From a virus (taxonomy: Duplodnaviria > Caudoviricetes), in IMG/VR virus record IMGVR_UViG_3300017700_000649, positions 1 through 59,753 of that record: a DNA stretch of 59,753 nt. One strand, given 5' to 3'. This document shows positions 1 to 59,753 of this stretch, piece after piece (position 1 is the first letter of the stretch; every line of letters starts with the position of its first letter). The position numbers and the translations under genes are program-made. The notes beneath the pieces were generated by a model. That model was given only the letters and a program-made list of their open reading frames with translations, did no database searches and was not told where the DNA came from.

Positions 1-123
1 GCTGGTGGCTCAGTGGGTGCAGAGGGTGACGCGGCGTCAGGCATCAAGCCGGGCGAAACCGTAGCCGAAGCGACCGAGGGCTGGGCGCAGTGGTGCGAGG
101 CTCGCGGAAACAGCATGCTTGCA
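1..123 (+). repeat. 123-bp terminal direct repeat, left copy (circular assembly overlap)
   Basis: Identical to 59631-59753. Confidence 0.97.
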
Positions 124-489
124 AAGTTCTTGCGTGAACGCGCCACCACCCAGGCGCAGGATGCCGCCCCAGTAGCCGACAACCTGCAAAAGCTGGCAGA
201 CCTGAACCACGAGTTGGGCCTCGAGTCTGTTACAGGGAACCCGACCGCCGAGCATTGGCTTGAGAAAGCGCACGTCGCCATGAGCGCGCTGCGTGAGCTG
301 GTCGAGTGCAAGGACCTGAAAGACGCCATCGACGAAACAGACGCCAGCCAGTTCGAAGGGGCGGATGCGAAACAGCGTGAATACAACCGCAGAAAACCAC
401 TGGCTTGGGCCGCTGCTCGCGATGTTCTCAAAGGGGCCGCAGGGGTGCAGGGGGATGCGGCGCGGCTGGACGGGAAAGGGTCGGAGTGA
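1..489 (+). CDS. 3' part of a mosaic hypothetical protein starting at 59154 (about 321 aa across the join)
   Basis: Frame continuous from ATG 59154 through the repeat to TGA 487-489. Confidence 0.8.
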   Translation, partial: AGGSVGAEGDAASGIKPGETVAEATEGWAQWCEARGNSMLAKFLRERATTQAQDAAPVADNLQKLADLNHELGLESVTGNPTAEHWLEKAHVAMSALRELVECKDLKDAIDETDASQFEGADAKQREYNRRKPLAWAAARDVLKGAAGVQGDAARLDGKGSE

Positions 490-1172
490 CAAGCCCCGAA
501 ATCATCGGCAGCGCTGAGCTTTGGCTTGGCGACTGTCGGGATATCCTGCCGGGCATCGCCGGGGAGCGTGCCTTGGTTACCGACCCGCCGTTCAACGTCG
601 GCAAGGACTACGGGGTACACGACGACGCCATGCCTGAAGCTGAATACATGGCTTGGCTGGGCGGCATCTTCGCAGCTTGCGCGGCTGATGAAATGTGGGT
701 TGTCACGCCGACCTCCAAGATGCTGGCGTTCTGGCGACTCATGCCCACCGCCCAGCAGGTGGTTATCCCAATGACGGCCGGCTACGCGGTGCGCAGCGGC
801 TGGACTCAAAAGTTCGCGTCCATGCTGGTGACGGGCAAGATCGCCGGGAACCCATGGAATCTTTGGGAGGGCATCCGCCATCGCGGCGAAGGCTACTTCT
901 TCAAGGAAGAAACCTACGGCCACCCCGGCTACACCCCGTTGCCCATCATGCAGCGGGCGGTGGCTACAAGCAAAGCGCCGCGGATTCTTGAGCCCTTTCT
1001 GGGCACCGGAACCACGGGGGTTGCGGCAATTGTCGAAAGCCGTGCGTTCGTGGGAATCGAAATCAACCCCGCCTATTTCAGCATCGCGTGTCGCCGCATT
1101 GAGCAGGCCGTCAACCAGCCCAAGCTTTTTGACGAGCCACTGCCCAAACCGGAACAAATGGAGATTACCTGA
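486..1172 (+). CDS. DNA N6-adenine/N4-cytosine methyltransferase (beta class)
   Basis: GDC..VTDPPF catalytic motif, then EPFLGTGTT SAM-binding motif and GIEI; GTG start overlaps the upstream stop. Confidence 0.9.
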   Translation: MTSPEIIGSAELWLGDCRDILPGIAGERALVTDPPFNVGKDYGVHDDAMPEAEYMAWLGGIFAACAADEMWVVTPTSKMLAFWRLMPTAQQVVIPMTAGYAVRSGWTQKFASMLVTGKIAGNPWNLWEGIRHRGEGYFFKEETYGHPGYTPLPIMQRAVATSKAPRILEPFLGTGTTGVAAIVESRAFVGIEINPAYFSIACRRIEQAVNQPKLFDEPLPKPEQMEIT

Positions 1173-1173
1173 C

Positions 1174-1662
1174 ATGACGCAATCAATACCCCAACTGCCC
1201 GAGCTGCTGAATTGCCCGTTTTGCGGGCACGACAAACCATCTTTCGAGCGCACTGGAACCGGCCGGCATAGCTGCATCGTAGCGTGCGGAAACTGCGGTG
1301 CGCGCCATGAAAGCAGCGACGAATACGAGCGCTCCGGTGATTCATGGAACACCCGCTCCGCCCTCTCTCAGCCTATGGGAGTAGCAAGGGGATGGCAGCC
1401 GATTGAAACAGCACCGAAGGATGGAACTCGAATTCTGGCCTGGAGTGAAGAATACGGCGCCCGCGAAACGCGCATGAACTTTTATGGCGAAGGCTCTCCA
1501 GGCCATGCCGACTGGAAGGCTGGGCGCGGCCCACGCGAAAGCGGCTGGGATTGGTCAGAGCCCAAGAACAACTGGGGATTTAGCTGGAAGCCAACCCACT
1601 GGATGCCACTTCTCGCGACCCCCTCTATCGGCCCTTCTACAAAGGGGGTAGATCATGGATGA
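1174..1662 (+). CDS. Lar-family restriction alleviation zinc ribbon fused to a DUF551-like domain
   Basis: LLNCPFCG..CGNCGA..WNTR, then WQPIETAPKDGT..PTHWMPL. Confidence 0.8.
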   Translation: MTQSIPQLPELLNCPFCGHDKPSFERTGTGRHSCIVACGNCGARHESSDEYERSGDSWNTRSALSQPMGVARGWQPIETAPKDGTRILAWSEEYGARETRMNFYGEGSPGHADWKAGRGPRESGWDWSEPKNNWGFSWKPTHWMPLLATPSIGPSTKGVDHG

Positions 1663-2059
1663 CCGGACATTGCTTGAACTGGCGGCAAAAGCTGCGGGCA
1701 TCCACATCGACAAGTCCACGACGAACGGTGGCGGCATGGGGAACACGGGCTTTGACTTGATGGGCAACGTGAAGACCGATTGCCACAACGGCACGACGTG
1801 GAATCCGCTCACCGACGACGGCGACGCCCTGAGGCTGGCTGTGAAACTCAACATGGATGTCGATATTGATCGACGAGACATCACTGTGCTGTGGGCCGAA
1901 GATGATGGCGCTGTTTATGAAATCAAAGAGCGCGGGGAAAAGTCTGGCGGTGACCCGCTCGCCGCCACTCGCCGCGCTATTGTCCGCGCTGCCGCAGAAA
2001 TTGAACTTTCCAAGTCCGCTGTATCAGCGCCTGGGGCGGTGGAAGGGGGGCGGACATGA
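1655..2059 (+). CDS. Conserved phage hypothetical protein
   Basis: LLELAAKAAG..WNPLTDDGDALRLAV..ATRRAIVRAAAEI motifs; overlaps both neighbours. Confidence 0.8.
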   Translation: MDDRTLLELAAKAAGIHIDKSTTNGGGMGNTGFDLMGNVKTDCHNGTTWNPLTDDGDALRLAVKLNMDVDIDRRDITVLWAEDDGAVYEIKERGEKSGGDPLAATRRAIVRAAAEIELSKSAVSAPGAVEGGRT

Positions 2060-2337
2060 TCACTGGTTTATTTGTTGACCTTTTAGTCGCCACCTCCAGC
2101 AACATGCCTTTCTCGCTGATTTGGAAGCGTTGTCGCTGTTCCCGCAAGGGCCATGTAATGACGGGGTCAAGGCTGGTGGACAAGTTATACAGCGAGCACC
2201 ACCCACATACGGACGTTGAGAGTGTGTACACGGTAGCACTTCGGGAATGCACCTGTGGGCTGATTTTCCAGACGGTCGGCCTTGAGTATCGCCACCCAAC
2301 ATGGGAACGAGAAAAAATCGGTGAAATCAGTGAATAG
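2056..2337 (+). CDS. Hypothetical protein (start uncertain)
   Basis: ATGA overlap with the upstream gene; lower GC; Cys pairs. Confidence 0.45.
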   Translation: MITGLFVDLLVATSSNMPFSLIWKRCRCSRKGHVMTGSRLVDKLYSEHHPHTDVESVYTVALRECTCGLIFQTVGLEYRHPTWEREKIGEISE

Positions 2338-2400
2338 CCCCATGAACCTCCCCACACCCACCTATTCCTCTGAACTGGGTAAAGAAAGCAAGGTAGAGAT

Positions 2401-2667
2401 ATGAGCCAGGTCAACGCGAAAGTCACTTTGAAGCCAGCCTACCTGGACATCGCCGGCGCCTGCAATTTCGTCGCCCTGGGCGAGTCCACATTGCAGGAGC
2501 TGGTGCGCGAGGACAAATTCCCGAAACCCCGCAAGCTGTCCGGCCGCCGTGTCGGTTGGTTGGTTCGGGAGCTTGAGGAGTGGGCCGAATCTCGCCCTGT
2601 CTCAGACCAGTTGCCACCCGAGAACACCGGGGCCAAGAAGCCCGCGCCCCGGTCATCCAGTCATTAA
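2401..2667 (+). CDS. AlpA-family regulator / excisionase
   Basis: FPKPRKLSGRRVGWLVRELEEW motif; convergent with the integrase. Confidence 0.9.
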   Translation: MSQVNAKVTLKPAYLDIAGACNFVALGESTLQELVREDKFPKPRKLSGRRVGWLVRELEEWAESRPVSDQLPPENTGAKKPAPRSSSH

Positions 2668-3929
2668 GTCAGCGACTCCAGCCGCTCGGCCAACCTGCCC
2701 AGCCACAGCCGCCGCTCAGGGTTGTAGGCGTGCAGGTTGTAGACCCCCACCACACCAGGCTGCACATGGCCCAGGATCGCCTCGCCCACCTCGTTCGGGC
2801 ACCCCATCGACGCTAGCATAGTGCGCCCAGTGCGGCGCAGGTCGTGCGGGCTCCAGTGGGTAACGCTCAGGCGCTCGCGCACATGGTCCTTCCGGGACTT
2901 GCTGTACGGCTGGAGGTAGTGCACCTTTGACTGCATGTAGGCCTGCTGCTGGTGCCCCGGCACGCCGGCGCGCGACACGCTGGGGTAGAGCCATCCTTTG
3001 CCGTGCTCGTCAAGCAGCCGCTGCACCACCTTCAGCGCCCGGCCCACCAGCGGCACCCGCAGGTCCGTGGCGCGCTCATTGTTCCGGCCCTTGGTGAATT
3101 CCTTGGGGATGGTCCACCACCAGCCATCGGCCTCTTTGGTCACCTGGTCGCCCCGCATGCACACGATTTCCGCACCCCGCGTGCACGTCCAGAGCTGGGT
3201 GACCAGGAAGTCCTGAACCTGCTGGCTGAAGCGCTGCAGGTCGCTGGCCAGCAGGGTCTTAATTTCCGCCTCTGACAGGACGCGCTTGGCCGTGCCCTTG
3301 TGCACGCCGTCGCGCAGGGCGCCCTTGCTGCGCAGCTTGCGGGCATGCACCAATATCCACCAGTTGGGCATGTCTTCAGGAATGCGGCCGGCATCCATGG
3401 CGTAGACCCAGGCGGCGCCCAGCTCGGTCTTGACGCTGGCGGCCATCACCGGGCGGTCGCTCAAGGCCTCGATCAGATCGAAGGCAAATCGCCGGTTGAC
3501 GGCACTGACCGGCAAGTCGGCATGTTCGGCAATGGCGTTCGCCAGGCGCTGGTGTACCGCCTTGGCGCCCTTGGCCTCACGCCGACGCTTCAGGTAGCCG
3601 GTGGCATAGTCCTCGACCATCTGGGCCAGGGTGTAGCCGGCCTGTGGCCCGCGCTGTACCTGCTTGCTGGCCTTGCGGGTGGCCCGCAGGTCCTCGCCGC
3701 CGTCGCGCCGGGCCCGCAGCTCCTGCCACTTCCCCGCGGCATCGGTGGGCGACATGGCCGGCCAGGCGCCCAGCTTGATCTGCTTCATCAGGGTCGTGGC
3801 CGGGTCCTTGTACCGATATACCCACGTCCGCCTGGTGGTGGTGGCCACGAGCCGCAGGCCGGGGCACCCGTCAACGACAATGTGCTCACCGGCTTTCAGC
3901 TGCTTGGCCGCCCGTGCGTCAAAATGCAT
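2664..3929 (-). CDS. int: Tyrosine integrase with N-terminal arm-binding domain
   Basis: GCPGLRL..TWVYRY arm domain; catalytic R (TCTRGAE), HDLRRT, LGH and VYN. Confidence 0.95.
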   Translation of the reverse strand: MHFDARAAKQLKAGEHIVVDGCPGLRLVATTTRRTWVYRYKDPATTLMKQIKLGAWPAMSPTDAAGKWQELRARRDGGEDLRATRKASKQVQRGPQAGYTLAQMVEDYATGYLKRRREAKGAKAVHQRLANAIAEHADLPVSAVNRRFAFDLIEALSDRPVMAASVKTELGAAWVYAMDAGRIPEDMPNWWILVHARKLRSKGALRDGVHKGTAKRVLSEAEIKTLLASDLQRFSQQVQDFLVTQLWTCTRGAEIVCMRGDQVTKEADGWWWTIPKEFTKGRNNERATDLRVPLVGRALKVVQRLLDEHGKGWLYPSVSRAGVPGHQQQAYMQSKVHYLQPYSKSRKDHVRERLSVTHWSPHDLRRTGRTMLASMGCPNEVGEAILGHVQPGVVGVYNLHAYNPERRLWLGRLAERLESLT

Positions 3930-3964
3930 GCTCTGCCTGTCTCTGGGATGTGCGCGTGGAATAT

Positions 3965-4221
3965 GAAAAGCTACGCCAAAACCTGACGAGTGTGGCAAGT
4001 GTAGCCGGGCCTAGATGAGCCTCGGCGCGGAAATAGTGCCAAAGAAAAGCTACGCCAAAATCCCAAAATATCCAGACAGATCAATGAGATACGCGAAAAT
4101 CATGTGTGAAATCAACAACTTGCGAAACCGGCCCGAATGATGAACATAGTTATCCTCGATGCTGGTTTTCTATAGGGGAAATCTGATGTTTCCCGTGGAA
4201 CCTACGCCAGAAGTTACGCCG
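3965..4221. other. Putative attP region with arm-type repeats and an IHF site
   Basis: GAAAAGCTACGCCAAAA exactly at 3965-3981 and 4044-4060; tandem GAACCTACGCCA/GAAGTTACGCCG at 4198-4221; IHF consensus AATCAACAACTTG at 4110-4122; directly upstream of int. Confidence 0.75.
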
Positions 4222-4266
4222 CAATCCTCCTCCATTTCAAGCCCCAAGTCTCGTAAACTTCCACCC

Positions 4267-4458
4267 ATGAAAACCCGCCACCTCGTCAAAGCCGTGATCC
4301 TGATCGCCGCGGCAATCCCGATTGCGCTGAACTGGGCGGTTCTCTGGAGCCCGGCCTACAAGCACACGACCTTCCCCCTGGTGTTTACCTGGCTGGTGGT
4401 GCTGATCCTGTTCGGCGAAGGAGAGCCGCCTGTTTACGAACACCCTCCCCTGTCCTAG
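4267..4458 (+). CDS. Small two-TM membrane protein (moron)
   Basis: MKTRHLVKAVILIAAAIPIAL..FPLVFTWLVVLILF. Confidence 0.65.
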   Translation: MKTRHLVKAVILIAAAIPIALNWAVLWSPAYKHTTFPLVFTWLVVLILFGEGEPPVYEHPPLS

Positions 4459-4467
4459 AATCCGGTC

Positions 4468-4590
4468 ATGAACCACCACAACGTCCCTCACAGCGCCGCC
4501 GCCCCTGCCGTCTATGCCTATGCCGCCCTGGGGCTGGTCGTTGCCGTTGTGGCCGCTGTCTCTGCCGTGGCTTGGGTAGTTTTCAGCTGA
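4468..4590 (+). CDS. 40-aa single-TM peptide (absent from the ORF track)
   Basis: MNHHNVPHSAAAPAVYAYAALGLVVAVVAAVSAVAWVVFS. Confidence 0.5.
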   Translation: MNHHNVPHSAAAPAVYAYAALGLVVAVVAAVSAVAWVVFS

Positions 4591-4948
4591 ACCTGGCCAT
4601 CACCACGATGCCCAGCACGACGAGGGCCGTGCCCGCCAGCTTGCCGACATTGAGCCCATCCTGGAACAGCAGCACCCCGGCCACCAGCACCAGGACATAG
4701 GTCAGCGCTGAAAACGGGTAGGCATAGCTGATCTCAAACCGGGTCAGCGCCATCATCCAGGACACCCCGGCCAGGAACGTGGACACCACGCTGGCGATGA
4801 TCCAGGGGTTCAGCAGCAGCGCCCAGACAAACCCCGCCTTCCCCCAGACATCCGCCGGCATGGGCCCGGCCAGACCTACCTGCCAGCGCATCAAAAGCTG
4901 GCTCAGGGCGGTGAAAACGATGGTCGAGAAGATGTAGGCGTGGGACAT
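4583..4948 (-). CDS. SMR/EamA-family four-TM transporter, ArnE/ArnF flippase-like
   Basis: 121 aa; SQLL, LLNPWI, ALTRFEISYAYPF and LLFQD motifs. Confidence 0.85.
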   Translation of the reverse strand: MSHAYIFSTIVFTALSQLLMRWQVGLAGPMPADVWGKAGFVWALLLNPWIIASVVSTFLAGVSWMMALTRFEISYAYPFSALTYVLVLVAGVLLFQDGLNVGKLAGTALVVLGIVVMARFS

Positions 4949-5023
4949 GGGTGAATTGTGACATCAGGCCCTAATGAGGCCCTGGTGTTGTGTTGCCCGG
5001 CTGGCAGGCGGATAATCCCGGCC

Positions 5024-5323
5024 ATGCGTCTACCCCTACTGCTCGCTGCCCTTCTCCTGGCTTCATGTTCACCAGATGCCCCAAGGGTGGCAAACCGCAC
5101 GCCGACCGAGCGCGCGGTGCTGGCGGAAAAGAAGCTGGCAGTGCCGCCCGTGCCGCGCACATATCCCGTCGGCAAGGGCGAGATGGTGGTGGTCGAGGTA
5201 CCAGTAGCCGACAGCCAGCACTTTGTCGACAAGCAGCGCTGCATGGTCTATCGGGATCTGGAGCTCAAGCAGGTCACCATGAGCTGTGGGCAGCAGCCGG
5301 AAACGTTGGTCGTCGCGCCTTGA
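5024..5323 (+). CDS. Lipoprotein
   Basis: Signal peptide MRLPLLLAALL with lipobox LASC. Confidence 0.8.
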   Translation: MRLPLLLAALLLASCSPDAPRVANRTPTERAVLAEKKLAVPPVPRTYPVGKGEMVVVEVPVADSQHFVDKQRCMVYRDLELKQVTMSCGQQPETLVVAP

Positions 5324-5610
5324 GTGATTTCCTGGACGCGGCGCGCCGCGCTGGCGCACTGGTCACTGACCGCCCTGTCGACGCCAAGATCAAACCCCAG
5401 TGGGGCCGACCGCCGTTTCTGTCGGGCAAGCTGATCGCCCACTACTGGACGGCCGACGACACACCGATTCCAGGCCACCCTGACGCCTATGGCATACGCA
5501 GCGCCTGCGGTTTGAACACCGTGGCCACCGGCGCCGTGCCGCTTCTGGGGCACGGGAACCTGCCGTTCTGCGCTCGGTGCGAGCAGAAGTTAATGGGCAA
5601 GATACGCTGA
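5320..5610 (+). CDS. Hypothetical protein, possibly zinc-binding
   Basis: TTG start overlapping the upstream TGA; H..SACG..CARC; followed by a terminator. Confidence 0.65.
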   Translation: MSDFLDAARRAGALVTDRPVDAKIKPQWGRPPFLSGKLIAHYWTADDTPIPGHPDAYGIRSACGLNTVATGAVPLLGHGNLPFCARCEQKLMGKIR

Positions 5611-5619
5611 CCAGAAACG

Positions 5620-5659
5620 AAAAAAAGCCCCCAGCCAAACGGCCGGGGGCTTTTCTTTT
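5620..5659. terminator. Bidirectional intrinsic terminator
   Basis: A7-GCCCCC..GGGGGC-TTTTCTTTT between convergent genes. Confidence 0.85.
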
Positions 5660-5676
5660 GGCGGTGACGGACGGCT

Positions 5677-8600
5677 TCAGTCTTTTTCGCTCCCATCCAC
5701 GGTGAGCCCGTTGCGCAGGTTTTCCTTCTTCTGGATCGCCTTGTCGCGCTCCTTTTCAAGAGTCCTGTCGCTGATGGCGCCCTTGCTTGCCAGGCGCTGC
5801 AGCTTCTTGATTTCCCCGTCAATATCCCGAATCATCTTGCGCTTCATTGAGCCCTCAATGGCCTCTGCCGTCTCCAGATCCACCGGGCGCACCTTGATGC
5901 CGAACGTCTGCATCGCGGCGTACTTCGGCTGTACAGGGTTCCCGTCCTTGCCAATGCCCGTGGCGTCGCCGCCCAGCACATCGGGAACCCACTTGACCTC
6001 ACCGCCGTTGGCCTGGGCCAGAGCGTTCATCCCGCGCTCCCAGTGGTAGTTGCCGGCGGTGATGGCGGGCGTCAGCTGCTTCCACAGCCAGGCTGAGCGC
6101 TTCGAGGCCTTCTCGCCGGTGGTGTCATTGCTGTCCGTGATCTCCTTGCCCAGGAACATATCCTTGTTGCCCAGCATGGCCACCATCGTCGTGAACAGCG
6201 GGTGGCTTGGCGTGATCGGCTGCGGCAGCGGCACGCCGCCGGCGTTCGGGCTGACGTCGAACAGGTCGCCGCCAGGGATGATGCGGCTAACGTCGATGAA
6301 CAGCGGCAGCTTCGTGATCTCATCCATGCCCAGGCGAATCATCTTCGGCGTCATCATGCTGGTGGTGCCCTTGTTCCAGGGCGGCAGGTGCTCGCGCTCG
6401 AGCTTTTCTTTTTCGCGGGCCTTGGCCCGGAACTCGGGGTCGGTCAGGTAGCGCTTGAGGGTTTCCTGCCAGCTGTCGTCATCGTCGCCGGTGGCAATGG
6501 CATAGGCCGCGGCGTTGATGCCCCAGAGCACGGCGGCGGGCGCGGCCATGCGTACCGGGTGCGTCAGGGCCGTGTGCAGCAACGCCGGTGCCGCCTTGTA
6601 GGTGTAGCTGAAGAATGGGATGCCGAAGTCGCGGATGCGGCGCGCGCCCTTGGGTAGGTCGTCGTAGGTAAAGATGTACTTCTGGGCGTAGTCCACGGCG
6701 TCCTGCGGCTCCATGCCGTGCTCGCGGGCGTACTTGTAGATCAGGTAGCGAAAGAACGTGTCTTCCGCCTGGTAGGCGGCGCCCATGGGCTTGCGCAGGA
6801 ACATGGTCATGATGTCGAAGCCGGTGCGCGCCACCTTCTCACCCTTGGATTCCTGCTTTTGAGCCAGGATTTTCAGCTCCTCAGGCAGCGTGTTCATGAG
6901 CTCGGTGTCGCTGAGCGTACCCAGGAACAGGCCGTTCTCCTTGGCCTCGACCATCATGGCCGGCTTCTTGATGAAGTCCCGCGCGGCGGCCAGGTACTTG
7001 TCGCCGCGGTGGTAGCTGACCCCGGCCAGGTGCGCCATGGTCAGGTTGGAGACCATGTTGTTCACATGGGAGACAGGGTTCATCGAGGTCTTACCCATTT
7101 TCCAAATTGCCATGGCCTGGCGGTACATCTGCCACGCCGCGCTGGTGCTTTCCTCGATGTTGCTCAACTGGCTCATCGTCTCGGTGGGCACCCAGCGCCC
7201 GGCCAGTTTGCCGTACACCTTGGCGCCAGTGCCGCTCACCGTGGTGGTGGGCACCTGGACGTAGCCCTCTTTTTCGAGGCGTGACGACTGCTCAGGGTCG
7301 GCGGCCATGCGCTCGAACATGCGGCCGACAGCAATGTCGCGCCCGGTCTGCATGTAGCCCATGACGAACCGGAAGCCGGCGTCGCGGATCTCGCCCATCT
7401 TCTCGCGCTCTTCAGGGCTGAAGTCGCGCCACACCTGCACGGTGCCGTCCACCGATGGCAGGCTGGGCGTGTAATCCGGGTCACGCACTTCCCAGCCCAG
7501 GGCTTCGTAGTTGGCCAGTTCCGCTTCGGGGATGGTCTCGTACAGCCCGCGGCCTTTCAGGTTCTTGCCCTTGATGCCCTTCATGACCGACTGGCGGCCG
7601 GTGAGGCGCTTCATGGCGTCTGCCCAGGCATCGCCCACCTTGGCGCTCAGTTTCGATTCGTAGTAGCGCGGCAGGTACTTGCCGCGCCATTTGTCCGCGC
7701 TGTCCTTGGTCAGCATGTCCAGGGCCACGAGTTCGTCGGTCTGGCGGCCCATGGCGTCGTTGATCATGGCTGCCAACTTCACGGCGTGAGCCGGTGGAAT
7801 GATGCCGACTTTCAGCTCCTGTTCGACCAGGTCGGAGACCATGGCGCGCTCGGCCTCGCTCAGCTTCATCGTTTCCTTGGCGATGGCACCGGCGGTTTCC
7901 TGGGCCTTCTCGACGTCGATTTTCATCTGGCGCAGTTGGCGGCGCAGCTCGGGGCTGGCGGCTTTCAGGCCCAGCTTCACCAGCGTCGGGCCGGCGGCCG
8001 CGCCAATCTTGTCGTACAGCCAGGCGCCGGGGGCGAACTGAAGGCGGCCGGTAGCGTCGCGCCATGGGGAGAGTTTGGCGCCAGGCGCTGGCGCGCGGCT
8101 GAAGCGGATGTCAGGGTTGGCAGGGTCGAATGTCGTGTTTTCCGTGGCTGATTTGATCTGGTTTGACCGGAAGACAACATAGGTGTCGGTGGCGCGCGAC
8201 CCTCCCGCGACATTGTTGTAATCGTCCTTGACGTTGCGGACAATGATGCCGTCGTGGCCGCCGGCCTTGGCTTCCTCGATGATGCGGCCAGTTTTCCCGA
8301 TCTTCTGCGCCTCGCGCCAGTGCTTTCCGCCGCCGTCTACGATCAGCGGGTTTTCCAGCTTGAGGTAGGCCGCGATCACCCCGGGCTCTGCGTTCTGGTA
8401 ATCGAAGGCGCGTCGATCGTCGGCATAGGTGGCTGCTGTCCGCTTGCTGCCGGCAAACCAGTGAGCGCCGCCGTCTGGATCTTCGGCCCCGTACCGGGCC
8501 TTGAGGGATTTAAAGGTGCCGTCTTCTGTGACGAAACGCGCGTCTGGCGCACCGTGGTAGACCACCAGCGGTTCGCTGCCCGCCTTGCCGTCTACGGTGG

Positions 8601-11600
8601 CAACACTGTCGCCAAACCAGCGCTCAAACTCCGGTGAGTCAGTTTTCAGCGGCGCATCCGTGATCCGCCCCATGGCCGCTGCACTCTCAGGGTTCTCCAT
8701 CTGCGCAATGCCGAAGGCCAGGTCCACCAGGTCCTGCGTCTTGAACGTTTCAGGACGGCCGGTCACCTTGCCCCAGGCCTGCTGCATGGCGTACTTCACG
8801 GAGCCCAGCCAGCGCGCGACGGTGCCATTCTTGGCGATCAGCGACGGCTTGACGCCCATCTTGATTGCGGCCTCCACGGCGTAGGGGAACATCTCCTGGC
8901 TGGACAGCTCGGTGCCCACGGCTTCGACGCGGCTACGGGCATAGGTGTAGACGGCTCGCTCGTCGCTGCCCTCTTCCGCATTGGCCCAGCCGTTGATGGT
9001 GGTGTGCAGCTTGTCCCAGCCTTCGGCGCCAAGCACGGTCTGGCCGTGTTTGTGCATGAGCTCGTGCGCGGCCACGGCCTGTTCATCGCCGGCCGGAATG
9101 TGGTCGGCGATCAGGAAGACGGTCTTGGTGCGGGGGTCGTAGAACGCCTGGGCGGCGCCGGCCTTCTCGTCAGCTGAGAGCTGCACGTTCAGACCGATCT
9201 GGGGTTCCCAGTAGGACTTGATCTCGCTGGCGGTGGTGGCCACCACGCGTCCCAGCTTGTTGGGCAACTGTTTGCCACCGATGAGTTCGGCGACGGCGGC
9301 CTGGACGCGCTCTACTGTGCTGGGGTTGCGGACTTGTCGGCCAGCGCTTCTTTGTGCAGGCGCTCCATCAGGTCCAGATCGTCCGCTTCCTGCTCCGGCG
9401 TCCGTGGCCGCGCGTGACTCTTGCGGTTGTCCTCGCGTTCCTGGAGTACTTTTTCGGGTGTCATATGCGTTCCTGAATTGTTGGGGCGAAAGGTTCGCCT
9501 CCATGAAGTCCTCGGACCGTGGAAACGACGCGCCCATCTTATCCCAGAAGCCCGTTGCCGTGGGCAGGATGTCATGGATGTGCAGCTTCGCGCCGGCTGG
9601 CAAGCTCTCGACAATGCCGCCCACCACCTTCTCGGCGATGGCGTTGCCGCGCTTGCTCTGGTAAATCTCGATGTTGCGCAGGGATTTGAAGACGCCGGCC
9701 GCATCCACGTCCAGAGTGACGATGCCCACGCTGGCTTCGTCCCTGGCTTCCGCCGGGGTGGCGCCGTCGGCCATGGCTTCAGCGTACAGCTTGCGGTCGC
9801 GGATTTCGTAGTCGATGCGCTTCACGTCGCCGCCCGGCTGCCGCACGTTCAGGCGCGGGTCGGCCAGGGCTATTTCCGGAGTTTTGAATGCCGTGGCGCC
9901 GGACTTGGTTTTGAAGGCTTCCAGGGCGGGCACCGGGCCTGGCGTGGCTGCCCGGCTGAACTGAATGTTCGGGTTGGCGCCGTCAAAGTCGCCGTTGTTT
10001 CCAGTCGCTGATTTGATCTGCTCGGGGTCGAAGGCGATGTACACACGGTGCCGCGGTCCGTCCTTCTTCACCCGATTTCCGCCCATGTGGGTGATGCCGT
10101 CAAAGCCCATGGTGCGCAGACCGTCCTGCATGATTTCAGCGCCCTCGTAACTCGGCATGTCTTGGTCGGCCAGCATGTTCTCGGCCGCGCGATACCACGC
10201 TTCATTGGTGTCGCCGCCTTCGTGGTACTGCTCGATGTCATCAAACTGCTTTTCCCAGGCAGCCACGTCGGCCTTGGCTTCCATGTCGATGGGGTTCTTG
10301 ATCGACAGGAAGACTTTGTACACGCTGGGCGACTCGCCGCGCCCCTTGGCGGTGTAGCTGCTGGCCACAGCCGGGTCGGCAGTGAAGTAGCCACCCATGC
10401 CCATCAGGCCATAGTTGGAAGCGTAGGTGTCAAAGACCTTGAACGCGTCGCCGTCCTCGCTGGCGCTGGTGCCGTGGTACATGGGCAGCGGCTTGCCGCC
10501 GAGTTTCCCTGTGTTCGTGACGACACTGTCGCCGAACCATTTCTTGAAGGCCGGGGTGTCGGTTTGAGCGCCCTTTGCCGGATAAGCGGCCTGCACTTCT
10601 TCCGGTGTCAGCGTGCCGGCCTTCACGTCCTTGAGCACATCCAGGCGCTCCTTCCCGGTCACGCCGGCGGCGTCCAGCGCTTCGGTCGCTTGCGCGGCGC
10701 GGCTGAACATCGGCTTCTGGTTGGGGTCGGCGTCGGCGGCGCGCTCGCTGCCGGTCAATGTGAACTCGTTGACCTCGGCGTCGGCCTTGGCTTTGTTGTC
10801 AGCGGCAGCCGTGGCCTTGGCTTCGGCCTTGGTGCCGTCGGCGGCGCGCTGCTGCTGGGCCAGCACATCGGCTGGCGTGGGGGATGTCAGCCCTTCGGCG
10901 TCATCCCGCGGCGCTGCATTTCCTTCTTCACCACGGCTTTGCGCTGCGGTTTTGGCAGTTTCATCAGTTCGGCCACGGCTTTCGCTACCTTGGCCCTGGC
11001 TTTGGGATTGGCTGGCAGTGGCATCTTGAATCTCCTGGTCGGTGAACCCGAGCGCGCGCATGGCGTCCTCGGTGCTGGTGTTGCTGGGTGTATCGGAGCC
11101 GGGGATGTCGGCGTCAAGGGCTTCCAGAACATCGTCTGGCAGCTGCCGCGCGAACTCCTCGGCGGCATCCATGCGGGCCTGCATCTCGTCTTCCGCCACA
11201 CCTGCGGCGTACTGGGGGATTATCCGCTTGCCACGCAAGGCGTCAAGGATGAGGGCATGCAGCTTGGTTTCGTCGGCCTCGAGCAGGAAACCCTCCTCCA
11301 CCGCGCGCTGCGCCAGCGCGTCCAACTGGGGGCCGGACTTGCGGAACATCGGGCCGTAGCCCTGCACCATGGCCGCCTGGCGCTCTTTGCGGCCGGGCGC
11401 GAACTCGTTGGCCAGGCTGTTGCTGATGCCGTGCTTACCCAGGAATGCCTTGAAGGGATTTGCCTCGTTGGCGCGGGTGCGCGCGGCGTTGCCCGGTACC
11501 TTGCGCGCCTTCTCGCTGGCGGCAAAATCGGCGCGTTGGGCAGCAGCATCAGTCGCTATCGAAACAGTAGCAGCCTGGGCAGGCAGTGATTGGGCCGGCG

Positions 11601-14130
11601 CCTGATTTGATGCGCCAAATATCCGGGCCTTTTTGCCCAGCGCGCCGGAGTCAAGCAGCGCCTTGCGGATCTGGTCATCGCTGGCGCCGGCGGGCACGGT
11701 GACGTCGTCGCCGGTCTCGAAGTTCTGGGCGGCGTACTTGCCGACATAGACCACACCGTCTTTAACGGTCACGGGCTCTGCGCTGTTGGGCATCATGCCG
11801 ACCGACAGACCTTCCGGCGCTTTGGCGCTCTCGGCGCGCGCGGCTTTGCGTTCGACGCGCTTGGCCTCGATACGGGCTTTCTCGGCTTCAATGGCTACCT
11901 GGCGGGCGCTGGGCTGGGGCGCGGCCGCCGTGGTGCCGGCGGCCTGCTCGGCACTTGGGAACTCCCGCACGGCCTCCAGCAGCTGTTTGATTGGAGCGTC
12001 CAGGCGGATGACCTTGACCGGTTCGCCGGCCTCCAGTTTTGCCATCCACTGGTGGTGGCCGTCCAGGACGTGGTTGTCGCTGGAAACGAGGATGGACCGG
12101 TCAGTACCGGTGAAACCCATGGCCTTGGCCACCTTCGCCGGGGAGAACTCGGTCTGGGTCGGCTTCAGGCTGGCTGCCGGTACTTCTTCCTGGGTGTGCG
12201 CAATGTCGCGCGCGTTCAGGAAATTGACCATGGCACCTCTGTGCTCGGCCTTGATCTGCGGCATTTCGGCGCGCGGCACGCTCAAGGTACCGGTGTCTGG
12301 CGCGAAAGCCGTCCAGTCCTTGTCAAGGCGCTCTCCAACTACCCCAGCGGCTTGTACTCCACCGGCTCCGGCCGTGGTTCCGGTTGCGGCTGGCTGGACT
12401 CCAGCATCCGCTCGAGCTTCTGGCGTTTCTGCTGGCGTGGCTTGGGTTTGGGCTGTGGCTCGTGGTGCTGCGTCTTGGACATTGGTGGTCGCCGGAATAA
12501 TTTCTGGAATATTTTGCGCAGCGTTTTTTCGTTGCGAGAGGGGGACAAGACGCTGGTCTAGTGCTCCCGTGGCGGGCTCGGCGCGCACAGTTTCCAGAAG
12601 TGCACCAGGGCCTGCGGGCTGACTTGCATCTCCTGCAGGAGCTCCCGCTGGAACTTGGTCAGGCGCGGCGGGCGCAACGGCTTCGGCTTGGGTTGGCGTC
12701 TGGATGACATTGGCGCTCTCCGGTTCGGCGACTTGCGCTATGTTTTCTATAGCTAATGACGCAGGCACCGTCTGGGCTACAGGCTGGTTTTGCTTCAGGA
12801 TTTCGGCGATGTTGTCCACAGCCGTGCTGGACTGCACTGCGGACTGGGCGGCCACAATCGCCTGGTCGACGGTCGGGGCGTTGACGATGTCAGCAATGGG
12901 GTCGACACGCGGCGCGGCGGCAGGGGCCGCACCTGCTGGCGCCCGCCCGCGCATGGCGTCGCGTGCCTCTTTGGAAAACGCAGCAACTTCCATCGGCGCG
13001 CCGCCAAGTTCGCCCGCGGCCTCCATCAGGACCTGGCCGGGCTGGTCGATTTCGCCTTTGGTGGCCAGCTGGCCCAGCGCCTCGCCGCCGGCGCCCAGCG
13101 ACGCCTGAGTGGCCATCTGGGTCGGCAAGTTGACTGCCTGGCGAGCGATCTTGCTTTTCATGGCCGGGGCAATGGTCTTGCCGGCCACGCCGCCGCTGAC
13201 CGCGTCCAGCGTACCGATGATGCCCGCGCGCTTGCCGGCGTAGGCCATGGCTGCAGACAGGTTTTCTGGGTTGGTGAAGAACGCCTCAACGGCCTTGCCG
13301 TTGGTGACGTCGACACCGGCATCGCGCGCGAACTCCGCGAGCGAGCTTCCGCCCTCCACCGCGGCGCTGCTGGCACCCATGGCTACTGCACCGGCGCCAG
13401 GGCCCATCACAGCCGCCGCCGCAAGCGCGGGCAGTGTGGACGGCAGGGATGTCGCGGTCACACCGGCGATCACGTCATACGGCGCTTCCTTGAAGGCTTC
13501 CCAGGCTTCGCCGAACGTCTTGGCGGCGTTGACCTTGGCGACCGCCGGCCGGGTGCTCAGGGCCGCGCCGCGCTGGGCGTCGCCTTGGGCTTCGGTCATT
13601 TCGCCAATGACGGCGGGGAATTTTTCCTTGTAGCTGGCGATCTCGTCGCGCATCAAGCGCGCGGTGCGGCTGTTGCCCTCTCCGCGTGCCTCCAATTCCG
13701 CCAGTCGCTTGCTGGTCTTGTCCAGCCCGCTGGCCACCATGCCCATGTTCACGGTTTTGACGGAGGCACGTGTGTTGTCCACACCGGTGAAGAACGAATC
13801 GCGCAGGTTGGCCAGCTCATCGGCCACGGCGCCGCCTTTGGCAACTGGCACGTCCTCGACTTCGGTGGTGCCGATCTGGGCGCCGGACACGGGGTCATAG
13901 ACGGGCTCGGTGCGGGTCGCCGTGGACGCTGCTGGTGCGCCTGCGGGTTTTGCGTCCACCTGCAGTTTTGGCGTGCTCCTGCTGGCCGATAGATGCCCGA
14001 CGATCTCCGCAGGCGTGTATCCGGCCTTCGCGGCACCGGCCACGTCAAAGCCTGATTCCTTGCCCAGGAAGTCGGCAATCTCGCCGTCGCTGTACCCAGC
14101 CTTGCGCGCGCCTTCGATGTCAAATGCCAT
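5677..14130 (-). CDS. Large polyvalent protein, probably virion-injected (ParB-like, two ART-like, GNAT-like, zincin HExxH and LPD38-like C-terminal domains)
   Basis: 2817 aa; ILVSSDNHVLDGHH; YHGT..GYFT..ASSY..VYKVFL; YHGA..WFA..AATYA..AYL; RNIEI..KRGNAIA; AHELMHKHG; last gene of the late operon. Confidence 0.9.
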   Translation of the reverse strand: MAFDIEGARKAGYSDGEIADFLGKESGFDVAGAAKAGYTPAEIVGHLSASRSTPKLQVDAKPAGAPAASTATRTEPVYDPVSGAQIGTTEVEDVPVAKGGAVADELANLRDSFFTGVDNTRASVKTVNMGMVASGLDKTSKRLAELEARGEGNSRTARLMRDEIASYKEKFPAVIGEMTEAQGDAQRGAALSTRPAVAKVNAAKTFGEAWEAFKEAPYDVIAGVTATSLPSTLPALAAAAVMGPGAGAVAMGASSAAVEGGSSLAEFARDAGVDVTNGKAVEAFFTNPENLSAAMAYAGKRAGIIGTLDAVSGGVAGKTIAPAMKSKIARQAVNLPTQMATQASLGAGGEALGQLATKGEIDQPGQVLMEAAGELGGAPMEVAAFSKEARDAMRGRAPAGAAPAAAPRVDPIADIVNAPTVDQAIVAAQSAVQSSTAVDNIAEILKQNQPVAQTVPASLAIENIAQVAEPESANVIQTPTQAEAVAPAAPDQVPAGAPAGDASQPAGPGALLETVRAEPATGALDQRLVPLSQRKNAAQNIPEIIPATTNVQDAAPRATAQTQATPAETPEARADAGVQPAATGTTAGAGGVQAAGVVGERLDKDWTAFAPDTGTLSVPRAEMPQIKAEHRGAMVNFLNARDIAHTQEEVPAASLKPTQTEFSPAKVAKAMGFTGTDRSILVSSDNHVLDGHHQWMAKLEAGEPVKVIRLDAPIKQLLEAVREFPSAEQAAGTTAAAPQPSARQVAIEAEKARIEAKRVERKAARAESAKAPEGLSVGMMPNSAEPVTVKDGVVYVGKYAAQNFETGDDVTVPAGASDDQIRKALLDSGALGKKARIFGASNQAPAQSLPAQAATVSIATDAAAQRADFAASEKARKVPGNAARTRANEANPFKAFLGKHGISNSLANEFAPGRKERQAAMVQGYGPMFRKSGPQLDALAQRAVEEGFLLEADETKLHALILDALRGKRIIPQYAAGVAEDEMQARMDAAEEFARQLPDDVLEALDADIPGSDTPSNTSTEDAMRALGFTDQEIQDATASQSQSQGQGSESRGRTDETAKTAAQSRGEEGNAAPRDDAEGLTSPTPADVLAQQQRAADGTKAEAKATAAADNKAKADAEVNEFTLTGSERAADADPNQKPMFSRAAQATEALDAAGVTGKERLDVLKDVKAGTLTPEEVQAAYPAKGAQTDTPAFKKWFGDSVVTNTGKLGGKPLPMYHGTSASEDGDAFKVFDTYASNYGLMGMGGYFTADPAVASSYTAKGRGESPSVYKVFLSIKNPIDMEAKADVAAWEKQFDDIEQYHEGGDTNEAWYRAAENMLADQDMPSYEGAEIMQDGLRTMGFDGITHMGGNRVKKDGPRHRVYIAFDPEQIKSATGNNGDFDGANPNIQFSRAATPGPVPALEAFKTKSGATAFKTPEIALADPRLNVRQPGGDVKRIDYEIRDRKLYAEAMADGATPAEARDEASVGIVTLDVDAAGVFKSLRNIEIYQSKRGNAIAEKVVGGIVESLPAGAKLHIHDILPTATGFWDKMGASFPRSEDFMEANLSPQQFRNAYDTRKSTPGTRGQPQESRAATDAGAGSGRSGPDGAPAQRSAGRQVRNPSTVERVQAAVAELIGGKQLPNKLGRVVATTASEIKSYWEPQIGLNVQLSADEKAGAAQAFYDPRTKTVFLIADHIPAGDEQAVAAHELMHKHGQTVLGAEGWDKLHTTINGWANAEEGSDERAVYTYARSRVEAVGTELSSQEMFPYAVEAAIKMGVKPSLIAKNGTVARWLGSVKYAMQQAWGKVTGRPETFKTQDLVDLAFGIAQMENPESAAAMGRITDAPLKTDSPEFERWFGDSVATVDGKAGSEPLVVYHGAPDARFVTEDGTFKSLKARYGAEDPDGGAHWFAGSKRTAATYADDRRAFDYQNAEPGVIAAYLKLENPLIVDGGGKHWREAQKIGKTGRIIEEAKAGGHDGIIVRNVKDDYNNVAGGSRATDTYVVFRSNQIKSATENTTFDPANPDIRFSRAPAPGAKLSPWRDATGRLQFAPGAWLYDKIGAAAGPTLVKLGLKAASPELRRQLRQMKIDVEKAQETAGAIAKETMKLSEAERAMVSDLVEQELKVGIIPPAHAVKLAAMINDAMGRQTDELVALDMLTKDSADKWRGKYLPRYYESKLSAKVGDAWADAMKRLTGRQSVMKGIKGKNLKGRGLYETIPEAELANYEALGWEVRDPDYTPSLPSVDGTVQVWRDFSPEEREKMGEIRDAGFRFVMGYMQTGRDIAVGRMFERMAADPEQSSRLEKEGYVQVPTTTVSGTGAKVYGKLAGRWVPTETMSQLSNIEESTSAAWQMYRQAMAIWKMGKTSMNPVSHVNNMVSNLTMAHLAGVSYHRGDKYLAAARDFIKKPAMMVEAKENGLFLGTLSDTELMNTLPEELKILAQKQESKGEKVARTGFDIMTMFLRKPMGAAYQAEDTFFRYLIYKYAREHGMEPQDAVDYAQKYIFTYDDLPKGARRIRDFGIPFFSYTYKAAPALLHTALTHPVRMAAPAAVLWGINAAAYAIATGDDDDSWQETLKRYLTDPEFRAKAREKEKLEREHLPPWNKGTTSMMTPKMIRLGMDEITKLPLFIDVSRIIPGGDLFDVSPNAGGVPLPQPITPSHPLFTTMVAMLGNKDMFLGKEITDSNDTTGEKASKRSAWLWKQLTPAITAGNYHWERGMNALAQANGGEVKWVPDVLGGDATGIGKDGNPVQPKYAAMQTFGIKVRPVDLETAEAIEGSMKRKMIRDIDGEIKKLQRLASKGAISDRTLEKERDKAIQKKENLRNGLTVDGSEKD
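9312..9464 (-). CDS. Nested +1-frame 50-aa ORF (C) in the polyvalent gene
   Basis: AGGA-6nt-ATG; MTPEKVLQEREDNRKSHARPRTPEQEADDLDLMERLHKEALADKSATPAQ; GC-ending codons in the nested frame. Confidence 0.65.
   Translation of the reverse strand: MTPEKVLQEREDNRKSHARPRTPEQEADDLDLMERLHKEALADKSATPAQ
10887..11024 (-). CDS. Nested +1-frame 45-aa basic ORF (B) in the polyvalent gene
   Basis: AGGAG-7nt-ATG; MPLPANPKARAKVAKAVAELMKLPKPQRKAVVKKEMQRRGMTPKG; codon bias inverted relative to the main frame. Confidence 0.7.
   Translation of the reverse strand: MPLPANPKARAKVAKAVAELMKLPKPQRKAVVKKEMQRRGMTPKG
11555..11612 (+). repeat. 58-bp dispersed element, copy 1
   Basis: GCTAT-CGAAACA-GTAGC-N19-TGGGCC-GGCGCCTGATTT. 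Confidence 0.65.
12339..12548 (-). CDS. Nested +1-frame ORF (A2), start TTG 12548 or ATG 12482
   Basis: Same frame as ORF A and three codons after its TAG; host-like codons; no clear RBS. Confidence 0.4.
   Translation of the reverse strand: MSPSRNEKTLRKIFQKLFRRPPMSKTQHHEPQPKPKPRQQKRQKLERMLESSQPQPEPRPEPVEYKPLG
12558..12710 (-). CDS. Nested +1-frame 50-aa ORF (A) in the polyvalent gene (absent from the ORF track)
   Basis: GGAG-7nt-ATG; MSSRRQPKPKPLRPPRLTKFQRELLQEMQVSPQALVHFWKLCAPSPPREH; CTG ACC AAG TTC CAG run in the nested frame. Confidence 0.65.
   Translation of the reverse strand: MSSRRQPKPKPLRPPRLTKFQRELLQEMQVSPQALVHFWKLCAPSPPREH
12737..12794 (+). repeat. 58-bp dispersed element, copy 2
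   Basis: GCTAT-GTTTTCT-ATAGC-N19-TGGGCT-ACAGGCTGGTTT. Confidence 0.75.
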
Positions 14131-14136
14131 GGTGGC

Positions 14137-15141
14137 TCACTTTGTTTGGAAGCTGGACAGGGGTGGACGGGCGCCGGGTTTGGCGCCGGGGGTTGCGGTC
14201 GGTGCACCTGGCTTCTCCGGCGCACCGCGGTCGGTAAGGCTGGAGTCCAGCGCGGCGGCGGCGCGGTCACGCACACGCACCGCGGTTTCGTAGGACCGCT
14301 GCCAGTCGGCTTGAGCTTCAGGCGTTTTGCCCTTGCCACCTTCGTTCAGGTTCTTGATGGTGGCGTTCATGGCGTTGACGATAGCACCCAGCTTGTCAGG
14401 ACTGCCGGGTTTGCCGCCGCCCTCTTCCTTGGCGGTGTCGCTACGGTCCCAGTGTTCGATCAGCGCGTCAATGCGGCGGTTCTGGGCATCCAGGCTACCC
14501 TGCTGCAGGTCCAGGCGGCGCAGGTCGATTTCAGCCTTGCGAGCGTCGGCCTGGGCTTTGCGGTCGGATTCCTTGGCGCTGTTGGCGGCCGCGGCATCGC
14601 TCTTCTTCTCGCTGACATCGATGCGGCGTTCGTCGCGCAGCGGCTTGCCCACCCGGGCCTCGTAGTCGGCATAGGCAGGCAGGTCGTTGACCTTGGCGTC
14701 GCTCACCGCAGCTTCCAGCGCTTCGTCGGCGGTGCGCTTGCGCGTCTTGCCGGCCACGTTGATCAACCCCTTCTTCGTGTCGCCCGCCACCTGCTTGTCC
14801 AGCTGGGCCATGGCCTCTTGTCGCTGCACGGGGTCGGCAATGGTCTCGATGGCCTTGCGCTGCGTGGCAATGTCGCCTTCGAAACCGAACTTCTCGCCCG
14901 CGTCATCGGTGCCAGACACGCGCGTCACGGGCGCGGCCTCCAGCGGAACCTCCTCGTTCATCTTTGCCTGGGCGCCAGCGGAAATGCGCTTGAGCCCGGA
15001 GTTCTTCAGTTCTTCCAGGCGCGCGTCGCGCTCGGCCTGAATCTGGGCAGCCAAGTCCTGCTGGTAGCCCTTGGCGTACATGTCGCCGCCGGCATAGCCA
15101 GCAGCAGAAGCGCCTTGGCGCAGGCCGTCGATGAGCCCCAT
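14137..15141 (-). CDS. Putative internal virion/ejection protein
   Basis: Helical Ala/Lys/Asp-rich; MGLI N-terminus; precedes the giant protein. Confidence 0.7.
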   Translation of the reverse strand: MGLIDGLRQGASAAGYAGGDMYAKGYQQDLAAQIQAERDARLEELKNSGLKRISAGAQAKMNEEVPLEAAPVTRVSGTDDAGEKFGFEGDIATQRKAIETIADPVQRQEAMAQLDKQVAGDTKKGLINVAGKTRKRTADEALEAAVSDAKVNDLPAYADYEARVGKPLRDERRIDVSEKKSDAAAANSAKESDRKAQADARKAEIDLRRLDLQQGSLDAQNRRIDALIEHWDRSDTAKEEGGGKPGSPDKLGAIVNAMNATIKNLNEGGKGKTPEAQADWQRSYETAVRVRDRAAAALDSSLTDRGAPEKPGAPTATPGAKPGARPPLSSFQTK

Positions 15142-15142
15142 A

Positions 15143-15625
15143 TCAGCCTCCCTGTGCTTGTTGTTTGAACGCCGCCAGCTTCTGCGGGTCGTTCATCACG
15201 GCCTGGGTTTTACCCATGATCGCCTGCATCTTGTCCGGCGTCAGCCCGATCTTTGGCAGCAGGGTTTCGAGGTAGGTGCGCGTGGCGGTCGAAAGCATTT
15301 CCGGCGTCACCTCGATCATGCCGCCTTGCTCCATGAAGTCCAGGGCTTCCATCAGCAGAGACTGGCCGGCAAAGATCATGGGGCCCACCGGCATGGTGTT
15401 TTTGCTTTCCTTGAACAGGATGCCGATGATGCCGATGATGCCCTCGACGGCGGTCTTCATCGGGTCGTCGGCTTCCATCAGGCCCTTGAGCAGCTCGCCG
15501 TGCGTCTCTTTCGAGAACATCACCTTCATCCCGGCCAGCACGATGCGGTCATACGCCTGCTTGTCGGCCGGCGGCACTTTGGCGTCGATGGCGGCTTCCG
15601 CCTTCTTGATCATTTCGTTGTTCAT
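15143..15625 (-). CDS. Hypothetical protein in the ejection module
   Basis: Tightly packed ORF with good codon usage. Confidence 0.75.
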   Translation of the reverse strand: MNNEMIKKAEAAIDAKVPPADKQAYDRIVLAGMKVMFSKETHGELLKGLMEADDPMKTAVEGIIGIIGILFKESKNTMPVGPMIFAGQSLLMEALDFMEQGGMIEVTPEMLSTATRTYLETLLPKIGLTPDKMQAIMGKTQAVMNDPQKLAAFKQQAQGG

Positions 15626-15626
15626 A

Positions 15627-16508
15627 TTAGCGTCCCGTGGAGTTGATGAGGCCGGCCCGTGGCGCCTGGTGGGTGGGCGCGGGGCCGGTGTTGTAGACCT
15701 GGCCCTGACGAACTCGCAGGCCGGTCAGGTCAGGGACGGAATTCGCGTTCGCCGTCTGCTGGCGCAGGATGTCCTGCTGCAGCAGCTCGCTCTGGGTCTT
15801 GGCGTCGTACAGGCCGGTGGTGGCATTGATTTGCCCGGTTTCGGCCTTCTTCTTGTCGTCGAACATGCCGCCGACAAAGTTCATGCCCAGCGAGGCCAGA
15901 TCCTTGTTCTTCGTCATGAACTCGCCGATACCTTTCATGGAGTCGAAAATGCTGCTGCTGGTGGCGGTACCCGCATTGACGGACGCCACACCGGCGCCGG
16001 CGCCAACATCGGCAGCAACCAGCGGGCTGAGTTGGGAATTCATCAGGCCAGTACCACCGGAGGAGCCACCTGCGGCTCCAGCGCCATCGGCCAGGCCACC
16101 AGGTGCTCCGACATCAGTGATGCCGGTAGCGGTGTCGCCAGCCAGTCCAGCGGAAGGGTCGGCGATGCCAGGCGCGGCTTCGGCAATCATCCCCGACGTG
16201 TTGCTGGCTGCGTCGGCGACGTCTGCGGCGCGGTCCATGCGGGCAAAGTCACCGGCGCTGCTGGCCACTTCCCCGCCCGCAAGGTCACCGGCCAACCATC
16301 CCTGACTCTGTGCGAACGACCCGATGCCCCCCACCAGCGAAGCGACACCTCCCAGGGCTGTCAGTGTTTTGTCGCCGGTAACGACGCCAACCCCTGCGGC
16401 AATGGCGCCAACGGCACTGATGACCGCCATGGTCGACATGGCGGCAATGCCGACCGTCGCGATTGTTGCGCCGGCATAGACGGCGGCTGCTACTGCTACA
16501 ACTGGCAT
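15627..16508 (-). CDS. Putative ejection/pilot protein
   Basis: Gly/Ala-rich with hydrophobic N-terminus; follows a GNAT-like gene, as in podophage ejection modules. Confidence 0.7.
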   Translation of the reverse strand: MPVVAVAAAVYAGATIATVGIAAMSTMAVISAVGAIAAGVGVVTGDKTLTALGGVASLVGGIGSFAQSQGWLAGDLAGGEVASSAGDFARMDRAADVADAASNTSGMIAEAAPGIADPSAGLAGDTATGITDVGAPGGLADGAGAAGGSSGGTGLMNSQLSPLVAADVGAGAGVASVNAGTATSSSIFDSMKGIGEFMTKNKDLASLGMNFVGGMFDDKKKAETGQINATTGLYDAKTQSELLQQDILRQQTANANSVPDLTGLRVRQGQVYNTGPAPTHQAPRAGLINSTGR

Positions 16509-16882
16509 GGTGGCTCCTTCATTCTTAAATGGTCAATTCGGTACAGGATGTTTTCTTCGTCTTCACCGACTCGGTAAAAGCCCAGGCGCTCGTTGAATCG
16601 CTGTTGCCGGGTTTCGGACTTCGGTGTCCTGGTGGTGGCGTACCCGTACTGGGCGATCAGCTCACCCGGGTATTTCTTCAGGTGCGCGCGGCTGGCCTGG
16701 ATGTCGGTGCCGAACTTTTGAAAGTGAAACTCGGGGCCGCGGGAGATAAAGACGATTCCAATGCTTCCGTCGGCGCGTAAGACCGGCTCGATGTCCCAGC
16801 CGTCAAGGGTTTTGCCGAACTGCTCGCGCGTCAGGTACAGCGGGGTATCAGCGAACAGCAGGTCTATGCACTGCTCTCTCAT
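16496..16882 (-). CDS. GNAT-like podophage protein
   Basis: RFNERLGFYRVGE acetyltransferase-like C-terminal motif. Confidence 0.7.
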   Translation of the reverse strand: MREQCIDLLFADTPLYLTREQFGKTLDGWDIEPVLRADGSIGIVFISRGPEFHFQKFGTDIQASRAHLKKYPGELIAQYGYATTRTPKSETRQQRFNERLGFYRVGEDEENILYRIDHLRMKEPPCQL

Positions 16883-17715
16883 GCGCCCGGCGTGCTAAAC
16901 GTCAACAGGTCGGTCAGGTTCAGGTTGTTGATTTGCCCCTGGATGGCCAAGCCGTTGTTCAAACCGGCGATTGCATTTTTGATAGCCTGCGACTTCGACG
17001 CGGCATCCATGTCCTTGCTCATCAGAATGGTCTGCGCGCTCTGCATGTACTGCTTGTACAGGTCGGCCGCACTCGCTGACGTTTGCATGAGCTGTTTGTA
17101 GCTGGCCTCGATGTTGGCCAGCTCGGTCTTGGTCTGCGCGTCCATGCCCAGCTTGAGTAGGTCGTTTGACTGGCTGGCGTTGAACTTCGAAATGTCGGCG
17201 TCGATGGATGCCTTGGCCTTGGCCATGTCGTTGGCTGACTGGGCGTTGTTCAGGCTCACGTTCGTTTCAAGCTGGCTGTTCTGGGAGTTCACCGCGTTGG
17301 TGGCGGCGGTGTTGGCCAGGCCCACCTGCTGCTTGGCGCCGGCGTTGAACTCGCCCGAGCGGGCGTAAGTGGCGGCATCGGCGGCGGCGATTGGCGTGGC
17401 CGCATCAAACACGGCAGATTGGCCTGCGCCGACGGCAATGCTGCTGTTCATCAACCCGCGAGAATTCGCCTTCTGCAGCGCCCGGGTTTCGGCCTGCTGC
17501 ATCAGCGGCGAGTTGTCGGCAATGATGTCTTTGACCTGGCCCTGCACCGTCTGGTTGGGCTGCACCTGCCATTCGGCGGCCGTGGCCTGCGCTGCTGGCT
17601 GCTGGAGCGAGGCCGTACCGGTGGCCGGCGTGTTGATCAAGCCAGTTGGCGGGGCGGCCTGCTCAGCCTCGTAGGTCTGGGTGTTGAGCGCGGTGTTGTA
17701 GTTCGTGGTGGCCAT
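16879..17715 (-). CDS. Putative virion/ejection protein
   Basis: Ala/Asn/Gln-rich; RGLMNSSIAVGAG motif. Confidence 0.7.
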   Translation of the reverse strand: MATTNYNTALNTQTYEAEQAAPPTGLINTPATGTASLQQPAAQATAAEWQVQPNQTVQGQVKDIIADNSPLMQQAETRALQKANSRGLMNSSIAVGAGQSAVFDAATPIAAADAATYARSGEFNAGAKQQVGLANTAATNAVNSQNSQLETNVSLNNAQSANDMAKAKASIDADISKFNASQSNDLLKLGMDAQTKTELANIEASYKQLMQTSASAADLYKQYMQSAQTILMSKDMDAASKSQAIKNAIAGLNNGLAIQGQINNLNLTDLLTFSTPGA

Positions 17716-17728
17716 GGAGTTTCCTGGT

Positions 17729-18247
17729 TCAGGGGGTCAGGGAGTTGTAGGAGCGCTCGCAGGCTTGACCGGCAATCCGGCTTGCGTCTGCATATTCCGC
17801 CAGGATTCCCGCGCGCTGGTCAGCCCGGCCGAGCACGTCGGCAAGCACACCGATGGGATCGTCGGTTGCCGCGCTTCCAGCGCCAGCGCCGGCACGCCAG
17901 CCGGCCGCACGGGCGCGCTCGACAAGGGCTTCGGTGGATTCGCGCAGGCTGTTACCAGCAAGGCGAGCAGTGACAGCGTCACCGCGCGCCGCAGCGGCGG
18001 CGTCCTGAGCGGCTTGGATGGTTGCATCTTTCACTCCTATACGGCGTTCAAATTCATCACGTTGTTCGGCCAGCGCGCGACCTTGTGCATCGGCGGCTGC
18101 CACGCGCTCATCAGAGAAGGAGGCTTGGGTCTTGGCATGGGCGGCCTGCTCGCTAGACAGGCGGACGGTTTGCGTGCCAAGCGCGGCCAGCAACAGGCCG
18201 AAGGCGATCAGCTTGAGCCAATCGGGTATGAGGCTCAAGGGATTCAC
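17729..18247 (-). CDS. Rz-like inner-membrane spanin (DUF2514-like)
   Basis: N-terminal TM, coiled coil, ADASRIAGQACERSY; follows the endolysin. Confidence 0.85.
   Translation of the reverse strand: MNPLSLIPDWLKLIAFGLLLAALGTQTVRLSSEQAAHAKTQASFSDERVAAADAQGRALAEQRDEFERRIGVKDATIQAAQDAAAAARGDAVTARLAGNSLRESTEALVERARAAGWRAGAGAGSAATDDPIGVLADVLGRADQRAGILAEYADASRIAGQACERSYNSLTP
17737..18027 (-). CDS. Rz1-like outer-membrane spanin lipoprotein nested in Rz
   Basis: AGGAG-6nt-ATG; lipobox LLVTAC; Pro-rich; +1 frame inside Rz. Confidence 0.8.
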   Translation of the reverse strand: MQPSKPLRTPPLRRAVTLSLLALLVTACANPPKPLSSAPVRPAGVPALALEARQPTIPSVCLPTCSAGLTSARESWRNMQTQAGLPVKPASAPTTP

Positions 18248-18753
18248 AGCACTGCCTTACCGACGGCAATGGCCTGTTCGCCGGTCATGCCGTAGAACAG
18301 CGCGCGCTCGGCGGCTCGGCGGCGGCGCAGGCCCAGCATCACTTTGCCGTCGTTCTTGTTCCACTTCAGGAACTCGTCGCCAGCGCCGACCATGTCGCCA
18401 GCGTTGACCTTGCGCAGCAGCGTGCTGTCGCCGAGGCCTTCGGCTTGCGTGTCGGTGTCAATGTCGAGGCCAACGTTGTAAGCAAAGCACACCAGAGCGT
18501 CGAACTGGCCTTGCGTGAGTGGCACCTTGACCAGTGACATCACGCCCGGTTCAAACTCACGCGACAGGCGGCGTTCAAAACGCGCATCTGCTTCGTCCTG
18601 GGTGATTTCAAGGCCCTCGACAACATCAGGGCCGGTATCGCCCCAGCCGATGGTCCACGGGCGCCCATCAGTGCTTCCGGGGTCTGGGTAAGCCTTGAGC
18701 TTGCATTTCTCAAAGTAGTGCATCACCTGCACGCCGTTGCTGGAAATCTTCAC
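18244..18753 (-). CDS. Endolysin, GH24 lysozyme
   Basis: FE..AYPDP..WTIGWG, QFDALVCFAYNVG, GLRRRRAAERALF. Confidence 0.95.
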   Translation of the reverse strand: MKISSNGVQVMHYFEKCKLKAYPDPGSTDGRPWTIGWGDTGPDVVEGLEITQDEADARFERRLSREFEPGVMSLVKVPLTQGQFDALVCFAYNVGLDIDTDTQAEGLGDSTLLRKVNAGDMVGAGDEFLKWNKNDGKVMLGLRRRRAAERALFYGMTGEQAIAVGKAVL

Positions 18754-19088
18754 ACCGAACCCTTCGACTGTTTGGGCTTGACGTCGTCCTCAGCCCGCAC
18801 GAACTCCCCGAGCGGCACCATGGCGCGATCCCCGTCTTCGTAGAGAACAAAGACGTTTTCCAGGTCGTGAAGAATCCAGCAGGCCTTCCACACCACGCCG
18901 TTGGCACGGTCCGTCGCCGCGCGGAACTTGCTGGCATGCTCAGGCTTCAGCAGCGCCGTGACTTCCTTACCACATGGAGCGTCATGGAGCGTCAGGTAGT
19001 TGTCGCCGTTGCGCGCCACCATCATGTCTGCGGCAAACACCGACAGCGCACAGAGAATGGCGGCGAAGAGAAACAGGGCTTTCTTCAT
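18750..19088 (-). CDS. Signal-peptide protein within the lysis cassette
   Basis: MKKALFLFAAILCALSVFA signal; two Cys in the mature part. Confidence 0.8.
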   Translation of the reverse strand: MKKALFLFAAILCALSVFAADMMVARNGDNYLTLHDAPCGKEVTALLKPEHASKFRAATDRANGVVWKACWILHDLENVFVLYEDGDRAMVPLGEFVRAEDDVKPKQSKGSV

Positions 19089-19091
19089 GAT

Positions 19092-19328
19092 CTACTCCTT
19101 GGGAGGGCCAGAAACAGAGGGCTGCTTGATGGGGCGCACGAGCACGGCGACGAGGATGGCCGCCAGCCGGATGCCGGACTTGTAGCCATCGTCAAGCCAC
19201 GGCAGCAGGTTGGTGTTGTCCGCCAGCACCTGGAGGACTTCAGGCAGCACCGCGCCGAGCGCCAGGATTTGGACTGAAGCCGCTTTCCAGAGGCTCTTCC
19301 AGTTGGAAACGAGTTGAGGTTTTTTCAT
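19092..19328 (-). CDS. Putative holin
   Basis: LVSNWKSLWKAASVQ..two TM..VRPIKQP; upstream of the lysozyme. Confidence 0.75.
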   Translation of the reverse strand: MKKPQLVSNWKSLWKAASVQILALGAVLPEVLQVLADNTNLLPWLDDGYKSGIRLAAILVAVLVRPIKQPSVSGPPKE

Positions 19329-19600
19329 CGTGGTGACCTTTCAATGAGACGATCCAGCTTTCCACTGACTTCCTTGATGTCGGACCGGACCAGCGCGACG
19401 GCCTCGGCTGTTGCCTTGTCCTGCGCTTTGTCTTTTTCCTTCTGCTCGGCCCTGGCGTCCTTAAGGACCTCGACGTCCTTCTTGATGTCGGCCACTGCCC
19501 ATATCCCAGCAACACCCTGAAACAGCAGGACCAGGATGATTCCGACCGGTACTTTCTTGTCGAGATGCCAGCGGTTGTCTTGTTGTGTTGGTTGAGTCAT
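19325..19600 (-). CDS. TM plus coiled-coil lysis-associated protein (holin-like)
   Basis: WHLDKKVP, one TM, coiled coil ending KLDRLIE. Confidence 0.75.
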   Translation of the reverse strand: MTQPTQQDNRWHLDKKVPVGIILVLLFQGVAGIWAVADIKKDVEVLKDARAEQKEKDKAQDKATAEAVALVRSDIKEVSGKLDRLIERSPR

Positions 19601-19628
19601 GCCGTTGTTCTCGGTGGTGGATTTGGGT

Positions 19629-21254
19629 TTAGCCGTGATAGCCGCTGATGCACTTCACGGTGACGATCACTTTTGCAATCGCCGTGCTTTTGAAGAATCC
19701 AAGGAAGAAAGCGCCGGCGCCGCTGGGGTCGTTGTTCCGGTAGAACGGCGTTGCACCGACATCTACCTGGGCGCCGCGGCCTTGACGCATCCATACGGTT
19801 GCGCAACCGTCAAGCCAGCCGTTGCCATTTCCAGCTGCACCAACGATGTAGTCGCAGGAATTCGCAGAGTTCGATGCGTCGACCACTGTGACCAGAAACA
19901 GGCAAGCAACGGACTGCTGCATGACTTCGCCGTTGCGATTCTGGAACCGGAAAACAATTCCAGAATCCGTCGTCAACTCGGTTTGTTCTTTTTCTACAGG
20001 GAAATGCTTGCGCGAAACCTTGAGCTTCGATGTGTTGGCAAAAGAAACCAACGGCACGGTAACGCCGTATGCCAGCGCATCGCCAAGGTCGATAGGCCCG
20101 ATGTAGCCACCGCCGTTCGGGCTGATGCTGATGCGCTCGGGCTGGCCGGTCGTCGGCGGGCCGAAGTCAACGCCATCCTTCAAGCGGAAGCCAAGCACCT
20201 TCTTTGCGGTCGTGGTTTCAAGGATGATGTCGCCGCCCTTGGTGCCGTAGGGCGGGGCAACGAGCCAAGCGCGCTCAAACAGCGTCCCGGTTTCAATGGT
20301 GATGCCGTTGATTTCGCCTGCGCCAACATCGCCGCCTGCGTACAGGTGGTATTGGTTGCTGTCCGTGAATTCGCCGTGTATTGAAATTCTGGCGATTGAC
20401 TGCGCATTAGCACCGCTGGACAGCCAAATATCGGCTTGGTTGTGATGGGTGCGGCAGTTGCGTTCTGTCAAACCGATGATGTGGCGGAACATGCGCGAGG
20501 CATACGAAGCGTCAGTAAACTCCGTCCGCTCAATGACCACGTTGAGCAGTGTTCCTCCCACGGCTGTGGTGTTCAGGCTTTGCGCGTCGAGGTGACGCCA
20601 GCTCTTACCAAAATACATATCGGCGATGTACAGATCGCGCATGTCTTGCTGCATGTCGAACAGCACCAGCGAGCCCCGCCCGGCTTCGGTTTCGTTGACA
20701 ATACCAAACCCAACGAGGCGGCGCCTGCCGTTTGTTCCTGTGTTGCTGGTAATGCGGAACACGGTGCCGTTGCCGGAAACAAACGATAGATCTTTGCCGT
20801 GGCCCATAATCATCGTGTTAGCCGGAACTTCTATGGAGGCGTTGTCTGGTAGGTGAACCGTCCCCATAGGAAGCAAATAAATCTTGCCGGGCAACATAGC
20901 CTGAAGTGCGGCCAAGTTCGCCGCACGGACCGCAGTGGAGGTGTCGTTAGGCGTTACGGCAAGAGCGATGCCCATCCCGCCGCCTCCAGACCCCGCAGGG
21001 CCGGCTGGCCCCATTGGCCCGGCAACACCAGCGGGGCCAGTGCTGCCAGCAGGACCGGTGGCACCTGCAGGCCCAGCAGGACCCGTCGCACCACCAGCAC
21101 CCGTAGCTCCGGTCGCTCCAGCTGGCCCGGCGGGTCCAGTTGCTCCGCTAGGCCCTTGAGGCCCAGCCGGTCCAGCGTCGCCTTGCGGGCCTGGGGTTGG
21201 TGTGAAGAGGAGCGTTATCGGGCCGGAGGCTACGTCATGTGTTGGGGTTGGCAT
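19629..21254 (-). CDS. Collagen-repeat fibre/spike with pectin-lyase-like beta-helix
   Basis: Over 20 G-X-Y triplets, then [20 protein letters not shown]; lower GC. Confidence 0.75.
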
Positions 21255-21260
21255 AGTCAA

Positions 21261-22577
21261 TTACTCGTAGCTGATGTTGACGGTGCCGGCGTCGAACGTG
21301 GCCGCCGCCTGGTTGGCTACACGAATTCGGTCAAGTGCCGCGCCCAGCGCGATATTTCCATTCACTATGTAGCCAACTGCAGAATCGCTGCGATGACCAC
21401 TGCCATCGGCCACCCATGTATTCCCTGTAAGGCGGCGCAGCGTGAGGGTGTAGTTGTAAACACTGGTGGCGATAACACCAGTGCTGGCCGTGAGGCCAAA
21501 ACCCAGGGTCTCGTTGCTGACGATGGATGAGCCGTTCGTGGTGGTGGTGGTCCCCGAGAGATAGCCCGTTGCCACAAAGCCGCCGCTGGTGCCGGCCTGG
21601 AAATAGATGTTGTCCGTGCCGTTGCTGGACAGGCCCGCCACGTAAATCGTGACCCGGTTCGCCCAGCTGGGAATTCCAGTGAAGGACACCGACCCGCTGC
21701 CGGAGGCTGCGACCGCCGTGCCCAGCGTGAACTTCTGCGACAGATTGGCGGGCGTGACCGACAAAGCCGGGTAACCGCCTGCCGTGATCGCCGAAAGTGA
21801 GGTGATGTCGTTGTTGGCGCCGGACGCAGCAAACAGGCCATTGAGCGTGGCCTTGAGGTTCGCCCAGGTCAGCCGCTTCAGCGCGAAGCTGGCGGCGCTG
21901 TCAGCCAGCGGCAATTCGTCGGCATCAACCGGCGTTGCCTTGCTGGACGCCGCATGCGTCTGTGGGGCAATGGTGTTGGTGAGGTTCGTCGCATCGCCTG
22001 CGCTTGGCGTGCCGATGTTCGGGGTGGTCAGCGTCGGCGACGCCTGCATCACGAACACGCTGCCGGTGCCCGTCTGGGCCGCTACTGCCGTTGCATTGCC
22101 GGTGGACGTGATAGGCCCGGTCAGGTTGGCGTTCGTGATGACCGTTGTGGCGGTGGTCGCGGTCGTGGCGTTGGTTGCGTTGACCGCGTTCGTCGCATTG
22201 CCAACCGTCAGGCCGGCGGCCGTGCCCGTGATGTTGGTGCCGACCAGCGCCGACGGCGTTCCCAGGTTGGGGGTTACGAGGGTTGGGGATGTGGCGCGAA
22301 CGCCTGAACCCGTGCCCGTGGTGGTGATCGCCTCGATGGCTGTACCGCCGGCGTTGATCGCCGTGATCTTGCCGCCATTGCCGGTCAAGGTTGGCAGTTT
22401 GCCGAACCCAGCTTCGATCAGGTCGAGCTCGGCGCGCATGGCGGCCGATGAACCTGCGGAGCCCTGGGACGGGTAAGTTGTGTGATCGTAGTACTCAGCG
22501 CCGGCGCCGAATGACGACGAGGCGGCCAGCAGCAGCGCGAGCGCGGCGGCCGTGGTTTTTGTCCAGAGAGATTTCAT
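21261..22577 (-). CDS. Tail-fibre-like protein with signal-peptide-like N-terminus
   Basis: Thr/Ala/Gly-rich; repeated SPTLxTPNxGTPSA; follows the tail nozzle gene. Confidence 0.75.
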   Translation of the reverse strand: MKSLWTKTTAAALALLLAASSSFGAGAEYYDHTTYPSQGSAGSSAAMRAELDLIEAGFGKLPTLTGNGGKITAINAGGTAIEAITTTGTGSGVRATSPTLVTPNLGTPSALVGTNITGTAAGLTVGNATNAVNATNATTATTATTVITNANLTGPITSTGNATAVAAQTGTGSVFVMQASPTLTTPNIGTPSAGDATNLTNTIAPQTHAASSKATPVDADELPLADSAASFALKRLTWANLKATLNGLFAASGANNDITSLSAITAGGYPALSVTPANLSQKFTLGTAVAASGSGSVSFTGIPSWANRVTIYVAGLSSNGTDNIYFQAGTSGGFVATGYLSGTTTTTNGSSIVSNETLGFGLTASTGVIATSVYNYTLTLRRLTGNTWVADGSGHRSDSAVGYIVNGNIALGAALDRIRVANQAAATFDAGTVNISYE

Positions 22578-24607
22578 CGGAGTCCTCGCCGTAGGCTGTA
22601 GTGAATGATTGCGCTGTTGAGCGCGAAGGGAAGAAAATCAGTGGAGTTCGCGGAAATCGCCAGCTGCACGTTTTCTGCGCTGCCGACCATCTCGCACTCA
22701 GTTGGGAAGACCGTCCGCCCGTCCCAATAAAAGCTGTCCCAGGTGAAGCTGTCCCAGTACGCGAGAGAAAACGGCGTTGGGTAGTTGGCGGTGTCAGGCT
22801 GCAGGTATTCCGTGCTGCCGTAGCCGATCTGGTAGCCGAAGTCGATGGCTGCGTAGCCGTTCCCAGCGATCTCGATGGACGCGCGCCGGAAGCGCTTCAA
22901 CATGCGCGGGTTCTTGACCGCATCCCAGTTCAGGGTGATGTAGGCGTTGATTGCCGCACCGTCAAATGACGTGCCCATATCCAGTTGGTGCAGATGCCCG
23001 TCGGCGCCGCCGAAGAACTTCACCAGCTCGCCGCTCGACAGCGTTCCCTCAAAGGCGATATTTGCGTAGGTCGGGAATGCCACCGGCATGGCGCCCATCG
23101 GCTTGCCGTTCACCAACGTGATGTAAAGTCCGGACCCGTCGGTGAAGAACAGGCGGTATTGACTTTTTGAGCGGTCCAGCGAAGAGCATGACGCCTTGGT
23201 GCGCCGGTCTGCGATGAAGGGCCGGATGTTGTTCGTGAGGCTGGCTTCCTCGAAGTTTCCAAAGTTGAGCGAGGTTGCCAGGGAGAAAACACCGCGGTCG
23301 TCCATGGTGTAGCTCTGCGACAGGTTCTGCCCCGTGTAGTCCAGTGCACCGACGCCGTTGTTGTAAGTAACCAGATTCCAGTCCGCAGCGCTGGTGCCGT
23401 ACATCATCAGCGTGGTGTTGCGGCAGTGGATGGCCAGGGTGCCTGTGGTGGCCGAACCAGGCTGGATCAGGAAGCTCGTGACGGTATCGCCGCAGGGTTG
23501 TTCCGCCGCGCCGGCCAGGACCGTGTAGTTGTACGGCGCCCCGATGCCGGAGTTGAACACCGAGCTCTGCACGGAAAAGAACAGGTGGTTCTTGAACGCC
23601 GTGATGTGCTTTGGTGTGTCAGGTACGGTTCCGGTCGTGATCGGCACAACGGTGGTGCCGTCGAATTCGAACATCCGGTTCATGCCGTCGGCGTAGTAAA
23701 TCCGCGATGCGCTGAGTTGCCCGGAAAAGTTCGCCTCGCACCACTCACCCTTGCCGCCCGGCAGCAACGTGATGGCTGTCTGCGCGCCACTCAGGGTGAC
23801 GGTTCCGCCACCTGACAGGGTGGCAGCGCCGGCTGAGAAGTTCCCGCCAGCGATGTTTGTGAGGATGAACCGGCCGGCCGCCGTATTACCCAACCATGCG
23901 CCGGACTGGGTAACAGCGCGCTGCACAGTCGCTGTGACGCCGCCTTTTGTCAGCGTCTCACCATCGGCTGGAAGCGCTGCCCCACCGGCGGTAAAGCTGA
24001 CCTCGCTGCCCAGCGTAATTTGCTGCCAGCCCGTTCCGCTTTGCACAAACAAGTCGCAGGCGGTAGCGCCCACGTTGTCCCGCAAGCAATAGACCAGGTC
24101 GCGATATAGGAATCCGCCGCGAATGGGGCCGCTGCCGACAGGTGGTGCAATGTCAGCACGATAGACCGCAGCGGCCAGGTTCTGGTACTGCGCATTAAGT
24201 TGCAGCGATGGTGCGGTCCCTGGGTCAACCAGCGTGCCGATCGGGGTCGCGCCAACTAGCAGCGGGTCGCCGGTAGTGAAAGTCCCGGAAACCTTGGTGA
24301 TTGCGACGTAGTCTGCGCCCACCGCGATGATGCGTCCGGTGGCCACGCCGTTCGTAATCGTCTCGCCGGCAGCCGGGGTGTTTGTGAAGGCCGCCACGTA
24401 GAGCAGCGTGTAGACCCCAGCCGATGGCGCTGGCTGGCCGCTGAAGCGCTCGTAACCGCCGATGCGACCGTAGCCTCCGAACTCCAGCGCCTCGAAGTTC
24501 ACTGCGTCCCGGCACACTCCTGGCTTGAGTGAAAGCGTCGGAGTGATCTGGTCCAGGCCGCCCTTCAGGGTGATCTGCTCGTACTGGACCGGCGCCATCT
24601 TGATCAT
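22574..24607 (-). CDS. Tail stabilisation/nozzle protein
   Basis: 677 aa, beta-rich; GGLD..GGYGRIGGYERF; follows the adaptor. Confidence 0.7.
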   Translation of the reverse strand: MIKMAPVQYEQITLKGGLDQITPTLSLKPGVCRDAVNFEALEFGGYGRIGGYERFSGQPAPSAGVYTLLYVAAFTNTPAAGETITNGVATGRIIAVGADYVAITKVSGTFTTGDPLLVGATPIGTLVDPGTAPSLQLNAQYQNLAAAVYRADIAPPVGSGPIRGGFLYRDLVYCLRDNVGATACDLFVQSGTGWQQITLGSEVSFTAGGAALPADGETLTKGGVTATVQRAVTQSGAWLGNTAAGRFILTNIAGGNFSAGAATLSGGGTVTLSGAQTAITLLPGGKGEWCEANFSGQLSASRIYYADGMNRMFEFDGTTVVPITTGTVPDTPKHITAFKNHLFFSVQSSVFNSGIGAPYNYTVLAGAAEQPCGDTVTSFLIQPGSATTGTLAIHCRNTTLMMYGTSAADWNLVTYNNGVGALDYTGQNLSQSYTMDDRGVFSLATSLNFGNFEEASLTNNIRPFIADRRTKASCSSLDRSKSQYRLFFTDGSGLYITLVNGKPMGAMPVAFPTYANIAFEGTLSSGELVKFFGGADGHLHQLDMGTSFDGAAINAYITLNWDAVKNPRMLKRFRRASIEIAGNGYAAIDFGYQIGYGSTEYLQPDTANYPTPFSLAYWDSFTWDSFYWDGRTVFPTECEMVGSAENVQLAISANSTDFLPFALNSAIIHYSLRRGLR

Positions 24608-25287
24608 GCAAGCGCCCCGGGGAACGTCATTTCATCGATCCGGTCTGCGGTCATGCGGTCCATCAACTTGCCGAACTCGGTCTCGCCGCGGCCGTAAACC
24701 TCTGGCGCTGACTCGAAGGCACCGTAGGACATGCAGGCCTTCCACACGATTGCCATGTGGAACTGCGCGTCTATCAGCGGGATGTCCGCATCCGCGGCAA
24801 GGATCACCGGCGCCGTGTAGTAGTCGGCAGTCACCGTATAGCCAGCATCGGGGTAAGGACCCAGGCCAAGCGCCTTCGCCGGCGTGATGGTCGCGACAAT
24901 AGGCCGCGTGCGCACCAGCTTTAGGGAGCCCAGGTCGTAGTCATGGCGCCAGCTGTCGTACCGGGTGAAGTCCATCTCCACCTCGCTGCCGATTCCCGCG
25001 GCGGTGTCATAGTTGCGGAACGAGCTGCGCACCCACATCCCGAAAGTTCCGGCGGCGATCCCGCACTGCAGCGGCGTGTAGACGGCCTGGCCGGCCACTG
25101 TGGCGAAGCTCGCCGACTGCCGCATGAACTCCCAGTCCTGGTGTGCGGTCTGGATGTCATTCCAGGCGTCCTGCACCCAGCCAACCAGCTTCCCAGCCTC
25201 ACCGGTCTGATTCAGAACCGAGGCGGGACCCACCCCGGCCACGCCGCACTCGCGGGCCGTGCGCTGGACAAGCTGGAGGAAGTTCAT
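24604..25287 (-). CDS. Head-tail adaptor
   Basis: MNFLQLVQR..WEFM..PYPD..FHMAIVW. Confidence 0.75.
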   Translation of the reverse strand: MNFLQLVQRTARECGVAGVGPASVLNQTGEAGKLVGWVQDAWNDIQTAHQDWEFMRQSASFATVAGQAVYTPLQCGIAAGTFGMWVRSSFRNYDTAAGIGSEVEMDFTRYDSWRHDYDLGSLKLVRTRPIVATITPAKALGLGPYPDAGYTVTADYYTAPVILAADADIPLIDAQFHMAIVWKACMSYGAFESAPEVYGRGETEFGKLMDRMTADRIDEMTFPGALA

Positions 25288-25835
25288 CAGCCTTCAGCCA
25301 GCAAACGGGTCAGCCACTGATGGCCGATGGGGTTCTCATCCTTCAGCACCGAGAACGGCGTGCGCATGCTGGTGTGGCGCTCGACCAGGTTCTCTTCGCT
25401 TTCAGCGTGCTGAACCACGTTGGTCTGGATGGCGTCGTGCTTGGAGCGGGCCAGGACTTCAACGTACTTGCGCTTGGTCGTGACGATGTGGCCGACCGGC
25501 AAGTAGCCCAGCTGAATCCACTTGCCCTTCATCAGCACTTCAGCGCCGATACCGTTCACCCAGCAATCCACGCTGTTGGGTGCGAACTTCTCGGACGAGC
25601 GCTCAATGCGAATGGTGACAGGCTCTTCTGCGAAGGCCAGTTGTTTCAGGTAATCGGCGGCCGGCTGGCGGTCAACGGGCAGGATCACCTGCTCACGGTC
25701 GATGGGCTCGTCGTCGCGCAGGGCGATGGCTGGCTGCTGGCCAACGGCCATATCAGCGGTGTGCAGTTCGCGCGCTGGGGCGTGAACCGGGGTGTTCTTT
25801 GCCTGTGCAGGCTTGTTGGGGGTACCACGTGGCAT
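25287..25835 (-). CDS. Conserved hypothetical protein in the head module
   Basis: LAFAEEPVTIRI..VNG..RKYVEVLAR. Confidence 0.75.
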   Translation of the reverse strand: MPRGTPNKPAQAKNTPVHAPARELHTADMAVGQQPAIALRDDEPIDREQVILPVDRQPAADYLKQLAFAEEPVTIRIERSSEKFAPNSVDCWVNGIGAEVLMKGKWIQLGYLPVGHIVTTKRKYVEVLARSKHDAIQTNVVQHAESEENLVERHTSMRTPFSVLKDENPIGHQWLTRLLAEG

Positions 25836-25854
25836 GAAAGTCTCCTGGGAAATG

Positions 25855-25887
25855 AAAAGGCCGCCGGGATTGCTCGCGGCGGCCTTT
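25855..25887 (-). terminator. Intrinsic terminator/hairpin after the capsid-associated genes
   Basis: AAAAGGCCGCCG..CGGCGGCCTTT. Confidence 0.65.
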
Positions 25888-25914
25888 GGATCAAAGGGCT
25901 CTCGCCCTCTGGGC

Positions 25915-26400
25915 TTACGAAACCTGCGGACGGTCAGGCAGGCCTACGACATCCACCAGGGTGTAGGTGATGCCGGTGACGGCGGCCTGGTTGCTGGTGC
26001 CGAAGATCCAGCCTGCAGCCGAAGCTGTCGCGCCAGCCTTGATCACCTCGTACCCGATGGGGCAGAAGTTGTCTGGCAGCACTGGAAACTGCGGGGCATT
26101 GATGAACGCGCCGCTGGCATCCAGCGCTTCAATCGAACCCTGAGCACATTTCAGATCGCCGGCCGCGTTGTAGCCAATCACAAAGACGGAGCCCTTGTTT
26201 GTGACCACTGGCACGAAGGCCAGGCCGGTGTTGGCGTCGGTCGTCGGCGTTGCCGTGTTCGACAGCGCAGCGTGGCTATAAGCCTTGCCGCGGATGGCGA
26301 ACGGCAGCGTGCCGGTAGACGACAGAGTTGACGTAGAGCCGGCAGCCAGAACGGCTTTACCGAGCGCCAACGTCAGGGGGATTGCTTGGAGTTGGTCCAT
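25915..26400 (-). CDS. Putative capsid decoration protein
   Basis: Small Ala/Thr/Gly-rich; resembles 26421-26936. Confidence 0.7.
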   Translation of the reverse strand: MDQLQAIPLTLALGKAVLAAGSTSTLSSTGTLPFAIRGKAYSHAALSNTATPTTDANTGLAFVPVVTNKGSVFVIGYNAAGDLKCAQGSIEALDASGAFINAPQFPVLPDNFCPIGYEVIKAGATASAAGWIFGTSNQAAVTGITYTLVDVVGLPDRPQVS

Positions 26401-26420
26401 TTCAGTTTTCCTTTGAGGTG

Positions 26421-26936
26421 TTAAACCAGGACCGTGGGGTCGAACTGGCTCAGGGTGTTGATGTATGCCACGTTCGGAACGACGGTGGCGTCATCCAGAG
26501 GGGTGGTGCCGCCGACGAAGGGGCCGGTGCCGGTGGGGTTCACGACGATGAAACCCAGCTGCGCCTTGCCAACCGGGGTATCGGGGAACTTCACCAGCGC
26601 CAGGGTCGCGCCTTCCGTGCCCATCGCGGCCGTCAGATTCCCTGCCGAATCCACGTAGAAGCAGAAGACGTTGAACTTGGCATTGGTGACGCTACCCACG
26701 AGAGCGGCCATGTCGGTAGCTGCAGCCTTGGTCACGAGCACGCCCAAGGCGATCCCGTAATAGGCTGCGGCGCCGGTCTTCACAATCGCACTGCCGCCGG
26801 CTTTGATCGCGAGACCAGCCGTTGTCAGGGATTGAGTTGCGTACCGGTCAGCCAAAGGCGCAAGAATTGCGCGCAGGGCAGCCCGATCGGTAGAGCTCGC
26901 CAGGCCGGCGAGGAATCGAGTGACGGTGTCGATCAT
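26421..26936 (-). CDS. Putative capsid decoration protein
   Basis: Directly after the major capsid gene; beta-rich. Confidence 0.7.
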   Translation of the reverse strand: MIDTVTRFLAGLASSTDRAALRAILAPLADRYATQSLTTAGLAIKAGGSAIVKTGAAAYYGIALGVLVTKAAATDMAALVGSVTNAKFNVFCFYVDSAGNLTAAMGTEGATLALVKFPDTPVGKAQLGFIVVNPTGTGPFVGGTTPLDDATVVPNVAYINTLSQFDPTVLV

Positions 26937-26989
26937 GGTGTTTCCTTGTTGGGAAACGGGCTCAGAGAACCGAGCCCGTTATCCGCTGG

Positions 26990-28060
26990 TTAGACCAGGA
27001 CCTTCGAGCCGACTTGGCCGACGGCCATCCAGCCGTTGTTCTCGATCATCACGGCCTTCCACCAGATGGTGCCGGCGTAGCCGCGCTGACCGTGAGGGTC
27101 AGACTTCGACTTCTGGCCTGGTGGCAGGTAGGTCGGGTCGAGCGATTCCTTGCCGCGCACAGCGATCTGGCTCCATGCGTCCATGGCCGTCACGATGAAC
27201 GGGTACACGTCGATGCTGGTGCCGGTCGTGCTGTACAGGCCGGTCGCGCCAATGGCCGCGCCGCCGTCCTGGATCGCTGGAAAATCCGGGCTGGTGAAGA
27301 AGCGGAAGCGCTCGCACTTGCCGATCTCGTTGGGCATCGGCGTGCCGCTGGCGTACTTCTCGATGGGCACGAAGTTCGGCAGATCACGGATGTCCGGCTC
27401 GAGGTCGGTGTGGCAGTAGACGCTGTAGCCTTCGGACACGGGGTCAGTCCCGTAGTTGTTCGAGGCGCCCAGCATCTTGTTCACCGGCTTGGCATGGTTG
27501 GCCTGCAGGTTCTTGGCGATCTTGCGCAACATGCCCAGGGTCATCGGGCCGTTCACGGTTACGCGGGTGGTGCCCGTGCCGCCGTAGTACTGGTTCGTGC
27601 AGGCCTTGAGTGCGCCGTACACGATCAGCTCGTTCACGAAGGTGACGCGCTCACCGCACTGCTCGATCATCGCTTGCGGGATGTCGTCTTCGTACAGGTC
27701 GAACGTCTTGTCAGTGAAACCATACAGGCAGGAGTACTGCTGCATGACCACTGTGACGTCCTGGGGCACGATGCTGTCGGGCGTGGGGGTCACACCTTCT
27801 TGCGTCAGGTGAGCCTGCACGATCGCGTTGCCACGGTCGCCGGTGCCGTTCTGGAAGAACCGGTTCATGGTGTTCGCGTCGGTTGCCGTGGCGCCGTAAG
27901 GCAGCCAGCGACGGGCCACGTAGGTGTCGCTGTTGTTCTTGGGCATCTTGACCTGGCGGCCAGCTTTGCTCAGAACTTCCAGAGGCACGGCGTGCTTGAG
28001 GATTTGACCCTTGAATTTATTGATCCGCCCGGGGGTCAAGGCGAAGGATTGCATCGTCAT
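26990..28060 (-). CDS. Major capsid protein, N4-gp56 family
   Basis: MPKN..LTQEGVTP..NEIGKCERFRF..KSDPHGQRG; GGAG RBS. Confidence 0.92.
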   Translation of the reverse strand: MTMQSFALTPGRINKFKGQILKHAVPLEVLSKAGRQVKMPKNNSDTYVARRWLPYGATATDANTMNRFFQNGTGDRGNAIVQAHLTQEGVTPTPDSIVPQDVTVVMQQYSCLYGFTDKTFDLYEDDIPQAMIEQCGERVTFVNELIVYGALKACTNQYYGGTGTTRVTVNGPMTLGMLRKIAKNLQANHAKPVNKMLGASNNYGTDPVSEGYSVYCHTDLEPDIRDLPNFVPIEKYASGTPMPNEIGKCERFRFFTSPDFPAIQDGGAAIGATGLYSTTGTSIDVYPFIVTAMDAWSQIAVRGKESLDPTYLPPGQKSKSDPHGQRGYAGTIWWKAVMIENNGWMAVGQVGSKVLV

Positions 28061-28086
28061 AAAAAACTCCAAAGTTGGGTTTGGGG

Positions 28087-28968
28087 CTATCCGTTGCGGA
28101 AGCCCTCGTCAAAGTCGTCGTCGTCCGTTTTGGTGTCAGCGTGTCCGCCTACACCTCGCGGTGCTGCTGCCGCCACTTCCATGCGGCTCTGCCTTTGGGA
28201 GATAGTTGCCTTGGCCTTCTCGGCGGCCTTGAATTTCGTCAGGGCTTCGCTGATTACCGAAGAATCGAAGGTGTCGTTGACAAGCTTCTGGTACTCGGCC
28301 GGCTGGGCAGCCAACCAGGTGCGGTAAGGGTTCTTGGAGTCCGGCTTGCCCGCGTCGACGACTTCTCGCCAATCCGGGTGCTCACGGCTCAGAAGCCGCG
28401 ACTCGACCAGGTACTCGACCCTGTCGTCCACCCCTTTGAGGGCAGGCTCCAGGCCTTTCCTTACCAACTCATCCACTTGTCCAGGGTCGAAGGCTTCACC
28501 GGTCCCAGTCCCGCGCAACTTGATCTTGCTCAGGGCTTTGTTGAACACCGTGCGTTGCATGGTGGCCAGCTCGGGGTACTCGGCGGCAAACTCGGCCATG
28601 TCCTCTTCGGACAACTCAACCGCCTCGCCCGCCGGCGTGGTGTTCTGAAGCTCCTTGATCAGGCGCTCGATGCCGCCGATCTTTCCAAAGGCTTTGTCGT
28701 TGTTCTGGGTCAACGTGGTCCGCAGTTCTTCAACTGCGGCGGCGCTGGCTTTCAAACTTGCGAGCTCTTCCTTGGTGATCTGCACGAATTCGGGCGCTGC
28801 TGGTGCGGCAGCCGTGGCTGCTGCTACGGGGGTTTCTTCCTGGCCATCCTGCTTCTCCGGCGTTTCCGTGGGAGCTGCAGGGGCATCGGCGAACCCCGCG
28901 TCAAAGTCTTCGTCTGTTCCTTCAACCTGGTTGTTCTCAACTACTTCCGTTGATACTTCTGGTGGCAT
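28087..28968 (-). CDS. Scaffolding protein
   Basis: Acidic and helical; HPDWREVV; ends DDDDFDEGF; precedes the capsid gene. Confidence 0.75.
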   Translation of the reverse strand: MPPEVSTEVVENNQVEGTDEDFDAGFADAPAAPTETPEKQDGQEETPVAAATAAAPAAPEFVQITKEELASLKASAAAVEELRTTLTQNNDKAFGKIGGIERLIKELQNTTPAGEAVELSEEDMAEFAAEYPELATMQRTVFNKALSKIKLRGTGTGEAFDPGQVDELVRKGLEPALKGVDDRVEYLVESRLLSREHPDWREVVDAGKPDSKNPYRTWLAAQPAEYQKLVNDTFDSSVISEALTKFKAAEKAKATISQRQSRMEVAAAAPRGVGGHADTKTDDDDFDEGFRNG

Positions 28969-29079
28969 TTGCTATCTCCAAAACACAAAGCCCGCACAAG
29001 GCGGGCTCAAGATCGCGACCGGCGAGTTAACGTGGGTCACAGCGGGTTGCCGTGCGGGTTGCCCCGGGCGGCGGGAAAC

Positions 29080-29325
29080 TTAATCGATGTCTGGCGTCAG
29101 GTCTGGCAGGTCTTCCGCCAGAGCAAGTAGCGCTTTCAGCTCTGCGATGCGTCCGCGCAGTAGAGCGGTTTTGCTCTCCGGCTGGTCGGCATCGTTCTGC
29201 TTTCGCAGTGTGAGAATTCGGTTTTCCACGTGCTTGGCCAGCTTCAGCCAAAGTGCGCTCTGGCGATCTGCGGTGGAAAGGACTGGCTCAACGCTGTCCG
29301 GGCCTTTTGGTGAGCCGCGCTTCAT
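29080..29325 (-). CDS. Small helical protein after the portal (Bbp19-like)
   Basis: LRKQND..TALLRGRIAELKALL. Confidence 0.7.
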   Translation of the reverse strand: MKRGSPKGPDSVEPVLSTADRQSALWLKLAKHVENRILTLRKQNDADQPESKTALLRGRIAELKALLALAEDLPDLTPDID

Positions 29326-31724
29326 TTGATGAACGCCTCACCGTCAGGGGCGCGGCCTGCGGGCTCAAATGCCGGTTTAGCAACCTGCGGCGCGTTACCT
29401 TTTTCCTTGTGCAGGTCCACGGTCATGGCGGCCAGGGTCAGGTCCTTTTGCGCGTTTAGCTTCATGGCCTCTTTGGCGAGATCCGCCCGGATGTTGTCCA
29501 GCGTCACCTTGTTGGTGTTCGCGTACTCCAGCAAGGCAAGCTCGCGGCGCAGGCCAAGCTCCGTCATGGTGGCCAGGTGCTGGTTCTCGTCGCGCTTGGC
29601 CTGCGACTGCACGTGCACGGTGTCGCGGTCGGTGTCCTGCTTGGCGAGTTCCACGTTCTCCTGGCTCTTGGCCTGGGCAATCTTCTCGGCGGACTGCGCA
29701 CGGATGGTGGCGGCCTCGACAGCCGGGGCCTTTTGCGGCGGCTGGCTGTCGATCTTTTTCTGCTCTTCTTCCGTGTACTGGATGGTGCGTGGGTCCAGGC
29801 GTTTGGACTTCATGAACTCGGCGAACCAGCTCTTTGGGTTGATGCCGAAGGCCGGGTCCTTCACCATGCCGCCCATCTGGGCAATCGTCTGGTCCTGGAT
29901 GGCGCGCTCAACGAGGGCGGCCGAACCGTGGGCATTGATCTGCCAGTCACCCTTCTCTTCGTCCGGCACCTTCGGGTCCAGCAGCAGGTATTCGTAGTAC
30001 TGGTTCACCACTGGCTCGGTGACAAAGTCGTCGACCGTGTACCCGATGCTGCGCAGAAGCTGGTTGGCGTTGGTATTCTGCAGCTGGGCGGCGCCGTAGG
30101 TCTCCGGCGTCGTCGGCCCGGACTGGCCTTGCGTGATCAGCGGGATGCTGGTCGCCTCTTCCGCCAGCTTGAACGAGTAGTCGATGATCGCCATGAGCTG
30201 CGGGCCCATGTTCGGGAACTGGAAGGTCGCAAAAGCCTTGCGGACATCGTCGATCGTGGCGTCTGCGCTCTTGTACCAGAGCTTTTCATCGGTAACGACC
30301 CAGGAACCATCCGCCGGCGTGATGTTGCCGCGGTCTACCACGGTCTGGAAGCCAGCGGACTTGCCGGCGTTGCCGAGCATGCGGCGGGTGGCCGCGTTGA
30401 TCATCCGCTGCGGGGTATTGAGCTGCTCACCGATGCCGACGCCAGCCCAGTGCCCAGCGCGCCGGCGCCATGGGAAGGCGTGGTAGGGAAAGGTTCCGGA
30501 ATCCAGGGGGTTGAAGACCGCCTTAACCGCGGTGTCATTGACCATCGTGACGATGGCGTAGCAATCTGCCTCCCCTTCGGGCATCATCCCCGCCTTCTGA
30601 TCGGCGTTCAGGTTGCTGGCGTCGATCATGGTTTCCATGTCTTCGCGGGTCAACTGGCCGTAGAAGTACCACGTCGGGTAACGGTGTTCATTGCTGCGTG
30701 AGTCCTGCCGGCGACCGTCTGTTTCCAGATCACGCTTGCCAGGCCCCTCCAGGAGCACCTTATCGATTTGGCTGCCGATGTAGCCGGGGAGTTTCTTCAG
30801 GCCCTTGACCTGCTTGGGGGAAAGGAAGTCCCGCTCGAAGAAGTAGTCCCCGTTCTGAATGTTCTCTCCGCACGCGCGGTCTGGGAAGCAGTCCCAGGCG
30901 GATACGCAGCGGCTGGCTGGAACCAGCTTTTCTACTCGCTCCAGCTTGATGACACCGGCCGCGTCCCTCGTGATCGCCTGGCTCTTGCGCTTCTCAGGAA
31001 AAGGGGCTTTGAGGACGCCCACGCCGATACGGGCGCCGTCAAAGATCACCTTTCGCATCTCGGCCGGGTACTTGCTCTCGACCATCCAGTCGTAGATGCG
31101 CTTTTCGGCTTTCTTGGCGGACGCCTTGGCCTGGTCCAGCTTCTCCTGCGCCAGGTCTTTCACCTTGATTGGAACGCCTGCGGCGGGGTCGATGGGTGGT
31201 GCGCCTGGGACTTGCTGCGCAGCCAGCTCTTCGGGACTTGCGTCGCGCATCAGCGGCTCGCCGGCGTCGGACGTGACCTGCCGTTCGTCTTCCTTGCCCT
31301 TGATCAGCTCCGGCACGGGTGTGGCGTCGAAGCTGAACGGCTTGTCGTCGATCGGGATGAGGATTTCACCCAGCTTGGCGGCGCCGGCGTCCACATACCG
31401 GCTTGTCATGGGAATGAAGACCGTGCTGCGCACCTGGTCCTGCGTGCCCTTGTTGGCGCTGGTGGTTACCGGGCCGCTGGGGCTGGTTGGCTTGATCCAC
31501 TTGGCATCCGCGAACTCGCCTCGGTTCAGGTCATCGATGCCGATGTACGCCTCTTCCGCCTTCGTCCAGACATCTTCAATGCCGCTGGCTTTGCGTGCTT
31601 CGACCGCCTCCTTGCGCTTGCCGAGCACGATGAGACTGATGGCCTCAAGGCGCTCTTGCTGCATGGACTCGCGCTTATCCAGCACCTGCTGGACAACAGG
31701 CGGTAGGTTGCGGGTACGTGGCAT
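29322..31724 (-). CDS. Portal protein
   Basis: 800 aa between terminase and scaffold; IGVGVLKAP, WAGVGIG. Confidence 0.88.
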   Translation of the reverse strand: MPRTRNLPPVVQQVLDKRESMQQERLEAISLIVLGKRKEAVEARKASGIEDVWTKAEEAYIGIDDLNRGEFADAKWIKPTSPSGPVTTSANKGTQDQVRSTVFIPMTSRYVDAGAAKLGEILIPIDDKPFSFDATPVPELIKGKEDERQVTSDAGEPLMRDASPEELAAQQVPGAPPIDPAAGVPIKVKDLAQEKLDQAKASAKKAEKRIYDWMVESKYPAEMRKVIFDGARIGVGVLKAPFPEKRKSQAITRDAAGVIKLERVEKLVPASRCVSAWDCFPDRACGENIQNGDYFFERDFLSPKQVKGLKKLPGYIGSQIDKVLLEGPGKRDLETDGRRQDSRSNEHRYPTWYFYGQLTREDMETMIDASNLNADQKAGMMPEGEADCYAIVTMVNDTAVKAVFNPLDSGTFPYHAFPWRRRAGHWAGVGIGEQLNTPQRMINAATRRMLGNAGKSAGFQTVVDRGNITPADGSWVVTDEKLWYKSADATIDDVRKAFATFQFPNMGPQLMAIIDYSFKLAEEATSIPLITQGQSGPTTPETYGAAQLQNTNANQLLRSIGYTVDDFVTEPVVNQYYEYLLLDPKVPDEEKGDWQINAHGSAALVERAIQDQTIAQMGGMVKDPAFGINPKSWFAEFMKSKRLDPRTIQYTEEEQKKIDSQPPQKAPAVEAATIRAQSAEKIAQAKSQENVELAKQDTDRDTVHVQSQAKRDENQHLATMTELGLRRELALLEYANTNKVTLDNIRADLAKEAMKLNAQKDLTLAAMTVDLHKEKGNAPQVAKPAFEPAGRAPDGEAFIK

Positions 31725-31727
31725 TTG

Positions 31728-31973
31728 TTAAGCAGCCAAGCCGACCAGGGCGGTGGCCGTGGTTCCCGTGGCGTTCACGCGATTGACCTCAACCGGCAAG
31801 ATGCTGCCCACCGGGACTGCGGTGAACAGAACGACTGTGCCGTCCATCATGACGGCCGTGATGTTGCCGGCCCCGCCCACGTAGATGCCGCGGGCGGTGG
31901 CCTGGAGGTTCACGGTGTCGCTCGGCGTGATCGGGAACGCATAGCGGGCAACGGGGTTGGGTACAAATTGCAT
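31728..31973 (-). CDS. Head spike base protein-like (RcGTA Rcc01079 family)
   Basis: AFPITPSD..RGIYVGGAGN..GSILPV..RVNATGTTATALVGL. Confidence 0.8.
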   Translation of the reverse strand: MQFVPNPVARYAFPITPSDTVNLQATARGIYVGGAGNITAVMMDGTVVLFTAVPVGSILPVEVNRVNATGTTATALVGLAA

Positions 31974-31988
31974 GGTGAATCCTTTGGG

Positions 31989-33455
31989 TTACAGGCCCAT
32001 GCCTGCGTCAGACGGCTGGAAGGGTGCCAGGCGGTCTTGGGTTTCTGGGACTTGAACTGCCGCTTTGCGCAGCATCATCAGGGCGTAGCGCGTGGCGCTC
32101 ATCAGGTCATCACCGACCTTCACGATCTTTCCGTCATCGCGGTGGTAGAGACGGAACTCTTCCCACCACTCGTGCAGGTGCGCGGCGACCTTCAGGCGGC
32201 CGGTCTGCATGCGGTCCAGCATGTCCATCAGCCCGGCCTCGACGCCATTGCCGCCGGTTCCTTCGGGCTTACCCTTCTCCGGCGGGTGCGTCGCCTTGTC
32301 CTTGAGCATCTTCACGCCCAGGTTGCGGTATTGCGTGGCCAGCTGCTCGCCTGAGCCTTTGTCGTGTTGCAGGCCGTCATGCGGCCATGCGAATGGAATC
32401 CACTTTCCCTTGGCCGTCATGGCTGCCGCGTGAATGACGGGGGTTGCTTCGCGCTTGCGGTAGCAGTCGTAAACGTGCACGGTGTCGGTGTCACGGTCGT
32501 AGGCTATCCACACCGCCGCGGTTGGGTGATCCCATCCAAAGTCCACGCCGCCGATGCGCGGCCAGTGCCTGGGCAAAGACAGCACCGGCTCCCTGACGTC
32601 CTCTTCTGGGATCGGGAAGATGCGGCCAGAGCCCAGCGTCGGGATGCCCATGGAGCGTGCTTCGCGCTCGTGCGCCGGGTAACTGGCGATGATGGCGGCC
32701 CGTTGCGCTGGCGTGTAGTGCTCGGCGTCGTGGATCGTCATCGTGGTCACCGCGGTGCCTGGATGCTTGTCAATCAGGAAGCGTTTAACGACGTCCGACA
32801 TGCCCTTCAGCGGCGTGAACGTCACCCAGACGATGCCCTGCGTGGCGTTTGTCCGGGTCAGGCCCTCGATGTAAATGTCTTCCGGCGGCTCCTCGTCGAA
32901 CCAGACGAAGTCCAGGGTCTCGCCCTGCCAACGCTCGCGGCCCTGGTCGTATGTCTTTAGTGTCACCCGGCTTACTCCGCCGGTCTCGTGGCGCACCAGG
33001 ATGGTTTCCACGGCGTCCGCTACACCGTGCGATGCCCTCTGAATCTTCAGAATCCTGTCGGCTGGGATGGCTCCAGTGCCCCACGCACCTACCGGCCCCA
33101 GCAGCAGCCGCTGAACCGTGTCCCGCGTTCCCTGGCTGGTCTCAGATGCCGCCCAACCAGTCACTGGCTCGTTGAATACCGCGCCCTCCCAGTCCTCTGG
33201 GTAGAGGCCAGTAAGGTGCATGGCGCACTCGAACGAACCTGCAACCGTCTTGCCCAGCTGGTTGCCGGCGATTAAAAGGCGCTCGCGCACCGTGAAGTCA
33301 GCGCCCAGCGTGTGGAATTCGATCTGCTTGGCGTACGGCTGGTAATCGGCCAGTTTGAACCTGGCGAGCTCGTTGATGGCCTCCGCCAGCAACGCGGCGC
33401 TCTCACCTGGCAGGAGTTGATCCAGCCAATCGAGGTCGTCAGCGAGCTTTGGCAC
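31989..33455 (-). CDS. terL: Terminase large subunit
   Basis: Walker A AGNQLGKT, Walker B VWFDEEP, nuclease motifs DFGWDHP and DDLMSA. Confidence 0.95.
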   Translation of the reverse strand: MPKLADDLDWLDQLLPGESAALLAEAINELARFKLADYQPYAKQIEFHTLGADFTVRERLLIAGNQLGKTVAGSFECAMHLTGLYPEDWEGAVFNEPVTGWAASETSQGTRDTVQRLLLGPVGAWGTGAIPADRILKIQRASHGVADAVETILVRHETGGVSRVTLKTYDQGRERWQGETLDFVWFDEEPPEDIYIEGLTRTNATQGIVWVTFTPLKGMSDVVKRFLIDKHPGTAVTTMTIHDAEHYTPAQRAAIIASYPAHEREARSMGIPTLGSGRIFPIPEEDVREPVLSLPRHWPRIGGVDFGWDHPTAAVWIAYDRDTDTVHVYDCYRKREATPVIHAAAMTAKGKWIPFAWPHDGLQHDKGSGEQLATQYRNLGVKMLKDKATHPPEKGKPEGTGGNGVEAGLMDMLDRMQTGRLKVAAHLHEWWEEFRLYHRDDGKIVKVGDDLMSATRYALMMLRKAAVQVPETQDRLAPFQPSDAGMGL

Positions 33456-34260
33456 TGAGCCTCTCCACGACAGCCTTCAGTTTTTCCCTGTCGATACCGT
33501 CCAGCAGGCTCTTCTGCTTGTTGTCCTTCTCGTACAGACCCAGGTGTTTGGCCACCTTTTCCAGGGCCTCGCCCTTGTTGTGCGTCAGCACCTGCAGGCC
33601 GTCTTTCGTTTCCTTGACGCCGGCATAGAGCGCCGCAGCGCCCTTGCTCAGCTTGCGCGTGTCCTTGAATATGGTGCGGCCCACGCCTTCACCGAAGCAT
33701 TCAGGGCAGTCCGGGTTTGGCGTCCTGCGCTTGTCGTACCCGATACCGCCCTTGGCGTCGAACTCGGCACCGATGGGGTTTCCGTCTTCGATGGCCTTTT
33801 CAGCCCTGGCGCTGTACTCCGCTTCCTCGCGCTCTTGCTCAGCCGCCGTGCGCTGGTAGCGGTTGTCCTTGCCCCAGCAGTACCGGCAGCAGCCGATGAC
33901 ATGCTCCACAAGCTCCCGGGCATCCGCCGTTGCGATGCCCCAGATATGTTGCAGTGCGTCTTCGGCGGTGATGCTCAACGTCTTTGAGCGCTCCTGCTTT
34001 GCGGCTGCGATGGCATCAACCAAGTTAGCGTCCGCTAGCAATCTGCACGCCGCCACGCGGGCGGTGCCGTTCGTCACGTGCGGGAAAACCCTCAAGTAAG
34101 CCTGCGTGCCGTTCAGGTCGATCAGGTATTCCTCGACGAAGCGCTCTTCGTTGGGCGTCAGCATGTGCGGTCCACTGCGCTGGGTCAGGACCGGCTTGGA
34201 CTTGCGCACGGCGCTCGCTGCCGGCGTCTTCTTCGCTGGCTTGGCAGGTGTCTTGCCCAT
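33439..34260 (-). CDS. terS: Terminase small subunit with zinc-binding insertion
   Basis: LTPNEERFVEEYLIDLNGTQAY; CCRYCWG..CPECFGEG; ALEKVAKHLGLY. Confidence 0.9.
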   Translation of the reverse strand: MGKTPAKPAKKTPAASAVRKSKPVLTQRSGPHMLTPNEERFVEEYLIDLNGTQAYLRVFPHVTNGTARVAACRLLADANLVDAIAAAKQERSKTLSITAEDALQHIWGIATADARELVEHVIGCCRYCWGKDNRYQRTAAEQEREEAEYSARAEKAIEDGNPIGAEFDAKGGIGYDKRRTPNPDCPECFGEGVGRTIFKDTRKLSKGAAALYAGVKETKDGLQVLTHNKGEALEKVAKHLGLYEKDNKQKSLLDGIDREKLKAVVERLSAKAR

Positions 34261-34463
34261 CACAGGCCCTTCAGGTAGCTCAGGATTAGCCGGTCGAGCA
34301 CGCGCAGCGACTTCGCGGCGTTTTGGCGTGCCAATTCGATCTGGTCTTCGGGGAAGACTTTGGCGTCCTTCATGCGGTGCACGATCAGGTTGTTCGCCTG
34401 GCACACCGTGGCCATCGTCCCAATGCAGTTATTGAAGACGGCTGGCGGGTGCATGGCGATCAT
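34260..34463 (-). CDS. Hypothetical protein
   Basis: Packed ORF overlapping the terS start. Confidence 0.6.
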   Translation of the reverse strand: MIAMHPPAVFNNCIGTMATVCQANNLIVHRMKDAKVFPEDQIELARQNAAKSLRVLDRLILSYLKGL

Positions 34464-34470
34464 TCGGTGG

Positions 34471-34746
34471 TCAGTCCCTGACCAGGCGCAGGCCGTTGGG
34501 ACCGTCGAGCTGCAGGCCCTGGGGCTGCGCTTCTGCGGTGGCCGCCATCTCCGCGGACGGCACAAAGGCTCCCTCAACCCACTGCACGGCTTCCGTGGTC
34601 TTCATGCCGGCGATGCTGTCCAGGTACTTCAGCACCAGGTTAGCGTGCTGGTGGGCGTGGCTGTCTTTGTTGAAGCCGCCTTCCAGGAACAGGCTCATGC
34701 TGATCTGGCCGTCGACGTCGTCCAGGGTGATAACTGCTTTTGGCAT
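34471..34746 (-). CDS. Hypothetical protein
   Basis: Coupled to the upstream gene. Confidence 0.7.
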   Translation of the reverse strand: MPKAVITLDDVDGQISMSLFLEGGFNKDSHAHQHANLVLKYLDSIAGMKTTEAVQWVEGAFVPSAEMAATAEAQPQGLQLDGPNGLRLVRD

Positions 34747-35130
34747 TTACTTGCCCTTCCCGGCTTTGGCTGGGGCTTTCTTGGCCGCCGGCTTCTTGCC
34801 GGTGAGTTTTTCCACCACGCGCTTGGCCAGGCTGGGCTTTGCGGCCTTCACCGGCTTTGCGGCTGGCGCTGCTGGCGCTGCTGGCGCCGGCTCTACGGGC
34901 GCGTTGGCTTCCTGTTTCAAGGCTTCGGCTTGCTCCGGGGTTTCCACCGGAACGGGCTCGATCGGGACTTCGCCGGCAGGCGTGGGCTCTGGCAACTGGC
35001 CCAGGCAGGCATGGCCTTCCCAGTCAGCGTCGTCATCCCGGCTGGCCAGGAAGTCAGCGATCTGCTGCTTGTTGTGGAAGTTTTTTTCTTCGCCGGTCAC
35101 GGCGTTTCGCAGGGGAATCAGGAATTGCAT
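34747..35130 (-). CDS. Hypothetical protein with Lys/Ala/Pro-rich tail
   Basis: AAGGA RBS; histone-like C-terminus. Confidence 0.7.
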   Translation of the reverse strand: MQFLIPLRNAVTGEEKNFHNKQQIADFLASRDDDADWEGHACLGQLPEPTPAGEVPIEPVPVETPEQAEALKQEANAPVEPAPAAPAAPAAKPVKAAKPSLAKRVVEKLTGKKPAAKKAPAKAGKGK

Positions 35131-35138
35131 GGCAGTCC

Positions 35139-35477
35139 TTACATGTCCGCGGGCATGCCGGGTTTGGCTCCCATTGCGGCTGGCTTCGCGCCGAAGCCTT
35201 CGTCGAATTCGTTGTCCGCCTTGTCGCTGCCTTCCCTCTCCAGGATGTCAATCACCAGCTTCAAAGCGTCGCCGATGTTGTCGGCCGTCATTTCCTGTCC
35301 GGGCTCTTCACCGGGCATAGGGGCAGGCTCAGGCTTCATTTCCTTGGCCACCTTGAAGGTGCCGTCGGGCCGAACGTAGATTTCGATGCAGTAACCGCCC
35401 TGCTCGGGTGCGGCGCCCATAGCGGGATCTGCACCGGGTGCCATGGCGCCAGGGGCTGGAGGGGTCATTGGGGGCAT
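35139..35477 (-). CDS. First late-operon hypothetical protein
   Basis: Pro/Met/acidic; host-like codon usage. Confidence 0.7.
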   Translation of the reverse strand: MPPMTPPAPGAMAPGADPAMGAAPEQGGYCIEIYVRPDGTFKVAKEMKPEPAPMPGEEPGQEMTADNIGDALKLVIDILEREGSDKADNEFDEGFGAKPAAMGAKPGMPADM

Positions 35478-35748
35478 GGCAGGCTTTCAGGTGGGAAATA
35501 AAAACCCCGCTGGGCGAAACCATGCGGGCGTAAAAGGTGGCAACTGCGGGTTGTTCACCTTGGAGACGATCTGTTCGGTTGGGCGGCGGGCCCCGGGACG
35601 TCCCTGGTGGAGGGGAGCTGGTGCCCGGGGCCGTTTCGCTGGCTGCGGTTAACTCACCGCTGCTCGAGCCAGTCCGACGCCAAGAACCAGTGCTTGGGAA
35701 GCTGGCAGGCGTTTGAGTGGGCTGGTAGCCCGGCGTGGCCGGGGGTTC

Positions 35749-35824
35749 TGGCGGGCCTGGAAGGACTTGAACCTTCAGCCTTCGGTTTTGGAGACCGGTG
35801 CTCTGCCAGTTGAGCTACAGACAC
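35749..35824 (-). tRNA. tRNA-Trp(CCA), 76 nt with encoded CCA and two stem mismatches
   Basis: GTGTCTG TA GCTC AACTGGCA GAGC A CCGGT CT CCA AA ACCGA AGGCT GAAGG TTCAAGT CCTTC CAGGCCC G CCA. Confidence 0.9.
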
Positions 35825-35832
35825 GAAAAATT

Positions 35833-35958
35833 GATGGCGACCGGGCTACCTTCACTTTTCGTGATTGAGCGCGATCTCTAAAGCTGGGCGGGCCATGCTG
35901 TCGTCACTGCTTCCGGGCCGGGTGCTATCCGGCCAGATCCAGTCATGCGGTTGCCATC
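35833..35958. ncRNA. Candidate structured RNA in the late leader
   Basis: 11-bp closing stem GATGGCGACCG/CGGTTGCCATC with nested helices. Confidence 0.5.
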
Positions 35959-35965
35959 GGAAACG

Positions 35966-35991
35966 AAAAAGCCACCTCGGTGGGTGGCTTT
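35966..35991 (-). terminator. tR'-like terminator after the late promoter
   Basis: AAAGCCACC-CACCGA-GGTGGCTTTTT on the minus strand. Confidence 0.8.
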
Positions 35992-36084
35992 GGAAATCTG
36001 TGGGGGTGGCTTCGCCATCGAAGTGGCGGGACCTTTTGATCTTATCGGGTCGGTAAATGCCGACTCGTGTGTACAGGTGGCGGG

Positions 36085-36114
36085 ATTATAAGGCCGGTTT
36101 TACAACCTGCGCAA
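36085..36114 (-). promoter_or_regulatory. pR'-like late promoter
   Basis: TTGCGC-N18-TATAAT downstream of the Q-like gene and about 90 nt before a terminator. Confidence 0.7.
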
Positions 36115-36262
36115 CAACATTCTGATTTTCGAGTACTTCTCTCGCCCGTTCCTCGCTGACTGACGCCCATCCTGTAAACCATGGGTCTTCGTTTGGATCT
36201 ACCCCAGGAGGCAAGAACACCACGTATCCCATTCGCTCCCACCACTGGCCCGGCAGTTTCAT
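36086..36262 (-). CDS. 58-aa hypothetical protein coupled to Q (absent from the ORF track)
   Basis: ATGA overlap with the Q stop; MKLPGQWWERMGYVVFLPP..VVKPAL. Confidence 0.5.
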   Translation of the reverse strand: MKLPGQWWERMGYVVFLPPGVDPNEDPWFTGWASVSEERAREVLENQNVVAQVVKPAL

Positions 36263-36849
36263 GACATTTCCATGCCAGCCGACAACGCTTTCATCGCCGC
36301 CGGCCCCGCGCGCCCTGCTTCCCGTTCCATTTCCGCAACAAGCCAGTCAGCCAGTTCCCGGTGCTCTTGCTTGAACTGCGACTTGAAGGCCACCTTTCCC
36401 GTGCCGCGGCAAACTTGGCAATCGTGGTCGCTGAAGGACTTGCTGCCCGGGATCAGCGTTTTGCCGTGGCCACCACACGCCCGGCACGTTCCGTTGCGAT
36501 GCCACGCCAAGCACGCGCAGGCCATGTCGTGTGCCGTGACGCGGCCGATCTTCACGCGCAGCTTCCATGACTGGGTGAACACCAGTTCAGCCAGGATGCG
36601 GACGATGTCGTGCGCCGCCCGGTTGTCGCCGGCGAACATACGCTCGAGTGGCACAGCCAGCGGGTGCTTGCTGCAATCCTCGCCGCGCTCGTTCTTCCCC
36701 GAACTTAGGCGCTTGTCGGCTATGCCCATGGCGCCCAGGATGTCCGTGTCGCCAGACTGCCCCTGCTCTTCCCGCTTGTTCAGCTCGCTGGTGTGCTTCA
36801 GGTTGCTGCTGTGCACGGCTGTCGCGTATCGGTCGGTGATCCTGGCCAT
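36259..36849 (-). CDS. Late antiterminator, Q-like
   Basis: CRACGGHG..CQVCRGTG zinc finger; lies before the late promoter. Confidence 0.75.
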   Translation of the reverse strand: MARITDRYATAVHSSNLKHTSELNKREEQGQSGDTDILGAMGIADKRLSSGKNERGEDCSKHPLAVPLERMFAGDNRAAHDIVRILAELVFTQSWKLRVKIGRVTAHDMACACLAWHRNGTCRACGGHGKTLIPGSKSFSDHDCQVCRGTGKVAFKSQFKQEHRELADWLVAEMEREAGRAGPAAMKALSAGMEMS

Positions 36850-36870
36850 AGTGTTCTTTCTTTGTTATCT

Positions 36871-36928
36871 GCTATCAAATTAGTAGCTACTGAGGCGCGT
36901 ATCTATTGGGCTGCCGGCATTTTTTGCT
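36871..36928 (+). repeat. 58-bp dispersed element, copy 3
   Basis: GCTAT-CAAATTA-GTAGC-N19-TGGGCT-GCCGGCATTTTT. Confidence 0.75.
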
Positions 36929-37595
36929 GTGTTTTCACCATCACTTCGTAGGCATCGGTCAGCCAGCCGATCGCGTGGTGCCCGTCGGCCTTGTCGGCGA
37001 AGCTGGTGCTGGGGTCGTTCTTCACCGCATGGATGAGTTCGGGTGTGAGTTGCAGCGGCATCTCAACCATTACCGGCGATCCCGTTGCCGGTTGCCAGGT
37101 TTTAGGGTCTGGCGTGCATGTCTCCGAGGACTCGCGCGAACCACGGGCAGCGATGGCGACTTCCGGCGTCTCGCTTATGCCAGCGCGCACGCGGCGCGTG
37201 TATTGACGCTTCTCTCGTGGCGGGTCCGTCTCTGGCTCTACGTCCACCGCATTGGCGTGATAGTCGACAGGCTCAGACGAGGGTGTTGGCGCTGGTGGCG
37301 ATGCGGCAGCCGGCTCCGACAGCAACGCCACGCCAGGAACCAATTTGTCCAGCCTGAACGCCTTCTTGTCGCCCATGCGCCAGGTCACTTCCAGTTCATT
37401 GTTCCGCATCTTCATCAGGCCGCCCCGCACGACAGCGAGTTGCAAGATGGCGTCCACGCTGTTGATCGGGCAGTTGGCTACCGCCGCGACGTCCTTGCGC
37501 ATCAACACCGCCTCTGGGTGTGCTACCAAAAATGTGAGCACCAGCCAAGGCATGGAGCCGGGCTTGGGGGTATAGAGTTCCACTGTTTCGGTCAT
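36903..37595 (-). CDS. Hypothetical protein, N-terminus winged-helix-like
   Basis: AGGAG RBS; YTPKPGS N-terminus; flanked by repeat copies 3 and 4. Confidence 0.7.
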   Translation of the reverse strand: MTETVELYTPKPGSMPWLVLTFLVAHPEAVLMRKDVAAVANCPINSVDAILQLAVVRGGLMKMRNNELEVTWRMGDKKAFRLDKLVPGVALLSEPAAASPPAPTPSSEPVDYHANAVDVEPETDPPREKRQYTRRVRAGISETPEVAIAARGSRESSETCTPDPKTWQPATGSPVMVEMPLQLTPELIHAVKNDPSTSFADKADGHHAIGWLTDAYEVMVKTQQKMPAAQ

Positions 37596-37597
37596 GT

Positions 37598-38122
37598 TCA
37601 CGCTCCTGAATTGATAGCTGCTTGCCCAATCACTGTCTGGGCTGGAGGCTGATTTGGCTCTGATTCGAGAAGGCACAAAGCCCAATGTGCCGCTTTCCTG
37701 TCGCGCGGCGTGTAGCTCATGTCCCCGACGATTCGGCGCCAGTCAAGAATCTGGCGGCCGTGCGCCACGTGAAACCATTCGCGCTTGACCTCGCGCAGCG
37801 TGGGGCCCTGGTCATAGGCGGTATGGCAGGCGAAACACCCGGCGGCGCTCATGTGGTCGTTTTGCTTGATCGCCATGCCCTTGCCTTCGTTCTGGTGGCA
37901 GGCCACTACCGTGGCGCGGTTGTCCGTGCAGATGCCCGGCAGGCGGAACAGGCAGGGCTTGCCGCGCGCCATGCTCAGGAGGTGCGGGTTGCGGTGTTCC
38001 TCGGGTTTTGGCTGCACCAGCGCCAGCGCATCGCAGCGGCTCACCACGCCCCGGCTTATGGGCTGGGGGTGGCTTACCGGTGGGCGCTGGTACACCGGGC
38101 GCTTGAAGCCGCTGTTTTTCAT
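37598..38122 (-). CDS. DUF1364-like nuclease-domain protein
   Basis: ARGKPCLFRLPGIC..TVVACH..GCFACH. Confidence 0.8.
   Translation of the reverse strand: MKNSGFKRPVYQRPPVSHPQPISRGVVSRCDALALVQPKPEEHRNPHLLSMARGKPCLFRLPGICTDNRATVVACHQNEGKGMAIKQNDHMSAAGCFACHTAYDQGPTLREVKREWFHVAHGRQILDWRRIVGDMSYTPRDRKAAHWALCLLESEPNQPPAQTVIGQAAINSGA
37602..37659 (+). repeat. 58-bp dispersed element, copy 4
   Basis: GCTCC-TGAATTG-ATAGC-N19-TGGGCT-GGAGGCTGATTT. Confidence 0.75.
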
Positions 38123-38124
38123 GC

Positions 38125-38517
38125 TTACAGCCGGATGGCGCCGTGAATGTCGCGCAGCCGCGACAGGTTCGCCTGAAAGCGTTCCTTCAATCGGATGATG
38201 TTGGCCTCCAGCGGGCAGCTGGCATCTTCCGTGACGGATTCACCCCCGTTCGGCCCCTCGCGCGGGTCGTAGTTCAGCGCTGGGCGCAGCGGATCAATGA
38301 TCGAATACAGCTCGTTCTGAAAGTCTTCGGCCAGCGATTCCAGTTGCAGCAACTGGTTTTCCACCGGAGTGACTGGTTTCGGTTGGGCGCCAGGCGCGGC
38401 CTGACTGCCGCGCGCCTGTTGCTCCGCATGCTTCATGGCGGACTGAGTAGCAATCTGGTCCCGCGCCCGGCCAGCGCTGCGGGTTTGTGTGGCGCGAGAA
38501 TTTGCAGTTTTATTCAT
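38125..38517 (-). CDS. Hypothetical protein
   Basis: Packed ORF in the nin-like region. Confidence 0.7.
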   Translation of the reverse strand: MNKTANSRATQTRSAGRARDQIATQSAMKHAEQQARGSQAAPGAQPKPVTPVENQLLQLESLAEDFQNELYSIIDPLRPALNYDPREGPNGGESVTEDASCPLEANIIRLKERFQANLSRLRDIHGAIRL

Positions 38518-38570
38518 GGCTCTCTTTCAAAGTAAAGCGGCTGTAGGTGCGCAGCCGCGACGCTGGGGGA

Positions 38571-38945
38571 TCACAGCCAGCGAATCGCGGCGTAGTTGAT
38601 ACAGAGGTGCAACGTGTTGTCCGCGATGATCAGCAACCACACGGCCAGCCATGGCGGCGCATCCGGTGGATAGCCAGTGGCGGAACAATCAGCCCACTTC
38701 AGACTGCGGTTCGTCATCCAGTTCTTGGCGAACACCACGTACCGGGCCAGGCCCAGGTGGTCAATCCAGAGGTGCGTCACGACGATGACGAACAGCGCCC
38801 AGTGAGACTGCGTCAGCAGCAGGAACGGCAGGCCGTAAACCACTGCGTGGACGAGCGCTGCGTTCACGCTGCTGCGCTTGTTCCGCGCCATCCAGTCGGT
38901 CTGGGTGATGTAGTCACCGATGAGGTGCAAGAGGATCTGTTCCAT
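38571..38945 (-). CDS. DUF3307 membrane protein
   Basis: HLIGDYITQTDWMA..HAVVY..HLWID..DNTLH. Confidence 0.85.
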   Translation of the reverse strand: MEQILLHLIGDYITQTDWMARNKRSSVNAALVHAVVYGLPFLLLTQSHWALFVIVVTHLWIDHLGLARYVVFAKNWMTNRSLKWADCSATGYPPDAPPWLAVWLLIIADNTLHLCINYAAIRWL

Positions 38946-38947
38946 GG

Positions 38948-39409
38948 TCAGGCCTTGTTCCAGGGTTTGAAAGCATCCAGCGTTTCGATGGCTGGCCATG
39001 TCCCGGTGAAGGTCAGCGCGCGGTCGTCGAGCGTCACCTTGGCCGGCGGCTTGAACCACGGCCACTTGATCTCGTCCACCACCAGCTTCGCGGCCCATAG
39101 CACCTCGTCGTTCCACGGGTCGGCAAAAGCGCTCTTGCAAATCTGGTTTCGCCACCAGGCGGGCGTGGTTGCGTAATCGCCGGTATCGGCGGCCACCAGG
39201 TGCTTGATGAGCCAGCGCTTCATGGCGCGCTTGCCGCCCCACTGGTGCGACCGGCTGGAGAAAATCGCTACCTCGTAGGTGTCCAGGGCCTTGACAATGA
39301 ACTCCAGCGAACCCGGGACTGGCGGGTCAGGGATGACGGCAGCGCCCTTCCAGCCGCTGGTGTAGCTGTGCAGCACGCCATCGAAGTCAAGGCACAAGAT
39401 TGGTTTCAT
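38948..39409 (-). CDS. HAD-superfamily hydrolase
   Basis: LDFDGVLHSY, IFSSR, KPPA..LDDRA. Confidence 0.85.
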   Translation of the reverse strand: MKPILCLDFDGVLHSYTSGWKGAAVIPDPPVPGSLEFIVKALDTYEVAIFSSRSHQWGGKRAMKRWLIKHLVAADTGDYATTPAWWRNQICKSAFADPWNDEVLWAAKLVVDEIKWPWFKPPAKVTLDDRALTFTGTWPAIETLDAFKPWNKA

Positions 39410-39858
39410 TGGCTGTCTCCATTTCCGGCCAAAGGCTGGGCCGTTTCAGCAGGGTGAGGGGTAGCTGGGCGAAGGAATCGGTCCCAGGCAAGGGCTGCCA
39501 TAAAGGTCTTGCTGGTACCCATGGCAGTGCGGATGTTGTGCATATGCGCTTCAACAGTTTTCGGGCAGACGTAAAGGGCGGCCGCGATTTCTTTGTTGGT
39601 GCAGCCCTCAATGAGCTTGCCCATGACGGCGCACTCTGCGGCGCTCAGGCCCCACGGGTTGGGGGTCGCAGTAAAGCGGGATTTCCGCGTCCTGGCAGCG
39701 GAGCGCGGTGCGGCACCGGTGTCCACCTTCTTTACTGGCTTTTCAGTGCGGCGCGGCGCCTTTGCATTGATCCGGTGGATGACGGTTTTCGGCTCGGCCT
39801 TTACCGGTTCGCTCGGGAGGCATTGCAGCTGGCCGAGGCCTTGGAATGGGTTGTTCAC
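39406..39858 (-). CDS. LuxR-type HTH regulator
   Basis: LSAAE..GCTNKEIAAALYVCPKTVEAH. Confidence 0.85.
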   Translation of the reverse strand: MNNPFQGLGQLQCLPSEPVKAEPKTVIHRINAKAPRRTEKPVKKVDTGAAPRSAARTRKSRFTATPNPWGLSAAECAVMGKLIEGCTNKEIAAALYVCPKTVEAHMHNIRTAMGTSKTFMAALAWDRFLRPATPHPAETAQPLAGNGDSQ

Positions 39859-40397
39859 GGCTGCGCCTCCGCAAGCGATGGGGGTTGCAAAATTTCGCCC
39901 GTGTCCTGGTCGACCGTCTCAAACTTCTTCTGCCGGCGCTGGGGTCGCAGGTGCGGCGGCATGGGTTCGGACACCACCACGCCGAGCTCGTCGGCCGCGA
40001 TGGCAATTACCTCGTCGATGTACTGGGCCAGCCGACGCACGCCCAGGTCTTCGGTGCTGACCCGCACGCGGCGGCGCGACTTCTTCCCGGTGATGGGGTT
40101 CACTGAGGTCAGGCGCCGGTCCGGCAGCAGGCGCTCACGGAAATATTCCTTCCAGACTTTCATGGGGAAAGGCGCGCCGCCGTTGGCTCGGCCATACAGG
40201 CTGATTTCGGTGAGCACCACGCCGTGCAGATATCCGCGCTGGGCTTCCGTGATGGCGTCGTCCAGCAGGCGGAACTCGGCCACCAGCGGGCGGCCCTGGT
40301 GCAGTTGTTCCCCGACCCATGGCAGGGCTCGCTTGAGCAGCACCTCGCGGCCCTGCTCGGGGTTGTGCAGCTCGACGCGCATGAGGATTTCGCTCAT
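39855..40397 (-). CDS. NinB-like protein
   Basis: TEAQRGYLHGVVL..WKEYF..STEDL..YIDEVIA. Confidence 0.7.
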   Translation of the reverse strand: MSEILMRVELHNPEQGREVLLKRALPWVGEQLHQGRPLVAEFRLLDDAITEAQRGYLHGVVLTEISLYGRANGGAPFPMKVWKEYFRERLLPDRRLTSVNPITGKKSRRRVRVSTEDLGVRRLAQYIDEVIAIAADELGVVVSEPMPPHLRPQRRQKKFETVDQDTGEILQPPSLAEAQP

Positions 40398-40816
40398 CAG
40401 AGCCTCACCCAGTCCACACCCATGCCGGTGTTGACGTTCAGCCTGGAAGCGATGCGCACCGCCTGCACTGCTGTTGCGCCTGCCAGCATTGCGCCCAGTG
40501 CATAGTCAGCGCCCGAACCAAGCGCCCATTGGTTCGTTCCCTTCAGCTCCCATGTCAAGTCATGGTCCGCCACCCAGACCCTGCGCCGCTGGTCAATGGC
40601 GATGATCCCGAAGTCATTGAACGTCGGTTTGCCGCACTCGCCATTCACCCAGCGGGTGAATGCCTGGCACTGTCCCGTGTGACCGGCGCAGGCGTAAAGA
40701 AACACGCTCCCTTCGCGCTTGGCTTTGAATACCTTATGGGTGCGCGTCGGCGTGCCGCAGCTCGTGGTCTGGCGGTCAGCAGCCAGGGTTGTCCCGTCCC
40801 AAGCCACTGTGGTCAT
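40397..40816 (-). CDS. HslV/proteasome-beta-like Ntn hydrolase
   Basis: MTTVAWDG.TLAAD, ALGSG..ALGAM..A..AV. Confidence 0.8.
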   Translation of the reverse strand: MTTVAWDGTTLAADRQTTSCGTPTRTHKVFKAKREGSVFLYACAGHTGQCQAFTRWVNGECGKPTFNDFGIIAIDQRRRVWVADHDLTWELKGTNQWALGSGADYALGAMLAGATAVQAVRIASRLNVNTGMGVDWVRL

Positions 40817-40983
40817 GACGGCTTCCTCTCGCCAGTCTCAAAGGCTTCCCGGCCATCCATGCTGGTGTGCACGAACACGTTGGGGAGCTCTTCGCTCTGG
40901 ATAGGCTTGCACCAGCACTCGGCGGTGGGCTCGTGCTCGCGCAGGTCGCCAGCGGGCATGGCGTGGTAGAGATCGGCACTCAT
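40813..40983 (-). CDS. 56-aa His/Cys protein (absent from the ORF track)
   Basis: YHAMPAGDLREH..CWCKP..FVHTSMDGRE; overlaps both neighbours. Confidence 0.7.
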   Translation of the reverse strand: MSADLYHAMPAGDLREHEPTAECWCKPIQSEELPNVFVHTSMDGREAFETGERKPS

Positions 40984-41243
40984 CACCGGTTCCTGTCGTA
41001 CTTGTGGGTATTGCAGTTGTGGACTTCAAAGCCCAGGCCGCGCAGGAACCTGCCGACCATTCCGATGGGAGCGCCGCAGGCTTGGCACTGCCAGTACTCA
41101 TACACGGGCGCCGGTTCAGGCTCTGGTCGCGGCACCCACACCCCTCCGGCTGGCATTGGCCAGTCTCGTGTTGCGCATTCCCCGTCCAGCAATTTGGGCT
41201 GGTCGACGTCGCTGTGCTGGAGCTCGAAGTTGGCGGGGTTCAT
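40983..41243 (-). CDS. Hypothetical zinc-ribbon protein
   Basis: CQACG..HNC. Confidence 0.65.
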   Translation of the reverse strand: MNPANFELQHSDVDQPKLLDGECATRDWPMPAGGVWVPRPEPEPAPVYEYWQCQACGAPIGMVGRFLRGLGFEVHNCNTHKYDRNR

Positions 41244-41818
41244 AGTTCAATTCCCTCGGTGACTTCCACCGTCGCAGGCTTCGGCAACTGGGCGGCTTTG
41301 TGATTGAAGCGCTCGGTCCGCATGTTCCAGTACCGGTAGTACATGCTGAGCAGCCACTTCGACATGACTTCCGGCGGCAGCTTTTCCTTGCCGATGCGCT
41401 TGGGCGCGCGGGCTACGATGAGGCGCGGAAAGTCCGGGCAGAGCACGCCGCCGACGCGAATAAAGCCCTGCTTGACGTGCCAGATGCCAGCCACCTCCGG
41501 CACCCAGGATGGGATGCCAAGCTCAACCGGTACCACGTAGATGAACCGGGTGATCCACTTCGGGAACGCCTCGCCCGTCCACTTCGGTTTCTGCAGGTCC
41601 ACGCGCCAGTCGGCCAGGCTCACCTTGACCTCGAGCTCGGTGGCGTAGTTCGAGTCGCTGACCATCATGAAATCCGCGAAGTAGTCGCCGAAGCGCTCGT
41701 AGCTCCTGCCGCCCCAGCCTTCGGCCATCCCCTTGGAATACCGGACGGAGGCCTCGGGTATCAAGGTGACGCCCGCCGTGTGGCGCCGGATTGCGGTCTC
41801 GACCTGCAGGGCGTTCAT
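41240..41818 (-). CDS. PD-(D/E)XK, MmcB-like nuclease
   Basis: ADFM..ELEVKVSLADWRVD..K. Confidence 0.7.
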   Translation of the reverse strand: MNALQVETAIRRHTAGVTLIPEASVRYSKGMAEGWGGRSYERFGDYFADFMMVSDSNYATELEVKVSLADWRVDLQKPKWTGEAFPKWITRFIYVVPVELGIPSWVPEVAGIWHVKQGFIRVGGVLCPDFPRLIVARAPKRIGKEKLPPEVMSKWLLSMYYRYWNMRTERFNHKAAQLPKPATVEVTEGIEL

Positions 41819-42168
41819 GCTGCTTGTCTTTCCTCGCGCACCAGATAGACCACCTGCATGTCCAGCGCGCGGGCAATGTGGTGCTCAAGGCTTGCGCCCT
41901 TGCTGCGCTCCCAGCCGGGCATCATCAGGATGCCTTCGCACTTGAGCAGCGCGGGAATGTCCTTTCGCATGCATTTGCGCCAATGAGCTTTCAGCTGCTC
42001 GTCCGTCATCGCCTCGCATGCAACGAGTTCAGCAGCACCACCGTTGATTTCGGCAGGATTGGTGATCTTGTGGCCCAGCGAGCGGTAGTAGGCGGCTTCG
42101 CGGTGGAAGGCCGGGAAGTTGAGTTCGGGATATCCGCTCATGGGCCCAGCCAGATAAAAATGGGTCAT
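41815..42168 (-). CDS. DUF4406 protein
   Basis: YLAGPMSGYPELNFPAF..NPAE..GWERSKGASLE. Confidence 0.9.
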   Translation of the reverse strand: MTHFYLAGPMSGYPELNFPAFHREAAYYRSLGHKITNPAEINGGAAELVACEAMTDEQLKAHWRKCMRKDIPALLKCEGILMMPGWERSKGASLEHHIARALDMQVVYLVREERQAA

Positions 42169-42635
42169 GCTGCCCCCAGAAGGCTGGGCTGCGCAGCGCC
42201 GGCGCGCACGTAGGGCGTCAACGTCACCACCACCCGGGCCTCGCCGTCGTCCGGCTCCATGCGCTTTAGGTGGATGTCGTGCAGCAGCTTGTCGTCGCCG
42301 AACAGCACGTCCTTCAGGGCGTCGCTCAGCACCTTCTCAGCGTTGCCCAGGTCGATGCACTGCACGCCGTTGTCCCACTGGTCGCCCAGGAGGCGCATGC
42401 GCTTCTGGTAGTCCAGCGGCCGGTGCGGGTACAGCTCAATGACCACCGCCACCCTGCCCTCGATCTTCTTGGCGCCCGCGGCCTTGGCCAGCCAGCCCAC
42501 GGATTCCTTGTACTGCTTGGCCTCGGGCGTCACGTAGGTCATCGCCTGCGCGCGATTCGAGCCGCGCGGCGTGATGACACGGGTCGCCCAGTACCGATTG
42601 GCCGAGGGCGGATATGGCAGCGTCAGGCGAATCAT
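42165..42635 (-). CDS. rusA: RusA Holliday junction resolvase
   Basis: LPYPPSANRYW..DLGNAEKVLSDAL..DD. Confidence 0.9.
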   Translation of the reverse strand: MIRLTLPYPPSANRYWATRVITPRGSNRAQAMTYVTPEAKQYKESVGWLAKAAGAKKIEGRVAVVIELYPHRPLDYQKRMRLLGDQWDNGVQCIDLGNAEKVLSDALKDVLFGDDKLLHDIHLKRMEPDDGEARVVVTLTPYVRAGAAQPSLLGAA

Positions 42636-42637
42636 GA

Positions 42638-43309
42638 TCAGTGCACCGCTGCGCCGGCGCCGTCTTCGCCACCGTTGATGAACACGTCTTCCGCCGTCAG
42701 CGGCAGCGTCTCGTTGTCCACCGGGAACGGGTTTTCCATCGGTTTCTCGTCCGGCGCGGTCTCAATCGTTTCGACGGCCGGAGGAATCAGCTGGATGGAG
42801 ATGAGGTCCTGCTCGAGCTGCGCCAGCTTGCCGATGGTGTCGCCATCCAGGCGGTCGCCGCTGTATTGCACCTGCCACGACAGGCGAACCGTGCCGCCCT
42901 CCTTCGTGACGATCTTGCGGTCCACCACCTTGCAGCAGTCGAAAACCATGTTGCTCTGCTCGTCGCCCAGGCCGTACTCGATCAGCAGTTCAAAGCCGGC
43001 CAACTTGTTCTTTTTCTCGTCCAGCGCGAACTTGCCGCCGTTGAGGCGCGGGAAGCGCAGGTTCGGCAGAACGTCGTCCACGCCTTCGAGCTGGTCCTGG
43101 CCCTGCTCGGCTGCGGCGTTCCAGTAGAGCGCCTGGCGCAGGCCTGGGGCGATCTTGTCCAGCAGTGTGTTGGGCACGTCCACCGCCATGTTCAAGTCGC
43201 AGGCCTGCACCAGGTCGGGGCCGTGGTTTTCCTTGCGGAATTGCACGTGCGTCAGGGTGACGTCCGTGGGCTCGCGGAACTCGAAAACTGCTTTTGCTGC
43301 TGGGGTCAT
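42638..43309 (-). CDS. Conserved phage hypothetical protein
   Basis: RKENHG..LRQALY..EGGTV; GGAG RBS. Confidence 0.75.
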   Translation of the reverse strand: MTPAAKAVFEFREPTDVTLTHVQFRKENHGPDLVQACDLNMAVDVPNTLLDKIAPGLRQALYWNAAAEQGQDQLEGVDDVLPNLRFPRLNGGKFALDEKKNKLAGFELLIEYGLGDEQSNMVFDCCKVVDRKIVTKEGGTVRLSWQVQYSGDRLDGDTIGKLAQLEQDLISIQLIPPAVETIETAPDEKPMENPFPVDNETLPLTAEDVFINGGEDGAGAAVH

Positions 43310-43365
43310 GGTTTGCTCCTGTGGTTAAAAGTTCGTCTCTGGAAAATCGAATGCCTGCACTACGG

Positions 43366-43590
43366 TCAGGCGGGTGATTGCTGGTCGGTTACCGGTGCCT
43401 TTGGTGACGATGTAGCCACCGGCGAGACGGCCAGTGCTTCCGCAACACACCGTGGGAAGTCCGCGAACTGCGGGTCCTTTGCCAGCTCCTTGAGCCGTTC
43501 CCGGGTGTATTGGCCCCAGCCAGGTAGCTGGGCCAGCCGGATGTAGTGCTGCAGCAGGTTGCGGCGCAGCGCGGTGTAGTCGGTTGTCAT
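43366..43590 (-). CDS. Hypothetical protein
   Basis: Starts 2 nt after the dnaB stop. Confidence 0.55.
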   Translation of the reverse strand: MTTDYTALRRNLLQHYIRLAQLPGWGQYTRERLKELAKDPQFADFPRCVAEALAVSPVATSSPKAPVTDQQSPA

Positions 43591-43592
43591 CT

Positions 43593-45023
43593 TTAGACGT
43601 CATCGGTGTAGGGCAACCGGGTGCGCGCCGGCGGCAGTTTGAAGTCGTCGCGCATGTAGCCCGGGGCGAGGCTTTCGAAGCGCGTGAGGTGGTTCAGGAA
43701 CGCCAGCTTCACCGTGCCGGTGGGCCCGCTGCGCTGCTTGCTGATGATGATTTCTGCTACGCCAGGCTCGCGGCACTGGTCTTTGGTGTAGTACTCATCG
43801 CGGTAGATGAACATGATCACGTCTGCGTCCTGCTCGATGGCGCCGGACTCGCGCAGGTCGCTCATCATTGGCCGCTTGTCGGTGCGCGATTCGACGGCGC
43901 GGTTGAGCTGGGACAGGGCAATGACCGGGCACTGCAGCTCTTTGGCCAGCAACTTCAGGCCGCGGGAGATTTCGCCCACGGCAGTGGCGCGGTTCTCTTC
44001 GCTCATGCTGCTGGACACGCTCATAAGCTGGATGTAGTCGACCACCACCAGGCCCAACTTGCCGCCGCACTGGCGCTTCAGGCGGCGAGCGTTCGCGCGT
44101 AGTTCGCTGATGGTCAAGCCGCCGGTTTCGTCGATGTAGAGCGGCATCGTGCGCAGCGTCTCGACGGCGGCCGTGACTCGCGGCCACTCGTCCTGGTTCA
44201 GCTTTCCGGTACGCAGGCCGGTCTGGTTGATGCGGCCGATGGACCCGATGATCCGGGTCGTCAGCTGCCCGGCGCCCATTTCCATCGAGAACACGGCAAC
44301 CGGCAGGCCCTCCAGTAAAGCTACGTGTTCGGCGATGTTGATCGCCAGAGCGGTCTTGCCCATGGAAGGCCGGGCGGCCAGGATGATCAGGTCGCCGGCC
44401 TGCATGCCTGTGGTGATGCGGTCAAGGTCGTGAAAGCCGGTAGGCGTGCCGGGCAGCTGCTCGGGGTTCTCGGACAGCTCGGTGACACGGTCGAGGAACT
44501 GAACGGCCAGCGCGTCCACGCACTGGAAGCCCTGACGCATGCGAGATCCAGCCTCACCAATTGCCAGCAGACGCTGCTCGGCGTCGTCCAGGATGACCGA
44601 TACCGTCTTACCCATGGGGTTGAAGGCGGCCGTCGCTGTTTCATCGGAGGCTGACACCAGCTGGCGCAGGATGCTGCTTTCCCGAACGATTTCGGCATAG
44701 CGGCGGATGTTCGCGGCGCTGGGCACGTACTGGGCCAACGAATTCAGGTAGCTCAGGCCGCCAATCTCAGCGGCCTTCCCAAGGTTGTCGAGGTAGGTGT
44801 AGACCGTGAGCATGTCCGCCGGCTTTGCGGCATTGATCAGCGCGCCAATGGCGGCATAAACGATTTTGTTCTCGGTGCGGTAGAAGTCCTGGTCTACCAG
44901 CATGTCGCCGACACGGTCCCAAGCATCGTTGTCCAGCAGCAGCCCGCCCAGCACGCTGGTTTCGGCTTCGACGTTGTGCGGCGGCACGCGCAGCTGAGCG
45001 ATTTGGCGATCAGGTTGCGTCAT
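43593..45023 (-). CDS. dnaB: Replicative DNA helicase
   Basis: AARPSMGKT, VDYIQLM, LSQLNR, DLRESGAIEQDAD. Confidence 0.97.
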   Translation of the reverse strand: MTQPDRQIAQLRVPPHNVEAETSVLGGLLLDNDAWDRVGDMLVDQDFYRTENKIVYAAIGALINAAKPADMLTVYTYLDNLGKAAEIGGLSYLNSLAQYVPSAANIRRYAEIVRESSILRQLVSASDETATAAFNPMGKTVSVILDDAEQRLLAIGEAGSRMRQGFQCVDALAVQFLDRVTELSENPEQLPGTPTGFHDLDRITTGMQAGDLIILAARPSMGKTALAINIAEHVALLEGLPVAVFSMEMGAGQLTTRIIGSIGRINQTGLRTGKLNQDEWPRVTAAVETLRTMPLYIDETGGLTISELRANARRLKRQCGGKLGLVVVDYIQLMSVSSSMSEENRATAVGEISRGLKLLAKELQCPVIALSQLNRAVESRTDKRPMMSDLRESGAIEQDADVIMFIYRDEYYTKDQCREPGVAEIIISKQRSGPTGTVKLAFLNHLTRFESLAPGYMRDDFKLPPARTRLPYTDDV

Positions 45024-45990
45024 TGCCGGCCCCCTTCGCTTTCATGCGCGCATCAAGCGCCGCCTTCTGCAACTGCCCGACGCTGGACCACGCCAGAACG
45101 CCGTCCTGCATGTACCACAAACCGCCCCAGTTCTTTTTCACGGCATTGGCGAAGTGGCCGGGCCAGTCGGTGTACCGCTTGAATTTTTTGGTCGCGTCCT
45201 CGGTGTAACCCTCTTTGAACACCACCCAGGCCACCTGAACCATTTCGTCGCTGATGCCAGCATCCCGGGCATAGGCCCGGACGTGGTGGTCAGCGGGTAT
45301 CGGCTTCGTGTGGGCTTCCCGGCATTCCTCGAGGTAGGTCGCCAGGGTTTTGTCTTTTCTTTTTTTCTCACCGGGGACAGGGTCTGGCTTGCCAGGCCCC
45401 TCTCCCTTTGGTGTTGGTGTTGGTGTTGGTATTGGTATAGCCGTGCCAGTTTCGTTCCCGGAGACGTTCCCGGTGCGTTCCACTGGAACGGCACTTGGAA
45501 CGGTGTTTTCAGAGGGGGCTGGAACGCCTGGAACGCTTTTGAACGTTCCATCCCAACCACATGAAGTGGCCTTTTCCTGCAATTCCTTCATGCCAATGTC
45601 ATAGGCCGGCACCTCGTCGCGTTCCCGCAGGAACGCAAAAAGGAACGCTCGGCGTTCCCGGTAACGTTCCTTGCGCGTCTTCTCGTGACCATCCTTTTCT
45701 TCGACAGCCTGAACCTTCTCGCGCATCGCCGCTATTTCATCGTCAGCCCGGCTATTGACCCAGCCAGCTTCAGTCAGCCTGAAAAACTCATCCAGGACAG
45801 TCTGAACGGCCGCCCGCTGCACTTCCGACGAAGCCAGCACCAGGCGGCACACCTTCGCCACGTCCACCGGCAGAGGCTTCTCGGTGGTGTAGTAGGTATC
45901 CAGAAGCCTGCGGTAGGCGCAGTCTTCATCCCAGCTCAGGTGCCGGGTGGCGGACAGGTAGTCCCCGATATGAAACGGAAAATAGTTCAC
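45010..45990 (-). CDS. Replication initiator, DUF1376/YdaU family
   Basis: MNYFPFHIGDYLSATRHLS..AYRRLLD.YY; upstream of dnaB. Confidence 0.9.
   Translation of the reverse strand: MNYFPFHIGDYLSATRHLSWDEDCAYRRLLDTYYTTEKPLPVDVAKVCRLVLASSEVQRAAVQTVLDEFFRLTEAGWVNSRADDEIAAMREKVQAVEEKDGHEKTRKERYRERRAFLFAFLRERDEVPAYDIGMKELQEKATSCGWDGTFKSVPGVPAPSENTVPSAVPVERTGNVSGNETGTAIPIPTPTPTPKGEGPGKPDPVPGEKKRKDKTLATYLEECREAHTKPIPADHHVRAYARDAGISDEMVQVAWVVFKEGYTEDATKKFKRYTDWPGHFANAVKKNWGGLWYMQDGVLAWSSVGQLQKAALDARMKAKGAGNDAT
45408..45670. other. Putative replication origin with GGAACG/CGTTCC repeats
   Basis: Dense cluster of GGAACG in both orientations plus a TGGTGT tandem, inside the initiator gene as for lambda ori in O. 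Confidence 0.6.
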
Positions 45991-46286
45991 GCAGCAATTC
46001 CCTCTTGGCGCAGTTCGGCCGCATGCCGCGCGCCCATCACTTGAAAATAGTCAAGGCCGTCATCAATACGCTTTTCAATCGCCGCGGTCATGGCGGCCTG
46101 CTGGGCGGCCGAACGGGATTTGATGGCCTCATCCCGCAGGTGCATGAAGTGCACGGCGCTGTCACGGTCTGCGGGGTCGTGGCGGGCCTCAAAGCGCGCA
46201 TACGCGGCTTCCATGTGCCCGGCCAGGTCTGCGATGTGCATTTCCCGCTCGGCGTCTGTCATTACTGGGGGTGGTGTGGGTTTCAT
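45987..46286 (-). CDS. Hypothetical protein
   Basis: ATGA/GTGA coupled on both sides. Confidence 0.7.
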   Translation of the reverse strand: MKPTPPPVMTDAEREMHIADLAGHMEAAYARFEARHDPADRDSAVHFMHLRDEAIKSRSAAQQAAMTAAIEKRIDDGLDYFQVMGARHAAELRQEGIAA

Positions 46287-46824
46287 GCGGCCTGCTCCAG
46301 GTCAAGGCTGGGCTGCGCACACGGCGCGACAGCGTTGGTCAACGGAACGAAATAGCCCGGAATTCCGCTGGCGCGCAGGGCCGCCGCATTGCTGGGGCCG
46401 TAGGCGATCAGGACGGAAGGAGCACCTGCAGGACCTGCATGCCCCCCCCTGGAAGACGGAATTTGATACGGCCGGCCATGAACAACATGCCGCTGGCGCG
46501 CGGGAAGCACCACTCCTGAAAGGCTTTTGTCTCGGTGGGCGCGAAGATGAGCGCGATGCCGTTGCCATGCTCTGCGCAGCGCTTCAGGAACTTCTCGGCA
46601 TGCGGGCCGTAAGGAGGGTTGCACCACACACGGCCCTGCCATGCGCGGGCCAGGCCGTCATCGGCGATCGTGAACTGCAGCGCGGCGGTGCGCCATGGCT
46701 GGAACTGGCTGGCGCAGGGGTCGAGGTCGAACGCGCCCAGCTTCGCCAGAAGCTCCGGCGGTGTCAGCCAGTCGTGCGTGTTGGCCGTGCTGCCGTCGCC
46801 TGCGGTCTCGAACTGAGTGTTCAC
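46283..46824 (-). pseudogene. Phage N6-adenine methyltransferase, frameshifted at a G8 tract
   Basis: DWLTP..FDLDPC..DGL..WCNPPY in one frame; APSVLIAYG C-terminus in another; shift at 46442-46449. Confidence 0.8.
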
Positions 46825-47018
46825 CGCATGCTCCCGCGCTGAATCTTGCGAGTCTTGTCGGCTGGCTTGACCGTCTCCGTGTTGATGCTGGCGAAGTTGT
46901 TCAGCAGCAGCTGGTTGGTTGCCTTCTTCGGCCCCTTCTTGACGTAGCGCATTTCTGGGTGCTTCGCCAGGATCTCGGAGCCCTGGCCGCGCCAGGAGAA
47001 GGTTGGGTGGAGCTTCAT
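46821..47018 (-). CDS. Hypothetical protein
   Basis: Coupled on both sides. Confidence 0.55.
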   Translation of the reverse strand: MKLHPTFSWRGQGSEILAKHPEMRYVKKGPKKATNQLLLNNFASINTETVKPADKTRKIQRGSMR

Positions 47019-47335
47019 GACTGGGCCCCAAACAAGTCAGGCGTGTTTGGGCAGCGTGGTGCAGGTATCGGCTGGCCTTTTTCGACAAAGCTGATGCAAT
47101 GCACTTCGCCTTTTTCGTCATCAATGCGCCACTCGACGGCCTCGCCACGGAACGACGCGGCGATGATTTCGCACTTCTGGTTGTCGTCGCAGTCTTCAAG
47201 GTCAGCGCCTTCGCTCATGGCCTTGTCGCGTGCGCAGTTGCCGCAGGCGTCCTCAAGGAACGAATAGCCCTCGGTGCCGTTGCTGGGCACCCACTGGCGG
47301 CCGGGCAACAGGCCAGGTGTTGGGATGTAGCTCAT
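47015..47335 (-). CDS. Cys-rich conserved phage protein
   Basis: PSNGTEG..CGNC..RCPNTPDLF. Confidence 0.75.
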   Translation of the reverse strand: MSYIPTPGLLPGRQWVPSNGTEGYSFLEDACGNCARDKAMSEGADLEDCDDNQKCEIIAASFRGEAVEWRIDDEKGEVHCISFVEKGQPIPAPRCPNTPDLFGAQS

Positions 47336-47646
47336 GCTGCACCGCCGCTTTGGTCTTCATTAGGTCCTGTACCAAAGAACTTGTCCCTCATAGACTTGGC
47401 TGCATGGTCAACAACATCGTCGTAAGTCTTCCCGTGAACCTTCAGGTAAATGAAGTTGCGGATCACCTTGGCCGTGTCGCCGCCCGCCTCGCGGCACATG
47501 CGCCTGAAGGCAAGGCCGGTGTCGAGGTCGACGTGGGTTTTCATCGGGTCTTCAAGATTCCCGAACGGCCCGGCAGAGCCGGAGCGGCTGAAAGCAAGGT
47601 CTTCCACGTCGTGGCTGTTGTCAGCTTCATCTTGGGTAGTGGGCAT
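47332..47646 (-). CDS. Small regulator in the CII position
   Basis: Ribbon-helix-helix-like KTHVD..FRRMC..IRNFI; after cro. Confidence 0.6.
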   Translation of the reverse strand: MPTTQDEADNSHDVEDLAFSRSGSAGPFGNLEDPMKTHVDLDTGLAFRRMCREAGGDTAKVIRNFIYLKVHGKTYDDVVDHAAKSMRDKFFGTGPNEDQSGGAA

Positions 47647-47742
47647 GGCTTCGTCTCGATGTTGTTTGCGGGAAAGGAAGTGCCAGCAGCGCCGGCGGAA
47701 AACTCAGGCTGGGTGCGGGCATACGACGCCCTGCCACCCGCT

Positions 47743-47919
47743 TTACGCTCGCTCGGGCTCGAACCGGTGGGCGAAGTAGTCGTCCTGGAACTCTTGGTGC
47801 TCTGGCGTGCCGCTCGGGTGCGGGTTGGCCTCGTGAAGCGGTTCACCGTTTACCGCCGCGATCTGGGCCTGCTCCCGGCGCTGTTCGCGGCTCAGGCTGG
47901 TGAGGTGCTGGATGGACAT
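47743..47919 (-). CDS. 58-aa protein after cro (absent from the ORF track)
   Basis: MSIQHLTSLSREQRREQAQ..ANPHPSGTPEHQEFQDDY; host-like codons. Confidence 0.65.
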   Translation of the reverse strand: MSIQHLTSLSREQRREQAQIAAVNGEPLHEANPHPSGTPEHQEFQDDYFAHRFEPERA

Positions 47920-47922
47920 GGG

Positions 47923-48204
47923 TCAGACCTTTGCGGCCGCAAGGTCGCGCAGCGGGCGACCACCGGAATGGGGCCATGTCTTGTCCTTGACCCGGACCCA
48001 AGTGAATGCCGGGCAGAGCCGTTCAACCTCCACCCTCCCCTCTACCTCGAACTCGATAGCGACGGCTTTGTCGTCAGGAATCGGGCGCTTTTCGGCCATC
48101 CACTGGTTCAACTGGGCCGGCGTGACACCGATCAGCCGAGCCAATTTCGCTTGAGAACCAACGATTTCGCAGGCCTCATCCAAGGGGGTTTTTGGTTTAT
48201 CCAT
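47923..48204 (-). CDS. cro: Cro/YdaS-like repressor
   Basis: GSQAKLARLIGVTPAQLNQW..LCP..W; divergent from cI. Confidence 0.9.
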   Translation of the reverse strand: MDKPKTPLDEACEIVGSQAKLARLIGVTPAQLNQWMAEKRPIPDDKAVAIEFEVEGRVEVERLCPAFTWVRVKDKTWPHSGGRPLRDLAAAKV

Positions 48205-48210
48205 GCGAAT

Positions 48211-48275
48211 ACTGTAGCACCGCTACACGTTTTCATCAAGCCATGCTACAGATTATTTTAGATAGCATCGCTTCA
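48211..48275. promoter_or_regulatory. OR region: three operators and divergent promoters
   Basis: TGTAGC-ACC-GCTACA 48213-27; TCAAGC-CAT-GCTACA 48236-50; GATAGC-ATC-GCTTCA 48261-75; minus-strand TTGATG-N17-TACAGT. Confidence 0.85.
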
Positions 48276-48277
48276 CA

Positions 48278-48967
48278 ATGAAGATGTGGACTCAGGAAGA
48301 GGAAGCGGCAAAGCTGCTAAAGCGGTTCAACGAGCTGAAGCTGCTCGGCGTGGGCCAGGCTCAGTTCGCCCGCGATTTCAAAGTGCCAGGCGGTCCCTCG
48401 ATGCTTAGCCAGCACATAAAAAACCGGCGCCCTCTCAATCTGGAGGCCGCGCTTGCTTACGCGGAAGGGTTTGGCTGCGAGCTTGTGGAAATCAGCCCGC
48501 GCTTGGCGCAAGAGGTGGCCAGCGCCGCGCGTGCGGCCGGCTTGAGCACAGACAAACCATGGCATGGGGCAAACCCTGTCAGCGAAAACAATTCTCAAAT
48601 TGAAACAGACGGTGTTGCGCAAGCCATCGTGGTGCTTCGGGATGCGCTTGGCACGTTGAGCGACGAGGCCCGTGAGACGGCAGCGCTTCTCATGGGCAAG
48701 ATGGCGAGTCAACCTACGGGCACCTGGGCAGAACGGCTAATCGACCTGATGAAGGCCGAACAACTGCAACAAAGTGCATCAAGCGCGGTCGTCAGTTTAG
48801 ACAGGCCGGTTAAACCCTTAATCACTGGGCCTACGGGGGCGACCACAATGAAAAGTGGAAACACCGGTAAAACCAAGCAGCGCCTGACAGAGGGGTTGCT
48901 TTCCCAAAAAGAGGCCCATGATGAACCACGTAAACCTGGACGAATATCGAAAGGAAAGGCTCGCTGA
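48278..48967 (+). CDS. CI-like repressor (HTH, no visible S24 peptidase)
   Basis: QAQFARD..SMLSQHI..RPLNLEAA..YA.GF..EISPRLA. Confidence 0.85.
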   Translation: MKMWTQEEEAAKLLKRFNELKLLGVGQAQFARDFKVPGGPSMLSQHIKNRRPLNLEAALAYAEGFGCELVEISPRLAQEVASAARAAGLSTDKPWHGANPVSENNSQIETDGVAQAIVVLRDALGTLSDEARETAALLMGKMASQPTGTWAERLIDLMKAEQLQQSASSAVVSLDRPVKPLITGPTGATTMKSGNTGKTKQRLTEGLLSQKEAHDEPRKPGRISKGKAR

Positions 48968-49334
48968 ATCGTTTGATGAATTGGCGGCACACGCGAGAGC
49001 CGGCGAGGCCACTGGCTGGACTGGTACGGTGAAGTTTGGCAAAGATGACCACCGACACTACGCGCTCGGCGATTACATCCAGGAGGCAGCAGCCGCGGTG
49101 AGTGAGCTGCAAAGTCTGCAACGCACACTCAAGGGCCTAAAGGCCTATTCTGGGAGTGATGAATCCGATGCCTGCAATCGGTGCAGCCTACATCATCTTG
49201 CATGGCTCCACGGGCCGCCGGTGGATGGCCAGGTCTGTCCAGCCACCCACCGCACCGACCCCGCCAACAAAACGCCCGCGTGCTGCCCACACCAATACGA
49301 CAGCGTCGCCCCAGCCATCAAAACCACCTGTTAG
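48921..49334 (+). CDS. Hypothetical protein in the immunity operon
   Basis: GAGG RBS; overlaps the cI end; followed by a terminator. Confidence 0.6.
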   Translation: MNHVNLDEYRKERLAESFDELAAHARAGEATGWTGTVKFGKDDHRHYALGDYIQEAAAAVSELQSLQRTLKGLKAYSGSDESDACNRCSLHHLAWLHGPPVDGQVCPATHRTDPANKTPACCPHQYDSVAPAIKTTC

Positions 49335-49355
49335 CTAGATTCCCGTCCTTCGACC

Positions 49356-49382
49356 AAAGCCACCACCCGAGGTGGCTTTTTT
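49356..49382 (+). terminator. Intrinsic terminator of the immunity operon
   Basis: AAAGCCACC-ACCCGA-GGTGGCTTTTTT. Confidence 0.85.
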
Positions 49383-49423
49383 GTGCCCGTCTCACCCCAC
49401 TCAGATTTATTTTGCCTATTTCG

Positions 49424-49462
49424 TGTAGCACTGCTTGACATTTAATGTAGCGGTGCTACAGT
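49424..49462 (+). promoter_or_regulatory. pL-like promoter with two operators
   Basis: TTGACA-N16-TACAGT with extended TG; TGTAGC-ACT-GCTTGA 49424-38 and TGTAGC-GGT-GCTACA 49446-60. Confidence 0.85.
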
Positions 49463-49580
49463 AATTCCATCGCTTCAAAAAGCAGAACGAACCCGGCCAG
49501 TCCGCAATTCTGGCCACTACCAACGGAAGGCCCGCGGTGGTTCTAGAGGAATTTCCTCGTAGCTGGATGGGGCGGTTTTC

Positions 49581-49700
49581 GAGCGATGAATAGGACGGCG
49601 GCGCTGAAGGGAGCGCAGTTCGTAATGGCATTTACCAAACACGAACCAAGCCTTGTTGGCTAGTTGGATGTCGAGTTCCAGCCCGTCCTATTCATCGCTC
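49581..49700 (+). ncRNA. Candidate multibranch RNA in the early leader
   Basis: Perfect 18-bp closing stem enclosing 3-4 hairpins. Confidence 0.6.
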
Positions 49701-49726
49701 AGGTCTTAAACCTGGATGGAGAAATC

Positions 49727-50173
49727 ATGACGAATCTGCACGCACCGCAACGCCGCGAAAACGAAACGCGCGAGGGGTACAACGAGCGCCGCAAGGCATC
49801 AAAGCAAGCCGCCCGCGCCACGCGCTTCGGCACACCGAACACCGACCGCTTTGTGCAGTCGACCAATCCTGAAATGCACGGCGTCCGCGCAGCACGCAAG
49901 GCCGCCAAATTCTCCGGCGCGCAGCCCAAGCCGCTCAAGGTACGCGCCCACAAGCCAAAGAAGGCCATCAAGGCGACGTGGCCCACGTCGAAGGACCAGC
50001 TCAAGCAATCGCGCCCCGTGATCGTTGTGCACCCTGTGCGCGCGCTGGGCAAGCTGATGGTCGCCGCCGCAGTGCCCGACAAAGACGGTGTGCGCAGCCT
50101 GACCGATGTCCAGCGCCGCGAACTGCGCGACCTCGGCCACGGCTTCCGGTGCGACATCCCCACTTCGGCCTGA
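49727..50173 (+). CDS. Basic first early protein (N position)
   Basis: GGAG RBS; Arg/Lys-rich. Confidence 0.7.
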   Translation: MTNLHAPQRRENETREGYNERRKASKQAARATRFGTPNTDRFVQSTNPEMHGVRAARKAAKFSGAQPKPLKVRAHKPKKAIKATWPTSKDQLKQSRPVIVVHPVRALGKLMVAAAVPDKDGVRSLTDVQRRELRDLGHGFRCDIPTSA

Positions 50174-50176
50174 GCC

Positions 50177-50482
50177 ATGGCAAACCCCAACGCCCTGCCC
50201 GCATCCTGCTGCTTGGACATCAACACGCAAGCAGGCTTCACCGCCTTCAACAAGGCGCTGTTCGAGTCCCAGCACGAAGCCCATGTCGCTGCAGCGCAGC
50301 GTCGCGCACGGGCTGCTGTGCTCTGGCTGGCAAGCGCATCCGACCCCGAACCGCTGACCGAAGCTGAGCGCACCGAGATTGATTTGGCTGTGGAGCGCTG
50401 GAAGGACAGCGGCGGCCCTCAGATTGACCACGATGCCCGCGCCTTGGCGTTTCAAATGGGTACGCAGTGGAGGTCGTCATGA
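50177..50482 (+). CDS. Hypothetical protein
   Basis: Packed early ORF. Confidence 0.65.
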   Translation: MANPNALPASCCLDINTQAGFTAFNKALFESQHEAHVAAAQRRARAAVLWLASASDPEPLTEAERTEIDLAVERWKDSGGPQIDHDARALAFQMGTQWRSS

Positions 50483-50829
50483 GCGCCGCCCACACCGCCG
50501 GACCGTACACGGTCCACGTCGTGCAGGTCGCCTCACCGCTGATCGCTGCGATGGAGTTGTCCCAGCTCGTCCACGGCACCAAAGGCTTCAGCGGCGTGCT
50601 GCCCATGGTAGTTGCCGCAAACGGGCTGTGCGTGGCTGTCACGGGTTGCGGCCCCGATGGCGAGAAGAACGCCCGCGCATTCTCTGCGATGCCTGATCTT
50701 CTGGCCGCCGCCAGCGAGGCCGAATCGCTCATACCTCATCTGATCGACCTCGACAAAAGTAAGGTTGCCAGCAAGGTGTTGAGCCAGTTGCGCGCCGCTC
50801 TTGCCAAGGCTACGGGAGCAACATCATGA
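50479..50829 (+). CDS. Phage hypothetical protein
   Basis: HTAGPY..NARAFSAMPDLLAA..RAALAKATG motif family. Confidence 0.75.
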   Translation: MSAAHTAGPYTVHVVQVASPLIAAMELSQLVHGTKGFSGVLPMVVAANGLCVAVTGCGPDGEKNARAFSAMPDLLAAASEAESLIPHLIDLDKSKVASKVLSQLRAALAKATGATS

Positions 50830-51146
50830 GCGCCAACCTTGAAGAAGTCGCCGTCTTCAGCAAGCAACTGAAGGAAGCCCGCGAAGCACTCAAAGCCGAA
50901 CGCAAAGTTCTTCATTCGCTGGAAATGAAGAACGGCCAGGACTTTGACACCAACATCACGGTCTGCGGAAAGCGCTTCGCACTGGTCACCATGGGCGCGA
51001 ACTACTACCCAGAGCGCGTCAAGGCACTGGACGTAATTCGGCTAGAGCTGATCAAGTACCAACAGGGCGTTATCCAGTACCACCTCGGGGCCGTAGAAGG
51101 CCTTGAGTTCAAGCTGGCGCAGGCCGCACGGGGAGCTGCAGCATGA
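50826..51146 (+). CDS. Hypothetical protein
   Basis: ATGA-coupled with RBS. Confidence 0.7.
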   Translation: MSANLEEVAVFSKQLKEAREALKAERKVLHSLEMKNGQDFDTNITVCGKRFALVTMGANYYPERVKALDVIRLELIKYQQGVIQYHLGAVEGLEFKLAQAARGAAA

Positions 51147-51400
51147 CCACCCTCGGCCCCGCAATCGGCTGGTACGACCCAGCAACCGGTAAGACCCACT
51201 CTCTGGACCACTACAAGCCAGAGCATGCAAACCACCTGGACAGCCACAAGGCTGGATGGCGGCTTGCGTTTGCGCCTGAGTTGTCCCCACAAATGCCCCC
51301 TGGCGGCTCCCAGACCGGCCCAGTGACATTTAAACCGCTTTGCAACTGTCCTGTGCTGGCATGGGAAGACTGCGAACACACGCGAGGCAATAAGCCATGA
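51143..51400 (+). CDS. Hypothetical protein
   Basis: ATGA-coupled. Confidence 0.65.
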   Translation: MTTLGPAIGWYDPATGKTHSLDHYKPEHANHLDSHKAGWRLAFAPELSPQMPPGGSQTGPVTFKPLCNCPVLAWEDCEHTRGNKP

Positions 51401-51909
51401 ACGACAACACGTTCGGCACCGCCAAGTTCAAGAAGAAGCTGCCGAAATTCAGCGACTGGCTCTTGAAGGCTGGCGCGGAGATTCTCGCTACCACCAATGA
51501 GTTTGAGATTTTGCGGTTCAGGCACGGCGACAAAACCAGCGTGATCTACACCAACGCGAAGGGCGTCTTCAACTTCGCTGCTTGCGACAAAGACCCGCTG
51601 AACTGCTTCCTGGAGGGCCGTGCGTGGTCTGCTGGCTGCAAGACGAAACGCACCGCCTCCGGCTATCGGACCCGCGACGTGCGCGCCCTTCTTGTGAGGG
51701 ACGGCCCGAACTGCTTCCTTTGCGGATTTCCGCTTGAGAGCGACGCGACCATTGAGCACCTTGTCCCGCTGTCGGCTGGTGGCCCGAACCACCTTGCCAA
51801 TTACGCCCTGGCGCACTCGCGCTGCAACGGTCTCATGGGCTCGAAGTCACTCATGGAAAAGATTCGCCTTCGTGAGCATCACCAGAACTGGGAAGGGACA
51901 TCGCAATGA
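51397..51909 (+). CDS. HNH endonuclease
   Basis: RDGPNCFLCG..TIEHLVPLSAGG..N..LAHSRCN. Confidence 0.9.
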   Translation: MNDNTFGTAKFKKKLPKFSDWLLKAGAEILATTNEFEILRFRHGDKTSVIYTNAKGVFNFAACDKDPLNCFLEGRAWSAGCKTKRTASGYRTRDVRALLVRDGPNCFLCGFPLESDATIEHLVPLSAGGPNHLANYALAHSRCNGLMGSKSLMEKIRLREHHQNWEGTSQ

Positions 51910-52034
51910 AAACTTTTATCGTTCGAATTCCCGGCTACCGCCTGACCGTCTCCGCGCCCAGCGTGTGGGATGCGATAGATCAGGTGCGCGCCAAGTTCCC
52001 TCTTGCCCGTGGTGGCTCAGCGAGGCCCGCATGA
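51906..52034 (+). CDS. 42-aa hypothetical protein
   Basis: MKTFIVRIPG..SVWDAI; ATGA overlaps at both ends. Confidence 0.6.
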   Translation: MKTFIVRIPGYRLTVSAPSVWDAIDQVRAKFPLARGGSARPA

Positions 52035-52147
52035 ACGCTCGCCGCCAGCGTTTCAAAACCGTCCACGAGAAGAACTGGACGCCGTTCAGCACCCTCGTGT
52101 TGCTGCTCTGTTTCGTGGTGGCGCCTTCGCTGGCCCACCTGCTCTGA
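52031..52147 (+). CDS. 38-aa single-TM peptide
   Basis: GAGG RBS; LVLLLCFVVAPSLAHLL. Confidence 0.55.
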   Translation: MNARRQRFKTVHEKNWTPFSTLVLLLCFVVAPSLAHLL

Positions 52148-52156
52148 AGGGTCATC

Positions 52157-52549
52157 ATGAACTGGGTACTCGCACTCTTGATCTGGGTCGTCATCAGCCT
52201 TCTCGCTGGAGCGGGTTTCGCTTTCGTGATGACCCGCCACAACACCCGCCGCATGCGCACTGCCGACGAAAAGCAGATAGACCGCGAGACGGCGGCTATC
52301 CAGCGCAACGCCCGCAGCACCAGCTCCGCGCCTCACATCGTGGAAACCCCGAACGTGCGCAGCCTCTGCAAAGAGCGCGCCCGCCAGGCCGGCCGCCACG
52401 CTGCACGCATAGAAGACATCACCGGCCAGAAGGCTGTGAACCCCTACCGCGCCAACGATCCAGGCTATGTCGAGTTCGCCATCGCCATGGCCGAAATGCA
52501 CCAGCAGATGGCCGAAGAGCGCTGCCCTTTCAATCAATTTAACCACTGA
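52157..52549 (+). CDS. Membrane-anchored hypothetical protein
   Basis: N-terminal TM; NPY motif. Confidence 0.7.
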   Translation: MNWVLALLIWVVISLLAGAGFAFVMTRHNTRRMRTADEKQIDRETAAIQRNARSTSSAPHIVETPNVRSLCKERARQAGRHAARIEDITGQKAVNPYRANDPGYVEFAIAMAEMHQQMAEERCPFNQFNH

Positions 52550-52558
52550 GGAAACACC

Positions 52559-52996
52559 ATGGATACCCCTTACAACGGCGGCCCTGCCTTTCCCGTCCCC
52601 GGCCTGCAGCATGACGATGGCTTCAATGGCATGACCCTGCGCCAGTACTTTGCCGGGAAGCTGATGCACGCCGAGCTCATGACATGCGGCGTTCCCGGAG
52701 AGGCATGCGATGCCTTGGTGCAGGCCGCTGCTGACAAAGGCATGGACCCCATCGACCTGATGGCCCAGAACTCCATGGACGGCGCCGACGCGCTCATCCG
52801 TGCCAGCGCCAACCCTCCGCAGCGCGTCGTGGTGCCGTTCGATCCATCGACGCTGACCACTGGCGAGCTGGACGCCATGGAACGCATGACCTGGTGGACG
52901 CATTTCAGCGATCTGCCAGCAGACATCAAAGAGCGGGCGACTAAAAGCGCCGAGTACCTGAAAGCCGTCGGTGAAGACGACGGCATCCCCTTCTAA
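52559..52996 (+). CDS. Conserved phage protein
   Basis: GGPAFP..GMTLRQYFA..ADALI. Confidence 0.8.
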   Translation: MDTPYNGGPAFPVPGLQHDDGFNGMTLRQYFAGKLMHAELMTCGVPGEACDALVQAAADKGMDPIDLMAQNSMDGADALIRASANPPQRVVVPFDPSTLTTGELDAMERMTWWTHFSDLPADIKERATKSAEYLKAVGEDDGIPF

Positions 52997-53020
52997 AACC
53001 AATCACCACTGAGGAAAACC

Positions 53021-53260
53021 ATGAACGCCGCAATGACCACCCGCGCCATCTACGCGCGCCACACCGACACCAAAGGCAAGAGTTTTGTCGCCGAGCATGT
53101 CGTGTGGAAAGACGATGAAACCGATGGCGCCGACCTGTTCATGGCCGCCCGCCAGCGCGAGACGGCAAAGCTGAACGCCGAGTCCAAAGAGGCGACCGAG
53201 CGCAAGGCCAAGGTCGAACAGATCACCCACGAAACCTACCTGAAGGAACGCACCAAATGA
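53021..53260 (+). CDS. Hypothetical protein
   Basis: GAGG RBS; coupled to recT. Confidence 0.7.
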   Translation: MNAAMTTRAIYARHTDTKGKSFVAEHVVWKDDETDGADLFMAARQRETAKLNAESKEATERKAKVEQITHETYLKERTK

Positions 53261-54228
53261 GCAACCTTGTCCCCGTTTTCCAGAATCCAAAGGCCACGTC
53301 CAACTGGCTGGCCACGCTCAAGCCGCAGATGGAGCTGGCGCTGCCGAAGCACCTGAACGTCGACCGCATGACGCGCCTGGTGCTGACGGCCTTTTCCACC
53401 TCGCCAAAGCTGGCAGAGTGCACACCGCACTCGGTCGCGGCATCCATCATGACGGCCAGTCAGCTGGGCCTGGAGCCTGGTGTCAACGGTCAGGGCTACC
53501 TGATCCCTTACAAGGACACCTGCACCTTCGTGCCGGGCTGGAAAGGCCTTGTCGACCTCGCCAATCGCGGCGGCCGGTGCACGGTCTGGACGGGCGCCGT
53601 CTACAAGGGCGACGACTTCGACTACCAGTTGGGCGACAACCCGTTCGCGCGGCATCGCCCAGGCGACTCCGAAGAGTCCTTCGAGAGCCTGCAGTTCGTC
53701 TACGCGATTGGCCGCATCAAAGGCCAGGACGTGCCAGTAATCGAGGTCTGGACACGCGACAAGGTGATGCGCCACCTGAAGAAGTTCAACAAGGTCGGCG
53801 GCAAGCACTACGCCCTCAAGGACGACATGCTGAACTTCGAAATGTACGCCCGCAAGATCCCGCTGCTGCAGGTTCTGAAGTACATGCCCCAGAGCATCGA
53901 GCTCACGGCCGCCATGGTCGCCAGCAACGCGGCCGAGGAAGGCCGGACCATCAACATCGACGGCGCCACCTGGGTGACGACCGAGAACCCCAGCGACCAG
54001 CAGGACGGCGCAAGTGGTGCCGAGGTTGTCAACGCGCTGCCGGTCTGCACCGATGAGAAGTTCAACGCTAGCAAGGCCGGCTGGATGCAGCTCATCAAGA
54101 CCAAGGCCAAGTCCGTCAACGATCTCATCGCCACCCTCGAAACCAAGGAGGCGCTGACCAACGACCAGAAGGTGGAAATCGCCTCATGGGCCAAGCCTGA
54201 CCACGTAACTCCCGGAGCACAAGCATGA
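53257..54228 (+). CDS. recT: RecT-family single-strand annealing recombinase
   Basis: ALPKHL..LGLEPG..GQGYLIPY..GWKGLVDLA. Confidence 0.92.
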   Translation: MSNLVPVFQNPKATSNWLATLKPQMELALPKHLNVDRMTRLVLTAFSTSPKLAECTPHSVAASIMTASQLGLEPGVNGQGYLIPYKDTCTFVPGWKGLVDLANRGGRCTVWTGAVYKGDDFDYQLGDNPFARHRPGDSEESFESLQFVYAIGRIKGQDVPVIEVWTRDKVMRHLKKFNKVGGKHYALKDDMLNFEMYARKIPLLQVLKYMPQSIELTAAMVASNAAEEGRTINIDGATWVTTENPSDQQDGASGAEVVNALPVCTDEKFNASKAGWMQLIKTKAKSVNDLIATLETKEALTNDQKVEIASWAKPDHVTPGAQA

Positions 54229-56273
54229 AACAACTGCCACACAAGCAAGGCGACGCCAACTGGCACGCCCACCGCCTCACCGCTCGCAACGCCAGCGAAG
54301 CAGCTGCCGCGCTTGGCTGCCACCCGCAAAAGACGCGCCTGGAGCTGCTGCACGAAAAGAAGGTGGGCCTTCCTCGTGAACACAGCCAGTTCGTCCAGGA
54401 GCGGGTTTTCGCCGGCGGCCACGCCGTTGAGGCCAAGCTGCGGCCGGTGGCAGAGGCCATCATCGGCGAGGAAATCTACCCGGTGGTCGGCACGCAAATG
54501 GTGGACGACATTGAGCTCTCCGCTTCTTTTGACGGACTGCCGCTCTTCAAGTTGGAAAACTGGGAATGCAAGAGCCTGAACGACGAGCTGCGCGCCGCGC
54601 TGCCCATGCCTGGCCCTGACGGCAACGACGCCGCCAACCTCCCGAAATACCACCGCGTGCAGATGCAGCAACAGTGCATGGTCGGCGGCCTCACGCGAAC
54701 CTTGTTCACTGCCTCCGACGGTAACGGTGAAGACCGCCATTGCTGGTACTACCCCAGCGCCGACCTGGGCGCTGAAATCATCGCCGGCTGGAAGCAATTC
54801 GACATCGACCTGGCCGCCTATGTGCCGGTCGAGGTGCTGGACAAGCCGGTCATCATCGCCCGCCGCCCTGACCAGTTGCCAGCCCTCCGCTCTGTCGTCA
54901 AGGGTGAGCTGGTTCTTGAGTCGAATATCAAGGAATGGGAAGAAGCCGCCATGGCCTACATCCAAGGGGTGGCCGCGCACGAGCTTAAAACCGATGAAGA
55001 CTTTGAAAACGCTGATGCCGCCGTGAAATGGTGCGTGAGCAGCAAGAGCACGATGCTGGGCGTCCAGGCCTCGCTGATGAACTCTACCGGTGACGTGAAT
55101 GTTGCGGTCGACACCATCAACCGCATCGCCGACCAGCTGGACAAAACCCGCATCGCCTTCACCAGGCAGATTGACGCCCGCAAAGCAGCGCGCAAGGGCG
55201 AAATGCTGATCGAACACCAGACCCTGCTGGCCGACCACCTGCGCGACCTGAACAAGCGCCTGGGCCGGGACTTCATGCCCCAGATTCCCGTCGACTTCGC
55301 CGGCGCCATCCACGGCAAGCGCAGTTTTGACAGCATGGGCGCGGCCTTGAATGCAGCGCTGGCCAACGGCAAGATCGAGGCCAACCGGGTAGCCGACAAG
55401 ATCGCCGTGAACCTGCGTGTTATCGACGAGAAGGCCAAAGACCACGGCTTCCTGTTCAACGACAAGGCCACCCTGGTGCTGATGGAAAACGACCACTTCG
55501 CCCTGATGGTGGACAAGCGAATCAGCGACCACGCCGCCGAGCAAAAGCGCAAGGACGACGAGACGCGCGAGAACGCGCAGAAAGAAGCCGATGCCAAGGC
55601 CGCCGAGTTCAGCCGCGCCGCGCTGGTGAAGATCCAAGGTATCCAGAACCAGCTGCAGACCGCTCAAGGCGCCAAGCCAGCAGCCATCCGCAAACTGCTT
55701 GCCGACACCGAAGCCATTGTGGTGGACGAGGCTACCTTCGGCGTGCACTCCGACCTGGCTGTGGATGCGAAGCGTCAGACGATGGAAGCGCTGTTCGCCA
55801 TGGTGTACCACCCCAACGGCGCGCCAAAGTTCAGCGAGACCACCTTCAGGGACGACGGCCAGCCCATCATGCTCAACGACGACGGCACGCGCAGCGTCTT
55901 CTGTGACCTGGACGAGGAGCCTCAAGCCGCACCATCCGCCGAACCCGCGCCCGCGCCGGCCACCAAACCAGACCCAGCCATGCAGCAGGTTCACGCCGTG
56001 GTGCGCGCCGCCACGCCGCCAGCCGCAGCTCCAGCACCAGCCGCCCGCCAGCCGGTCAAGGTCGACAGCCCTCCCACCCTCTCGCTGGGCCAGATCGGAA
56101 CCCGCCTGGGCTTCAGCCTGACCGCCGCTTTCCTATCGACGCTGGGCTTTGACGGCGAGAAGGTCAAGGGCGCGGTGCTGTTCCATGAGCACCAGTTCAC
56201 CGAGATCTGCGATGCGCTGGATGACCACATCGTCGGCGTGCGTGGGAAGTACCGCGTCACCGAAACCGCTTAA
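54225..56273 (+). CDS. YqaJ-family exonuclease with long helical C-terminus
   Basis: WHAHR..ASEA..GH.VE..ASFDG..ECK..QMQQQ. Confidence 0.9.
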   Translation: MKQLPHKQGDANWHAHRLTARNASEAAAALGCHPQKTRLELLHEKKVGLPREHSQFVQERVFAGGHAVEAKLRPVAEAIIGEEIYPVVGTQMVDDIELSASFDGLPLFKLENWECKSLNDELRAALPMPGPDGNDAANLPKYHRVQMQQQCMVGGLTRTLFTASDGNGEDRHCWYYPSADLGAEIIAGWKQFDIDLAAYVPVEVLDKPVIIARRPDQLPALRSVVKGELVLESNIKEWEEAAMAYIQGVAAHELKTDEDFENADAAVKWCVSSKSTMLGVQASLMNSTGDVNVAVDTINRIADQLDKTRIAFTRQIDARKAARKGEMLIEHQTLLADHLRDLNKRLGRDFMPQIPVDFAGAIHGKRSFDSMGAALNAALANGKIEANRVADKIAVNLRVIDEKAKDHGFLFNDKATLVLMENDHFALMVDKRISDHAAEQKRKDDETRENAQKEADAKAAEFSRAALVKIQGIQNQLQTAQGAKPAAIRKLLADTEAIVVDEATFGVHSDLAVDAKRQTMEALFAMVYHPNGAPKFSETTFRDDGQPIMLNDDGTRSVFCDLDEEPQAAPSAEPAPAPATKPDPAMQQVHAVVRAATPPAAAPAPAARQPVKVDSPPTLSLGQIGTRLGFSLTAAFLSTLGFDGEKVKGAVLFHEHQFTEICDALDDHIVGVRGKYRVTETA

Positions 56274-56280
56274 GTTTTTC

Positions 56281-56344
56281 GGGCCATAGCCAGGGCGCTC
56301 CTCCATCCCTCCTCCCTCCCTCGTTGTCCTGGCTGCCCTTTTTT
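56281..56344 (+). terminator. Terminator-like hairpin with a CU-rich anti-SD loop
   Basis: AGCCAGG..CCTGGCT stem, CCTCC repeats in the loop, T6 tail. Confidence 0.6.
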
Positions 56345-56373
56345 ATTCGTTCCTCAACCAACCGGAGCATTTC

Positions 56374-56907
56374 ATGACCAAGACCTATGCAGCACCAGCC
56401 GACTACAGCGAAGAGCCGTATGTCGCCATCCCCATGACCCCAGTGGTTTCAAACCAGATTGCCGCCATCGGCTACAGCCTGGAGCGCAAGACGCTGGCCG
56501 TGACCTTCACGCTCGGCGCCGGCGCGATTTATCACTACCAGAACGTGACCCCAGAGCAGCACGCCGCCTTCGTCGGCGCTGAAAGCATTGGCAAGCACTT
56601 CGGCGCGTACATCCAGCCCTTGGCGTTCAAGAAGTTCCCGCCGGTCAAACCGGTCGAGGCCAAGAAAGCCAGCGAAGAAACGACCAGCACCACCGACACC
56701 CGGGGCCTGTCCAGCGCGGCGGCATGGCCTTTTCCAACGCTGAGCGCTGAAACCAGCGAAGCCCCGGTCCGCCGCATCGAAGAGCCTGCCGCCATCGAAT
56801 CTGGTGGCGGCGGCAACTTTGGCGGCGGCGGGGCTGAGTCGAGCTGGAGCGATTCGTCCAGTTCCAGCAGCTCCAGCGATTCCTGCAGCGCGTCTTCCAG
56901 CGACTGA
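56374..56907 (+). CDS. KTSC-domain protein with Gly/Ser tail
   Basis: VVSNQIAAIGY..L.VTF..YHYQNV..AESIGKHF..I. Confidence 0.85.
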   Translation: MTKTYAAPADYSEEPYVAIPMTPVVSNQIAAIGYSLERKTLAVTFTLGAGAIYHYQNVTPEQHAAFVGAESIGKHFGAYIQPLAFKKFPPVKPVEAKKASEETTSTTDTRGLSSAAAWPFPTLSAETSEAPVRRIEEPAAIESGGGGNFGGGGAESSWSDSSSSSSSSDSCSASSSD

Positions 56908-56938
56908 CCGCTCCACCTGACCCACACCGGACAACGCC

Positions 56939-57439
56939 ATGAACACCGCCCACAGAGCAGCATCCCGCGCCAAGCGAATCCCCCGGCCCATGTACAACCC
57001 GATTGCCCTGGCCATGGCCGGCTGCCGGACATTCACAGCCGACCAGTTGGAAATGCTGATGAAGCCCAACGTCGAGGCGGTACGGGTTCTGCAGTTCGGC
57101 GGGTTCGATGCCAGCCACTGGCGCGTCCTCGCTGATGCGTTTTCCATCGCCGAGGTGCTGGCCCAGCCACCGGTGAACCTGGCCAACGACCACAAGGACA
57201 AGTTCGAGGAAGCCCAGCTGGTGCTGTACGCGCTGTCCGAGCAGTCCCGTTACCGCGGCACCTGGACGGCACGCGCCGAGCAGCTGCAGGCCGTCAAGGA
57301 CGCCATGGAAATCTTCGAGATCCAGTTGGAGAACGTGGCCCAGGGCGAGTTTGAGCGCGCGGTGGAAAAGCTGAAGCGCCGGATGCAGGAGGCCATGCGT
57401 GGCAACGGCGGCCCGGTGCAACTGGTTCACGTCGCCTGA
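56939..57439 (+). CDS. Conserved phage hypothetical protein
   Basis: Helical; good codon usage. Confidence 0.7.
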   Translation: MNTAHRAASRAKRIPRPMYNPIALAMAGCRTFTADQLEMLMKPNVEAVRVLQFGGFDASHWRVLADAFSIAEVLAQPPVNLANDHKDKFEEAQLVLYALSEQSRYRGTWTARAEQLQAVKDAMEIFEIQLENVAQGEFERAVEKLKRRMQEAMRGNGGPVQLVHVA

Positions 57440-57496
57440 CCTCCCCACCCATCTACAGGGCGAAAGCCAGTACTGAAACACCTATTGGAGATTGAA

Positions 57497-57724
57497 ATGA
57501 GCCGAACAAGATTTGAAGCTGGCATCGAAAAGATGCAGGCCATGAAGACCGCCGAACAGGCTGGGCAAGTCGCCGATAGCATGGACGTTCGCATGGCACT
57601 GATGGAGCGCGTTCACAAAGGTGAAATCACGCTTGAGCAGGCTCAGGCCGAACTCAAGAAGATCAAGTCCGGCGCAAAGAAGCGCGGATTGGTCACTCGT
57701 TCACAAGCATTTTCGAGGGGCTGA
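57497..57724 (+). CDS. Hypothetical protein
   Basis: GGAG RBS; GEITLEQAQAELKKIK. Confidence 0.75.
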   Translation: MSRTRFEAGIEKMQAMKTAEQAGQVADSMDVRMALMERVHKGEITLEQAQAELKKIKSGAKKRGLVTRSQAFSRG

Positions 57725-57725
57725 T

Positions 57726-58220
57726 ATGACCTCCCCCACCCCCCAAGCCCCAGCCAGAGAGGCGGTAGAACACGAACTGAAGTGCTGGCTCGGCCCGTTC
57801 GATGCAATGGCACAAGGCCACAAGACGTTTGAGTTTCGCAAGAATGACCGAGATTTTGAGGTTGGCGACACGCTCCGACTTCGCAGGTTTCAGCCTATCG
57901 GCCAGAAGTACACGGGCGAAGTCATGGTCAGAACCGTCACCCACATCTTGCGCAACGGCTTCGGCTTGCCAGACGGCTACTGTGTCATGTCGCTCGATTC
58001 CGCCCTTCTCGCAGCCAAGCAGGAAGAGCTGGACAAGATGCGGGGAATTCTGGGCGGCGTTGTCGAGTTGGCCCGGGATGCTCACGCCCATTGGGATGGC
58101 GACCGTGACGCAAAGGTCGGCAAGCTGCTGCTGGCGCTTGCCGGGCATGTTCCCCGTTACGACCCGAGAGCCGACGCCCTGCATGCCGCCCTTAGTCCAT
58201 CACAAGGAGAAAAATCATGA
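57726..58220 (+). CDS. ASCH/DUF3850 domain fusion protein
   Basis: HELK..F..G.KTFEFRKNDRDFEVGD.L. Confidence 0.85.
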   Translation: MTSPTPQAPAREAVEHELKCWLGPFDAMAQGHKTFEFRKNDRDFEVGDTLRLRRFQPIGQKYTGEVMVRTVTHILRNGFGLPDGYCVMSLDSALLAAKQEELDKMRGILGGVVELARDAHAHWDGDRDAKVGKLLLALAGHVPRYDPRADALHAALSPSQGEKS

Positions 58221-59008
58221 CCCAAGATACCCAGACAGCAGCTCCAGGCGTTTCGGTGGAGGCGATGGCCTTTCGCAAGAAGCCAGTGGTAATCACGGCG
58301 GTGCAGATGACAAAGGAGGTCGCGGCCGCCTACCTGTTCGAAAAGAAGCCTCTGCCAGACGGAGTTGAATTCGCCAGTGCTTCGCACAACAACGGAAAGA
58401 TCAACAACTTCCACGCCTACATCGAAACGCTTGAGGGGCGCATGGCGGTGTCGATTGGAGACTGGATCATTACCGGCGTGAAGGGCGAGCGCTACCCATG
58501 CAAACCGGACATCTTTGAAATGACCTATGAGAGCGCCGCCCCTCCTCCCCCAGTGGGAGAGCTGCAAGGGGTGACGACCGAGATTGTCGCCAAGATGATC
58601 TACGAGACATGGAAAGAATGCCCCGAATATCGCTCTTGGCAGGACGGCGGCAACTCACTGAAACAGGACGAGGCGCGCAAAGTTGCCGGCCAGATCCTCG
58701 CCGCCAGCCGCCCAGCTGCACCGCAAGCAGCGGTGGATGCGGGGCCGTTGAGCAAGTCTGAACAAGAGGCGGTGCTGAAAGACCTTAGGGGCCTGGAATG
58801 CCTTATCAACCGGCACGACTGCTGGGAGGTAGAGGCCGACGCGATGGGTGCGGATGAGTGCAGCCCGCATCACCAGAAGCGCATAGCCGAATTGCTTGCC
58901 ATGGGCCGCGCCATCATCGCCGAAGACCCGGACTGCTGGAGCGACGAGCAAAAAGAGCCATTCAAACTTCGCTGGAGCGAGTCTACCGGGGAAGGGGCGC
59001 AATCATGA
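58217..59008 (+). CDS. Mosaic phage protein
   Basis: FRKKPVVITAVQ..IETLEG..GDWIITGVKGERYPCKPDIFEMTYE plus two further modules. Confidence 0.8.
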   Translation: MTQDTQTAAPGVSVEAMAFRKKPVVITAVQMTKEVAAAYLFEKKPLPDGVEFASASHNNGKINNFHAYIETLEGRMAVSIGDWIITGVKGERYPCKPDIFEMTYESAAPPPPVGELQGVTTEIVAKMIYETWKECPEYRSWQDGGNSLKQDEARKVAGQILAASRPAAPQAAVDAGPLSKSEQEAVLKDLRGLECLINRHDCWEVEADAMGADECSPHHQKRIAELLAMGRAIIAEDPDCWSDEQKEPFKLRWSESTGEGAQS

Positions 59009-59157
59009 GCGGCACCACGCACAAAGAAATGGTGGATTGGGCGTTTCAGCAAATCCTTGAGGGGCTGTGCCGGGGCGAACCACTGCGCGCTATCGCAACA
59101 ACCATCGTTATCGGCATTGCCACCATGACGGCAGAAAACGTGAAGGCGAAATCATGA
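59005..59157 (+). CDS. 50-aa hypothetical protein
   Basis: ATGA overlaps at both ends. Confidence 0.6.
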   Translation: MSGTTHKEMVDWAFQQILEGLCRGEPLRAIATTIVIGIATMTAENVKAKS

Positions 59158-59753
59158 CCACCCAAAACACCCCAGAGAGCACCAAGCCAGCACCCGATAT
59201 GGCGGTAGAGGCGATGGTTGAAATTCTCGCCCGCGAAATGGAGCGGCACAAGACGGCCTGTTACGAATGGACGCCCGAACAGTTCACCATCTGGTGGGAG
59301 AAAGACCCGGCCTGCCGGCGTGACGAGTTGCGCGCCACCGCCCGTGCTGGCTTGGTCGCTCTCGCCGCCTCTCGTGCGCCGGTTGCGGTGGGGGTGGAGC
59401 CGATAGGCTTTGACCCAAGGGCGCTGTATCTCATCGGCTACAACCTGAACCGCTACGAGTGGACAGACAAAGACTTGGACGGGATGGCCCGGAAGCTCAT
59501 CGACATGAGCGGCATCTGCACAAATTGCCACGGCGACGGCGTGGACGGGGAACAGGACGGTGACCGCACGTTGAGCTGGGCCTGCACGGATTGCAACGGC
59601 TCTGGCTCCATCGTCACACCCTCTGCCGGTGCTGGTGGCTCAGTGGGTGCAGAGGGTGACGCGGCGTCAGGCATCAAGCCGGGCGAAACCGTAGCCGAAG
59701 CGACCGAGGGCTGGGCGCAGTGGTGCGAGGCTCGCGGAAACAGCATGCTTGCA
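59154..59753 (+). CDS. 5' part of the mosaic protein continuing to 489
   Basis: Open to the window end; CTNCHGDG..CTDCNGSG DnaJ-type zinc finger. Confidence 0.8.
   Translation, partial: MTTQNTPESTKPAPDMAVEAMVEILAREMERHKTACYEWTPEQFTIWWEKDPACRRDELRATARAGLVALAASRAPVAVGVEPIGFDPRALYLIGYNLNRYEWTDKDLDGMARKLIDMSGICTNCHGDGVDGEQDGDRTLSWACTDCNGSGSIVTPSAGAGGSVGAEGDAASGIKPGETVAEATEGWAQWCEARGNSMLA
59631..59753 (+). repeat. 123-bp terminal direct repeat, right copy
   Basis: Identical to 1-123. Confidence 0.97.

Follow-up and report, generated by a model that had tools for sequence, protein, structure and literature searches.

Phage-resident copies of a dispersed Comamonadaceae repeat at gene and domain junctions: candidate markers of mosaic joints in a temperate phage

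The genome considered here (a 59,753-nucleotide record of a virus of the Caudoviricetes, IMGVR_UViG_3300017700_000649, analysed at its full length and called 'the window' below) poses a question that is easily stated: what are four copies of one rigidly spaced DNA element, which sit in two pairs that seem to bracket modules, and how might they have come to lie at the borders of genes and protein domains? The initial annotation had described four same-orientation copies of a 58-bp pattern, and this description is borne out: all four lie on the + strand (at 11555, 12737, 36871 and 37602) and match the pattern with 0 mismatches, and the distance of 1182 bp between the first two is correct. A fifth match is absent from the window at up to two mismatches, a scan of the whole virus record returns the same four matches (and 0 for the reversed pattern used as a control), and the chance expectation is a mean of 0.00 in 100 dinucleotide shuffles. 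Over the 58 bp the copies are identical in pairs at 30-38 positions, and when each copy is compared without gaps with every 58-mer of the window, both strands included, its three best matches are the remaining copies. The best pairs (36-38/58) exceed the maxima obtained from 30 codon-shuffled genomes (31-34), while the weakest (30 and 32/58) do not rise above them. A 17-bp dyad, GCTAY-N7-DKAGC, is confined in the window to the four copies (0.43 expected), and a 3' dyad (GCTAY-N7-xxAGC), a 5' A-run and GSC, held at fixed distance, are present in all four and occupy the same columns in an alignment of host chromosomal copies, whose 64-column register supplies the copy coordinates used from here on.

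All four copies overlap minus-strand genes in a single reading frame: two fall in linkers of a polyvalent protein, one forms a C-terminal tail together with a ribosome-binding site, and one contributes a stop codon. The polyvalent protein gene (5677..14130, minus strand; 2817 aa) has two ART-PolyVal domains, and copies 1 (11552..11615) and 2 (12734..12797), both on the minus strand, lie in frame within its inter-domain linkers, where they encode SNQAPAQSLPAQAATVSIA and QNQPVAQTVPASLAIENIA, respectively; copy 1 is the most decayed of the four. The segment between them (11616..12733, minus strand) comprises a low-complexity linker, a ParB-like module and a conserved block (aa 738-839). The ParB-like domain that had been placed here is kept as a lead only: the segment adjoins, in a language-model atlas, phage clusters with 57% ParBc_2 or 14% ParB_N (score 0.91), but it has no ParB match in Pfam (E<=0.1) or in PDB sequences. 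At the second locus, copy 4 (37599..37662, minus strand), which is the best preserved, encodes the C-terminal tail (PNQPPAQTVIGQAAINSGA, then a stop) of a YbcO-like/HNH nuclease gene (37598..38122, minus strand; 174 aa) in which element sequence makes up the last ~20 codons. As had been proposed, the same copy provides the ribosome-binding site (AGGAGC, 7 nt ahead of the ATG at 37595) of a 230-aa gene (36903..37595, minus strand) that has no family match and is bracketed by copies 4 and 3. Copy 3 (36868..36931, minus strand) does span the stop of that gene, its 5' half forming the final codons and the TAG (36905-36903); its 3' half lies within the 53-bp spacer that precedes the ATG, at 36849, of a gene for a 196-aa protein with two CxxCxGxG-like motifs (36259..36849, minus strand).

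The identity of these elements is found in bacterial chromosomes. A similar motif had been described, in the initial annotation, as abundant in Comamonadaceae, and that statement proved accurate: the motif occurs, with the same fixed spacing, in at least 123 stretches among 185,579 species genomes. Among the matches listed, the spacing is exactly 17 in 109 of the 123 stretches, and most titles name Polaromonas, Acidovorax, Rhodoferax, Giesbergeria, Ottowia, Comamonas or Curvibacter. The host repeat is a dispersed element of ~64-70 bp that runs A-run, GSC, TAGCSC, N17, GCAGCTATCAA, N5, TAGC. Its frequency is far above background, with 261, 160, 255 and 101 core matches (at up to two mismatches) in four host genomes, as opposed to 0, 0, 1 and 0 in the reversed controls; IMG/VR holds only 49 stretches with the exact core. 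The host copies are mostly intergenic, are rare between divergent genes (5/109 and 9/109 in two crude context calls) and are often open in three frames.

A host profile built solely from 105 chromosomal copies, with no phage copies included, matches copy 4 over its full length (37.2 bits, E=1.7e-9) and copy 2 marginally (13.4 bits, E=0.047; the best reversed-database control reached 8.2 bits), scores the dyad alone in copy 3 (9.4 bits) and does not find copy 1. At the 17 core letters (TAGCSC-N17-GCAGCTATCAA) there is one mismatch in copy 4, four in copy 2, four in copy 3 and six in copy 1, and the spacing is kept in all of them. Taken singly, then, only copy 4 belongs clearly, by sequence likeness, to the host family; copy 1 and (its dyad aside) copy 3 are joined to that family through their likeness to copies 2 and 4 and through the shared anchors, and the interior of copy 3, which resembles that of some host copies, is a further tie. 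On these grounds the four sites are identified, at the level of sequence, as phage-resident, partly decayed copies of a dispersed Comamonadaceae repeat family. Their 'identical spacing, divergent interiors' follow from the build of the host family itself, because it combines rigid anchors with a variable interior. The copies were also compared with individual host copies: copy 2 has its best host counterpart at 45/64 and copy 4 at 48/64, values to be compared with at most 40 for any copy elsewhere in the window phage or in its closest relative (G005), while copy 3 is marginally nearer to a host copy (40 vs 39) and copy 1 is tied at 38.

In the literature searched, to the extent of its accessible text, the only published trace of the host-wide repeat consists of two unnamed motif strings, and no published function or mechanism was found. 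These strings, ATAGCT(N)22CAAAAG from Polaromonas naphthalenivorans CJ2 and GCTTAT(N)5AAGCG from Acidovorax ebreus TPSY, appear in Tong et al. 2017 (PMC5217627) among the 'potential novel motifs', with a count of 125 copies (101 intergenic, 18 in genes and 34 between convergent genes). Both are parts of the host element described here, one on the opposite strand and one in the interior, and the reported contexts agree with our crude context calls; the passages of that article on these motifs give no function and mention no phages, and in-frame copies and the full ~64-70-bp architecture are not described there. A second family, the Betaproteobacterial repeat element or BRE (Hot et al. 2011, PMC3110155), has likewise been reported in Comamonadaceae genomes with some copies in coding sequences. 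BRE is 75-91 bp long, averages 69% G+C and is often tandem, and the accessible part of its supplementary data contains none of the core strings of the present element; given these differences in size, composition and tandem habit, and the missing core strings, BRE is most likely a different family.

The second half of the question, how the elements relate to the junctions that they occupy, can be approached through related phages, of which few were found. A DNA search of GenBank phages with 36200-38200 gave no match, and a search for a close prophage recovered TerL relatives in 2 of 401 Comamonadaceae genomes, at only 54-58% identity. For the polyvalent protein, a single-protein scan and an alignment scan of viral contigs led to G005 and G007 only, and a metagenome scan added L221 and one weak match; G005, G007 and L221 carry its orthologs or relatives. 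The segment between copies 2 and 1 is unmatched in G007, and in L221 only aa 738-839 are matched, in a homology block that stops at the first codons of copy 1. Both of these relatives have an element at yet other linker positions of the polyvalent protein (in G007 it lies in an insertion, ~30-45 residues upstream of the copy-1 position).

Between G005 and the window, a net 69-bp in-frame indel in a polyvalent linker corresponds to one element. In G005, moreover, whose homolog of the 230-aa protein has 238 aa, the place of copy 3 accommodates an extra 105-aa gene (in L005) with a full element on one side and a 3' half-element on the other, and copy 3 is a hybrid of the two G005 elements that flank this gene; neither the 230-aa gene nor the extra gene was met in any other context, beyond the same record, in the viral scans. 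The expectation that variation breakpoints would coincide with the elements is upheld. Three of the five independent element sites in G005 lie within 45 bp of a homology-block boundary (random-site probability 0.07; P=0.003, with a threshold set post hoc, and with one of the three events counted being the element's own indel), another G005 element, the sixth, is 11 bp away from a homology break, and a hybrid element stands where the relative has its extra gene; but many breakpoints have no element, including most of the 38 boundaries of the window-G005 homology blocks, and copies 1, 2 and 4 are themselves within such conserved blocks and not at window-G005 breakpoints. The orthologous copies decay about as fast as their surroundings: they are identical at 43, 42 and 53 of 64 positions (the last being copy 1), within flanks that are 75-88% identical, and the G005 counterparts of copies 3 and 4 are no longer found by the host profile.

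These observations are probably best explained by host repeats, similar in kind to REP or Rickettsia palindromic elements (RPE), that colonise phage junctions and there mark, and perhaps seed, mosaic joints. Each copy would have reached the phage lineage on its own, by way of a host-like pool instead of duplication within the phage, a view supported by the closeness of copies 2 and 4 to host copies; like REP and Rickettsia RPE repeats, the copies appear to have arrived as discrete units of ~65-70 bp. Neither a target-site duplication nor a donor copy was identified for any insertion. They would persist only where they do no harm, that is in intergenic spacers, in the last codons of genes and in inter-domain linkers, where they would be read in the sole frame that yields an Ala/Gln/Pro-rich peptide, and parts of them could then be co-opted as a stop codon, a C-terminal tail or a ribosome-binding site. 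Because such copies are common to unrelated genes, to related phages and to the host, ~60 bp of homology would be available at permissive junctions; insertions, deletions and module replacements would therefore tend to start or end at the elements, which would consequently look like brackets placed around modules. No specific recombinase would be required for such exchange. The coincidence with junctions could also arise in another way, if elements and breakpoints both survive only at permissive sites.

The element shares features with several known systems, from which it also differs. REP/BIME repeats, with their RAYT transposases, are found in Enterobacteria and Pseudomonas. Like them, the element is short, high in copy number, mostly intergenic and rarely placed between divergent genes, and it has an imperfect palindrome after a TAG-containing tetranucleotide and a Y1_Tnp gene in all four host genomes tested; unlike them, its palindrome is weakly supported and conservation resides in flanking sequence with rigid spacing, it does not consistently lie beside the Y1_Tnp gene, and it has copies in frame within genes and in a phage. 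Rickettsia palindromic elements reportedly insert in frame into protein-coding genes, and the present element is similarly of fixed length, in frame within ORFs, tolerated in loops or linkers, and present or absent between close relatives (the 69-bp indel); it belongs, however, to another clade and has another, shorter sequence, it occurs in phage ORFs, and it also serves as tail, stop and ribosome-binding site. Finally, 'boundary' or 'linker' sequences are known at gene borders in mosaic lambdoid phages and in mycobacteriophages, and homeologous recombination is a recognised source of mosaicism. The element is, like these, a short conserved gene-border sequence at mosaic joints of related temperate phages, but it is at the same time a host chromosomal repeat, with hundreds of copies per host genome, and it also stands at domain borders within a gene.

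A host-wide repeat is found inside a complete temperate phage genome, where it is translated within a 2817-aa polyvalent protein of the injected type and ends two other genes. It offers natural examples of repeat DNA turned into protein linker, a sequence marker by which unclassified viral contigs can be linked to Comamonadaceae hosts, and a concrete candidate for the short shared homologies behind phage module exchange; the phage, in turn, is a small and tractable system for studying how a repeat with hundreds of sites per host chromosome is read or spread.

The place before the 196-aa gene deserves separate consideration. An element lies directly upstream of this gene in several diverged relatives, even where the protein is only 34-45% identical between lineages, and this is hard to reconcile with pure neutrality. 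A further reading of the repeat as a whole, to which we give a small chance of being right, is that phages exploit it as a portable and frame-tolerant junction cassette, a ~65-bp unit that can serve as linker, tail, stop or ribosome-binding site. If so, recombination between phage, prophage and host copies could fuse, split, insert or swap genes and domains with frames intact, the 'linker' that the modular theory of phage evolution has long assumed would have a physical basis in the elements, and a route would exist by which giant polyvalent proteins are built from separate genes.

The elements may alternatively be functional sites: a host DNA-binding protein (for example a nucleoid-associated one, as the initial annotation had also suggested) would read the elements, and the phage would keep them for DNA organisation, insulation or regulation, for instance before the 196-aa gene, which occupies the place where lambdoid phages encode a late regulator. 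We regard this explanation, the example included, as unlikely. It accords with the conservation of sequence rather than structure in the host copies, and with the presence of an element directly upstream of the 196-aa homolog in 6 of 15 sources (34-95% protein identity); 8 of the 15, L018 not being counted, have the homolog without an upstream element, however, and the element-free L019 and L021 (47.5%) are nearer to the window than L022. Core positions are lost, too, in the orthologous copies of G005, and the region 34300-39500 contains 0 sigma-70-like promoter sites and, at the elements, no terminator-like sites on the coding strand. The consensus for IHF is WATCAA-N4-TTR. Its first part, WATCAA, is invariant in the host alignment (by construction), but its TTR is not conserved, the host consensus at that place being a variable ATA; an IHF site was rejected, as only half of the consensus is present.

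A role in site-specific or single-strand recombination is more doubtful still. Cassettes of genes or domains would here be moved by a tyrosine recombinase that recognises the GCTAY-N7-RTAGC dyad, or by a RAYT-like Y1 transposase of the host that recognises the TAGC-flanked palindrome. Such a mechanism could produce the single hybrid element seen in the window where G005 has its extra gene between a full and a half element, and the element-sized in-frame indel; an orthologous Y1_Tnp (PF01797) protein is encoded in all four host genomes tested, and many host copies have GTAGC or CTAGC ahead of an imperfect palindrome. Yet homologous recombination between two copies explains the hybrid junction equally well, many breakpoints lack an element and orthologous copies decay. 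Tyrosine-recombinase cores of the dif, lox or att type consist of two inverted arms of ~9-13 bp around a 6-8-bp spacer, and the likeness to such a core that had been proposed for the dyad is not supported, its arms measuring 3-5 bp in the four copies and its right arm varying among host copies. The surroundings of the copies contain no recombinase gene (among the 53 window ORFs scanned against Pfam and PHROGs the sole recombinase is the integrase of the phage, at 2664-3998, which is at least 7.5 kb away from each copy), and in the hosts an element lies within ~100 bp of the Y1_Tnp gene in one genome and 2.5 kb from it in another, with none within 3 kb in the other two. The phage copies, moreover, do not fold (z from -0.83 to +0.60, not significant). 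In the interior hairpin of the host copies the share of cells that pair is 68.7% (66.9% for shuffles), and changes on both sides occur in three of eight pairs, no more than in shuffles and with no covarying helix; RNAalifold kept only invariant columns of the host copies. An RNA family was rejected as well, Rfam giving one tRNA only in the window and nothing at the gathering score in 10 host loci.

The frame read as the codons xTA GCx is shared by copies 1, 2 and 4, by the translated 5' half of copy 3 and by the translated, ORF-embedded copies of relatives (the G005 insertion, G007 and L221, as well as a methyltransferase tail in L024/L225 and a repressor-like tail in L226). That the conserved thing is instead a peptide (approximately N-Q-P-x-A-Q-T/S-V/L ... 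A-A/I-I/T-x-x-x-A, acting as linker, cleavage site or packaging tag in the polyvalent and two small proteins) can hardly be right and is largely refuted as a conserved unit: the four copies do share one frame and similar peptides, with several third codon positions that differ while residues stay unchanged, but identity by codon position (0.63, 0.61 and 0.55) gives no clear third-position relaxation, the similarity of copy 3 continues 11 codons past its stop, relatives' copies before the 196-aa gene are intergenic and contain stops, the same 'peptide' terminates an unrelated methyltransferase, a repressor-like protein and a nuclease, and in hosts most copies of the DNA motif are intergenic (101 of the 125 reported in PMC5217627). 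Variants resembling a Shine-Dalgarno sequence are not enriched before genes (3/14 vs 19/95), and no orientation bias was seen in crude gene calls: IMG/VR loci gave 10 sense and 10 antisense copies, host loci 29 and 39, respectively. The idea that orientation is forced by stop codons was likewise refuted, as 73 of 105 host copies leave one antisense frame open.

Four copies of a 58-bp element with fixed internal spacing, at 11555, 12737, 36871 and 37602 (copies 1 to 4, all on the plus strand), had been reported in the initial annotation, and that observation stands: a scan of the whole window with the same pattern recovered these four matches, with no fifth at up to two mismatches and none in 100 shuffles. 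Pairwise identity between copies is 30-38 of 58 positions, and for each copy the top three ungapped 58-mer matches in the window are the remaining three. The best pairs (36-38 identical) exceed the maximum in 30 codon-shuffled genomes (31-34), while the weakest pairs (30 and 32) do not. The dyad GCTAY-N7-DKAGC is confined to the four copy sites in the window, against 0.43 occurrences expected. The four copies are real.

The initial annotation described a similar motif as abundant in Comamonadaceae chromosomes, and this was borne out. A search pattern drawn from better-preserved copies in relatives (TAGCSC-N14-24-GCAGCTATCAA), scanned against one genome per species for 185,579 species, matched at least 123 stretches; among the matches listed, the spacer is exactly 17 in 109 of 123, and the 80 titles are mostly Polaromonas, Acidovorax, Rhodoferax, Giesbergeria, Ottowia, Comamonas, Curvibacter, Simplicispira and unclassified Burkholderiales MAGs. 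With two mismatches allowed, four Comamonadaceae genomes carry 261, 160, 255 and 101 matches (0, 0, 1 and 0 with the reversed pattern). An alignment of 105 host copies, with L122, L140, L194 and L202 left out as apparent chance matches, is gapless across 64 columns, TAGCSC and GCAGCTATCAA being invariant by construction. From 5' to 3', the host element reads as an A- or T-run, GGCC, TAGCSC, a variable interior, TGCGC, AGCAGCTATCAA, about five bases and TAGC. Some subfamilies have a hairpin in the interior; family-wide, interior pairing (68.7%) is barely higher than in shuffles (66.9%), which defines the family by its sequence and rigid spacing. RNAalifold retains only the invariant columns, and for 10 host loci Rfam gave no match at gathering score. 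The ‘identical spacing, divergent interiors’ of the phage copies are thus the rigid spacing and variable interior of the host family.

The four copies share the fixed architecture of this chromosomal repeat family. A profile built from the 105 host copies matches copy 4 over its full length (37.2 bits, E=1.7e-9), copy 2 at 13.4 bits (E=0.047) and the dyad alone of copy 3 at 9.4 bits, and does not find copy 1; the top match in a reversed-database control scored 8.2 bits. By these comparisons copy 4 is significant alone and copy 2 marginal, and copies 1 and 3 are linked to the family only via other copies; the interior of copy 3 is similar to those of some host copies (for example, L128 and L130). 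Tong et al. (2017; PMC5217627) list two ‘potential novel motifs’ that are pieces of the present host element: ATAGCT(N)22CAAAAG of Polaromonas naphthalenivorans (125 copies, of which 101 are intergenic, 18 in genes and 34 between convergent genes) and GCTTAT(N)5AAGCG of Acidovorax ebreus. Hot et al. (2011; PMC3110155) described the BRE, a repeat of 75-91 bp and 69% G+C that is often tandem; two supplementary files of that paper lack the core strings of the present element. No description of the element's function was found in the literature searched.

The window, a complete virus record bounded by direct terminal repeats, comes from a temperate phage of 62% G+C with an integrase (2664-3998), a lambdoid-type early region (Cro-like protein, DnaB, RusA, NinB and YbcO-like nuclease), both terminase subunits (small and large), a portal and adaptor of SU10 type, and lysis genes. 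The minus strand carries nearly all genes across 5.7-49 kb, and all four copies overlap minus-strand coding sequence, at gene ends and linkers, in one common frame. Copies 1 and 2 lie in frame within the polyvalent gene (5677-14130, minus strand), whose 2817-aa product has two ART-PolyVal domains. Copy 4 encodes the C-terminal 20 or so residues of the YbcO-like nuclease (37598-38122, minus strand) and, as annotated, supplies a ribosome binding site (AGGAGC, 7 nt upstream of the ATG) to gene 36903-37595; copy 3 spans the final codons and TAG of that same gene, the remainder lying in the spacer upstream of a 196-aa gene (36259-36849, minus strand). A tRNA-Trp gene (35749-35824, minus strand) between the latter and the small terminase gene has the anticodon CCA; as this tRNA does not suppress stop codons, the TAG presumably does end translation. 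The segment called ParB-like between copies 1 and 2 (11896-12408, minus strand) found no match among Pfam or PDB sequences and is covered by PHROG families 11358 and 2859 (function not assigned); the label is a lead from a language-model atlas, in which the segment resembles phage clusters annotated ParBc_2 or ParB_N (score 0.91).

The initial annotation had proposed that the elements may be cassette-exchange sites, in which case relatives might lack or swap the bracketed segments and keep a single element at the junction. Among 80 viral loci retrieved with TerL, a phage-copy profile found two elements and a half in L005 (a locus of the closest relative, G005), one in L022, two each in L006, L007 and L024 (near-identical between these loci) and none in the remaining 75, compared with four in the window. 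G005 (three loci joined, TerL 95% identical, collinear) has six element sites. The predicted single-element junction was found at copy 3, where G005 carries an extra 105-aa gene flanked by one full element and one 3' half-element: the 5' half of copy 3 aligns to the former and its 3' half to the latter. The polyvalent linker of G005 is a net 69 bp longer, the excess being one element, in frame, whose 3' half scores 28.6 bits on the host profile; another element lies 11 bp past the end of window homology (L212 1478 = window 4964). Counting the half and full elements at the extra gene as one event, three of five G005 sites have a block boundary no more than 45 bp away (random-site probability 0.07; P=0.003, with the threshold chosen post hoc). 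Several junctions, of indels or of mosaic segments, coincide with element sites, and one of them is a single-element indel. Against this stand copies 1, 2 and 4, which like the orthologs in G005 sit within conserved blocks, and most of the 38 boundaries, which have no element. Between the polyvalent gene and the integrase lies an EamA-like membrane protein fragment (4583-4948, minus strand; Pfam E=5.8e-6, below cut-off), from which onward the G005 DNA is unrelated; this makes the fragment a probable moron located at a mosaic joint.

More distant relatives differ within the polyvalent gene as well. The N-terminal domain in G007 is 63% identical to that of the window; blastp matches end at window residue 432, about 12 residues ahead of copy 2, and restart at 933, leaving the segment with the ParB-like module unmatched, and the G007 element lies inside an insertion some 30-45 residues upstream of the copy-1 position. 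The metagenome contig L221 is homologous to window residues 738-839, a match that stops at the first codons of copy 1 and restarts (by eye) near residue 1170; the contig's own element is at another position. Four lineages thus carry elements at different polyvalent linker positions in the same frame. The peptide AVDNI-x-x-IL occurs directly before copy 2 (12795-12840, minus strand) and directly after the L221 element (8451-8490, plus strand); it may belong to a larger linker unit that is repeated, or may be left over from a rearrangement at the elements.

As to origin, copy 2 matches its nearest host copy at 45 of 64 positions and copy 4 at 48, against at most 40 for other copies in both phages; copy 3 is marginal (host 40, phage 39) and copy 1 a tie at 38. 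Such identities fit separate acquisition from a host-like pool better than they fit copying inside the phage. Between the window and G005, orthologous copies agree at 43, 42 and 53 of 64 positions, with flanks at 75-88%, and G005 copies 3 and 4 are no longer detected by the host profile, which looks like decay. The copies would be REP/RPE-like passengers surviving at permissive junctions, and by supplying common homology they may help to create the mosaic joints that they mark. Y1_Tnp proteins are of the kind that moves REPs; a single orthologous one (IS200-like, RAYT-type, about 240 aa; L273-L276) is encoded in all four host genomes G001-G004, and in only one of the four does an element adjoin its gene, about 100 bp or less upstream.

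The best argument for a function would come from the 196-aa gene, where the upstream copy is a candidate for a regulatory role. The gene has nin-like genes on one side and the tRNA and terminase genes on the other, a position that in lambdoid phages is taken by the gene for the late antiterminator Q; its product has no Pfam or PHROG family and carries two CxxCxGxG-like zinc motifs (DnaJ_CXXCXGXG E=0.022, below cut-off). With the window counted, 15 sources hold a homolog (34-95% identical), and an element is directly upstream in six (the window, L005 with a half only, L022, L006, L007 and L024) and in none of eight others (14 of 15 scored); given that range of identity, the association is old or recurrent. 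In the viral contig L251, an element lies 20 nt upstream of a 172-aa ORF.

A peptide motif, first suggested by the common frame, was rejected: identity is flat across codon positions (0.63, 0.61, 0.55), similarity in copy 3 persists 11 codons past its stop, the relatives' copies upstream of the 196-aa gene are intergenic with stop codons, and the same ‘peptide’ terminates unrelated proteins, a C5 methyltransferase (L024/L225) and a repressor-like protein (L226). Three frames are often open in the 105 host copies (sense 55 and 53, antisense 73); the sense frame xTA|GCx is the one used by copies 1, 2 and 4, by copy 3 in its translated half and by all translated ORF-embedded copies in relatives; it gives an Ala/Gln/Pro-rich peptide, and this single-frame use is taken as a filter for harmless peptides. 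Against an RNA element, the tRNA is the only Rfam match in the window, and the folding of the four copies does not exceed that of shuffled sequences (z -0.83 to +0.60). No promoter-like sites were found in 34300-39500, no terminator-like sites at elements on the coding strand, no orientation bias relative to genes outside this phage lineage, and no enrichment of SD-like element variants upstream of genes. The proposed tyrosine-recombinase core is not supported: the dyad arms are shorter than a classical core requires, and none of the copies has a recombinase gene nearby.

Just 49 stretches in IMG/VR hold the exact core, with neighbours that include a DarB-like polyvalent gene end, a methyltransferase, HNH nucleases and NinB. 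The element lies 15 nt past the end of the DarB-like gene in L224 (277-310), forms the tail of the C5 DNA methyltransferase in L225 (1501-1534), and in L226 (1501-1534) forms the tail of the repressor-like protein, where ESEPN...AAIN mimics the nuclease tail of the window.
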